64,000 nucleotides of DNA from Okamejei kenojei (lineage: Eukaryota): positions 22,382,001-22,446,000 of the forward strand of contig CM069158.1 of the NCBI GenBank assembly GCA_035221665.1, in the 5' to 3' direction. Numbering within the stretch: position 1 is the first letter of the stretch; every line of letters begins with the position of its first letter. Below, in pieces: positions 1 to 64,000 of the stretch. A program made the translations under genes and the position numbers. The notes below the pieces were generated by a model. The model had not been told where the DNA came from, did no database searches, and saw only the letters and a list, made by a program, of their open reading frames with translations.

Positions 1-1855
1 CCTCGTGAAGATATCGGTTGACCTGAGCTCCAACCGACAGGTGTCAGTGTACGTTAACGTCAAGTTCAGAAATTATTGGCAGAAATGCAGCAATGTCAAC
101 TCTGGGGCCTCGCTCACTGGAAACCCCGAGTGAAGGGAGTTTACAAGATGCAAACCGGCATCTGCACTTCCTTGTTTCTACATTACACCATAACCCATGT
201 TTATTTCCCCCCTAAAACTAAGAAAATCATTATTTCAGAAAAACTGTCGATTTCAGGACTGGAAGTCGGTTTGTCGTTTATTTTAAAATAATCCAATGTA
301 ACTTTTCACTGTGGAAGAGAAATGAACTACTGCGAACCGGGAATGTCAGATCTCCCCGGCTTTAGTTACACGCTTTTAGTTTGAATAGCCTGTCTCTAAT
401 AATTAAAAAGAACACCAATGGTGGGGGGAGGGGGGGGGGGGCGAAGCGAACTCAGCTGGTAAAATTATTAATGGATCAACACCTGAAATCTATAACCCTT
501 TGTTAAATTGCATCGCTTTTTTTTTGTTATGCGGGTCTAATTTGGGTTTACAGGGAGGGGCATTTAAATCGCTTTTTACTGTGATATTTCGCAGAAAGTT
601 GCTGATTTTTAAAAAAACACAGAAGTCCATTTTCCCGGTGTAAAATAATAGGATTGGAACAGAAATATACTGGAGAAAGAGCGGGTGTTGTAGTTGAGCG
701 AGATTCATCGCTCTCCGCTCGGAGTTTGCCACTAACCCGCGGTCCGCGACTCCCGCCCGCAGATCCTCGGGGCACTATTCTATCCGCCTTCTTCCTGGAA
801 TCCTTGTTCCAAAAAAACTATTTCACGAATTCTAAAATGTCAAGATTTAAATATAGTTGGATAAAACTTTTTTTTGTATTATTTTTGTATTATTAATCCT
901 CGCGTTCTAGAAATCTCAATGATTTCAAATCATCTTCATCGCTGAATATACATTTTATATAGAATTAAAAAATTCAAAGATAGCGAAAAATTGTGTTATT
1001 CGTAACACAAACACTAAACATTTCCATGCAAATGTTGAACATACTTTCATAGTTTATTCTGCTTCATCTGTGGTAAAACACGTTATAAAACACGATTTAA
1101 AACTGCCACGTCTTTTACTCGTTTACTCGGGGTTGCTGCGACTGTGAACTTCACATATTTTAATTTCTAAACACTCCAAGCACTGAATGGATGCGATGCA
1201 GCGGGGTTGCGGTGTCGTTAGCTTGGCCGAATGTGCACCAATTACACTAAATCCTTCATCCCACTCCAACCGTCTTACAATTAGTTTTCGGTCTCCAAAA
1301 TGCGACGAGGGTCATGTGCCCGCACTCGGACACTCTCTGGGAGCGATTCCTGCGGATTGTTGGAGCTACATTCTCATTCTTTGGAAGCGCTGGACCCTCT
1401 GCTCAACGTTCCCGTGCCTTACTCTGTCGCCGCTCTCAATTCTGCCTTCTCCTGGGGTAATACAAAGCGCTGAATGTATTCCCATTTCCAAAGATCAGAA
1501 CTTGTCCATATAGGCCGAAGTTTATAATAAGATTAAATAATTCTATTGAACTCGAACCTCGTACATTTTTTTTCTACAAAACGAATGTCCATATTTTAAT
1601 CCCAAAATCTTTTGTGTTAATCTGACGAAAACAAAACAATAAATAATCACAGTATGGGTTTGACATTTGCGTTAATTCGTTTATAAAAACATGATGTTTT
1701 TAACAATTACTTGAAAACAATCTAAAAATAATTTAATGATAGAATGATAGAAATTGAGCAGAATTGCAACTCAACACAGAATTTTCGAATGCCTTGTATT
1801 TGGTGAATTTCTCGCACTTTGTGTCTATTATTTTCATAAATTCACCAAATACAAC

Positions 1856-2732
1856 GGTCAGGCAACGTCTCCGGAGAAAAAATGAAGGGTGACGTTTCGG
1901 GTCGGGACCCTGCTTCAGTCTTACGAAAAGAAACCCCTGTCTTTTTTTAAAAAATTGAAATAATAGTGCGTTTTATCAATAATGGAATGAGAATGAAAAT
2001 CGTTAAATTCGCACAAAAATCATGCGTTGAGAACAGCGGTACCGCGGGTGTTCAGCGGGTCTCTGCACAGATTAACCTTTTTTCCGATTATATGACAACC
2101 CGCCCTATTCTAGATTAGTTAGTTTGAAAATTGCGACGTTTTTCTTAAAACAAATTTCTTCAGTAAAATTTCAAATGTCATTCGTGCAATTAGAAAGTGT
2201 CGCGACAAGGAGCTGCAGACTGGTTTTCAAACAAAAAGGCACAACATGCTAAAATAACTCAGCGGGTCAGCCAGCATCTCTGGAGATGTTTAGGGCCGGG
2301 ACCCATCTTCAGATTCATTGTGGTGGTGGGATGGGGGGGGGGGGGGGGGGGTGAAGTAGGAGAAAGCCTCGCAGGTGATACAGGTGAGGGCAAGGGGTTG
2401 ATGGGCAGATAGTTGGACAACGGCCAGAGATGAAAGGACAAAAGGTGTGAGATAAGGATTGAAGAAGTGAGAAATATTAAACCAGAGGAAGGAATTATAG
2501 TGTGGGGGGGGTAAAAACGGTGCGCGGAAAGAAACTGCAGATGCTGGTTTATACCGAAGATGGACACAACGTTACTAAGTGGGACTGGCAGCATCTCTGG
2601 AGAAAAAGGATGGGTGACGTTTTGTGTAGGAACCCTTCTTCAGACTGCAAAAAAAAGACTACACTTAAAAAAATGATTGATTGTAGTCTGATAACCTAAA
2701 ATTGGAGAATTCAATGTTCATACCGTTGGGTT
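1856..2732 (-). mobile_element. Cluster of Penelope-like fragments (about 1856-1920, 2205-2505, 2530-2648, 2698-2732)
   Basis: Repeated GGTGACGTTT(C)…CCCTTCTTCAG motif and tail; 2698-2730 reads PNGMNIEFSNF on the minus strand. Confidence 0.75.
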
Positions 2733-3767
2733 TTTACAAGTAGAAATTGTGTGGGAGCCTCAGACCCAGCCGATCAGAACTTCACACCGTGATCGTCCTT
2801 CGGCCCTGCGCCTTCCACCTGCCCCGCGCCACTCTCAAGCGGAACAGCCACACCCGTTACATAGACTCTCCAACTTTTCCGTGCCCAATAATTAATATTG
2901 TAACTGTTGAAGCATTTCAGGGGAGGGTTATTGGAGTATTTGCAAATATATAAATATGCTACTGTTCAGGTATAAATGTGCTACTGTAATATATATAAAG
3001 TGTTCGTGCACCGGTGTTTAAGGGGACATACCGCACATTTTCTAAAGCACAAGCAGAAACACATTGCGCTCCACAATGTGACTGGTTACTGTGAGTACCT
3101 GCTCCCGGCACCGTCCCCCCGCAGGTGAGATGACAATGTGACTTCACCTGGCCGGGACTGTCGCCGGGAAGCTTGGCTTTCAAGTTGCAGGGATGTCAAG
3201 TTGTGTCTAATGACCGCGGCTGCCGCCCCTGGGACTGAGCAAAGGCTGAGCACCGCCAGTCCACCCCCTCGAGGACTCTCGCACCAATTGATTTGACCTC
3301 CTGTTTTACAACCATTTAACGCCAGGGCGGTGAACAAGAAATGGGGCCAAGCTGGGGGGGAGGGGCTGAGAGCACGCTGCACTTCCGGACGGCCAGTGGC
3401 ATGGTCTGGTCTGGACACTGGGGACTAGCCGAAGGCACGAAGCGTGTAAGCAGCAGCTCACCTGGACACTGGGATTCACAAAAATACACGAAGTGCTGTA
3501 GTAATACCTAAAACGTGGATAGCTGACGTTTCTGGTCGGGATCCTTCAGCGGACTGGGATTAAATGAAGGCACGGGACACGTGGGCAGGGGCAGAGGCCC
3601 ACCTGAACACTGGCACCGATGTTTCAACACCCAGTCACAGAGAAATAACACAACGCAAAGTTCAGAGAACGTACGAAACAACTCTGTGTTTCTGGAACCC
3701 GAGACTGAGACTTACCGACAGCATTCAATCATCTATTTTCTTTAAATGAAACCAATCCACACATATT

Positions 3768-3958
3768 GTGTAAGAAGGAACTGCAGATGCTGGTTTAATT
3801 AGACTCAAAAAGCTGGAGTAACTCAGCGGGACAGGCAGCGTCCCTGGAGAGAAGGGATGGGTGACGTTTCGGGTTGAGTCCCAAGAAGAGGCTCAACCCA
3901 TTCCTCTCCAGAGGGGCTGCTTGCCCCGCCGAGTTATTCCAGCTTTTTGTATCTATCT
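3768..3958. mobile_element. Head-to-head (palindromic) Penelope-derived element
   Basis: Arms about 3800-3862 and 3897-3955 are imperfect reverse complements of the same family tail. Confidence 0.8.
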
Positions 3959-6900
3959 TCAACACACACATATTAGTCTGTTCTACAGGTTTAACATAAT
4001 TGCAGCGCTCAGCAGGTTCAGTGGTAAAAGAGTCCCGTATCCTGGCACTAAACTATCACTTCTCTCGAGGGGACATTTCCATTTTATTTTAGAAGAATGT
4101 GAGAGGAATTGGGAGCAAGTTCACATACAATCGGATATCTTCGAATTTAACATTGTATATTTCCGTTTAGAAATACATTCCAACGCACCAAGCCATCATG
4201 AGAGAAGTTTGAAAAGTATAGAAATATATTGAAATGCTTGAAGCATCGTGAGGTGACCCCGACAGACTTAAAATCTGTGCAATATATGTGATCGGTTTAA
4301 AGTCTGGATCAGGCCCTGTTTAAAGGCGAGTTCTGTACACACAGGCCCATTGGCGCTTAACGTTACCGCATTAGCTCTTTCCTGCACTCAAACCCTCGTT
4401 TCTCCTTATTTTTGTGACCAATAGAACTGGGCTGACAAAAATAGGGGCACGTATCAGGGATAAATTCCCTGCACATGTAACCCTAACCTAGGCCTACCTT
4501 AGAGAATCACAAGTGTTTCTTTGTACCGTATGTCGGGCTCTATTGAAAAGTGGCCGCTCTGAAGTAAATGTCAAATTCGCCGCTATATTTGATGTTGGGT
4601 CACGCTGATACACATTCGGTGGCGCCGACAAGAATTTATCATATGTGTAAAAGATTTCCCATCCCATTCTCTATCCCAATGTAATTGAGTGCGTTTTTTA
4701 GAAGATAAACACAATTGTTCTGTGTTAAGTGTAAATTAAGTGCCTTGCTGCAAGACACCGATATATCCGTGGTTTACAACCACTAAAATAAAATTTAATT
4801 AATCAGTCACCCATGGCTTTTGTCTTATTCCGAGAGGTGCGGAGTTATTTTAAATATTTTTAGGCCAGTTTACACATTCTCGTTAAAATCGCATCTCAAT
4901 TATTTTTCTTTAAACATATCATTCTATAAAATTGCGAGCTTGATTTCAGTTTGAAAAAAAAAACAGGGACGAGGATTTGCTACGTATCTGAAATGTTATT
5001 TTGAACTTGACTTTCAGGGGAGCGAGTGTTTTACAAACCTCCCCTCGGCAGTAGGTTCGTCAAACCTGCACCATTTCAAGGTCACTTCATTTTTCGATAT
5101 TTTGACGCTCTTCGGCGGTACGTTGTTCGACCCGCTTCCTCCTCCATCCCCGTTAAAATCGGCACTGAACAAGCGCTGGTCCAGGAGCCCAGAGCTAAAA
5201 GGACAAGATTTTTTAATCGACTGAAAAAAAAAAAACAATTCTCTTTCGGAAATTCTCAATTTTGATCGCAACATTTCCCTCTCGGGAAAATGGTTACGAG
5301 GCACAAATAAAATTAGACTTCTACAATGAATGACCCGCTCCTCGCCCTTGCAGGGGGAAGTCCACAGGTAAAGTGCCATTAGGTCCATCGTTGCCCTGAT
5401 CCAACTGCCCGGGGTCCAGGTCCCCACAAGGGCTGCCTGCAACTCAAGTTAAGGAAGTGTTCGCCGTTTACACACCCGCATTGTCGCATTAGCACCGATG
5501 AAGAATATAGTTCGATGTTTCATGCAGGCTTGGGTCAAATTTTCACTCTCCAATCTTGTATTTATAATAAGTTTCCAATTTCAAGTATTATCGAGAGGTC
5601 GGGTTGTATTGAAATGGATGAAATGGGTATGGTGGGGTAGGGGGGCAGGAGTGGAACAGCGAGCCCCTGGATCGGGACATTTCTCTCAAACACCTCTATT
5701 GAAATCCGATGTGTGATATTTTAATTTAGCATTAACGTGCGCTGAGGATGTAAAACGGGTTCCATTTCTGGGGTTTGCTGATTGAAACATTCTCCCATCC
5801 TTGCGGCAAAGATCACAGATATTCCTCCATTAGACATTCCTTCAACGTGCAGGGCACGCAAAAAATATCCTAAAATATATAAACGTTCGCCGTGTAACGG
5901 GGCGGTAAAAGACGTTTGAACTTCCACGCACACTGACGCAAACGCGTAATCACAAACGCGGCGAATTTTTGGGAAGATTTCTCCTACCGTGGCTGAAATC
6001 ATAATTTGCATTAAAATATCGTCCTTTAAAAAAAAAACCCTCTTGTGTTGCTTGCAGTCGGGGCTTGTTGCACCGCCCGCGGGGTTTGGGGGGAATACGC
6101 TGGTAGCCAACAGCAAGGTACAGAGACAGTCAGAGATACGTCTGTCTTTAACCTCACGTCGGGCAACGTGACCCAAAGCTCCGCTTCCAATGCTCTCTGT
6201 CTGCCTTGTTGGAGCAAGCCTATCTCACTCAGTGTGATCTCGGCGGCAGATTGTGCAGGTTCCCCTCACCCATGCCCCAGCACGAGAGAAGGAGGTTAGG
6301 AGGAGATGGGGGGTTGGGGGGAGTAGGCAGTGAGAAAGGCAAATACATGTTGTACAGGCTCGCCAGGGGACAGCCAGCCCGGCTGCATCGCTACAGCGAT
6401 AGAGCGAATTGTAGCTGGATCCCGGCTGTGAGCGGCTGTGTGTGTGCGCGCTGTTTTAAAGAGCAATTGTATTTATCTGAAGGTAGTACCAGGTGATGAG
6501 GAATTGCAAAGGTAGCTCGGACGGTGGCCGACAGAGAGAGAGAGAGAGGGAGAGAGTGAATGAGTGAATATGAGAGAACCAGAGGCGGGGGGTGGCGTCT
6601 CCACATGTCCAGGACGTGCCATCCGATCTCTGCTTCATTAACGCGCTGCCAACTGTTGGGATTAATATACAAAGCAGATTATGCAGACAGGAGCGCGCTC
6701 TCATGGTGAATGCTTCTGCCAGTTGAAGTCTCGGAAGAGAACATCTATCGCGCCACGTCTTCCCATCCACATCCGCGAGGACATGTTGGCGCATATTTCA
6801 TTTCCACCCAAACGAGTGTGCAGTGTAAGGCGTGAAGGGAGAGAGGAAATCTGATCCCGCAGAGAGCGAACAATGGGCATCACTTCACCCGGACAATGAA

Positions 6901-9900
6901 TTGCCAGTTTGGCTGCTTGTATTTCTGGACACGTCCACAGCGGTTTGGATTCCAGCGCGGACTCCCAGAGACCTGGGACAAGTTGTGTGAGAAAATGTGA
7001 GGGAGCCGAGGAGGGGTGGGTGTCGTGGGCGAGCGGCGGAGTTGCATCTCTTGTCTACTTTCTGCCCCCACTTTGGGCATCTGTCGAACTCGGCCACGGA
7101 AAAAGAGACCTAAAACAAGACAAACAAGATCACCTGTCGCGGTAGGAACACGCCGACTCGATCAAGGATGCCCAGTCTTCATTCAATGACCTGCGAGGAA
7201 CGAGAACTCGTGGCCGTAAGATCACATTCGTCAAAATCATGTGAGTAACACGAGCTTTTTCTTCGTTAAGTCTCAAATTTGAAGGAACATGAAGGATGGA
7301 GGGCGGGGGGGGGGGGGGGGGGGGGTGGAGAAAGTGATATTGACCTGAGCTGTTCTGAGCTGATTACTTCATTTGGGAAACTGCAATCAGACTCAGGCGG
7401 AGAGCATTTAGGAATTGAGCGAAAAAGATCAGCAATATCCTAGCAGCGAAAGTTTATCACGGGTCTGGTTATTTGCCGGTAAATACTCGGGGGGGTAGAA
7501 CATTGAGTTATTTCTGCATGGGCAAATATCTCAACATTTTTTTTTGTCAAAGCGCGGAATTTCTGCTCAAGCGGCACAGAAACGAGCAAAGGCCCAAAAA
7601 ACTTGTGTCGTTGGCAAACCCCAGTTGTCTTAATAATCACCAGTTCATGGGAAAATTCCGCTGAGGCCCTTGCTCTGCGCTAGCGTGACACCAGAACCCG
7701 TTGTCCGGCCAAATTCAATTCTGACAGACGCATTATTATGTTAATATCATCCTCTGTGCTGTTGAACTTGATTTTGACTTCCTCCATTGCCAACGATTTT
7801 TTGCGGTCACTTGCTTGTTAAGAAGAGAGAGATAAAAAAAAAAGCCCCCACTCTCCTGGGAGTAGCGTGTGAAATTAAAATATTCTGAATCAGTCCTGTC
7901 CTTTTATAATCAAGTGTGTGTCTGTGTCTGGGTGGAGGGAGGAGGGGCAGGAAAGGGAGGAATGGGTTGGACAACATTTGTAAAGGCATCAAGTCTGTCT
8001 GCACCGTTTTGAAGGCAAGCATTCAGATAATGGAGTAAGGAGAACGTAACATTTCAAACTGAAATCTGTGCGCTAGCCAGCGAAATGTGGAGTCTGGGGG
8101 TGTGTGTGGACGGTCTGTGTTAAAGTTACACCGCATTTGACCAGTGCCCCATTTATTCAAGCCGACGGCCACCGTCACATTGTGACCGGCAAAAATCTTT
8201 CACCGGCCAAACATCTCTCTTCTGAAATGCGAATCTCCATTATACCCTGCACCAGAAGGTAAGATCATTGGCGGGAGTATGTAAAACGGAATTGGCCGAA
8301 TTAATACAATCTAACAAAGGTAGCAAATGTGATGCACGCCTCGTCCTAAAAAGGTGTTTTCGGCCGTGGAACGGCAGCGTCGTGTTATCGCCACGGCAGA
8401 CTGGCCCCGATTGCAAGCTTCTTAATCGGGATTACACTTTACCCCAGCTCCCGTTATTGAACGGGGGTTTTCACAATTGTACCCCATCATGCTCTCCGTG
8501 TAACATGTTTCCAATTATCCACCAGTCCACCCATGCGTTTCTCGATCTACCGTCTATGTTTCCTTAAATGTATCTGCGTGCACATGTGTGTGTGCACAGG
8601 GCACTTATAGACACGGTATATTGTGTGCGTTAATTGCAGAGAGAAGGGGGGAGATATTTAAGCACACATTTGTTCACACACGTAGGTCTGGTGTAACTCG
8701 TTGAAGATACTGCAGAACATAACGTTTGTAGGGGAACCTTTGGCTTACCCGCTGGCGCAGATCGGTGGGCCTTATTGAAGGAGGTTTGATCCTAGATTTT
8801 AGCACAAACTCAAAGGATGTAAAACTTTGCGAGCTGGCCCACTCTCTCCACCAAGATTTAAAGGATTATTGATTATTAAATTACAACCCCTCCCTTCGCA
8901 GACCTTAGCCTAGCCCAGTGCTGGTCTGATCCTTGAGACCGGGGCCACGTTACTCCAGCAGACACCGAGAAACATGCTTTACTTTGGCGGTGTGTGGAGA
9001 TCGGCAGCCGGATTTAAAACTATATTTCACCAGAGATTAAATTATACCCGGCGAATATAAGAATCGACATTACTGGGGATATTCGGGATATTCTCCTCCT
9101 ATAATAAATATGTGAGAGAGTAAACCAGAGACCATTTCCTGATAAACTAAACACAAGGCGCTGTATTTTCTGCGTGTGTTTTTAGAGTTCAATAAGACAA
9201 AGGTACAATATTAGACAATTACCGTCAGGATAAGGCTGATATACTCCCCCGGTCCCCCTCCCATTTGAGAATGTAAACCCTCATAAACTGGCCAACAAAA
9301 CAGAAGCGACATAGGCATGTTTGCGGGCCTGTTACAGAGAATTACAAGCACTTGCATAGTCTCTTGGTTTCTCTCTCATTTCATGTTAATCGCTTGAGAT
9401 GCTCTTATTTACTGTTAGAATATATATATAACTCTCCTATATTTTGTCACCGTGTGCTCACGCCAAAGGCTTGACTCGAGATATCAACGGGAATAAAGGC
9501 GGAACATAGAACTTTCCCTCAGCTGCAGAAACAATGATATTTTAAAATATTATTTGACACCGCTGAGACCTCGGGATATAGATACGGTGTCTGCGCTGAG
9601 GCAGAGTAGTTGTATCCTCCTGTTCAAATACACTGGCCTGGCATGGTGTTCGATATAAAACTGACCCCCCAGTTTAAGACAACGACGCCTCCAGGTTAAA
9701 CTATGCAAACCCCGGACAAAAGGTGGGAGTTCGGAGTGAGAATAGACACGGAGAAAACGACGAGACGCACCTTTCACGTATTTACTGCTGTATATTTCTG
9801 CGTGGACCCAGAGAAGTGCACATGAGGCAGCGAGGAAGAGGGAGATTGGGAGAATTACAAATCTAAATGGTTGCATCCTTGATTTTATTTGTAAACAATA

Positions 9901-12477
9901 TTGTTTATAATTGACCCACCTATAGAAAAAAAAGTGAAACATTCCTATTTTATCAATTATATTAAATTTACATTAATCCGGCCTACCCTTTGTCAATGTT
10001 CCCCTTTTCCATTGACGAATCCTTATAAGAGGTGGGAAGCCGCTTCCCTCCTCATCGACAATGTGTGTTCCTGCTAACACATGTTAAACTTGGCGATAAA
10101 TGTCCCTTCCCTCCCGGCGCAGCACCACACTAATCTAAACTAACTGGGAAACCCCGGCGCCAAGATAACGTATAAACATCTTAATACAGGATGGGAACGA
10201 GATCACCACTGTTCCAGTACAATATAATCCGCTGTTCTGGATATCAGCTTCCTGACTTAAACCACCGCTAGCTCACCTCCCACCCGATCAACGTTCAGTT
10301 TAAATTAATTTCAATTAGATTTTTTGAGGGACTCCGCACTTTCGCTCCCAGCACATTCGGTGCCAGCGAATGTCCCGTATCCCGGCCACATTGCACTGTC
10401 ACGCAGCCTTTCTTAAGAGCTTCGAAGTGTTCACCATTAACCTGGCATTTCACTGCTTGTGACATTTATAAGCTTCACCGTTGCTGCAGCAAGTCCCTCG
10501 ACCACGGACGATGTGTATAATGATACCTTTCCCAAAAATGTCAAGCACTTAGTTCACCTGTGGAACTAAGATGTCCACTCAACCATTGGAGCTGCTTATT
10601 CAATGTATAAGAGGGATTATTCCTATATCTCTTTAGTGCAACTGCCCACCCCATTTGTTAACGGGTGGGGTGAGAGAGAGAGAGAGAGGGAATGCATCTG
10701 AATGTCTTCATGTGTATATAAATGGGAGGGGGCAGGAGGACGCGTGAGTGTGTGCCTTGTACATATATGTGAGTGGACGTGTTTGTGACAGGGTAAAAGC
10801 GGCGCGATAAGATATTTATAGCTGTCCAGTTGTGTCAGAAACTCTGAGCATGTTGTCGTGAAATGTATTAGCCGTTCACTTTTTCCATGTCAAATATGTA
10901 TTTTTTTTAAATATATATTTGTTACACGTGTTTGCTAGGGACGAAAGGCGAGAGACAATCGTGCGTTGCAAGCGGTTGGTAGTTCCAGGCATATCTGGAG
11001 AAAATGTAGACTTTGCATTGAGATAGGAGTAGCAAATGTAACCCGAATTTGTTGTTCATAAATGATGCCTATATATCTGTGTTTTACACAAGCAGTGTGC
11101 GATTTCCATGCCTATAATCCGTATATGCACAGATGGAGATTTAGCATCTGATGGGTTTGTTAATCCGGGTGTAAACGGGTGGATTATCAGCGTGAGTCTC
11201 GTCCGGCCAATTTGCGATATCATCGCTCGCCTGCCCAGGGTTCTGAGGATTAGAATATATGAGATTTAAACGACTTGATTCCCTTAAAGATGACACTTGC
11301 TTCGTTTCCTGGAATGTATTCAAAATCACATGCCCCAAACTCATTTCGTTTCGAATATTTTAGAAGGTTGACTGGAACCATTTAACGAGGTGCGTATGGC
11401 CCAGGTCGCGTTATTTCTCCGGGTTCGCCCAGCCGTGGTACCGTGAAGGTCAGTGGTTTATGAGTCCTCGCTAAAGAAAGTTTCTCTGAAGCGGCGACAT
11501 TTCTCTCTCCTCGCCCTCGCCCCTCAGTTCGGGCGCGCCCGAGCTTCAACACGACCATTAGTTTGAGATGAATCAAGTGCATTTCAATCGACCTCGGTTG
11601 GGCTACGCCTGGGACTGACGGAGAAGACTGGGTTCCGGGGCAGACCCAGTCCCTTCACTTGATCGGATCGGCTCAGGTTCACAGATCATGCGGCAGATCA
11701 TCACAGATCATCCGTAGCCGAATTGATCTTGAGGCCCAGACGCCGCAGTGGCGGTGATTCCTCCAGTCACAGGCTCTTACGGGTGCTGGTCGCAGATAGG
11801 GCGGCATTTAATCAGCTCCAGCAGTCTATGGCTATCAGATGGCTGGCCCAAGAGGGAGGCAACCGGAGTGAAGAGTGCAGAACACGTTGAGGGTTGTTTT
11901 ATGAAGTCAGGAAACATAACGATGGTCAAGAATTAACTAAAGAAGTCCGAACTTCAGAACCTGCGACGTGGTTAAGGATCAGTGGACTATTTGGCAGCTG
12001 GTCTGCAACAGAGTAGGGTCTTTGGAAGGGCGAATGAATGAATGGCCGGGTGCCGGGCCGTGCGCGCAGTGTAAGGTAAGGATGTGCGTGGGATTGACTC
12101 CGCACCTCCTGCCGCCGGCCGACAGCCAGTCTGGGGGCAGATACACCGTTGGTGATCATGAGAGGAGATGTTGGAAAGCAAACGGCAGTTATGAAGACCT
12201 ACTGGACAGTCGTCAGTAAATCCAGTGCTCAGCTCAGGAGTAATGCCTCAGCCCAGAGAGTTGCGAAAGAATGTGACACAGCGAGTGGTCGCGCCGAACA
12301 GGTCAGAGGCATGGATGTGGGAGGGGGGGGGGGGGGGGGGGGGGAGGGGGGAGGGTAACACGAGGGATACGGGGATCTGCCGATGAGAGGGGGCTGGTGG
12401 GAGGGGCGCGGAACTCTATGTGTTTCCCGCCAGCCGTCTCCTAGAAAGTTCTCGTGTATTCTGGCAAAGAAGATTGG

Positions 12478-12565
12478 AAGGCACAGAGTGTTGGAGCAAC
12501 TGAGCGGGTCAGTCAGCATCTCTGGAGAACACGGATAGGTGACGTTTCGGATCATGACCCTTCTA
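12478..12565 (-). mobile_element. Solo Penelope-derived hammerhead-tail fragment (other copies near 3485-3552, 14033-14080, 16085-16220, 16611-16680, 38555-38700, 48968-49060, 53544-53706)
   Basis: Same family motif GGATAGGTGACGTTTCGG…GACCCTTCT and tail as the copies above. Confidence 0.7.
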
Positions 12566-13194
12566 ATAGAATATTTCCGGATGTTCATTGCGCGCCGTAC
12601 ACACCAGTCTAGGCTAGCGTTACACATTGCAGACTTCATACAAGCTAAATCTGGCCTGGTCTGACACACGTGAAGAAATGAACTGGATTATTGAACTCAA
12701 TCAATGTCCCCCCGTGCACCTGCGAGTGAACCTCCGTTCAATATCCGATCGGATATTTTTAATTCGGGATAACTTTTTTTTTCTGGAAAGCCTTGCAGAA
12801 AGTCAATGGTTGGATGGTACTTTAATTGTCCCATGTACCACGGCGCAGTAAAATTCATTTTTGTATACAGTTAGGTGGGTATTTATAGAGTGTGTGTTTG
12901 GCAGATTCGCCTGCTTGAGAACGTGTTCAGCCTCTCTTTAGACGAGAGCAGTCCTGCCCGCGGTGTCCGAATAGTTTCCCTCTCCCCAGTCACACCCTCA
13001 CTCCCATAGTTCAGCTGGGCCAATTCTAAAAGACACGTGTTAATGTTAAACGTTTAAATACATTTCTAGTTATTATTCTCAACTTGTCTGCTTCGTTAGT
13101 AAATCTTGCATGGTTTCGAATTATAATTCACAGATGTAACCGTGTACAGCGAAACGGTGTACAGTTTTGATCACCGGCTGTAGCAAAGAGTCTT

Positions 13195-13655
13195 TATGAT
13201 GGAAAGTGTGCAAAGAGTTTTTCAGAATGTTGCCAACACTCGAGGGCCTGAGTTATAGCGAGAGATTGGACAGGCTAGGATTTTACTCATTGAAGCTCAG
13301 GGGGTGATCTTATAGAGGTGTATACGGTCGAGGGGCGTAAATACGGTGAGTAGCTACAGCCCAGGGAAGGGGAATAGAAAAAAACTAGAGGACATGCGTT
13401 TAAGATGAGAGGGAATGATTTAATGGTAACTCGCGGAAGAACTTCCTCACGCTGGATGTGGCGGGTGTGTGGGACGCGCTGCCAGAGGAAGTGCTTGAGG
13501 CAGATTCTATGATGACACTGAAAAGGCACTTTGACAGGTGCGTGGATAGGAGAAATGTACAGGGTGTGGGCTAAACGTGGGCAAATGGGACGACATGGGC
13601 ATTTTGATCGGCATGGCCGAGTTGGGCCGAAGGGCCTGTTTTCCCGTTTTGACGC
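13195..13655 (+). mobile_element. CR1-like LINE 3' fragment
   Basis: Degenerate ORF2 C-terminus (GLSYSERLDRLG) and 3' tail GGGCCGAAGGGCCTGTTT. Confidence 0.85.
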
Positions 13656-14179
13656 TGCGTTTTTTCCATGTATCAGCGTGTAGGGAAAGGAGATAATCAG
13701 ACGAAGGCCATCGATCTCTTCAAAACCAGTGGAAATGTTGTATGGAATCGGTTGTCTTTTAAATACATCTGTTAACCCGTAATTCGGTAGAATTTGTAAT
13801 GGCGTAAGGTGTGACCTGTGATTCATCATATTTGGCGATTGGCCTTTCCGATTGAGGGGTGTAACCGTGTGCTGAACAAACTATAATGCACAGGGGGCTT
13901 GGACACGTGCAAACATCAACAAGCAGACTTTTAATATTATAAAATAAATGCTTTTAGACATCTCTTAACATCTCCCTCAGATAAAGTTCTCCCAATCATA
14001 TCTCTCGTGATCCTTTCGCTTCTTGACTCTCCGTCTGAAGAAGGGTCTCGACCCAAAACGTCACCTATTCCTTTTTTCCACCCTCTCACCTCTGTGCACT
14101 GCTTCTTACAATGAAATACGTTTGAAATGTGCTCTCCCTCTCTCTCTCTCCCACTCACTTATATACCCACACATCTCTC

Positions 14180-14326
14180 NNNNNNNNNNNNNNNNNNNNN
14201 NNNNNNNNNNNNNNNNNNNNNNNNNNNNNNNNNNNNNNNNNNNNNNNNNNNNNNNNNNNNNNNNNNNNNNNNNNNNNNNNNNNNNNNNNNNNNNNNNNNN
14301 NNNNNNNNNNNNNNNNNNNNNNNNNN
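14180..14326. other. Assembly gap
   Basis: Run of N. Confidence 1.
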
Positions 14327-15159
14327 GCAATGATCTGATGTCTATCTCAGTGATGTACATTGAGCTATAAATACTGGCCCCATGACTCCAAAGGGAATTG
14401 TTGATCCTCTTTAACTAAAGAAGACCGTGGTTCACCTTTTCATTTGGGTTGCATCTCCAGTGGTGCCAGGCACGAGCAACAGAGCAAGACCTCTGCGGCA
14501 GCTTCGTAAGTGCCGGCAGCGCACCTAGGCATTGTGCCACCAACACCACACGCGTTTTCAGCAATCATTCATCACACATGGCAATCCATTGGTAATGTCC
14601 CTCTGACAAAGCGGGGCACCCTGAGCCCTTCCCCTCCCGTGGTGCAGCAGTCTCCGGCTGCCGTGTCTGCGACCATGCGGCGCTCCTTGGTCGCCGAGCC
14701 AGAGTTTGTGCCTGCATTTTGTGTGGTCAGCCTCTACAGTGGAATTTAAATCCCCAATCCCCTGGCATGGCGAGGGGAGAAATGTATTTCTCTTTTTTTT
14801 TAGGATATGGAGGGAGCTATCGGAGCCCCGGGCCCAAACAGGGACAGTGTAACTTAAAATATCAGCTTGTATTTCTATAGCACCCTTTAAGAACATAAAA
14901 AATAGAACAGTACAGAGTAGGAACGGGTCGTTCGGCCCAAAATATCCGTGCCGAACATATTGCCAAGTTATTCCAATCTGCTCTGCGAACACGCGACCCA
15001 TATCTGTAAAACATGTAACTTTGTACAATATCTGGATCGTGACTATTGAACAACTTTAACCCTGGACCATGTAGGATGAGAGGACAAACGTGGAAAAGCT
15101 TGGTCAACAAAGGTTTGTTTAAATGTCTAGATGGAAGTCATAGATGCAGAGAGAGGACA

Positions 15160-15335
15160 AGACAACGTCCTGGCGTAACTTAGCAGGTCAGGCAGCATCC
15201 CTGGACAACATGCATAGGGGACGTTTCGAGTTGAAAACATCAGCTATCCATGTTCTCCAGAGATGCTGCCGGACCCGTTGAATTACTCCAGCACTTTTTC
15301 CTTTAGTCTATTAATCAGCATTAGCAGTTCTTTGT
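15160..15335. mobile_element. Head-to-head Penelope-derived element
   Basis: GGTCAGGCAGCATCCCTGGACAACATG… faces …CATGTTCTCCAGAGATGCTGCCGGACC. Confidence 0.75.
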
Positions 15336-16394
15336 GTGTACGATGCAGGGAGAGGGTTCGGTGGTCGGGTCCAGGATGATAAATATAGAATATTTAGATG
15401 CGACGTGGATGCAAGTTGGTGCCAGGATCTGGCTTTACTCCAGAGTAATCTATGAAGGATCCCGGCGATGGCGTGTTCATCACACGCTTGTGTTCTGATC
15501 CATTCCACCAATGGGATGGCAATTTCCTTCCTTTAGCTCCTCCCTTCTATTTCTATTTATTCCTCGGGTTGCGTGAAATTAGCAACAACCGCTGCTCCCT
15601 ATTCGTGGAGACACCACATAGTTGGCATGGAGGAACATGATGCTTGGTTACAGAGGCGCAGGTCAGGAGTTTCCAAAAGACAAGAGAGTTTAGGAACGAA
15701 ATTCCAGCGCTTGGCGCTGAGACAGCTGACGGTTCTGCCGCAAAGGGGGAAACGTTGGCTGTGCGAGGCGCTACAATTTGATGCAATCATCCCCTCTGGT
15801 CCATGTGCCCCATCTGCGGACGCACCCATTTCTCCATTCCTCCTTCCTTTCCGTCTCCTTCCACCTACCCCCCTCCCTATGGCTTCACATGTTGCTCTTC
15901 TATCCTTCTCACACTGTTGTCTTTTTCATTTCTCGACCTAGTCGCACACCAAAAACAATCTGCTCAATCGCACCCCCCCCTCCCCGCCCGCCCCCCCCCC
16001 CCCCCCCGTCCCGTATCCCTTTATCATTCCGTCAGGTTTTGTCTCGCCACCACCTCTCTTCTAGTCTCCCCCCTCCACTACAACCAGTCGAAAGAAGGGT
16101 TCCGTCCCGAAACCTCGCATATCCATGTTCTCCAGAGATGTTGCCTGAAGCATGTTCTCCAACGATGCTGCCTGATCCATGTTCTCCAGAGAGGCTGCCT
16201 GGCCCACTGAGCCGCTCCCACAATGTATTTTCAACAATGAACCAAGCGCTGTGCAATCCCAATGGACATGTTACCGCCGAAGCAACTCGGCGGCCTCGTC
16301 GCTTGGCATCAATATATTTCTGACATAGTAATAATCACTGATGGTCAACGACTTGCCTCTGGAGCTCAGCAGGTCGCGGGTGAACAACGCTCCA

Positions 16395-16890
16395 GGTGTG
16401 GAGTTCACTTTATATCCCGTTGACCTGAGCTTGTATTAGGTTGACTTTACTACGGTACAGGGGAAGTGCAGCACCATTCGAGGTCGCTGCTGCCCAATGA
16501 CGTGTTAAACTGAGGGCCATTCCTGCGGACAGATGTGAAGTATCCCCTTGAAGAAAGAGATGCCCTCTATCCTGGTTAATATTTACCTGTATCGACCAAA
16601 CCCGAGGCCAGGTGAAGGGTCTCGACCCGGACATTTCCCACACACATGCCGCCTGACCCACCGTGTGTCTGCAGCAGCCTATGTATTGCGCCGGGTTACA
16701 GCAGTTGCCGCCTCTGGCCCCGATAACGGATGATTTGGGACATTATCACATTGGTGTTTACGAAACTTGCTGCCCGCACGGCACTTCTGTTTTCTCATTC
16801 CAACAATGATTACTTTTCAGAAGTTTTCCCTGGTCGTAACATTTGTGGCAGGATTTGACCCGTGATCGGTGCTATCTAGACGTGTATTGC
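16395..16890 (+). mobile_element. Old DeuSINE (SacSINE1-like) relic interrupted near 16610-16720
   Basis: Recalled similarity to the Deu domain (…GTTAAACTGAGGGCC…GAAGAAAGAG…TCCTGGTTAATATTTA…CATTATCACATTGGTGTTT). Highly diverged. Confidence 0.6.
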
Positions 16891-18552
16891 TTGGCACAAA
16901 GCAGGCGCCTAGTTTGCTTTTGGCTGGGTGATTAATCGCGAGGCCTTCCACGCCTTGATCGAATTGGAAACCTCCGTTAGAACAGTTATTGAAATGAAAC
17001 CAATCCGCTATCCATGTTACATCATCCACGCCACCTCCGTCTGAGCGAGGAGCCAGGGGCTGGCCGACTACTCTGTTTGTCTCTTTCGCCATTGACTGGA
17101 TCTTGCTGTGCAGGGATACTCTGTTGGCCAGGGATGACCACAATCTCCCTGACAGCATCTTCCTGACTGCGAAGGCCTTTGAGGCATCAGGGGACATTCG
17201 ACGGAGGCGCAATGTAAATGCAACGGCTTGCTTCTAAAAAGCAATCACTGAAATCAAGTGACGAGGACAAACTAATCTGGTTTCATTCCGTTTCAGATAT
17301 TCGGCATCCACGAGGAAGGACGCACTGTTTCCGCAGGAATCCTGAAAGGTAATTCCTAACGTATGTATAATGAACATTTAGCTCTGACCATTTATGTGAA
17401 TGCCCATATTCAATTCCATGCCCGAATTCAGTACCCGGCGTACCTCCACCCCCGGGGAGACTTGGTCAGTCTTGGCATGGACAGTCCGAAACAGTAGCGG
17501 GCCGCAAATGGACCAGGAATAGTAGTGCGACCCAAAATCTTTGTCTCTCCGGTAAATAAAGGAAATCCTAAACCATCAAAGAAGAGTTGGGTGCAAGATA
17601 TTAGGTGAAGTGTAGTGGGTGAAGCGTTTTTAATAAAAACTTATTGGCTGTAAATTAAGGGTGAAGGTTATTCGGTGAACTTTATTGGGCGAAGGTTTTT
17701 GGATGGAAAGATTTTGGGTAAAGGCTATAGAGTAAAGATTGTTGGCGAAAAATCATTGGATGAAAGTTTATAGGGGGAAGGTTAATAGTTTAAGGCTAAA
17801 GAACTGGTGGATCTAAGTTGCTACATTCCACACCTGTCCCTGCGCACAATGGACAGACCGGGGAACTGATCAAACGATGGTTCCACAAACTCCAAAGGGT
17901 CGAATTGGACGATGTTTAACGTCAATTGTTGGACAGTCTGCCCAGCCTCTGAAAGGGGTTCTCAGAGAGGTAAGTTGATGTACATAGCTGCAATGGTCCC
18001 TGTAGTCAGTCACCTTCCCCGCGACTCCACATTTTGTGACCCATCCCTCCCCATGGGCCGCAGACTCCAGAGATTCGCCGCCCCCTGAGAGAGGACACAC
18101 CTCGCTGTTAGATAGAAGATACTCGTTGGAAAGAAACCTTAAACAGTACAAGCGCATGAGCGATCTGTGGGGCCGCTGACACTGCGTGGGAGAATGCAGT
18201 ATCCGGTTACTGGTGCATTCGTTCTAAAAGAGTTAAGAGTGTTTAATTGTCATATAGGCCGCCCACGGGACAATGAAACTCGTACCTGCAGCACCATAGC
18301 AGGTCTGCAAACACGGCACACATAAATAATACATAATAAACAATAATCAATACATTCAATAAATGGATAACGAGAATATTTGTGCAAAAAGAAACCAATG
18401 TGCTTAGTGCAAACAAAGACAACCCATGGAGGTTCAAGGCTACCTTCGGCATACTGCGCGGGTTCACCATTTACACAAATACATGTGCTGAACCCTAGTG
18501 TGAACATCGTGGGCTGTCTTCACGGCAATCGGGAAAATGCAGTGACCTCAGT

Positions 18553-18610
18553 CACACATACTCACCCACTCACTTATATACCCACACACTCTCTCTCTCT
18601 CTCTCTCCCT

Positions 18611-18663
<53 letters not shown>

Positions 18664-18865
18664 CTCTCCCGCTCTCTCACACTCTGTCAGACACTGACAC
18701 ATTTTTACACACTCACTCTCTCACGCTGATAATCTCTTTCACATTCACACTCTCACGCACTCTCACATACTCACACTTTCACACACTCTCTCAGATTCTC
18801 TCACCCACTCTCACGCTCTCTCACACACACTCACACACACTCTCACACACTCACTGACGCACTCA
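18553..18865. repeat. (CT)n/(CA)n compound simple repeat
   Basis: Directly visible. Confidence 0.9.
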
Positions 18866-19464
18866 TCAGTGGAGCCTACAAAGCAACCAGAATACACCTT
18901 CCAATGCAGCCCCCTCGCCCACCTCCCGTCTCATTCACGACGCCTCTGCCACCCAGATTTCTCTGCCAAAACAAAAGCTACATAACAATGAACCCAGTGG
19001 TTCAAACTGAACAAACCCTGCGAAGGTTGGTACCTGTTACCTGCTCCCCGGGTTAAAGAGCGAGCAATTTATATTTAAGAGGATATTCGACTTAATAAAA
19101 TATTAAACTTCACATCTAAAAACCCAGGAATAGGATTTTTTTTCAGGAAGTAACACGGACACGAAAAGGAATGAGTGTTTTCCACGTTTTTATGATGGAA
19201 TCTCGTGTTAAAAACTGAAGATCCCGGTGTATCAGTCTCCTGACAATTCCCGCGGACAACTCACTCCTTGGGAGTCTGTTGTTTCCGCTCCCTATTCACG
19301 CTACGAGAGCAAGATCCCAATCTCCTTCCAGTCATCTATCACATTGGTTATCTGTAAACTCTGTAACTTCCCCATTCCATCCCTCCATTTACCCGCCTGT
19401 GGGACAAGTCTCCGCGCCTTCTCGTTTTGTCACCACATTACAGGAAGACTGTGGTAGCAATATG

Positions 19465-19940
19465 GAGAATTCAGAAGAGATTCACAAGAACTCCCTTGGA
19501 ATGGAAGGCTGTAGTTATAAGGAGAGATGGGACAGGCTCTGCTTCTTCTCATTAGACATATGGGCAGACTTCGGTCATTCGGCCCGACCAGTCTGCTCAC
19601 TGGAACGTAGGGAGCTGAGGGGTGAGTTTTTAGAAATATATAACATTACGAGAGGTGCAGATAGGATAGATAGAGTCCTTTTTTCCAGAGCAGGGGAGTC
19701 TACAACTGGAGGGCCCAGGCTTAAGACGGGAGGGAGAACTGAGGGTAACTTATTCACATCGAAAGTAATAGTTATCTGAAATGAGCTGCCAGACGGGGTG
19801 GTAGAGGCAGATTCAATTCAGTGCTTAACAGGTATTTGGACACGTGCTTACATGGGAAAGGCAGAGAATACGAACAAGTTGGATTCATGTGGAAGGCAGC
19901 ACGGCTGACAAGGTGTAGGGATGTGGAAGGCCCTGTTTCT
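19465..19940 (+). mobile_element. CR1-like LINE 3' fragment
   Basis: GMEGCSYKERWDRL…LERRELRGEFLEIYNITRGADR in the ORF track; same 3' tail. Confidence 0.85.
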
Positions 19941-21754
19941 CTAAGGGAGAATTGGATAACTATGATTTTATGATCTATCTCGTTATTGTTAAACTGTGGA
20001 TCTTTCAGTCCATTTCAAGATTCGTTTGGCATAATGAAAATGTAGTATCTGCCATTTATCTAAAACCTAACGTGGCAAAATCAATCCAACAGTTTTTCCT
20101 CCACCCGCATCCTCGTGGTGGTCTCAATTCTATGCACAAGGCGTCGTTTTCTTTTAGATATTCGGATGATGGAGGCGATTGATAAAATAAAAAACAGCAA
20201 CGCACAAAAGTGGCGTGTCTCCCGCACGAGGTAGACAACACCAACACCCTTTCCCGGCAATGTTCAGACATGCGATATGTCATCTGCACATTCGGACAGT
20301 CGAAATATTTAAACTTTGCAACGTCTCAAGCAGCAACGTTGAAATTGCAACATGCAGATCTTGCAATATTCAAACTGCAATATTGGAGCTGTATTTTCCA
20401 GACTGTGCAATATTCAAACTCTGCAACGTTCAGACTGTAAACAGATCTAACTGCACCAGAGTGAAATTGTCACTCCTCCTCTGCCATATTCATTCTCGGT
20501 ATCGTTGGGACAGCAACGTCCAAGCCTAGTAATATTCAGGATTTGAAATGTTCGGATTGTTTCATATTCCTCTGCAATATGTCACTCCCGCTCATGTTCT
20601 GGAATATTCAGCCTTTCGAAATGCCAAACTTCCTGCCATTCCCTCCATCTTTTCAACCTCGCCGCTCCCTTGCATCGCCGGCCTTGATTTCTCCACATCA
20701 AATTAACACTGGCAGATTAAAATCTGCTCTGTCGTGCCAACTGCTCGACGTCACCAAGCTGTGCCTTTGCAATGTTATGCCGAACGTTGAGCCGTTTCGT
20801 GGTAAACTGCGCCACGATTACTTTGCAGTTTGGCTCTGAGTGAAATTTGGGGGTTTTCTGTGTGAAATGGACAGTTCCTGGTAGGCAGTGAGTGACTTCA
20901 TCCTCCTGCGGTTTTAATCGTAGTTTACTTCAATTATGTAATATATATAAATGATATAAATTATATAAAATCGGGCACGAAATATTATTCATTGGGTGAA
21001 TCGTATCCACAGCCGTTTGTTCCGTTTTGAAACAAATTGTACATGGATACTGAGATGATAATTTCGCTCAGTTTATAATAAGTCCATTATGTGGTGTTAT
21101 ACAGTTGATAGCATCGTTTTAAATTCATGTGGAAAAAATATAATCACTTGATTTTCTAACAAAACAACTTGTTTCAGAATGTGCAAACCATTCATATAAA
21201 TTGTATCTATTTTTAAACGTTATTTTACGTGGATACTAATTCAAAAAGCAATGGAATTGTATTTAAGAATTACATATCAAAATACGTCAAAATATATTCA
21301 TTTTCGCAAGGCCAAAGCATAGTAAAATCTGCATTGCAGATGAATATTAATTCAGATGCTTTCACTATTCCTGTTTCTACATCGTTTTATCTTCGGTAAG
21401 TAGTATAATGCTTTGTTGCTTTTGTAGAAATATTGGTTACACTGCTTAAAGAAATGTAGCCAGACCTGATCAACCCATTAGGTTGCAGAATATGAGTACA
21501 GAAAAAAATCCGACTTTAAATATAATGTTGGTTGTTTTTTTGTTCGGAACCGCGTGTGTTGACTGTGGTTACAGTATCTATGGTTACTGAAATTAATATT
21601 TCTGCATGCCCCCACGCAATGTTAAAGGCAGCAGACGGAGGCCGAGAGATTCAACGTGAATACTGCAGGGGTTAGGCAGCAGAGAGGTTGATATTATTAG
21701 AACCCTCGACTGTCTATGTGTAAGATATTGTAATAAGTACTTAATCTTGTGGTA

Positions 21755-21839
21755 TGTGTGTGTGTGCCTATATATATACTCACGTCCAAATATTACATAC
21801 TTTTACTATATATATATATTTATCTCTAATATATATGTA

Positions 21840-21891
<52 letters not shown>

Positions 21892-21922
21892 GAATTATAT
21901 TTTATATAAAATATATATATTT
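21755..21922. repeat. (TA)n/(TG)n low-complexity tract
   Basis: Directly visible. Confidence 0.9.
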
Positions 21923-22896
21923 AATAATTCGAGACTGCACCGGCGAAATTTAAATGAGCCAAGCGCAGTACAAAGCTGTTTTTTTTGGTCGGCGGTACTT
22001 TTAAGTAAAGCAGTGTTAATGTCATTGAAGAAGTGCTCACCAAGTTAGTTTTATTCGTTTTACATTATATTTTTAGTCTGACGCAACAGATTCGGTATAA
22101 AGGTGTCCTCCCATTAAGAGTGAAATGTACAATCGAAGCAGTCATCATAAAATCATTGGCATTCATGTATACAGACTCACACGCCAGCCTCAGTCACACG
22201 CTCTCTCTGCCAGACATACACACATGCACCAATGTACATACATGCAATGTACCTACATACAATGTACATACATGCCATCACACGCACACGCACACGCACA
22301 CGCACATGCACACAGTTGTGTATACACATCAACACAATTTGTGCTTTCAATTCCACACAAAATGCCGCACACATACAATCACAAAGTCACCTGTGTTAAC
22401 ACGCACCTTTCACCTCGCATGCGATCACAGTCTTTACAAGACTATGCCAATACAAGAGATGTAATTCAGAGTGATGCAAGTTTGGAATTGGGGAGACACA
22501 CAAATACCAAAATGAAACAGCCACAATCTCCCCTCTCGTATCCCCCTCTTATGTACGATTTTTTTCTCTTGAGCTTGCTTTTTTATATTTTAATAAATAA
22601 CAAGATAAGAGAGAAGAGTAAGATGACTTCTCAGTTAAAATAACATATCGTTAGTGTAAATGAAGCTTTTTATGTGGAAAATTGAACAAAACAGAAATGG
22701 CTGGACGTTAGCGGCAGGTAGGTAATCACCTGAGAAAAATACAAGATAGATTGCCGCCCCGGATCTGTCGAGTAATCGTTTTTTCCCTCCTTAATTTGTA
22801 TCTTTAATTTACAAATACATTTCAAAAAATCCACTTGCATGGTTCTTGTTGATGAAAATCTGACCCCGTTTCGAAGTTGTAGAAACAATGAGACAT

Positions 22897-23172
22897 AGAA
22901 GGGATGGGAATGGGAGGGAGGGAGGGAGAGCGAGGAGAGGAGAGAAAGGGTGGAGAGAGTGATGAGAGATAGGAGGAGAGAGAGGAGGGCGGGTGAGGAA
23001 AGGGGGTGCGGCGGAGGGGTAGGGGAGGGAGGAGGAGATAAATGTGTTCGGTGGTAAGGGGCGGGTGGGTGGGGGAGAGTAGAGAGCGGGGGAGAGGGAG
23101 GGGAGGGTGGGGACGGGGTATGGAGGGAGGAAGAGCGTGGAGGGAGGGAGGGAGAGGAGGGGTGGAAGTGGG
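22897..23172 (+). repeat. Polypurine G-rich tract
   Basis: Many GGG/GGAG runs. Confidence 0.85.
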
Positions 23173-26100
23173 TCTGTAATGGACAAGTTGTGGGGCCGTG
23201 TGGTCAGCTCCATGCCGACCATCAGATGTCCCAAATTCCACTTGGACCTGGAGTTGCTGAACCATCTGATCTGGACGAATGGACTCAATTGTATTTACTT
23301 ACATCCTTTATTTTATCTCAATTTACTCACATTTCCATCTGTTTATTCAAGATTCAAGGGTGTGATATGGTCAAAGGTCCCGTAACGGAACAACGACATT
23401 CTCACTTACAGCAGCATAACAGATATGTGAGCATAGTACTCTGTAAACCTCGTTGTAAATAACAAAACATTTATATGTTTAACCAGTTTACGGTTCACAC
23501 ATGCTTTTATCATTTGCAAATCTGTTCTCTGCCCCTACCTCCACGTGGCCGCGTAGGCTGGTGGATGTTTTCCTGTGGTTGGGCAGCCTTGTGCCAGCGG
23601 GCACTCTGCCCTGTGGCCGGGTACTGTGGGCCAATGTCCCCACAACCCCACGCCCACACGTTCACGGTGACAATTGGAGCCACTTCACAGTCTGCAGTAT
23701 TCGTGCACAAGGCAGTCCAGTGATGGCACCCACGGAGGCAGCATTTCAGCTTGAAGATCCCTCTGAGTGAGTGAGTAGACTGTACGGTTACAGAGTCCAG
23801 ACAAAGGCTGTTCCAATTCCCGCTCAATGTATATTCGGTTTGCATTCATATTCCGGGAAAAAACGGCACTGACTGTTCTGTGGAAATGGGACTTAGAATT
23901 TAAGAAAATGTAATTTAGGTGGTTCAGTCAAATCGCAGCAAAGCTTCCACGATTGGAAGCCCGGGGATGGTTCTACAGGAGGCACCCTTGGTCATTGAGG
24001 CCAGCATTAATCTGGAGGCAAGAGTTAAATTTGAATCGAACCAACGCCGTTTTAAAAGAAGTAAATAAGTGAGGGGAAAGTCTTCAGCAAAGATTTCTTT
24101 CAGTGGGGGAAAAAAAATCATAAACCAATATGTCTTGGAAGAGGTTGCAAGAGAATATAACGCCTATTTTAGATACTGCCTATTGTTTCACTCTAATTTA
24201 TAAAACATACTTATTATGATAGAATTGATACTAAAACAGCTGCAGATGGAAAGCTGGCGAAATCTATCCGATTAAATCCAACATTTGATTGCGAGTTGTG
24301 TATACTGTGGGTGCGCGCTACAATCTCTCAGTTAATCCAAGGAGCTGAAAATATATTTTAATTCAACCTCCATTGTAAGGGGAAACAAACGATTATTTTT
24401 AAACAGTCTTGAAGATGCTGGGCAGAGGTAGAATTATCAGATAGGTAGATTGTCTCTTCTGTCAATGAAACCCGATTCCATTTCCATTCCACCACAGAAC
24501 CTACGCTTTGTACAGTGTTAGCTGCAGTGAAATTAAACTGCGTTAAACAATCTTGAATTAACGTCGTGTAATTCCCTTTTTTTTAAAATTAAATAGCATT
24601 TTAAAAATATTGTTAATATTAGATGTTGGTCTGTGTGGCCCAAGACATTGAGGCCCAGGGCGTTATATATTTTACGCAGAGGGTCAGGCATATTGTTACC
24701 TCGCTGTATGGGATGGGATAATGTGGGCCCAAATACTGCGTATTAGGCCTCTGTAAATGATAAGGTCGGTGTTTCGTCATTTTGCTTTGCGTATATTCGC
24801 TCGTTATATTATAACACTATTAACCTCCTTCATTGAAAGCAAATGCCATATTTATTTTAAATAATAATACAGTAATTTCATTTCAAAATACGCAATGGTA
24901 ACATTTGACAATTACAAGCCCAACGTACCTTAAATAAGTGCTTCAACGCAAGAGATTGAAACACAAAGCAGAAGCTGCGTATTATCAGGGAAGGAATGGG
25001 CCCTCCGAGCAAATGTGAAATGAAACGGATTCACTCGTTCTGGGCCCCTGAACCTGGTTTTGAACCCTCAACTTAAATCGCCTGCTTTTCGGAACTAGTT
25101 CCCTGTTCTCCACAGTTATGCAACTTGATCTTTTCCGCGAATCTCTCCATGAATCAACTTAGATATAGATCTCTCTGTTCATCTATAGATATATTCATGA
25201 ATTAAATTGTCCATAATTCTGGATGATGCGTGTGTGTGAGAGAGAGTGTGTGTGTGTTTGTATGTGTGTGTGTGAGAGAGAGAGAGAAAGAGTGTGTGTG
25301 CTCACCATCCATCCATTTACCGCATGAAATATCCATTTATCTTTCTCTGTGTTACAGTTAACATTGTATTTTAAGTCACATTGTCTCAGCGTCTTGTAAA
25401 TTCTTAATTATCTCGAAATTAAGTTTTCCAAAGAAAGGAGAATTTGAATGTTAAGAGTACAATCCGTGTCGTTATTCCTTAACTTCCTCCCACCCTGACC
25501 CTTCCATGTCCCACCTGATGGAATCTCCCCTCATGTTGGCGAGGTCGCGCCTCTTTTGTCTCGCTTGAGGATTTTTTTGTTCCGGTAAAATTCGACTCCT
25601 CTGCTTTCTGCACGGGTTAATCACTCTTGCAATTTGTGGGAAATGAAACTGTTTAAATGAGCCGATATTCAAGAATATCGCGCAGTCTGCAGGCCCAACG
25701 CTGGGTACTGTACAACTGGCAACTGGTCGGGACCAGCTCGGCCGCCTCTGTACCCCCCCCCCCCCCCCCCCGGCATTCTCTACCCGATCCTCACAACTCG
25801 GTATGCAAGTACTCGGGTCGCCGCACTGCATTGTAATTACACCAGGCATAAGTGGGAATGTAAAGTGACGGTGTTGCAGCGAAACAAAACTAACAGTACT
25901 ACGAAAAATGGCGACAAGTACAGTGATCCACGCACAGTAAATCCCCTTCTCTCTTTGTTCAACTATCTCCCCCTACACGCGTCCATTCGTTGCCGACCGC
26001 TTCTCCAAAGTGTAAAGGCAACATTCTGCCACAGTTATTGTTGTAAAACCCAACACCTCGGAAAACTGAAACCTCAAAGCCAATTGGCAGATAATAATCG

Positions 26101-27887
26101 GCTCTGTCTGACAGGGAGAAGCCCAATATATTGTAACAAACTGGGGGAAAGTTAGAGAAGAACGGGGAAACGGAGCTGTGGGGGTGAATTAAATCCTGGA
26201 GTCGCCTGGCTGTGGATTAGAGTCTGTGGTCACTGTCTCGTGAGTACATCTCTGGTACAACATGCGATCTTTCCTAGAATAACGAACACGTGAACACACG
26301 CATTACCACCGAGAGCAGCCGCAGTATGAAGCACAGTTCAAAGTGTCGTGGAATGTGATCTTTGTCAATATCTGCAATAGGTTCCTTAGCACTCGCCGGG
26401 GCTAAATTATAAACCTTGCTTTCATGTTTGAATCTGGATTGTTCCTCCCGGTGAGACGAGAGAGACAATAATTAATGGCATAAGTCAGGGAGTAGCCAGT
26501 CTTGTCCTTAATTACTGGGCAGAAAACTCTGGCGGAATTAGCATGACCTGCCAGCTAAACAAATTCCCAATGTATGACTGAAAAGGAGAGGGGGGAAATA
26601 AGGAGGGGGGGGAAACTCCATCGTAACTAATGAGAGAGAGAGGGGGGAGCGTGGGGGGGAGACAGACCCATATGCAAACAACCTAGTGTTGTTAATGCAA
26701 TTTATGGGCATTGGCTTAACGCAAGCATTCATGGCCTTAGGTATCGGCGTTTGGGTGAAGCCTGTATCTCAGCTTCCCTGCCGGTCCTGGGCAACAAGGG
26801 AGGCGGATACATGGGAGTATCAAGCCGGCAGAGAATCACAGCGGGGCCAGGGTACTTGGCCCATTTCTCGTTACCCTCGTCCGTGCCATCTTCGTCCCTT
26901 GGGCAGTTTAAGGTGCGGATATGTGTTACAATTTCTGTTGGGGTTGTGTTGCAAATCAGGGTTACTATATTTAACACCGACGGTTTGACCTAACCCTTTA
27001 CAGTCCCTTGAAGCAGTCGTGTATAATTAGCAAAACGCTAACCCACCGAAAGATCAGCGCTATTGGGGAACACCATAACTCCCCGCTTCCCAGCTACCTT
27101 TTAGTGCGATTAAATCCAAATGTATAATGATCAAATCTATGTTCCCCTTCAAACCTCTCGCCCCAGTCATCTAGAGCTGTCACGTCTCATAATCTCCCCC
27201 GCCCACCTCTCGCTTTTGACTGCTATGTGTCTGGGGTTAGAGATGGATAAAGTGTCCCCGGCCTATCTATAATATAAGGATTCAAGAAGGCATCAAATAT
27301 CATTGTTCCTCCAGGAGCAACCAGAATTATTCACACCTTTCCCCCTAAACAGACACGTTGCTAAATATAGAACTGTTTTAATTCACACACAACACTTTGT
27401 AGTCATAAATATATTAAAAGGAGGGAATTGTATCAGAATTCGCCGGTAGATTAGTTCATGTAAGTGGTCCGTAGTGGCTCTGGCATTGCACATCTTCGCT
27501 TGTCCGATGGACGGACTGGTATAACTGAGGGTAGCTAAACATCCGCGGGTGAGCGGGCCCCACTACGACAGTCACTGGAATACGATTGGAATCTGTGAGA
27601 GGCCGTGTATATATTTGGAGTCAGAGATAAATGGATTCTGCAATCCTGTACAGGGGGCGGCTTCGCGGCGTTTAGGAATGAAACTAAAATAATGCATTTG
27701 TCATTCCCTCTGTGGTTACATTGCAATGGCAGTTGCGAGGGTGAATGAGTGGTTGTGTGTATTTTTTTTTAAACAATAGACATTACATGCTCCTTCGCCG
27801 ACTGCCAGCGGGATTGTGTGTCCATATAAACTTAGAGGAAATGAATGCGCCCGGTGGAAAATATCGCATATTTCACTGGGTGGCACG

Positions 27888-27890
<3 letters not shown>

Positions 27891-27947
<57 letters not shown>
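27891..27947. repeat. (GA)n microsatellite
   Basis: Directly visible. Confidence 0.97.
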
Positions 27948-27952
<5 letters not shown>

Positions 27953-28337
27953 GGAATCTTTGGCAGATACGGCGCGACTCATACTCTGCCTTCCTGTGTA
28001 CGCGCTGTGTGTAGCGAGAGAAGGTGGGTCATATTTTATATGCAAGAAATACTTCGCCTGGAGACGTGACTGTGTGAAAGAAAGGGGCCGTACTTAGAAA
28101 TTCAATTATTCAAATTGTGCTTTCCTGCACATTGATCCGTGTCATATTGACGAGTGTGTTGTATTAGCATATTATACTGTACTGCTGTCAATGACTGCCT
28201 GAAACTGTGCATCTTATAAATGCAAGTATGTAAATATCGACTCATGTGGGTAGGTGGGGTATTGAGGGGCGAGTACATTGTAGCCCATTAAGACTACCTG
28301 TGCACTGTACAGCGCCGCTTGTTTCTGGAAGCCAGTG

Positions 28338-28730
28338 AAGATAGACAGAATAATGCTGGAGTAACTCAACGGGTCAGGCCGCATATCTGGAAAAAAATGA
28401 ATAGGTGACGTTTCGGGTCGAGACTCTTCTTCAGACTCAGAGTCAGGGGAGAGGGAAACTAGACATATGAAATAGTCCAAAGAACACGAATGAAAAAGTA
28501 TAAAAAGAACAAATCAAAGCCAGCAAAGATGATGAAGGAAAGGTGGAGAGCACAATGGTCCATTGTTGGCTGTGGGGAAGGTGATTGACAACGAATGGAC
28601 ACAAACAGTGAAACTTGCAGGAGGCGATGCAAGGGTTACTTGAAATTAGAAAAAACCAATTTTCATACTGCTGAGTTGTAAGCTGTCCAAGCGATGTATG
28701 AGGTGCTGTTCCTCCAATTTAAGTTTGGCC
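28338..28730 (-). mobile_element. Penelope-like element 3' fragment with hammerhead-ribozyme motif
   Basis: Minus strand translates KLEEQHLIHRLDSLQLSSMKIGF…SNFK* (PLE ORF C-terminus-like, one frameshift), followed by a UTR and CTGAAGA-A-GAGTCTCGACCC-GAAA-CGTC. Confidence 0.8.
28405..28436 (-). ncRNA. Minimal type I hammerhead ribozyme motif (best-preserved copy)
   Basis: CUGAAGA box, stem II (one mismatch), GAAA box, palindromic ACGU in place of stem III, GUC cleavage triplet; stem I is only GU/AC. Activity not shown. Confidence 0.65.
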
Positions 28731-29039
28731 CGTGTTAGCTGCACCCTGAGCAACAGACCGACCCGTGGGTCACCGATCACTTGAGACGGGGCCCTGCCAA
28801 ACCTGACCCGGGATAGGGAGCATTCCCAACATTGCCTTGCCTTATGACGGATACGTGGGCTCCGGTCTCCAGCACCGGGAACTGACCAGAGTGCGCGTGT
28901 GTCCAGCCAAACGTTGGGATATACTGGCGCCCCCCCCCCCCCCCCCCCCGCTCCAAGCCTCCACCCACGCCCCTCGATGAGGATATTGCCCCTAAGATTG
29001 GCACTGTGGGCAACTTGTCGTTCTTTGTGATCAGGCTCC

Positions 29040-29530
29040 GTTTTAAAGCTCTCCAGCTCCTACGCCCATCCCAGTCCCCGTAACCTCTTGTAGCTCTGCA
29101 CGTCCCATCTCTACAGCCCCCCCCCCCCCCCCCGTCCATATACCCCATCTACCTCTGTAACCTCTGCTCAGCTCCTTATCTGTAATCACCTCCAGACCTT
29201 GCACTCCCCTCTCTCTCTCTCTCTCTGACCTCTTCCAGCCTTGCTCCCTTCTCCGACTTTGTGACCCCAACGGCCCCCTACATCCTTCCCTTTCCCTGTA
29301 ACCCTCTCCAGCCCAACGCCCCCCTTTTCCACACGAACAAACCGTTTCTGCATGTTTGCATTTCTAGTCACGTGGTCATTATCAAGTTTAATGTTATTGG
29401 TTGTTTATCATCATATGCCAAGGCTTCAGATTCTGGAACTGTCGCCCTGAACCGTTCCCTTTCTCTTCACCCCACCCCCTTTGCAAATAGTCTTTAAACC
29501 TGGCTCCCTGGCCAAGCTGATGGTCACGGC
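29040..29530 (+). mobile_element. Decayed L2-like 3' fragment with internal reiteration
   Basis: Repeated CTGTAACC(T)C…CCAG units and a GCCAAGCTGATGGTCAC-type tail; family assignment from memory. Confidence 0.45.
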
Positions 29531-29816
29531 CCTATACCTCGCACATGGTTCCTTCGCAAATGTACTTCATCCTGTTGGAGTGACGTGCTGGGCACGTTTG
29601 CTCGGGTCAAGCTGAGGGTGTTCTACTATAATAGAAGGAATCACGGGATTACTGAGTGATTACGATGCAGACATGTGAGAATGTGAGAACCGTTATTGTT
29701 ATTTATTATATATAAACACGATGTTTTAGACATGGAAAGATTGTGTTTTACCATAATATACAAGGGAAATGAGATATACAGTGTTAAAAATTCAGGCATA
29801 TTATTGTAGAATTCTA

Positions 29817-30059
29817 NNNNNNNNNNNNNNNNNNNNNNNNNNNNNNNNNNNNNNNNNNNNNNNNNNNNNNNNNNNNNNNNNNNNNNNNNNNNNNNNNNNN
29901 NNNNNNNNNNNNNNNNNNNNNNNNNNNNNNNNNNNNNNNNNNNNNNNNNNNNNNNNNNNNNNNNNNNNNNNNNNNNNNNNNNNNNNNNNNNNNNNNNNNN
30001 NNNNNNNNNNNNNNNNNNNNNNNNNNNNNNNNNNNNNNNNNNNNNNNNNNNNNNNNNNN
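29817..30059. other. Assembly gap
   Basis: Run of N. Confidence 1.
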
Positions 30060-30374
30060 TGAAATGGAAATGGTTATTAGTCAGTAAGCATTTAATTCAA
30101 TGCTGCGACCACTTCATTTTACATGAACTTGATATGCAGGACTTTGTAATAAAGTAGCAAGTTACATCAAACCAAAAAATAATAAAAAACATGAACAAGA
30201 TGAACACGCTTCAGGTGAATGGAGAAGGAATATTTAAGTGGTGTTCATAGTAAATAACATGTAATGTAGTGAATTGTGAAATGGTAGAAAGGTCGAGAGT
30301 GTAGAGTGTGAACTAGGTGGCTGCATTTTAAGTGCGTTTAGGAGAAGAGTGACCTGTGTATTATAAATATACAA

Positions 30375-32052
30375 ATCTTCGAAGAAGGCAGAACATTGAG
30401 AAAGTTGTCCAAACAAAAAAGTTTGGGGACCCTTGGTTTTGTCAGTGGAGGTGCAGAGTGTAAAAGTAAAGGATCTCTGCGAAACGTTTATAAAATGATG
30501 ATGGTGGAATCCGCACCATATGAAGAATGTCAACGCTTTGGAGAGTGTACAGAGGAGTAGTCAGGTGGTTGAAGAATTAAGGGATTCAATTTTGTGGCAA
30601 TTTTGTAGAAACTGCCAAGAACAGAGTTAAGAGAAGATCTTAAAAAAAACATGAACGCCGGAAGTACTCAGCAGGTCAGGAAACATCTCTCCACATAATC
30701 CCAGCATCTGCAAGTTTTGTTTCCCCCTTCGCTTTTCAAAGTTAGGAGAAGATTTGTTACAGGTTTTCAAAGTCATGAATGTTTTTGATGGAGGAAAGAA
30801 AGATAAACTGTTTCCAGAGAGGGAGGACGGGCAAGGAGAGGAAGGACACGGAATGAAGGTGATTGAAAAGAACCAGAGGCGAGATGAGGAAACTTTCTTT
30901 CAAGAAGGAGTTGCTTGTGATCTGGAATGTGCTGACTGAGAGGCTGATGAAAGCAAATTCAATAGGAACAGTCAAAGAAGGATTGAATAAACATTTGAAG
31001 GGAACAGAATTACAGGGCTCTGTGGATAGAATAAGTGAGTCAGATTATTTGCTCTGCCAAAGAGCTGGAGCGGGCACAAAGGACTGAACAACCCCCACCT
31101 CCCTCTCTGCAGTGTCACTCATGATTCTCGGCATTGCTCAGAAGTCTGAAATTAAAGTGCGGCTCAGCCTGATCTCACTGCATGGCTCCTGTGGCTGAAT
31201 GATTCACTCCCTTCCTGATGTCCCGGAGTATGTCTCAGCAGTTCATGCAGATTGACATTGCTGCGGTGATTTCCACTGGTGACTGTGTAATCATTAATAG
31301 ATGTACTTTTATGAAAGGGCCAGACAATAGCCTTGCAAACCATAGACTTGAAAAGGATAACGTGGAAATGGATAAACTCGTAGAAAGCAATTTTAAAAAG
31401 AAAGTAGTAAGTGATCATTAAATGTATAACATGGTGAATGTGGCTTGTTATATGTGGCAGATCTATGCAATTGATTGAAATATAATGGAACCAGGCCCTT
31501 CGGCCCACCGTCCATGCTGACTATCGATCACCCATTCACACCAGTTCTATGTTATTCCAATTTCTCATCCACTACCTACACACTAGGGGCAATTTACAGA
31601 GGTCGTTTACAAACCCGGATGCCTTCGTGGGATGTGAGTGGAAACTGGAGCATCTGAAGGAAGTCCATGTAGTCACTATCTCCCTTATCTATCCTCTTCA
31701 TAGATGTTTATAAAATTATGAGCATAGATAGGGAAGATAGTCGCAGCATTTTTCGAAATGTAGGGGAGATTAGAATTAAAGGACAGGTTTAAGGTCAGAG
31801 GTTAAAGATTTAGAGGGGATTTGCAAGCACATTTTTCACAAAGAGGGTACTTGAATGTGGAACAAGCTGCCAGAAGAGGTGGTAGAGGCAGGTACAATGG
31901 TAGTATTTAAAATGTATTTGGACATTTAATTGATGTGAAACAAACAGAGGGATGTGGGCCAAATGCAGGAAAATAGGATGGTTAAGTATTTTCAGTCGAC
32001 ATGGATGAGTTGGGCAGAAGCGCTCATTCCCCTACTGAATGACTCTATGACT
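30375..32052 (+). mobile_element. Several decayed CR1-like LINE fragments (about 30375-30560, 30735-31090, 31700-32052) with intervening SINE pieces
   Basis: LLQVFKVMNVFD-type remnants, GGAACAAGCTGCCAGAAGAGGTGGTAGAGGCAGGTAC motif, CTCTATGACTCTA tail. Confidence 0.7.
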
Positions 32053-32699
32053 CTAGATACTGGAGAAAATTCACTGTCTCATTCCACAGTGAATGGGTAG
32101 TGTAAATTATTTTTAGAACAAGATAGTCATCTCCAATATATAAGTGCTCATATCACGCAGCGGAAGGTGTCAAACATGTAAGAAATCAAACCGACCCAGA
32201 AAACGAGATGGAGGGATTGCCAGTGTCGGTTGGAAACTGGAAGAGGTTATTTAAAGTAGAGAAATGTGCTCTTAAACCACTTTTAAATTAATTGTGTCTT
32301 GAAAGGGTTTTAAAGTCAAAGTGGGTTCTTGTCTCAGGGCAGATACATATCCTAAGCTGACGCAGTGGTACTGTGGTTCTATGCAACACTTTCCTTTTAA
32401 ATTACCTTAAAGGCAACTGGAATTCGGAATCATTTTGAACCATCTCCTAAGTTCAGTGTTTCTTAATCCAAATAACATCTCGGTCAGAAGAAGATTTGTA
32501 CTGACAATGCTGGAAGTTTATATTCACATTTCTAGTACTCATTTGATTTGTATGATACATTTGTTTAATTTATGGATAATTCGCAAATCTTGGAAGGTAT
32601 AAATTGAGGAACCCACTGACCGGTCCCAACCTGAGGTATCCTGTGCATTCAGTGACACCATGTGTTCCATGCTGCTGCACCACCACAGGCCTTTAGCGA

Positions 32700-33462
32700 A
32701 AGCTCAAGGCTGCGAGCTCAGCCGCCTGCTCTACTCACTCTATAATCATGACTGTGTCGCTGAACATAGTTCCAACTCCATCTTCAAATTCGCCAACGCC
32801 ACCACCGTTGGTGGACGAGTTAAAGATGGCGATGAGTCAGAGTATATGAGGGAGATCAATCGACTGACCGAATGGTGCCAGAATAACAACCTCACTCTCA
32901 ACATCAGTAAAACCAAGGAACTGATTGTTGACTTTGGAAGAGGAAGGATGAGGATCCATAAACCTGTCCTCATCGACAGGATTGTATTAGAGAGAGTCAA
33001 CATTTTAAAATTCCTGGGCATGCATATCTTTGAAGATCTGTCATGGACCCAGCATGTTGGTGCAATTATGATGAAACTCCAACAATGCTTTTACTTCCTT
33101 CGAAGACTGTGGAGATTCCGTATGTTAACAAATACTCTCTACAGGTGAGAGTATTCTACAGGTGTATAAAAGAGAGCATATTGACTAGTTGCATCACAGC
33201 CTGGTTCAGCAATTCGAACGCTCAGGAATGAAGAAGATTGCAAAATGTGATGAACATTGCCCAGTCCATTATGTGTACTGACACTCTCCACCATTGAAGG
33301 GATCTACAGGAGTTGCTGCCTGAAAAAGGTAACCAGCATTATCAGAGAGCCACACCACCCCGTGCACAGTCTCATTTCACTCCTGAAATTGGGAAGAAGA
33401 TAGAGGAACTTGAAAACTCTAACATCCAAATTCAGGTACAGCTTCATCGCAACAACCATCAG
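32700..33462 (+). mobile_element. Rex1/Babar-like LINE reverse-transcriptase fragment
   Basis: LLYSLYNHDCVAEHSSNSIFKFANATTVGG…WCQNNNLTLNISKTKELIVDF; the FADD motif has decayed to FANA; stops and frameshifts downstream. Confidence 0.85.
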
Positions 33463-34639
33463 GGACCATAAGGGTTGAATGCACAGCTTATTGTTAGGAA
33501 TAACTGCAGCAAAGGACTTCAGAAGGTAAAAAAAAAGTGACTCACTGCCAACCTCTTGAGGGCAATGAGTGCAGAGTAATGATGGTGTGGTGAGGGAAGT
33601 CGAGAGCGTGGAGCTTTGGCTGTACTGGTGCGCGTGCTGCAATAGTTTATGATGGTGATCGTCAAGGAACATGAATTGCATTTACGCAGAGATTTGAGAG
33701 GATTGTAAAATAAAAGAAGATTGCTGCATTAGAGGAGAGGAAATCCATGGGATGATTAAAAATAAGGCTGAGAGGATTCATATTGGTATTGGTTTATTAT
33801 TGTCAGGTACATCGTGTGAAAAGTTTTGTTTTGCGTGTTATCCAGGTTAATCATACCGTACATGAATACATCAGGTAGTGTGAAAGGGAAAATAAACAGA
33901 GTACAAAATATAGTGTTACAGTTACATAGAGAGTGCAGTTATAAAAAGTGCAAGGGCCGTAATGAAGTAGACTAGAAGAATGTTTGGAAAATTAATTCCC
34001 AGATTATGAGAGTCTGATTACAGAGGGGATGAGGATGCTCCTGAAACTGGTGATATTTGCTTTCCCGTTTTTAGAACTTCTTCCTGACAGGAGAAGGGGG
34101 GGGGGGGGGGAGAGAGAATGACAGGGCATGTGTGGTGCTTGATTACATTGGCTGCTTCCCTCGAGGAATCATGAAGTGTAGATGGAGTCGATGGGGACGA
34201 GGTTGGTTTGTGGCCTTGTGCAGAGCTGATTAGAGAATTGCTCAGCTGGGAAAAAGTCTACACACTTGAGCGAGGGATGAGAGGTGGGCAGGGCTTGGTG
34301 TGAAGAGTAAAGTTGTGCTTGTCCTCGATAGAAAATGAAGTACAGTAGGAGAAAATAGAGTATAGAAAATGGATGACTGGCCAAATGTTCATTGGAATGA
34401 CCAAATCAGCAGGTGACTTGGAGATGAGTTTCAGCAGGTGGGCCACCAAGGCAAGAATAACGGCAAGTGAAGCTATGAAGGAGGAAACGGGATGTCTTAG
34501 TGATGGTACAGACATGAGATCAAAAATCAACTCCTGATCAGCTTCATATATTTTAGATCCATCCCCGGGTTTCACAGGGAAATGCATTTGTGGCTGATAG
34601 CAGAGAGTTTGTGCGATTGGTCAATGAAGGATCATGGTG

Positions 34640-35990
34640 TCACTGCATGAATCAGGACCTTTGGCCCAAATCATCCATGCTGATAAAAGTGCCTTTCTGA
34701 GCCGGCCATATTTACTTGCATTTGGCTCATATCCTTCTAAACCTTTCCATTCCATGATCCCGGTCAAATGTCTTTTACACATTGTAATTGTACCCACCCT
34801 TACCACTGCCTCCGGCAACCCCATCCTTATACCTCCATTATTTGTGTGATAAAGTTGCCCTTCAGGTCCCCTTTGAATCTCCGCCCTCTCATCTTAAAAT
34901 GATCCTCTCTAGTTTTAGATTCCCCTGTCCTAGATAAAAGACTGTGACTATCCACTTTATCTATGCACTTCACGATTTTATAAATCTCTATAAGGTCTTC
35001 CAATAGCTTCTTTCACTCCAGGGAACACAGTCCCAGCCTATTCAGCTTCTCCTTATAACTGAATCCCTCCAGTCATAGTCATAGAGTGATACAATGTGAA
35101 AACTGACCCTTTTGCCCGACTTGCCCACACCGACCAACATGTCCCAGCTGCGCTAGTCCCACCTGCCTGAGCTTGGTCCATATCCCTCCAAACTTGTCCT
35201 TTCCATGTACCTGTCTAACTGTTTCTTAAATGTTGAGCTAGTACGAGCCTCAACTACCTCCTCTGGCAGCTTGTTCCATACACTCACCACCCTTTGTGTG
35301 AAAAAGTTATCCCTCAGATTCCTATTGAATCTTTTGCCCTTCACCTTGAACCTGTCCTCTGGTCCTCGATTCCCCTACTCTGGGCAAGAAACTGCATCAA
35401 CCCGATCTATTCCTCTCATGATCTTATACACCTCTTTTAGATCACCCCTCATCCTCCTGTGCTCCATGGAATAGAGACCCAAGCCTATTCAACCTTTCCC
35501 TATAGCTCACACCCACTAGTCCTGGTAACATCCTCGAAAATCTTTCCTGAACCCTTTCATGCTTGACAATATCTTTCCTATAACATGGTGCCCAGAACTG
35601 AACACAATACTCTAAATACGGTCTCGCCAATGTCTTATACAACTGCAACATGACCTCCCAACTTCTATACTCAATACTCTGACTGATGAAGGCCAATGTG
35701 CCAAAAACCTTTCTGAGCACCTTATCTACCTGCGATTTGATCTTCAAGGAACCATGCACCTGCACTCCTAGATCCCTCTGCTCTATAACACTCCCCAGAG
35801 GTTTACCATTCAATGTGTTGGTCCTGCCCATGTTAGACATCCCAAGATGCAACCCCCTAATCCTGGCAACGTCCTTGTGAATATTTTCTGCACCCTTTCT
35901 ATCTTAATCACATCCTTCCTATGGTAAGTATGGCGACCACAACTGCACACAATTTGGCAGGTGCTCTCTCACCAATGTGTAATACAAAAT
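34640..35990 (-). mobile_element. Nested CR1-like LINE fragments (younger copy about 35073-35852)
   Basis: EQRDLGVQVHGSLK…LYKTLARPYLEYCVQFWAP…VQERFSRMLPGL (ORF 35442-35852). Confidence 0.9.
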
Positions 35991-35999
35991 GATATCCCA

Positions 36000-36525
36000 G
36001 CTAATTGTCTTGCATGCTATCCAATCAGATCAGATAATACTACATAAATGCAATCACACAACTCAAGTAAATGAGTAAATGAGAGCGAGAGTGCAGAATA
36101 TAGTTCTCAGCATTGTAGCGCATCTGTTCAAATAATATAGCCAATGTCCGCAATGGAGTAGAGGAGAATTAGACTGTACCCTGGCTTATGGAAGGACCAT
36201 TCAGGAGCTTGGTAACAGAGGGGAAAAAGCTGTTCCTGAGCCTGGACATGCGTGCTTTGAAGCTTCTGTATCTTCTGCTGGACAGGAGCAGGAGAAGAAG
36301 GAATGACCAGGGTTGGACATGTCTTTGATTGTGTTGGCTACTTTCCCGAGTCTGCATGAAGTACAAATGGAGTTAATACACAGTCTGGTCAGTGTAATAG
36401 ACTCAGCTACATCCACTGCCCTCTGTAATTTCTTGCGTCTTGGGAAGAGCTGTACTCAAACCAATTTGTGATGCATCCCAAGAGTATGGGTTCTATGGTG
36501 CAACTGTAAAGATTTGTAAGAGTCT
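36000..36525 (-). mobile_element. Rex/Babar-like LINE 3' fragment (related pieces about 33780-34225 minus, 37365-37630 minus, 51710-51940 plus)
   Basis: RRYRSFKARMSRLRNSFFPSVTKLLN-type C-terminus. Confidence 0.75.
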
Positions 36526-39195
36526 TTCCCTGGCCATTGCTGCAGAGAAAAGAATGGAACAAATGAGTTGGACATCCTTAATACCTCCACCAGTGCCTCG
36601 CAGCCCATGAAGTACATTTGAAGTGTGGTCCCAGATGTGATGTGAGGAATATATTAGCACAAAGAGCTGCCATTTGCTGGTGGCTTTAGCACTCAGCAAG
36701 CCAAACACACTAACATGTTTAACTTACGTAAAAGTGAAGCTTTAACAGGTAAACTGTATATTTGTAATGGCGGTAATCTTTCTCTAAATAGATGACATGG
36801 GGTAAGAATTCTTCAACTGGCACCAACATTTTTCAAATTCCATTAGAAACCCCAAACAGAGGTAAATTACTGCAGCCGAGGACCTAGCACAAATTCCCAG
36901 TCTCCTAGTGCTTATGATAAATAATATGTTATTTATCTTTTGTTACGGTTTAATATTGGACTCTCATACATGGCTGAGAGTCACTTTCCATGTACAGAGC
37001 TTTATTTATAGCAAGGGTGATGGATGGACTGGAAGCGAGTATTGTAGTGATATTAATAACCCTGAGTTTGTTCTTCCTGTCTCTCTGCTTCGGTAAGGAA
37101 CTTCAGTTGCCCTGTAAAGAAATTATGCATAGATAGCACTTAAAGAATCTGCAGTTTTACAATACTTTATACACTCCTGGCAGAATACCCTAAAACATAT
37201 CACAGCCAAATCAGTACTTATGTGCTGCAACCCCTGTTATAACGTAGGAAAGACAATGGCTAACATGCGCGCAGCAAGATCCCACACAGGCAGCAAACTG
37301 TTTTGGTTGTGGAATTGTCGAGTATGGTCTCAGGTTACTGGTCTTGGTCGAAATTGTGCTACTTGTAATAAGATCAGTCGATATACTCTCTATTGTACAC
37401 CTGTAGAAGTTCAAGGGAGTATTCGTCAACATACCAAATCTGCTCAATCTTCTAAGGAAGTAGAGGCATTTATGGGGTTTCTTTATGTGCCGGATCATGA
37501 CAGATCTTCAAAGACATGCACAAACAGGAATTTGAAGTTTTTTTACTCTCTTCACCACAGTCCTGTGGATGAAGAGAGGTTTGTGGATCCTCGGCCTTCC
37601 TCTTCCGAAGTCAACAATCAGTTCCCAGTTCCATATATTTTCAAATCAGTAGTACAACAGATGTATTGTTGATCAGGTGAAAGGGGCTGTGGTGGAGGGG
37701 ATACTGACCTAGGCGACAGGCGAATCAGAAAGCACCAGAGGCCCATCAGTCCCCACTTCGGAAAACCAATTCCATTGACTTTGTTAGTTAGTTAGTTAGT
37801 TAGTCCACTTGTTTATTGTCATGTATGCAGAGATACAGTGCAACACTTGTTCTGCATGCATTCCAGACAAATCATTCTAGACATGAGTGTAACAGGTTCT
37901 CCTCTGGTACAGCACGCAGAGAGTCGCAACATACCCGGCACAACCTTAGCAAATCTCAATTTAGACCGCAGACAGAAATCTAAAATGCTACTACTGTACC
38001 ATGTAGCATGTTTGCTGTGTGCAACTGAAGAGAATGGCTTAATTTAAGGTCTTACAATAACTCAGTTTGTGTCCTCTGTAAATTAGTTGGAATCCTTTTT
38101 TATGTTATGAAGGTCAGAACCGCAAAGCATCAGAAATAGGAGCAGGAGTAGGACATTTGGCCGCTAGAGACTGCTCTACCATTCTGTAAGATCATGACTG
38201 ATAGTCCTTGGCCTTGGGTCACCTTCGTCTAATCCGTATAATCTTCGATTCCGTGTTATCAAATTCAGTCTACCTCAGCCTTAATAAATAATAAACTATA
38301 TCCATAGCTCTCTCAAAACATCCCAATGGCTTAGAAACTTCCAAATATTTGCAACCTTCTGAGAGAAGAAATCTCTTGACACTTCTGTCTTTAATGAATG
38401 ACCCCCTCATCCTGAGGTTGTGCCCCCGGTTCTAGATTTGCACAGCAGAGTAGATATCCTGGCATCAACCCTGTCAAGTCTCTTAAACTTCATGCATTTC
38501 AGTCTCCTAAACTTCAGACCATAGGAAGAGTCATCCCTCAGGGGTCGACTAAAAATCAAAAGAACTACAGATGCTGGAAATCTGAAAGAGAGACAGGAAC
38601 TGCTGAAAACACCCAGGAGGTCAGGCAGCATCTGCGAAGAGAGGTGTAGAGTTGATGATTGTTCCGAAACGTCCAGAACCATTCGTCAGGGACCTTCCGA
38701 AATCCATCTCTCCACCCCAAGTCAATGTCTTTCTATGCATCATGTCTACATTTGCCATTGAGGCCTCTTTGTCTTCACCCGTCTCTGACTTACCCTATGG
38801 CTCTCGCCCACTCTTTTGGCCACACTTTTGTTCAACCACACTTACTGCATTCCCCACATTCTGACACTGACTACATCAGGAGTATTTATGTGACTGAAAA
38901 ACACGGAAGAATATTCTGAAAGAAACTATAGAAATGAATATGTTTGGACATTTGATTGTTTGTTAGCTGGAATGAGATGCAGGGAAGGAGGTTTGAGGTG
39001 CTGTTGGGAAGAATGTTGTGGTGAGGATGGAGGTTTGAGCGATGGGGAAGTGAGGCCGTGTTTGCATTCCTATGTGGATGAGAGACCTGCTCGTACTTGT
39101 GCAAAGAAGCCGCTGGATGTTTTTTTTCTCCATGGAAATCTTGTATATTTCGCCCAAAGAGTGAGGTTACAAAGATTACCCTTTTAGAGACATGT

Positions 39196-39199
<4 letters not shown>

Positions 39200-39254
<55 letters not shown>
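39200..39254. repeat. (TG)n microsatellite
   Basis: Directly visible. Confidence 0.97.
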
Positions 39255-39256
<2 letters not shown>

Positions 39257-39929
39257 CATGTATGTATATGAACGTGTATTTGTCATATGTGATGCATGTG
39301 CATATGTCATGTATGTGTACATAAGTGTGTATGCATGCATGTGCATGTGCTTCCATTGCCTCTGCATCATTTGAGATATGAAATATGGGGATTGGACATT
39401 GGTGCCTGAGCTGAAGGGAACATTGAACGAGCTAGGGCTGGTAGTCATTGCTACCATCTCTCCCCCTAGCAACATTTCCTGCCTCCATTCATTCCTCAGA
39501 TGCATGGGATGAACCCACGCCCGCCTCCTTCCAATTAATGATCCTCCAGTCTCACCAGACTGCAGGTTATTCAGGACACCAATGTTGTGACTGTATCCTT
39601 CAACATTTCCCAGTGGCCCTTCCCTCCCACCCCACCGTTGATTGCCTTCAGTACACCTCCTTGAAGTCCAAGTCTAGAACTCCTCCATTTCCTCTCCGCA
39701 TCCCCCCACCTCCTGAAGCTCCCACCTCTCTGCCACTGGTTTTCCAGTCAGCCCCTCTTCCTTTCTTCCAGCCACGTCATGGAACACAGAACAGTCCAGC
39801 ACAGGAACAGGCCCTTCGGCCCAAAATGTCCATGCTGAACATGATACCACCAACGCTTATTTGTCTGCACACAATCCATATCCCTCCATTCTCTTCATAT
39901 CCGTGTACCTATCCAAAAGTCTCTTGACG

Positions 39930-42090
39930 CCACTATCTTGGTCGCGGTCTCTGTCTACAACTCACAATTCTCCAATTCGGAACTAAACGCCCGTCCCTTC
40001 GGCGATGTTTTCCGACAACATATTGTGTCCTCGGTGAAGCTGGACGGCCACGAGGCGAGGTCGTGACTAAACCCGACCGTGGCGCCTTCCCTGCGGAATA
40101 GGCAATCAACTTGCACTTGAGCTAAACCACATTTGACCGCGATCACCGCCCTGTGCCCGCAGAAGCCCGACAGGAGGCTGCAATGGGGGGGGGGGGGGGG
40201 AGAGAGAAATGGGTTTAAATTAATACAAATTTAAATGTCAGGAAAACGTCCTTTGAATCAAGTGCAAGTGAATAAGACGGGAAAGAAAGCAGGCGGGCCG
40301 GGGAATGTGGCTCTTTATCAATAGGCGTGTCCAATGTCAAATGGCATCGTCATTGTGCTGGTGGATGACCCCTGGCCCAGGGGGACGGAGCCCAGAGCTC
40401 GGTGGGACAGGGGTGAGCGCGACACACACTCGGGACACGGGCGTCCGACCGGTGTCCGCCGCCACTCGCCTCTCCCCCACGCGAAAACTCCTCGCCAGAT
40501 AGGAAAGTTTGACAAGACTCGTGATTATTTGGTACTACGTCGCCTGCTAAACCCTTTTAATGCACGTGTCATTCTGTGGCGTTGATTTTGGGGGAACCTG
40601 TTCTGGCGTGGCCACATTGGCCGGGACCGGGTCTGAATGGTCGATGCCCTCGCTGGGAGTGCGGCGAGGCTCGGCAGCCGCGACAGGGGGGGACTCTGCC
40701 GAGCTTTCTCTTCAACACAGCGCCCTGGGTGTTGGAGAACATCGCCGCCACATGCCTGCCTGCCTGCCTGCCTGTGCGCCGGGGTCGGATGCCTGTGGAC
40801 AGATTCCTTGTCCCCTTCTGTACTCCGGATCTTCCACCCTGCACAGTCTTGGGTGCAAGTTCACGGGACGCACAGTTTACGAACAATTGCGACTCCGTTT
40901 GGTTGGATATTGCCCGAATGGCTTTGATCGCGATCTGAGGATATTCCGAGCGGAGTGAGGTTGTTGCAGAACACATCTCCCAGCGACTGAAGCGGGGACT
41001 GGAGCACCACTCGAACCATCGGCGGCTGGGGTCCCCAGTCATTCCTTGCAGTAAGTTGAAGAGTAAATGGAGCGACGCGGACTGCCCCCGTGAAGTGGGA
41101 CTTGCCGAGGCTGCTCCTGTCTTTGGTTATCTAGCTGTATGAGATTGTTGTACCGTCATAAAGCTAGATAACCGAATGTAAGAACCGCCTCGAGTTTCGC
41201 CACCGCTCGGCCGGACGAAGGAAGGAAGGAAGGAACGCACTTGACTCGGAGACGCCGGGCTTCACTGAACTCTCGCCGGCCTGGGCTGCCTCCCCGCCGG
41301 CAGGGACTTTGCGAACTCCCCCGGGCAGCGGCGATCTGGGTCCGGGGGTCGGCTGCTCCCGGACAGACTGCTGGGCCCAGGGAGCGGGCAGGAGACGGGG
41401 CGAGGGGGGGTGTGAGGGAAAATAAAGAGGGATATGGGTGGGGAAGGGAGAGAATGTGTAGCAGAAGGCGGTAGGGAGGGGATCTGGAGGCGGGGGGGGG
41501 GGGGGGGGGGGGGGGGGGAGATGCTGAGGAGTAGATTGTAGGAGAGGGAGAAAGTGTGGAGGGGAGAGGCAAGAGAAGGAGTGGAGAAGGAGGCAGAGGG
41601 AAAATGAGGGAGGGATGGAGGGAGAAGATGAGGCAGAGGGGAGGGCGGTGAGGGAGGGGCAGGGAGGGGAGAGGCCGGCGGGCATGAGAGGGGCTGAGGG
41701 ATGGGGCGCGGGAAGTATGGGGCAGAGCGGAGAGGAGGGTGAGGGCGAGGAGGGGGGAGAGAAGTGGAGGGGGAGAGAAGTGGAGGGGGATGAGGCGAAT
41801 GGTCGTGAGGGAGGGGTGGCGGTGGACCCTTTGCCGAGTCCCCGGCGTGATGTGTGACATTGACAGACCGCGGCTTGTCCTGTCACCTCCCACGGAAGTG
41901 TCGGGAGTCTCGCCACTCCACGGCGCTGCCTGGTGCTCGCTGCGACGGATTTGCGCGCATTTTGCGCCTGTCCTTGTGCATGCGGTCTGGTGCGGGGCGG
42001 CTCCCTTGGGGAGAGGCTGCGGGAGGGAGCGGGCCCTATGTGAGAGGGAGCGCTCCCTGGGAGGGAGTGGCCCTGGGGTGAGGTGCTAAA
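39930..42090. promoter_or_regulatory. CpG island surrounding mir-9 (probable proximal promoter/regulatory region)
   Basis: High GC and dense CG dinucleotides, no recognisable TE inside, sharply bounded by CpG-poor LINE sequence on both sides. Confidence 0.75.
41106..41192 (+). ncRNA. mir-9: microRNA-9 precursor hairpin (5p mature 41120-41142; 3p about 41158-41179)
   Basis: TCTTTGGTTATCTAGCTGTATGA at 41120-41142 is identical to canonical miR-9-5p. ATAAAGCTAGATAACCGAATGT at 41158-41179 differs from canonical miR-9-3p (…CGAAAGT) by one base. Basal stem CGAGGC/GCCTCG closes the hairpin; CNNC motif (CGCC) at 41198-41201. Confidence 0.98.
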
Positions 42091-42509
42091 CCTGTACTTG
42101 GTATTCACCAAGGAGAAGGACATGGAGTAAGATCAGAGTGGAGTACACAGATGCTGGGACATTTTGAGTTGAAAGTGGTGATGTTGAACCTGTGAAAAGC
42201 AATGAACTGGATAAATGGGGCCTGGTGGGATCTAAGGTGCATCTGAGAGTCATTGGAGAGTTGTCGAATTTCCTTCTCTTCCGAAAGAGAGGAGGGTTCC
42301 TTGTGCTTGACTGATCCGGCAGTGTGGCATCTTGGACAGGTTCATGTTTATTATTGTCACAAATTAAGTTGAATAATTAGTTTGGATTCAGAACCGGTTT
42401 ATCCAGAGAAGACAGGGGGTTGTGGTGGGAGGGGGTTATTCTTTCCAGAGGTCTGTGACTAGTAGAATTCCACAAGGATCTGTGCTGGGACTTCTGTTGT
42501 TTGTGACAC

Positions 42510-42571
42510 TATATATATATATCTATATCTATATCTATATCTATATCTATATATATATATCTATCTATATC
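42510..42571. repeat. (TA)n/(ATCTAT)n microsatellite
   Basis: Directly visible. Confidence 0.9.
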
Positions 42572-42599
42572 TCACTTAGACAAAAATGGAGATGTGTTG

Positions 42600-43152
42600 G
42601 TTGGTTAGTTTAGTTATCAATGTACAGTGAAACGCTTTTGTTGCGCGCTAACCAGTCAGTGGAAATATTATACATGATTACAATCGAGCCATCCACAGTG
42701 TAGAGATACATGATAAAGGGAATAAGGTTTGGTGCAAGATAAAGTCCTGGAAAGTCCGATTAAAGATAGTCCAAGGGCCTCCAATGAGGTAGATAGTAGT
42801 TCAGGTCCACTCTCTAGTTGTTGATAGGATGGTCTAGTTACAGTTGGGAAGAAACTGTCCCTGAATCTGGAGGTTTGTGATTTCACACTTCTGTACCTCT
42901 TGCCTGGATGGGAGAAGTTAGAATGACCAGGGTGAGACTCATCCTTGATTATGCTGATGGCCTTGCCGAAGCAGCGTGAAGTGTGAATGGAATCAATGGA
43001 AGGGAGGTTAGTTTGTGTGATGGTCTGGAATGCATCCACAATCCTCTGCAATTTTGTGCGGTCTTGGATGGAGCTGATCCCAAAACATGCTGAGATGCAT
43101 TCCAATAAAATGCTTTCTACGGCACATTTGTAGTTTTTGGGGACATGCCGAA
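42600..43152 (-). mobile_element. Rex/Babar-like LINE 3' fragment nested in CR1
   Basis: YKCAVESILLECISACFG…KRYRSVKSQTSRFRDSFFP (ORF 42668-43162). Confidence 0.85.
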
Positions 43153-44094
43153 GTTTGTACATGACACTAAGATTGGTGGAGTTGCGGATAGTGAAGAAAG
43201 CTGATAAAGGATGCAGCCGGATTGATATAGATCAGGTACAGAAATGGGCCATGAAACGGCAGATAGAGGTTAATCCAGACAAATGTGAGGTGTTGTGGTT
43301 TTGGCAGTCAAATGTAAGGGGAAGGTATAGTTCACGGTAGGGTCTTTAACAGCATTGGGCCTAGCACTATAGCTCCCTCAAAGTAAACATACAAGTAGAT
43401 TGGTAAAGGAGCCAAGTGGTATGCTTGCCTTCATTGGCCAGGGCATCGAGTAGAAAAGTCAGAAAGTCATGATGCAGTTTTATAAAACTTCAGTTAGGCC
43501 ATTTGGAGAATTGGATACAGTTCTGGTCACCCCATTACAGGATAAATATGGACCCTTTGGAAAGGGTAGTTTACCAGAATGCTGCCTGGATTAGAAGGTA
43601 TTCACTATAAGGAGTGGATGGACATCATAGTCAGAATATTTTTCCAGAGTGAAATGTCAAAGTCTTATTAGTTTTCAGGTGAGAGGGACAAGGTTTAACG
43701 GAGATCTGAGGGGGAAGCTTTTACCCAAAGGGTGGTGGGTGCCTGGAACGATGCCAGGGGTGGTGGTGGAGGCAGATACGATAGTGGTATTTGAGGGACT
43801 TTTAGATAGGTACATGGATATTCAGAGAATGGAGGGTATTGATCATATGTAGGCAGAAGAGATTAGTTCAATTTATCATCAAGTTAAGCACAGACATGGT
43901 GGGCTGAAAAGACTTGTTCTGGTGCTGTACTGCTCCATGTTCCATGTAAAGAACAAGGGATGGGAGAGGTGTGAGAGGGAGAGATGGGGAGGGAGAGATG
44001 GGGAGAGACATAGAGAGAAGGAAATGTCAAGAAAGAGATGGGCAGTGGGCTGTAAGTGGCGACACCGTGGATTGGGTGCTGAAGAAGGATTTAT

Positions 44095-44697
44095 CATTGG
44101 TCATGGTTTGTGTACGGGAGTTGCACATCATGTTACAACTGTACAGGATTTTGATACGGACAAATTTGGAGAACTGGGCGCAGTTCTGGTTGTGCTGCTA
44201 TGGGAAGATATCACTGAATTGAAAAGTGTGCAAAAATGGTTTACAAAGATGTTTCAGGTCTGGAGGGTTTGAGTTATAAGATATATGGAGCGTAATAAGG
44301 AGAAGCTGGATTGGCTGGGTCTTTTCTCCTGGAGTGAAGGAGGGATGACCTTACAAAGCTTTATGAAATCATAAGGGGCATGGATAAGGTGAATGTTCCA
44401 GTTGTTTCCCTTGGGTCCCTGGGTAGGGGAGTATGAAACTAAATGGCTGACAGTTAGAGGGGAAAGATTTAAAAAGACCAGAGCGGCACCTTATTCACAG
44501 AGGATAGTTTGTGTATGAAATGAGAGGGCAGAGCAAATGGTAAGTGTAGGTATGTTTACAATGATTAAAAAACACTTGGACAAGTAAATGGATATAAATA
44601 GTTTAGAGGGATATGGATCAGATGCAGGCAGGTGAGACAAGCTTGGTTAGGCAACTTGGTTGGGCCGAAGGCAATGTTTCCGTGTTTTCTAGCTCTA
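44095..44697 (+). mobile_element. CR1-like LINE 3' fragment (further fragments about 38130-38505 minus, 54921-55345 plus, 57015-57210 minus, 60520-60790 minus)
   Basis: MLQLYRILIRTNLENWAQFW and the shared 3' tail. Confidence 0.8.
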
Positions 44698-46499
44698 TTA
44701 CCAAGAGAAAGAGAGTATAGGGAAATTGAGAAAGATAGAGAGCAGGAGAGATAAAGGGAGAGAGACAGACAGGCAAAGGTGTAGAGAGATGGCAAGAGGG
44801 GGAGAGAGAGATGGAGAGAGAGGGGGGGGGTTGCTGAGGGAGAAAGAGAGAGAGGCAGTGAGAAAGAGAGATGGTGAGAGAGAAACAGAGAGGGGGGAAG
44901 ATGACAATAGATAATAGTTGCAGGAGTCGGCCATTCAGACCTTCAAGAGGGAGAGGGGGATGGAGCCGGAGTAAGTGAAAGGGAGATGGAGATGGGAAGG
45001 TGGAGACAGAATGAGAGCAAAACTAACCAATCCACTCACTATAAACCAGTTGGTCTGTATATTAGCTGTATGATAAATATTCAGCAAGATGAGCCAGCAG
45101 TGATATTCCTAATGGAGCAAGATCCATTTTTAATAAATAACTTCTCAATGAAAGTGCTTATGGAATATGCTGAACATTCAAAATATTCATTTAAAATAAC
45201 TATTACCCTGGAGTGGGTTACAAACTAGAATATGTTCAAGGACGGAGTAGTTTATATATCGATTAAATGATACCCAGGAGGGTGGTACAGCCTGGAATCT
45301 AATCTGGGTATAGGTTGGTTTATATATATATTTACCATGGAGTGTGTAATGAACTCTAAAGTGATGGTGATTTTAATGCAGAATAATATACACCTGGAGT
45401 TGAGATATCAAGCTGGAGGTTGGACACGTTCTAGATAAGGTGTCATTCATACACACAGGCCAAGCCCCAATTCAGGCATTTGTGGTTTATATATAGAACT
45501 ATAGATACATGTGTGTGAGTTATAGGCTTGAATATATGTTAAAGTTCTCAAGCCATCAAGGGTTGTTGTTAATGTCTGAGGCTTGTGATCTGGTTCAGTG
45601 ATCTCTGATCACAGCTGGAGTTTTCAATGTTTGGAATATTGTTCAGATGTCACGCTGTGGCTTTCATTCAGTGGGCCTTGTGGAATGGCCACATGATCAA
45701 GCATGCCCTGTGTTGTTGGCACAAGAGTGAAGTATGCATTTGAGCTAAGTGATAGTCAACCTACCGTTGTACATTCATCGCAAGCAATTTACAGCCAATT
45801 GCTGGTTTATTCAGACTAGTTCCATCGTCACACACTACACAATGTTACAACAGGTGCACTTACATAATGCATTTCACCACATCAGAACTTGCATTGCATC
45901 ATCAGAGTTCTTGGTCAGCATTTTGTCACTGAGAAAGAAACTGGATTAAAAAAAATTACATTCCCAACTTAATGTACATCTTCCTAAGCAGGTGACAGAA
46001 TTCTACTCCGAGCAAGCCTTAGGACTAGAACTAAAAGCATGGTCATGGGAAACGTATGAAGGAGCTCGGAAAGGAACATTGACATGAGAGATCCCGAGGT
46101 TAAAGTGCAGGCAGGGCATCAAAAGTGAGTGTGAAAATAGTGGCATTTAAGAATCTTTTGAATTGGCACATTGGGATGTAGGGAATAGGAGGAATAAGCA
46201 TCATGTGCAAGCAGATGACGTTAGTTTATCTTGGCATCATGTTCGGCATGGATATTGCTTGCCAAAAGGCCTGTCCCTGTGTGGTACTGTGCTGTCCTAT
46301 CTTCTAAGAATGCAATCTGCTACAGTATACTGCACTTATCATTCTGCGCATATTATTGTTCTTCGGAATGTTGGCGCTAATTTCCAAACAAAATACCATG
46401 GGATGATAATAACTCTCCAGGTGTTTGGAAGGTCAGTTACGCCACATTTAGTTGATGCAGGAAGAACATTGACATGAGACTTAGATCATAGAACATCTA

Positions 46500-48127
46500 C
46501 AGTGGCTTGCAAAAGTATTCATACCCCTTGAACTTTTCCACATATTGTCACGTTACAATCACAAACGTAAATGCATTTTATTGGGATTTTATGTGATAGA
46601 CCAAACAAAGTGGTGCATAATTGTGAAGTGGAAGGAAAATGATACATGGTTTCATGTATCATTTAAAAAAAATCAAATAAAAAACTGAAAAGTGTGGCGT
46701 GCAAAAGTATTCAGCCCCCCCTGAGTCAACACTTTGTAGAACCACCTTTTGCTGCAATTACAGCTGCAAGTCTTTTGGGGTATGTCTCTACTAGCTTTGC
46801 ACATCTAGAGACTGACATTTTTGCCCATTCTTCTTTGCAAAATAGCGCAAGCTCAGTCAGATTGGATGGAGAGTGTCTGTGAACACCAATTTTCAAGTCT
46901 TGCCAGAGATTCTCAATTGGATTTAGGTCTGACTTTGACTGGGCCATTCTAACATGAATATGCTTTGATCTAAACCATTCCATTGTAGCTCTGGCTGTAT
47001 GTTTAGGGTCGTTGTCCTGCTGGAAGGTGAACCTCCGCCCCAGTCTCAAGTCTTTTGCAAACTCTAACAGGTTTTCTTCCAAGATTGCCCTGTATTTGGC
47101 TCCATCCATCTTCCCATCAACTCTGACCAGCTTCCCTGTCCCTGCTGAAGAAAAGCATCCCCACAGCATGATGTTGCCACCACCATGTTTGACAGTGAGG
47201 ATGGTGTGTTCAGGGTGATGTGCAGTGTTAGTTTTCTGCCACACATAGCGTTTTGCATTTAGGCCAAAAACTTCAATTTTGGTCTCATCAGACCAGAGCA
47301 CCTTCCTCCACATGTTTGCTGTGTCCCCCACATGGCTTGTGGCAAACTGCAAATGGGACTTCTTATGGCTTTGTTTCAACAATGGCTTTCTTGCCACTCT
47401 TCCATAAAGACTCGATTTGTGGAGTGCACGACTGATAGTTGTCCTGTGGACAGATTCTCCCACCTGAGGTGGATCTCTGCAGCTCCTCCCGAGTGACCAT
47501 GGGCCTCTTCGCTGCTTCTCTGATCAATGCTCTCCTTGCCCGGCCTGTCAGTTTAGGTGGACGGCCATGTCTTGGTAGGTTTGCAGTTGTCCCATACTCT
47601 TTCCATTTTCGGATGATGGATTGAACAGTGCTCTGTGAGATGTTCAAAGCTTGGGATATTTTTTTATAACCTAACCCTGCTTTAAACATCTCCACAACTT
47701 TATCCCTGACCTGTCTGGTGTGTTCCTTGGGCTTCATGATGCCCAAGGAACATTGTTTGTTCACTAATGTTCTCTAACAAACCTCTGAGGCCTTCACAGA
47801 ACAGCTGTGTTTATACTAAGATTAGATTACACACAAGTGGACTCTATTTACTAATTAGGTGACTTCTAAAGGCAATTGGTTGCACTGGATTTTATTTAGG
47901 GGTATCAGAGTAAAGGGGGCTGAATACTTTTGCGCGCCACACTTTTCAGTTTTTTATTTGTAAAAAAATTTGAAAACCATGTATCATTTTCCTTTCACTT
48001 CACAATTATGTGCCACTTTGTGTTGGTCTATCACATAAAATCCCAATAAAATACATTTACATTTGTGGTTGTAACGTGACAAAATGTGGAAAAGTTCAAG
48101 GGGTATGAATACTTTTGCAAGCCACTG
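46500..48127 (-). mobile_element. Full-length Tc1/mariner DNA transposon, IR/DR type, Passport-like
   Basis: TA duplications at 46498-46499 and 48128-48129; about 215-bp terminal inverted repeats (46500-46719, 47915-48127) starting CAGTGGCTTGCAAAAGTATTCA, with the internal direct repeat GCAAAAGTATTCA; 1628 bp long; encloses a transposase. Confidence 0.97.
46726..47737 (-). pseudogene. Tc1 transposase, frameshifted
   Basis: MKPKEHTRQVRDKVVE… paired-like HTH with GRPPK, then WSDETK, QQDNDPKH and DLNPIENLW catalytic motifs. One frameshift near 47465 and two compensating deletions near 46930-46955. Confidence 0.95.
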
Positions 48128-49912
48128 TAGCTGTCAGTGTCCAGTGACAGGAGGTAGTTGATTGCTCACACTGGCATTATAGTGAATAACTTCTCATTTC
48201 ATGACTCCATCTCCATGTGCAAGCAGAGTGTGTCTCATGTGTAACACCAGAATTACATTGTACTTGGGGAAAGTGTGTGGGCAGGTGTTTGTGTTGGTGT
48301 TTGTGCATGTGTGTGTGTGTGTGTGTGTGCGCATGTGTGTGTGCATGTTTGTGCGTGTACATGTGACAAAGAGTTTGCTTTTCTGTGGGCAAGCTATATT
48401 TTCTGTACCATCCAGCAATGAAAAAAGAATTACATCAAAACAATTTGCTTTGGAAATTATTTAAGACCACCTTGTACCTTATGCATCTGGCTGCAGGTAT
48501 TTGGTTGCAACAGGTAAATAATACATGAGGTTTTATTGCAAACAATAATTGCTTGTTGAAACTACCACGGGTAGAATGCAATAATGAGGAAACAAAATGG
48601 GCTTTGGAATATACAGTACATCAGCGATCAAAGTAGACATCGCCAGCCTCCACGAGAATGGAAGGGTTTGTTTGAAGAGTGGTGGGCAGTTTCCACGCAG
48701 TACGGTCTTTTCATGTTACAGCAATTTGGCGACTTGCTAAATTGATTAATATTTATATTGCATGTGATCTTAAGGACATTTCAAAATTCAAGTACTGTTG
48801 AACTGTAATCTTTATTCTAACATAGGAAACACAGCTCTATCTAACAGCAAAATGTTTGTTTAATTATAGTCAGGGAAGAATAGATGTGAAACAGATCACC
48901 GGGCCACTGTAATTCGAATTTCACTGACCCTTAATTGGTACATGTGACAATAAACTGACCTTGAACCTTGAAGAAGGGTCTTGATCCAAAACTTCACACA
49001 TTCCTTCCCTCCAGAGATGTTGCTAGTCCCACTGAGTTACTCCACCATTTTGTGTCTATCTATTGGGTTAAAACTCCTCGGGTCCTCTCCAATGAATGTC
49101 TTGGCAACTTGTACATCCTCTCACTGCTGCATTGAAGCTCTGGTCTGGAATGTGGTTCAACATGGTGTGATGGTCAACACGGCCCCCCCCCCCCCCCCCT
49201 CCCCAGCTTTGGGCTTCATTACAGTTTTTGCCCTCTCATCAATTGGAGAGGGTACATGGCTGAATGGGGTATTCATCACGGAGCTCTCGTATCTATCATT
49301 TGGTCTGTGAATACGAGCAGACCATGAGTGTTATTGCAAGCCAGTGGAATTTGTAATGGATTACAAAGGCCAAAGTTTAAAGGAGATGTGCAGTGATAAT
49401 TTGTATCACCAGATCAGATCAGATTGTAACGAGCCTGACCTGGACGCACACCTACGTTGCTGCATTGACTTCCTGGTCGCTGAGTAGAAAATGTCGCATG
49501 CAGGTCACCCGTGGTTCAGTCAATGACGGGACAGCGCTCCAAGGAGCCTAGAGATGGAAGAGAGATCAAGTTAGTTAGATCTTGGAGAAACGTGTCAAGT
49601 CAAGTGTCGTGACTTGTCATATGTACCGGCAATAGAGCCACAAACGTACCTGCAGCATCATTACAGGACCATTAACACAGACAAATTTACAAAAAAACAG
49701 TAACACAATAAATTAACATGAGCGGGAAGAAAACTGACCAGAAAAAGGTGAAAACAAGTTTTAAAAAGTCCCAAAGACAAATTCACTCCCGATTGAATTG
49801 GGATCCTGGGAGTAAAAGACTTCTCCAGTCTTCAGCTGAGGACACCCCAGTTGTTGGGAGCGGCTTTCACGTTTAGTTGGCGCTTGATCTCTACTCCCAC
49901 CTGAGCTCCTAA

Positions 49913-50149
49913 AGGGCCTGTCCCACTTTCACGACCTAATGCACAACCTTTTTTACTCGTGGACATTTTTCATCACGTTGAAAAAACGCCCCGACCTACT
50001 TGATGCCACAAGTACCTACGACTAGCATTAAAACCTGCTACGACCTACCTACGACCTCCTATGACCTCGTGACGACCATGCTGCGAGTATGAGTCAAGGG
50101 CAAACCCGGCACAGGTCGTGAATTAGGTCGTGAAAGTGGGACAGGCCGT
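49913..50149. mobile_element. PIF/Harbinger-type MITE
   Basis: TIRs AGGGCCTGTCCCACTTTCACGACCTAAT / ATTAGGTCGTGAAAGTGGGACAGGCCGT; TAA duplications at 49910-49912 and 50150-50152; internal ACGACCT repeats; no ORF. Confidence 0.9.
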
Positions 50150-50421
50150 TAAACATCGCGGGCAGCGGAGTGCTGATCCGCGCGGTCAGAGAGTTGGGAA
50201 ATCTGTGTTCCTGCCACAACTTGCACGTTGACACCGCTCGGATTTGTCACTTTTCGAAGAAGTTTCTGAGGGTTGACACCAGGAAGTCCCCGCCTGAATT
50301 CATTGACCTCCTTCCCGTCCTCTGTCTGACAATGAAAGTGAATTGTTTATTAAGCTTGCAATTGAAGTTAACACCTCTTCAATTTGAACACGAGCAACAA
50401 ATCTGTAACTGGAATCTTGAA

Positions 50422-50582
50422 TACAGCACAAAGTGCTGGAGTAACTCAAGGTGTCAGGCAGCATCTCTGGAGGGCGTGGATACATTGGCGTTTCGAGTCG
50501 GGACCCTTCTTCAATCTGCAGTCCGAAACGTCGCTTATCCACGTTCTCCAGAGATGCTGCCTGACCTCCAGCACTTTGTGTT
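50422..50582. mobile_element. Head-to-head Penelope-derived element
   Basis: CACAAAGTGCTGGAG…GTCAGGCAGCATCTCTGGAG faces CTCCAGAGATGCTGCCTGAC…CTCCAGCACTTTGTG. Confidence 0.8.
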
Positions 50583-50585
50583 GAG

Positions 50586-50772
50586 AGTTTAGAGACACAG
50601 CGTGGAAACAGGCCCTGTGGCACACTGAGCCCGCGCCAACCCACAATCACCCGAACACTAGTTCCATACTACACACTAGGGACAATTTACATAGGCCAAT
50701 TAACCGACAAATATGCACGTCTTTGTAATGTGGGGGGAAACTGGAGCACCTGGAGAAAACCCACGCGGTTAC
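50586..50772 (-). mobile_element. SINE 3' half, same family (other partial copies about 31480-31676 minus, 59490-59880 plus, 61305-61480 plus)
   Basis: Reverse complement of the SINE tail and V-domain-like segment. Confidence 0.75.
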
Positions 50773-51070
50773 ACGGTTGCACAGTCTCAAACGTCTCAAA
50801 TTTTGCCAGGATGGAAATAATTAGTTGTTCCGTATAATTTGAGCCTATTGTGACTGTTATAAATGTATCCGAACACCTCCTCTGGCAGCTAGATCCAAAT
50901 ATCCACCATCCTCTGTGTGGGGAAAAATACTTATCCCTCAGTTCTCCAGCCAGGTACTAATTATTGATAGTAATTGTAGAGTCAATAACAACATTTAATC
51001 TTTGACTGTTATGTCTTAGATATCCGCCAAGATTCTGTTATCAGACTCCTAATCCAGAAACTGTGGTTAA

Positions 51071-51074
<4 letters not shown>

Positions 51075-51134
<60 letters not shown>
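51075..51134. repeat. (GA)n microsatellite
   Basis: Directly visible. Confidence 0.95.
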
Positions 51135-51137
<3 letters not shown>

Positions 51138-52284
51138 TAAAGAGTGCTCAATTACCACACATCCTGAAACAGAACATTCTCACTTGCAGCAGCAGCATAA
51201 CAGGTTTGCAAACACTGTACTCAATAAATAACACAGCAAAAACAAAATAAGTTAAATAAATTAAAAAACTATATAGTTCAGAAATAAAACAAAGCATGAA
51301 GTGCCTGTTGCAACCCAGGCAGTTCATTGTTTAGCTGGAGTTTGTAGTGTAGGAACACAAGTTCGAAAACAACTAGAGAGTTTGATTTGATTAAATAAAT
51401 CTGCACTAAGCAGCTCTTTTCAATAACGGTGACTGTGAGACTATCACTTTGTCCATTGGGGAATGCCACTGGGCAACCGTGCCTGGTTTAATGTCATTCC
51501 AGGACTGGAGCCTCTGATATGTTGGCCTCTGATATGGTCCAGCCAGCCCCTCTGTTCAAGTTGGGGAATTAATGACAACTTATCTGTGACCTGCTGAGTA
51601 AACAAAAGGGTTCTCTTGAATTCTCAACTGGGCTTATGGTATTTGTTTGACGAGTTTGATGTTTGATGAGGCAGAAAAATCTGTCTTATCAAACCACTTT
51701 TATCAAACCAGGCAACGGAACCATCCTACCAACAACTAGAGACAGTCTTGAGCTACTATCTACCTCATTGGAGACATTTGATTGGACTTTACTGGACTAT
51801 TTCTTGCACTAAACATTATTATTCCCATTATCATGTGTCTGCACACTGTGGGCAGCTCGATTGTAATCATGTATTGTCTTTCCACAGACTGGTTAGCATG
51901 CACAGCTTACCACTGTACCTCGGTACATGTGACATTAAACAAAACCCATTTTATAAACTTAAAGGCCTCTGTCAGGCCATCCCTTGGTCTTCCTTCTTCA
52001 ATCTCCATGACGGAGTGATCTTTAATCATCCTTAAACCATTCATATCCTCTCCTTGCCCGTTTCTTGTAATATTTGGGCAACACTTTCCCAATTTTGCTC
52101 GTCTTTCCCTCACAGAAACGTATGTCGATTTTACAGGGACACTGTTCCAGTTCCCTTACAATGCCCAGCGAGGCTGGGAAAAATCGGACAGTTCATTTTG
52201 GAATGGAGGATGCTGCAGTGATGACCAGGTAGCAGCTAGGTTGAAATGATACGTTCAGACGAAGGTAAAACAATGCCCTTTGTC

Positions 52285-52750
52285 ATGTGCTGCAAAAAGC
52301 GACTTATTCCACTTGCGTAGCTTACAACCCAATGACATGAACAAAGACCTCCAGTTTTAGGTTTCTACAAAACCCCCTCTCCCTTTTTCCCCCTAACTCC
52401 CAACCTTCCTACACCTACCCTACTGTGCCCTAACTGGACTAGCACCTGCTTCACCCCTTCCCTCTCACCTACATTCCTTCCTCTTGCTTCACAATTCGCA
52501 AATCTTCAATCCATTGGTTTCACACCTTCTGTCTTTTCGTCTCTGGACTTTGTCCACCATTTGCCTATCAACCCCCACCCGCCTTCACCACCACCTTTTG
52601 TCTATTTTGCCCTCCTACCGTCAACCCGAAGAAGGGTCCTGACCTGAAACGTCACCGATCCATGTTCTCCAGCGATGGTGCCCGACCCACTGAGTTACTG
52701 CAGAACTTTGTGACTTGTTTTGTAAATCGGCATCTGCAATTCCTCGTATC
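52285..52750 (+). mobile_element. Penelope-like element 3' fragment with degenerate hammerhead motif
   Basis: AGCTTACAACCCAATGACATGAAC (SLQPNDMN), pyrimidine-rich UTR, CCGAAGAAGGGTCCTGACCTGAAACGTCACC and the shared tail CATGTTCTCCAG…GAGTTACT…GCATCTGCA. Confidence 0.75.
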
Positions 52751-52937
52751 CCTGGGTAGAGTAGATAAGAAGTGTGTACATCCTTTAGCTGCAAGGTAAA
52801 CCCATTGGCAAATTAGGTAACTAAATGAGATTAGTAGAGAGGTGATGACAAAGACTTCTTTCATTGTGAGTTGTTGCGTCAGAAATTAAATGTCGGTAAG
52901 GATGAGAGACACATTTTCATTGCACTTTAACCAGTAT

Positions 52938-53256
52938 GGCGGGGTGGCGCAGCTGGGAGAGCTGCTGCCCAGCAGCACCAGAGACACGGGTTCAATCCTG
53001 ACCACAGTGCTATCTGTGTACAGTTGGCACATTCTCCTTTTCACTCTGTGGGTCTCCTCCAGGTGCTCTGGTTTCCTCCTACATACCAAAGACATGCAGT
53101 TTTGTAGGTTAATTGGCTTCTGTAAATTGCCCCTAATGTGTAGGGATTGGAAACAAAAGTGGGATAAGATTGACCCAGTGTGAATTGGTGATTGACGGTC
53201 AGCAAGGACTTGGTGGGACCAAGGTGCCTGTATCCACGCTGTATCTTTCAATCAAA
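52938..53256 (+). mobile_element. tRNA-derived SINE (HE1/V-SINE-like)
   Basis: A box TGGCGCAGCTGG (52945-52956), B box GGTTCAATCC (52989-52998), V-domain-like GGTGCTCTGGTTTCCTCCTACATACCAAAGAC, and a 3' tail shared with the CR1-like LINEs. Confidence 0.85.
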
Positions 53257-53974
53257 CAGTATTTGTATGTTTATTTTTGTGTTGTGAACATGGTGAGATT
53301 CAGTGTGCAGTTCCCTCTGTTCAGGCTCACCCCTTGGGCCAAGCTCTTGGCTGTCAGTCCTGACGAATCCTTTGCCAGGTCAGCATTCATTTTTGCTCCC
53401 CTGATGCTCTTGGACCATTTAGTTCTGTCAAAGTTGTTTTAGAATTGCAAATTATTGTTGCTGTCACTACATAAAAGATTATCTCTTCAAAGTAAGAAGG
53501 CAAAAATTGCCCTTTACAAAATCAGGGTATCCAAGGACTCAAATGGAGAACATGGATAGGTGATGTTTCGCATCAGGACTCTCCTTCAGAATAATGGGTA
53601 CCAACTCAAAACATTCCCTATGTATGTTCTCCAGAGTTTAGGCTGAGTTACTCCAGCACTTTGTGTCCATTTGTGTAAACCAGCATCTGCAGTTCTTCGT
53701 TTCTACAGAAGAATATCTAGATGATCCTAATCTTCTCCCCTCCAACTATTCCTAACCAAGAACTTTGCAATCAACTTCTCACTGGCTGTGTCTTTGTCCA
53801 ACACACACCCTCCTCAGATCTGTGTCACAATCACGGATTCAGCGTTTGCATTCAGACCCCTTAACACCTAACATTGAGGCTCTGGTGCCAGAATTCTGTA
53901 ACACCAGAGTTTCCCTCTGGCAAAATCTCCCCAAAGTCAGCAAAGTGCCTGCTGTTCCTTGAAGGAAATTATTG

Positions 53975-54350
53975 TGCTCTAGGTTAGAAGGTTATGGATT
54001 TAAATTCCACTCCGGAGATCAAAAGTAATACTCCAATGCGGTGCTGAGGGAGCACTGCACTGTCCTTTAAGTGGACATTAAACAAATATCCTGTTTGCGT
54101 AGATGTACAAGCTCCCGTGTCATTCCTCACGAAACAAGTTGCTCAACTCCCCAAGGTCAATCTTTTTCCACGACTAGTGTCACTAAAACACCCTGATGGT
54201 TATTGTTGCATGCTTCTGGCAGCTTCCTGTGTGCAAGTTGGTTGCTTTGGTCTCTGCATGAGAACAGCTGACTTTATTACACAAGTGATGTATTTGTTTT
54301 GTGGAAGCCCAGGAGTTGTGAAATGTGTTGTCTCATTGCAAGTCTGTCTG
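53975..54350 (+). mobile_element. Old DeuSINE (SacSINE1-like) relic
   Basis: GTGCTGAGGGAGCACTGCACTGTC…TCACTAAAACA…TGTGTGCAAGTTGGTTGC…TGCAAGTCT, colinear with the 16.4-kb relic. Confidence 0.6.
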
Positions 54351-54699
54351 TCTTTGGGGCAGAAATGTGCTGCTTTCCAATTCTAACTGAACATTCAGAT
54401 GAACCTCTGCTTCATAAAAGCAGTTTTCAGAGAGTAGTTACTCTTACTGCTTTCTGTCAGGTGATAGTAGAGAGCTGAGAAAGATAGTTGAGAATCTTTC
54501 TATTCTTTATAAGTTATAATGTGCCTGAAGAAGCTGCAGCAAATACTCCCTCGATTCACCTCTACCGTGTTGAGGACAATGGACTTAGTCTGAGGAACTG
54601 ATGGGCAACAATGCTGAGAACTATATTCTCCACTCTGTATCTCCCCCTTTGCTCTATCTATTGTACTTGAGTGTGAACTGATTGTATCTCTGTGTGGTA

Positions 54700-54921
54700 T
54701 ATGGCAGTGGTCGATTTGCTGCCTTGCAGCCCCAGAGACCAGGATCAATCCCGGATACGGGTGCTGTCTATACGGAGTTTGTATGTTCTCCCGGTGACCT
54801 CGTGGGTTTTCCTTGGGTGCTCCGGTTTCTTCCCACATTTCAAAGACGTACAGGTTTGTCAGTTAATTAGCTTCGGTAAAGATTGTAAATTGTCCCAATT
54901 GTGTAGGATAGCGCTAGTGTA
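54700..54921 (+). mobile_element. 3'-truncated SINE, same family
   Basis: Colinear with the other copies through the V-domain-like segment. Confidence 0.8.
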
Positions 54922-55800
54922 GATTGGATAGGCCAGGACTTATTTTCTATGCATCGTAGGAGTTTGAGGAGTGACATTATTGAGAAGTGTAAGATCATGA
55001 GTGGCATGAATAAAGTGAATGCTCATTCATTTTTTCCCCAATTTCCTCATTTTTTACACTATTCTAAAAACAAGAGGACATGGGTTTAAGGTGAGAGGAG
55101 AGAGATTTAAGAGGATTTCACAGACAACCTTTTCACTTGGTGGTTAGTTCATATCTGGAATAGTCTATATCTGCCAGAGGAAGCTATAGAAGTAGATGTA
55201 GTTATGGCTTTGAAAAAACATTTGGGCAGAAGGGTTAGATGCCTTTGCACAAAATGCAGTCTAGTGCGACTAGCCAACTTGGTCAGCATGGACAAGATGG
55301 GCCAAAGGGTCTGTTTCCATGCTATTTAACTCTATGACTTTGTGACTTGCATGCTCTTGAACTCTTATTCCTCATTCAGTCATACTCTCCTCCAATAAAG
55401 AAACCTACGTAACTGTCAGAAGCTTCAAGGCAGCTGTACGAGATGGGACTGGGAGGAACATTTGCAAAAGCAAGTTATTTCCAAAATAGACTCAGCCCCT
55501 TGAAATTAGATTAGAAGTAGGCATTTATATCCGCCAGAAATCTGGTGCAGTGGATGTCTTTTAGATATTAGTTGCTCAAGATTTACTACGACTGAGAACA
55601 TGCAGAAGGACATTTCAACTCCTGAATTCTACCAGAAGATGAAATGTCCCCTTGTATCCTTCATTGTTCCATCAAATCCCTTTGTGTTCATCTAAACTCC
55701 AGCAGATCCCAGCAGGGACCATGCAACTATTCCTTATGAGACAACCCACCCGTTCTCTGAACCCATTTAAAAACATCCTTCCTTTATATAACCATGCATG

Positions 55801-56108
55801 GGGCGACACAGTGACGCAGCCTTAGAGCTAATGCCTTACAGTTCCAGAGAGCCAGGTTTGATCCTGACTACAGATGCTGTAAGTACGTAATTTGTACGAC
55901 CTCCCTGTGACCGCTTGGGTTTGCTCCGGGTGTTCCGATTTCCTCCCACACTTCAAAGACATGCAGATTTGTAGATTAATTGGCTTCGGCAAAATTTATA
56001 AATGATCCCTAGTGTGTAGGATTGTGCTAGTGTGTGGGGATCATTGCTGGTCGGTGCGGACTCAGTGGGTGGAAGGGCCTGTTTCTACGCTGCCTCACTA
56101 AAGTCTAA
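55801..56108 (+). mobile_element. tRNA-derived SINE, same family
   Basis: Colinear with the 52938-53256 copy; degenerate A and B boxes; GAAGGGCCTGTTTC tail. Confidence 0.85.
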
Positions 56109-57482
56109 TGTTCCAGATATGAGTCACCAATAACCTATATAGAATATTAATAGGTTCTCTGCAAGAAAAATAAGATACATACATTTGTGAAATATTCCAT
56201 AGGCGGGGGGATTGCGCCTTCCTTGCCGACAAACCACGATAGGGGGGGAGTTGCCATCCCTATTGCCCTCAGCAGCCACTCAGATCAACACAAAGGGGGG
56301 GGGGGGGGGCCATTGCTGTTCTGGTTGCCCCATGAAGGGGCAATTGAGCCCCCCCACCCAGTCTGTCAATCCTGAGTTACTGCTTGATAAGTAGCGCCAA
56401 ACACAGGTCAGTTACTGAACCTGGCTTCTGGCCAGATCTGTCTGCTCCTAGCTTGCCTGAACATCCCAGTCCCACCTCAGCCTCGGAAAGGTGAGACTGC
56501 AGACTCTGGAATCCCGAGTCACACACCGGCGTTGCCAGCGGACCAAGTGTCTCCCCGACTGCCTTTGGGCCAAAACCTCCACACGCTACTCCAACATCAC
56601 CCTGCTCCACCCTCACCCTCTTCTCCCCAACTCGGATCCTGTGCCTGATCCAGCTCAGACACCTGCCATGGCTTCATCTTGAGTAGCTGCAAATGAATAA
56701 CCTGCAAAACTACTTCAATCACTGGATAGATAGGGATGCTGTCTCTGCAAAGTTGTTGGCAGGGCAGGCAAGGAATTGTCAATGTGCTCTCCCAGACTAA
56801 CATCATAGCTCTGACCACACACAGTTGCCAGACCAGGTTGCCCTTGCATCTGATGCTAAATGCCTGTTGAGATTCCAAGAGGACAGAGAAAGCACTTCAA
56901 GGACATTTTGGAGACTTGCGAAAAGATGTTGCATCCTTCCCAACTCGTGAAGAAATATCCGTGATGGCACAGAGAACTCTTGAATCCATTGCCACAATTT
57001 AATAGAAGTCATGTCAAAGACTTATAGAGCTGCACAGGCAGGAAACAGGCCCTTCGGCCCACCTTGCCCATGCTGGCCAAGTTGGCATATTGGGCCTGTC
57101 CCACTATCTTTCATTTGGCCCATATCCCTCTAAACCCTACCTACCACATATCTGTCCAAATGTCTTTTAAAGTTGTAATTATATGCACTTCCATAGTTTC
57201 CCCTGGCATGTCCAAAATGCAGGTCTAGATATTTCAAGCACCTCCTACCCCAACTGTGCTTGAGCCTTGCAGTCCCACACTGGCATTAACAAAGTGGAGC
57301 AAGTCATCCATACCCCAGGAGCTCCTTGGGAATTAGCTGGGAAGCACAAGGACAGGATTCATGGGAATACCAACACTTGGTCTTCAGCTTCAGTTGCAAA
57401 GGACCCTTTGCATTGAGCAATGTCCCTGTGACTATCCAAACACTTTGAGAAAAGTTCACAGGCCAACAAACCAGGAAGGAAA

Positions 57483-57669
57483 AGGACACAAAGTGCAGGT
57501 CAGGCAGCATCTCTGGAGAACATGGATAGGTGACGTTTTGTGTCAGGATCTTTCTTCAGACTGATGACCCGAAACATCACCTATCCATGTTTTCCAGAGA
57601 TGCTGTCTGACCCTGCTGAGTTACTCCAGCACATTGTGCCTTTTTTTGTGAACCGGCATCTGCAGTTCC
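57483..57669. mobile_element. Head-to-head Penelope-derived element
   Basis: GGTCAGGCAGCATCTCTGGAGAACATGGATAGGTGA pairs with TCACCTATCCATGTTTTCCAGAGATGCTGTCTGACC (36 bp, 2 mismatches). Confidence 0.85.
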
Positions 57670-60600
57670 ATACGTCCACGTGAAGGGAAAGGCAGAACTT
57701 TTAAATGATTTTTTAACCACTTCGCCAATTAGAAAATAAAGATTCGGTACAACATGAACTCGGTTTCTCTTCCTACAGATAACCTTCCAGCGTTTTCCTG
57801 TTTTTTGTTCTAGTTGATATTTTAGTTTTGGCCTTAATCTTATATTTGTGTTCTATTTTTTAGATTTTGTTATTATCACAAACAACCTTTCCAAAGTTTT
57901 ATTTTAAATATCACGAGATTTAATATTGAGGAATTGTATAACCCAAATGCCTAAATTAGTGTTTTATGAGATTTTGTTCCACAATAGTTACGACTTAAAA
58001 TGGCATTAAACACTCATCGAGTGTTTAATTGTCATTTGTGCCAACAATGGACTTCTTACTTGGGTCCGAAAATGCAATAACACACCACTACATACAAAAA
58101 TAAACAAGTACAAATTATAACCGTAATAATAGGTAACAAAGTCCATAGAGTTGAAAAAATAATATACTAGAGGGCATAGCAATTTGGGCGGTGTATGTGT
58201 GGTGGAGGGAGGCAGATACGATAGTGGTATTTTGGATAGGCTTATGGATATGCAGGGTATGGAGCGATATAGATCAGGCTCAGGTAGATATGTGATGATC
58301 TTGGCACCATGTTCGGCTGAGACATTGTTGGCCGGAAGGCCTGTTTTTGTGCTGAACTGTTCTATGAAAGTTGCTGAGGTTCGTGTTGTGTATTGTTCAA
58401 GAGCCTGATAGTTCAGAGAAGAATCTGTTATTGAAGCCGGTAGAATGTGAGTTGATGCATAAATTAACAGTGGATATCACAATTGCATCCATCTGAAATT
58501 TTCATCAGTTCGACATCATCCACGGTTGGCCAGTAGAACCGACTGAGGATGAGGGCTGAATGGCCACTGACGGCAACTTTGGGCTTTCTAAATCCTGCAT
58601 CTTGTGCATTGAGACCCAGACTGGGGACCAGGCAGGGGGGCGCCTGCTGTCACATGCTGCGGCAGGCAGATGATCGGAATGTTCGGTGAACTCTTGTAAC
58701 TTCGTCTGCACCAAAACGTGGCAACGCTTGGGGACTGCCCAGGTGAGGTCCTCTATACGATTTTTACCGGGTTGTTTGCAAAATAAAGACATTCGCCGTA
58801 CCTAGATACATGTGACAATAAACTATCATTGACACGGGTACAGTGAGCTGCACACTGTAATGGCGGTGAACACTGGCAGTCCTGTCAGCTCTGCAATCGC
58901 ACTCACTGCATCAATAAGTGTGAGAAAAAGAGAGTAGGGGAAGGGGAACAGGAGGGAGAAAGAACGATGAGGTGGGAGAGGGGGCGAGAGAGAGTGAGCT
59001 GCAGGGTGGCTGGAAAACAGGTGTGAAAATGTTAAAAGGATTTACTCCATGGCAGTAGCTATTCATATGCTAATCTAGCATACAAAACAATTCAGCTCTG
59101 GAGTGGGAGCTACAAAGAGTTAGCATGCTTTCATATTCATTTCAAGTTTCTTCTGTCTGGAACTAAAATCTCCCTTTCACCAAGGTAAAAATCCCTCTGC
59201 ATTATATTCAGGTTCGATTATATTTTTAACTGATTCAAAATTAAATTGTAAAGAGATGTTGTAAAAGCAGACAGCTGCTTGAGTGTCTGAAATAAGAAAG
59301 GGTCTCTGTTTAATCAAAGCATGCAAGAGCTGCTTCACAGCTATTGTAGTCATGACTCACTGATTGGAACAAAACAACCCACCCTCAACACTATATTACC
59401 ACGACCCGTCACAATACGCCTTGATTGACGAGAGCTTGTGGTCTTATCTTTCCAACTCTAACACCAATCTCCTTGGCCTTATCCTCGGATGCTGTTTGGT
59501 GTGGGATTTGCACTGTTCCCGATGTCCGCACATGTCGCAATGGAGATTTTCTCTCCAGATTTTCTCCCACATCCCAAAGACTTGCAAGATTATAGGTTGT
59601 TTAGATAACTGCATGATGTGGAAACCTCGGAGGTAGGGACAAAGCCTGGCGAGAAAACTCAGCGGTAGTCGCAGCAGCATTATGGAGCGAACGGAAATAA
59701 AAAATAAACTTCAGGCCGAACTTTACAATAAGATAGGATATAGGTTAACTTGCCTACTGTACAAATTGCCCCTAGTGTGCAGGTGGTGCTGAATTGAAAG
59801 TGGATGACATTAAATTAGTGTGTGAATGGGTGATCGATAGTGGGCAGCTATCAGTGGGCTAAAGGGGCATATCCATGCTATTCAACACGCCTTTCATTCC
59901 AATCAATAAATCAATCAATTATTCAATTATTTGTGCCTCCATAATCTTTGATTTTTCCAAAAGTCCAGGGACTGATTATTCCTCTCTCCTTTCTGACCAT
60001 GAATCCCGGTGACGGAGACGCTCCGCACCCCTGGGGGGAGAATTAGATTCACAAACCCATTGGGTGAAACAGTTTCTCCACAGCTCGCCCCAAATGGCAG
60101 CATGCATCATGCTTCCAGGTACTCAGCTCGTGAACTGGTCCCCCCCGTGCCCCCATCTTGACTTTGGTAGTATGTTCAATTATATCTCTCCTCCTATCGT
60201 TCAGTCCGAAAAACACTGAGTCCCAGCGGTTGGCTGATGGACCTACCACCCAGGGAATGATTCTGTGATTCATTGCTGCATTCCTGTTGGCTACGAGACA
60301 CTCCAGATTTCTGATAAAGGACCATTGTGCTCAGTTTTCCAGCTGCAGTTTCACCGGCTACATACATAATGGCCACAAGACAACTCCTCAGGTAAATAAA
60401 AGGCCATGCACTGTTCGGGTCCCAAATCCCCAGTAACAGTGCACGCATTAGCTTTAGTTAGGGTGGTGTGCCAAAAAGATACAGAGATATCAAAACACCA
60501 AGAACATACATAAAAATGGTGCAGGTGAGGCAGGATTAGCATTCGGCCCTTCGAGCCTGCACCGCATCAATATGAACATCATGGCTGATCATCTGAACTC

Positions 60601-62049
60601 AATATCCTGTACCTGCCTTCTCCTCTCATACCTGATTTAGAGCCACAAGGGCCACTCAACATCTAACTCCCTCTTAAAATATAGCCGATAAACTGGCCAC
60701 AACTACCTACTGTGTCAGAGAATTCAGCGATACAACTCTCTGTGTGAAAAAATGTTCTTATATCGTCCTACGGATTTCCCCTTATAAACCTTGAGAACTC
60801 TATAGAGGCAAGATCTATATATCACTAAAAAAATTACTCTGTTTTTTCTGTTTTATATATTCGCCAATGGTGGTCATCTCTGCCATTTTGTCTGCAATCA
60901 ATTCCCTGAGATGTTGTTGCCCCGCTGATTATACCCTTTGTAACCTCATCATTGCTCAACATTCCCACACTGATCAGGCACAACAAAACACAGAGATGTG
61001 GCACGGCTCATTTGGCCAAGTGTAGATGGGGGATGGGTGGTGACAGACGATATCAATCAATTTTTTTTTTCAATCGCGACTGGTCTGAGACAACCCCATT
61101 CCCAGTCTTGGTTATCCCGTTATTCAATTCTCATCTCTGCACAGTTATTTAATCCCCAATTCCACAATAAGTCTAAACCCTCGTTTGAACTTCTCTGAGG
61201 GACATCCAAGTCAACAACCCGCACCAACTCAAATCCACTCTTCCAGATCACTCACAAAGAACTGTTGTGAATCCCCAAATGGAGTTTACTTATCTTGAAT
61301 CCGCGTGTAGAGCTGTCTGGCAGTTTGCTGCACTACCTTAGATAAATGTGGAGATTTATCGAGTGCTTTTTGTTTTCCTCACACATCCAAAAAATTGTGC
61401 GGTACAGGGTTAATTTCTCCTACTGTGTCGGAAAGGGTAAGAATCCTGTGGCGAGTTAGTTGGAATATGACCGAAACGTGTTGTTAATGATAAGTAAGGT
61501 ACTCAACTGTTGCCATGGACACAGTGGGATGAAGGACCTTGACGACACTATGACTCCATGTTATTAATTGAGACAATGCTGGCAGAAAGTTGTGGTGTTG
61601 GCAGCGTGGCAGACCAACAATTATAATTTCATAAAGGATGGGACCACTTGGAGGGGAATAAAAAAGTCGTTTATTTCCCGAATATACAATTATGGCGAAG
61701 TACAAGATCTTGCTTGTATCAGCATTACAGGGACATAGACAAAACATAAATTATACATAAATTACACAAATGCTGCAAGACAGTGAAATGAAAAAGACAG
61801 TGAAACGCAAGGTATTGGTGCAAAACATAACTAGAAAACAAATGCCATGGTTGTGCAGGAGATGGTCCACAGTGTCACATTGCTTAGGATTAGGGTTGTG
61901 CAAGTTGGCTCCAAAAATTGTAGGAACGTTTCTGTTCCTGAACCTGGTGCATCTACGCCAAGTGCCCAGTGTAGACAGTGTACCTATTGGTGGTGGTTTC
62001 TCCAGTACCTGCTGCCCTTGTCCTCCTTGGTGACAGGGATTGAGTGTTA

Positions 62050-62223
62050 AGGGCCTGCCCCACGAGGCGTGCGTCGTGACGCGCATGTGATGCATGCATG
62101 GTACGCATTTCGTGCACATGGTGATGTTGGCAGTCACACGCGGCGCCCCTGGATTTTGGGATGTACAAAATCTTCACTCGCCATCTGCGTAACGCACAAA
62201 TGACGCAAAGTGGGACAGGCCTC
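62050..62223. mobile_element. Second Harbinger-type MITE (same TIR family, different interior)
   Basis: Ends AGGGCCTGCCCCAC / GTGGGACAGGCCTC; TTA on the left, imperfect T(A/T)A-type site on the right. Confidence 0.75.
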
Positions 62224-63400
62224 TAAGTGAGTTGCTGTCGGAGGTGCCTGGACAAGTAACTGCACTGCATTTTGTCCGTTGATGTGTAACGTGGATGGGG
62301 CACTGGTTAAAGTATTTCACCATGGATCCCATTATGTCCACCGGCAGATCCTAAATAGTTAATGCTATTGAAACAAAGGGTTACTCGTTTTATTGGAATT
62401 GCTTTCTGATAACGTGTCCCCCCCCCCCCTCCCCTACCCCATCAGCGTTACGGTTTCGAAACTTTTAACCAGTACTATTTAATTCTTAATAAAACAAACT
62501 GTTTTTTAATCAGTCGCTCTGGCAACACAGATTGGGAGGAAGTGCTTCAGAGAGCGAAGGATTTTGCGGCAGCCTTGTTTTAGCACCAAGTTTTGTTGTG
62601 TTCTCTGACAAATGCTTTTCCTGTTTCCTTGGATTTTTCTTTCAATATCCAGGGCTCGTCGGAGACCAAAGACCAGAGATTAGTTTTCAAAAAGGGGACG
62701 GGAGCTAATATTGCAGACATAAAAACTCATTATAATTAATAACATTAACTGAGAGGATCCATGAATCCATGCCAATATACGGGCGTGTGATTTTACCCTT
62801 TTTAACGAGCCCTTGTTGTGTGAACCAATAACAGCTACAGTGTAATGATTGAGTTCCCTTTGAAAGGCGAGCAGCTTTCAGTTGTTTTGCATTGAAAGAA
62901 GTATGCGAGGTGTTGATTTTTTTTTTTTTTTGTGCTTCTGTTTGTTCTAATTAATCCATTTGTCTTTTGTGGATGAGTGATGCAGTTAAAAGGGGGGGGG
63001 GAATGCAGATTGAGTGCGCGATGGGGTGAGTGTAGCAGGGGAGACTCTGTGCCAGACGCTCGGATAATGATGTGATTGTATTTCTGCTCTATGAATAGGA
63101 GTGGGTGAGCTCAAATGGGGGAAAGTGGTCTGTTGGTGCTTCAGTTTAACGAACGGGTGGGCTGTGAATAGGAATCCACCGTTTTCCCACGCCCAGAAGA
63201 CTGAGGAGCCAGTGGTGGGGTCAGGCGGACATCACCGCCCTGGACACCTAATTCTTATTGTGTCCAAACACACTCAGTCAGGGCCCTAGAAATCCCACAT
63301 TCTGTGTGGCACATGTGTACACCACAATATATACACAGTGATTATTCCAGCTCTCCTAAAACACAAGGCTCCATCTGCGCCCAGGACAAGAATAATTCTC

Positions 63401-63408
63401 TGACGTCA
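63401..63408. promoter_or_regulatory. Palindromic CRE (CREB/ATF) motif
   Basis: Exact TGACGTCA next to a CT/CA repeat and a CpG-rich patch; function is inferred only. Confidence 0.4.
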
Positions 63409-64000
63409 CTCTCTCTCTCTCACACACAACACACACACACACACACACACCACACATCACACACACAAACACACACACACACACCACACACACACCGTCT
63501 GCCATCCAGTCCTGAGCAGCCTAATCTGCGCCGGTAATCGTGGCGCTTTCGGTGGCGTTGCTTTTTCTCGGGGCTTCTCCACTAATTATGACTTTACCGT
63601 CACCCCCCTCCCCCCCTGCAGCCCCTTGCTCCACCCTCCTGCCTGTACACCCCCCCACCCCCCCCCCTCCCTTCCACTTCCCTTCCTAAAGGTTGTCTTG
63701 ATTTGTTAGGGCAATCACCACATGCGGGGCACCCACCCCATTCTTACCAAACCCGCCTCCCGTTTCCTCCGAAACCTATGGACTGCTCTCCTCCACTAGG
63801 CAAGTTGGAACACAGATGGGAAATGCATAAAGAACGATTCTTTGTGGGGGTAAGGTGGGATAAAGAGAACAAGCGTTTTGCTAACTGTCAGGCACACCTA
63901 GGCGGGCCCTCTCGGACTGCTCAGTGACAAAAATCTACTCCCCTCCATCTGAATCGGTTCAATTGCCAGTACTCCACAGATCTGCAGTGAGAATTCCCAG

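Follow-up and report, generated by a model that had tools for sequence, protein, structure and literature searches.

Dispersed hammerhead units of a skate genome are 5'-truncated ends of a Penelope-like element, likely copied from uncleaved RNA

A 64,000-nt stretch of the Okamejei kenojei genome (GCA_035221665.1, CM069158.1: 22,382,001-22,446,000, forward strand; hereafter the window) carries short dispersed units with the boxes of a hammerhead ribozyme. The initial annotation of this DNA had taken them for a non-autonomous retroelement family, and the locus raises the question of what these units are and from what kind of RNA they were copied. Units were detected with an HMM of the unit at a cut-off of E<=1e-3, with the reversed sequence as control. 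This gave 24 matches in the window, 315 in 664 kb of the same genome and none in the reversed control; an earlier unit model seeded on window copies had no match at E<0.01 in ten local shuffles. About 16 of the 24 window units reach into the hammerhead part, which agrees with the 'about 15 copies' on both strands described before, and the matches agree with the claimed span of 1856-57669 (Table 1). The copy number is very high, as had been supposed: the exact 28-nt core occurred 48,215 times genome-wide and never in the control, and 32 of the 664 kb sampled, about 5%, was unit sequence. Ten of the 24 window matches form five head-to-head pairs, three of them with target-site duplications; these pairs had been missed at first reading. 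An Rfam scan of the window matched no hammerhead family at E<=1 and no Pol III head (tRNA, 5S or 7SL) over the units.

Table 1 Hammerhead units and remnants of Penelope-like elements (PLEs) in the window
Positions	Strand	Feature	Support
1856..1925	-	Short unit, hammerhead decayed, 3' part missing	HMM
2198..2323	-	Long-tailed unit; upstream PLE 3' UTR-like sequence to about 2520 (likeness from by-eye comparison with 52363-52615)	HMM
2522..2649	-	Long-tailed unit, about 50 nt behind ORF end	HMM
2690..2734	-	C-terminal remnant of PLE ORF	E 3.7e-8
3516..3561	-	Hammerhead fragment, old and decayed	HMM
3758..3974	.	Head-to-head pair: 3755-3882 minus, long tail; 3873-3972 plus, short tail	HMM
3758 and 3965		Exact 10-bp target-site duplications flanking pair 3758..3974	
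12442..12564	-	Unit with truncation within CUGANGA box	HMM
14025..14080	+	Unit with G12>A at 14055, 3' part missing	HMM
15143..15355	.	Head-to-head pair: 15137-15235 minus, short tail; 15235-15347 plus, long tail; 14-bp duplication, one mismatch	HMM
16078..16233	+	Decayed unit, 27-nt internal duplications; matches 16078-16148 and 16175-16233	HMM
16611..16703	+	Unit, decayed	HMM
28322..28444	-	Unit ending truncated PLE at its 3' side, ORF end about 200 nt away	HMM
28407..28434	-	Sole window hammerhead with all core bases; A.C mismatch in stem II, 2-bp stem I	
28629..28731	-	C-terminal remnant of PLE ORF (GIY-YIG domain end)	E 1.5e-21
30654..30690	-	Fragment from downstream of hammerhead	HMM, E 1e-3
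38559..38656	-	Old fragment: downstream part and long tail	HMM
48968..49072	+	Short unit, hammerhead CpG-decayed	HMM
50384..50582	.	Head-to-head pair: 50384-50522 minus; 50523-50582 plus; target-site duplication sought, none convincing	HMM
52305..52363	+	C-terminal remnant of PLE ORF	E 1.9e-7
52616..52761	+	Long-tailed unit, 3' end of truncated PLE with ORF end 52305-52363	HMM
53544..53715	.	Head-to-head pair: 53544-53597 minus; 53586-53715 plus, long tail; target-site duplication sought, none convincing	HMM
57475..57692	.	Head-to-head pair: 57480-57568 minus, short tail; 57566-57688 plus, long tail; 11-bp duplication, one mismatch	HMM

The minimal type I hammerhead layout (CUGANGA/GAAA/UH) attributed to the unit was borne out by the exact cores, and the predicted palindromic stem III was without loop III in all 37 matches to a structure-based minimal-hammerhead descriptor. 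All 37 came from the other 600 kb; the copy at 28407-28434, correctly singled out as the only family copy in the window that keeps CUGANGA/GAAA/UH, has its A.C mismatch at the second pair of stem II, and therefore no window copy passes the descriptor. The loose CUGANGA/GAAA/UH regular expression was also fitted by two non-family strings in the window. The G12>A change reported at 14055 is present, and all core boxes are intact in 53 of 130 gap-free sampled units. The motif shares its core boxes, an extra nucleotide after A9, the G10.1-C11.1 pair and the loopless palindromic 15.2-16.2 with the minimal hammerheads described from PLEs (PMC4209133), as well as their pseudo-LTR location, their mostly solo occurrence tied to truncated PLEs and their opposite-strand pairs. 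Among descriptor matches with the extra nucleotide, stem I was 2 bp in 20 of 30, shorter in eight and longer in two. In helix I length only the D. virilis-like variant (2 bp) fits, not the 4-5 bp type: stems I and II are 2 and 4 bp in the skate compared to 4-5 and 7-8 bp in Schistosoma (PMC4209133). The same source gives about 4,000-9,000 motifs for coelacanth and Xenopus, obtained by a different counting method than our 48,215 identical cores.

The skate core is nearly invariant, and the covariation reported for PLE minimal hammerheads (PMC4209133) is absent here. The stem II covariation that had been expected did not appear, with no pair changed on both sides in 20 aligned copies, a check of low power within one genome and closely related subfamilies. 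An apparent A-U swap, seen twice among descriptor matches and considered as a compensatory stem II subfamily, occurred at the rate of CpG decay (22 of 100 listed copies; background 0.23) and was rejected. Core mismatch was 6.1% vs 9.8% across copies; we did not accept this as proof of conservation, since decay after insertion, subfamily mixing and core-anchored alignment bias the figure. Between subfamily consensuses (7% to 22% divergence), the core boxes were kept while the upstream UTR turned over, and changes sat at N7, loop II, H17 or yielded G-U pairs. A pyrimidine tract and YAG precede the motif in the aligned subfamilies.

An autonomous PLE with reverse transcriptase (RT) and GIY-YIG domains has this motif as its pseudo-LTR end, and the link to PLEs drawn in the initial annotation holds. 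The three ORF-end remnants in the window are real (Table 1; best reversed-control match, E 0.12). In 664 kb, 20 of 25 ORF ends are followed by a hammerhead, and 18 of 20 long copies have one after the ORF; of 27 oriented loci, 19 have it 259-262 nt upstream of the ORF 5' anchor. In partial tandems of 3.95 kb, the motif follows the ORF stop at a distance of about 240 nt and precedes the next ORF start by about 165 nt. The search for an autonomous RT+GIY-YIG partner, proposed earlier, yielded an intact natural copy (locus L357), whose single 1,185-aa ORF carries RT plus GIY-YIG at the C terminus and is flanked by two hammerheads 3,954 nt apart. Pfam matched RVT_1 (E 4.5e-6) and GIY-YIG (E 0.004), both with scores below the curated cut-offs, and a C-x4-C-x2-C between RT and endonuclease was read directly in the protein. 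This linker motif (defined as CX2-5CxxC in PMC8557442) points to a clade of the Neptune/Nematis type. Searching the RT part against PDB sequences gave no match, and Pfam gave no family on two partial ORFs. The described endonuclease-bearing Neptune/Nematis elements (PMC8557442, PMC3846280) likewise encode RT, CX2-5CxxC linker and C-terminal GIY-YIG in one ORF; they occur as partial tandems and as inverted copies with 5' truncation, with a tail of 30-40 bp that is often restricted to one end and with duplications of about 10 bp. Compared to them, the 1,185-aa ORF with its long proline-rich N-terminal linker is a skate feature, as is the very high proportion of copies of which only the last 95-130 nt are left.

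Within the young subfamily, short copies consist of pseudo-LTR sequence of intact autonomous elements and form a gradient into long 5'-truncated copies. The short units are 5'-truncated copies of the PLE pseudo-LTR end, some with target-site duplications and some head-to-head. Their 5' ends are distributed bimodally: in 53 young copies, 24 ends were at most 13 nt from C3, five at 31-202 nt and 24 beyond 230 nt, so that the cluster near C3 amounts to about 80-fold per nucleotide. Genome-wide pattern counts gave 1,580 ends at -1, 3,125 at -2 and 2,870 at -3; the cleavage site had 194, and a control site lying 7 nt further downstream had 158. Compared to positions 2-3 nt before CUGA, copies end at the cleavage site about 10-20-fold less often. 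The ends spread from about +14 to -13 without a single base being fixed; by eye, the core itself held about 15 of 100 listed ends, and +2 to +4 up to 14 others. At the other side, 3' ends favour two positions, about +92 and +127 from C3. Of 63 short copies, 27 carry target-site duplications, which are about 11 bp long. Long and short tails are combined, one of each, in 16 of 20 inverted arms, a set that includes repeated views of a few insertions. Partial tandem and inverted pseudo-LTRs and an optional tail of 30-40 bp are present.

As copies start mostly just before the motif and seldom at the cut site, they were likely copied from uncut RNA. We consider it probable that the units are PLE pseudo-LTR ends inserted by the element's own enzyme from uncleaved RNA, the shortest being copying run-off at the RNA 5' end, 2-3 nt before the motif. 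By analogy to the Anolis Poseidon element PAc, which uses two internal start sites, extends both strands and inserts unprocessed RNA (PMC11167929), the two 3' ends may correspond to two internal reverse-transcription start sites, and head-to-head pairs may result from priming on both target strands. The skate PLE resembles PAc in the two internal 3' ends that define the tail, in the probable insertion from unprocessed RNA and in the lack of reads at the cleavage site reported for PAc. The ORF starts within stem II in PAc compared to about 165 nt downstream of C3 in the skate, and the accessible text on PAc makes no mention of a fixed 5' end (PMC11167929). The fixed start of the skate copies, with a modest excess of extra G, is the unusual point of the family. 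It likely marks the transcript start, and short copies would then be strong-stop cDNAs; the 5' cluster could reflect a capped start within an initiator-like YCAGT. By eye, 32 of 66 and 44 of 100 listed ends had an extra G in front (p 4e-4 and 3e-3), an excess counted at this one truncation site, and G was the last untemplated letter in only 6 of 13 copies with mapped duplication. A literature search covering partly accessible texts found no paper on the skate family or on a fixed 5' end before a PLE hammerhead, although Repbase or Dfam may hold the family. A bolder proposal, which we put forward tentatively and would not call the likelier outcome, is that a capped start 2-3 nt before the core gave a strong-stop cDNA of 95-130 nt, inserted singly or as twin-primed pairs some million times in order of magnitude, with the motif kept mainly as promoter or RT-binding element and the ends recording start, RT sites and near-absent cleavage.

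An alternative holds that the hammerhead self-cleaves as a dimer in vivo and that a tandem transcript is converted into a linear or circular template (Cervera and de la Pena). The core boxes retained despite UTR turnover and the restricted consensus changes are in line with this, and, since religation into a circle would leave the site without an end, the end counts are compatible with the circle route. A small fraction of RNA may be cleaved, because cleavage-site ends exceed the control about 1.7-fold after by-eye removal of point mutants. Against dimer cleavage stand the 2-bp stem I, the absence of compensatory change in aligned copies and the predicted energies, in which the active dimer (-6.7 kcal/mol) is unfavourable compared to two separate stem II hairpins (-9.6) and the best alternative (-26.6). 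Palindrome centres, too, were not enriched at the cleavage site among 50 listed loci (4-5 there, six at the nearby TA and seven at ACGT). We regard this route as unlikely, and the genomic end counts argue that cleavage is not how most copies arose. The hammerhead would rather be poorly active or protein-dependent, and presumably dead in the old copies of the window.

Somewhat more doubtful is that the 5' cluster reflects a structural RT stop or splice-acceptor processing, with pairs arising by self-priming on an antisense template (PMC3846280). The CAG of the pyrimidine tract and YAG could serve as splice acceptor, a D. virilis intron ends at helix I (PMC4209133), the CUGA box of the short unit is predicted to pair with the tail end, and 803 exact palindromes are centred on the self-complementary CAG-W-CTG. 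However, ends at -2 and -3, which retain the G or AG that splicing would remove, outnumber those at -1; the predicted fold is no better than shuffles (z -1.4); and the arms are usually unequal with different tails. By eye, no shared upstream exon was seen among 300 listed ends, and none of 100 showed a downstream donor-like site spliced to the CAG before the motif. In four sequencing runs, given as contigs, depth was higher over hammerhead and tail, which cannot show expression, start or cleavage, and no GT..AG joint was found among 15 of the 73 joints. Part of the stretch was present in 20 of 21 listed runs (10 coded organisms and metagenome labels), all of them contigs of mostly guessed RNA status.

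That the short units are a self-propagating SINE- or retrozyme-like family with its own internal promoter, mobilised in trans by PLE protein, is improbable. In its favour, no more than about 20 of 315 units follow an ORF end, many short units have their own duplications, and they keep the inferred start and both inferred RT start sites and are possible substrates. Against it, young short and long copies share one sequence and the 3' ends coincide with PLE tail positions. The claim of a separate non-autonomous ribozyme retroelement family is not supported: no such lineage was found, and in the young subfamily the short copies showed no master lineage of their own. Two recurrent junction types considered as non-autonomous masters were passengers inside other repeats with shared flanks. 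Non-LTR retrozymes, reported in one chondrichthyan species among others, are also hammerhead-bearing, non-coding and derived from PLE pseudo-LTRs (bioRxiv 10.64898/2026.07.22.740005); they are tandem repeats with a hammerhead per unit, whereas the skate units of the window are dispersed or head-to-head, without tandem arrays.

Motif and host are already known in kind, and the repeats are real but ordinary, clipped PLE ends. The role of hammerheads in PLEs has been called unclear (PMC8557442). The value of the family lies in the data set, as tens of thousands of near-identical young copies make insertion ends countable base by base; these counts favour an uncleaved RNA template, a transcript start at the motif edge and use of the two RT start sites as a pair. 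For the in vitro assay established with the anole PLE, an intact natural copy is on hand. In annotation, PLE pseudo-LTR fragment, not SINE or MITE, is the proper label for about 5% of the sampled DNA.

A search for the initially annotated motif returned five matches in the window at up to three mismatches, with none by chance. An HMM of the unit, built on 161 sampled copies, identified 24 units in the window and 315 in 664 kb (the window plus six 100-kb blocks), as compared to none in the reversed control. Of the window units, about 16 extend into the hammerhead part. The only one with all core bases, at 28407-28434, bears an A.C mismatch in stem II, and therefore no window copy passed a structure-based hammerhead descriptor, which matched 37 copies in the other 600 kb and two in the reversed control. 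Ten of the window units form five head-to-head pairs; three of these are flanked by 10-14 bp duplications, each consisting of one long-tail and one short-tail arm. The window copies belong to older subfamilies, with clusters of about 9-13% divergence. Across the 2.76-Gb genome, the exact 28-nt core occurs in 48,215 copies. Extrapolation from the 664-kb sample gives about 1.3 million units, an order of magnitude only, from hand-chosen blocks that include the window's neighbours and differ 3.5-fold in density. The hammerhead units are real and very abundant, and their kind is already known.

A partial ORF of the Penelope-like element (PLE) from one locus, used as query, yielded 157,827 first-look candidates, 119 of which were scored. 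A hammerhead was located about 240 nt past the ORF stop in 18 of 20 long copies picked from this list, and in the 664 kb a unit followed 20 of 25 ORF ends at 85-400 nt. A search with the ORF 5'-region gave 29 loci, of which 27 were oriented; in 19 of these, a hammerhead lies 259-262 nt upstream. Twenty regions, selected mostly for having this upstream hammerhead, were fetched, and all 19 that were oriented carried a second one downstream, mostly about 3.95 kb off. The initial annotation was right about the motif and its PLE origin; the three PLE ORF-end remnants reported in the window are real as well. One fetched region, L357 (G000:C6:42873400-42881700), contains an intact 1,185-aa ORF with RVT_1 and GIY-YIG matches (both under Pfam's cut-offs), a long proline-rich N-terminal linker and a CX2-5CxxC linker, a feature given for Neptune and Nematis in PMC8557442. 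PMC8557442 and PMC3846280 describe PLEs that form partial tandems, have inverted 5' copies and carry a tail at only one end, and the element studied here was observed to do likewise. Identity of 99-100% among the ORF 5' regions at 29 other loci points to recent activity. A conserved ATG at about +51 (counted from core base C3) opens a short upstream frame before the main ORF, whose start codon region is overlapped by a donor-like GT.

The initial annotation regarded the units as a separate non-autonomous ribozyme family. This is probably wrong, and self-propagation of the short units is an unlikely rival reading, since short and long copies of the young, near-identical subfamily have one sequence in common and recurrent junctions proved to be passengers. 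Two junction types recurring at many loci were considered as non-autonomous masters; their flanks are shared between loci too, and therefore they ride inside other repeats. No non-autonomous master lineage was found in the young subfamily or among the recurrent junctions. The passengers are single head-to-head hammerhead insertions amplified within two other repeat families (L228, L229, L233, L241, L242; L219, L222, L224), the first group making up about 20 of the 100 matches listed for ends at -3. An exact 8-25 bp duplication occurred in 27 of 63 short non-inverted candidates, which include some passengers and long copies of other subfamilies. The 3' ends of the copies with a duplication lie at +90-97 or +119-129 and may correspond to the tail with two start sites of the anole element, described in PMC11167929.

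To locate 5' ends, copies with an exact core were taken from the first 4.7 Mb of a single contig; the 93 listed all have the whole core, as the set required, and in a few cases are duplicated loci or repeat views of one insertion. In the young subfamily (n = 53), 24 ends were positioned at most 13 nt from C3, five at 31-202 nt and 24 beyond 230 nt. An anchor further downstream matched 33,828 times; among 100 listed matches, inspected by eye, about 7 ends lay beyond the cleavage site on its 3' side, about 15 within the core and at most 14 at +2 to +4. Because of these additional ends, the 5' cluster has the form of a gradient with its maximum near -2, in front of the core. Genome-wide break-off patterns numbered 1,580 at -1, 3,125 at -2 and 2,870 at -3, whereas the cleavage site had 194 and a control position 7 nt downstream had 158; true independent ends per 100 listed were, by eye, about 79, 93, 66, 58 and 41, respectively. 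With these shares and the flank letters corrected for, positions -2/-3 hold roughly 10-20 times as many ends as the cleavage site, a ratio kept approximate by anchors differing between search groups, and cleavage-site ends reach about 1.7 times the control. Palindrome centres were not in excess at the cleavage site. As a rival explanation, the 5' cluster might reflect a structural or splice-related stop. Reverse transcriptases copy the cap as an extra G, and transcript starts may carry an initiator consensus. Of 66 independent ends at -3, 32 had a G directly ahead of the start (p = 4e-4), as had 44 of 100 listed at -2 (p = 3e-3). PLE internal promoters with initiator-like starts are described in PMC2377424 and PMC3846280. 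The fixed 5' start in front of the PLE hammerhead is the one point that did not turn up in the literature searched.

The units occupy the pseudo-LTR. They have two 3' ends and a bimodal distribution of 5' ends, and they carry duplications; tails are mixed in 16 of 20 inverted arms, and 803 exact palindromes have their centre just in front of the motif. We propose that transcription begins at the motif's edge in the upstream pseudo-LTR and that the PLE protein may prime at either of two internal sites. Long truncated copies would result when priming takes place in the 3' repeat and run-off cDNAs of 95-130 nt when it takes place in the 5' repeat, and priming of both target strands with microhomology joining could generate head-to-head pairs. 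A transcript start at -3, if so, would account for the very short stem I. At another locus, L062 (G000:C6:92816500-92824500), which is internal to its chromosome, the 5' truncation point of a near-full-length PLE adjoins a run of telomeric TTAGGG repeats, about 16 in number.

Judged by its layout, the motif is a hammerhead, with the core boxes, an extra nucleotide after A9, the G10.1-C11.1 pair and a stem III that is self-complementary and has no loop, all of which PMC4209133 lists for PLE minimal hammerheads. The core is kept across subfamily consensuses while the upstream UTR turns over. True cleavage with circularisation, from which no end at the site would be expected, is a less likely rival; against activity count a stem I of 2 bp in 20 of 30 descriptor matches and folding, which predicts the active dimer to be less stable than no contact. 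The stem covariation raised in the initial annotation did not materialize, as an alignment of 20 copies contained no pair in which both partners had changed. An apparent A-U swap, seen in 22 of 100 listed copies and considered as a compensatory change, was explained by CpG decay. The region at about +47 to +54 is complementary to the long tail over 8 bp (L021:1498-1630, L357); all subfamilies compared retain this pairing potential, with no covariation. For the anole element, PMC11167929 describes cleavage as requiring protein and as dispensable for insertion.

Further features of the window
Feature	Position	Details
mir-9 family precursor	41111-41187	69.6 bits, above Rfam gathering score
DNA transposon-like element	46493-48134	96% inverted ends; frameshifted transposase-like ORF on minus strand
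Second dispersed repeat family	31510-31609, 50669-50772, 52938-53209, 54788-54880, 55901-55993	SINE-like by eye

The DNA transposon-like element is presumably Tc1/mariner-like. The mir-9 precursor sits in a GC-rich stretch (40001-42000, GC 0.61).
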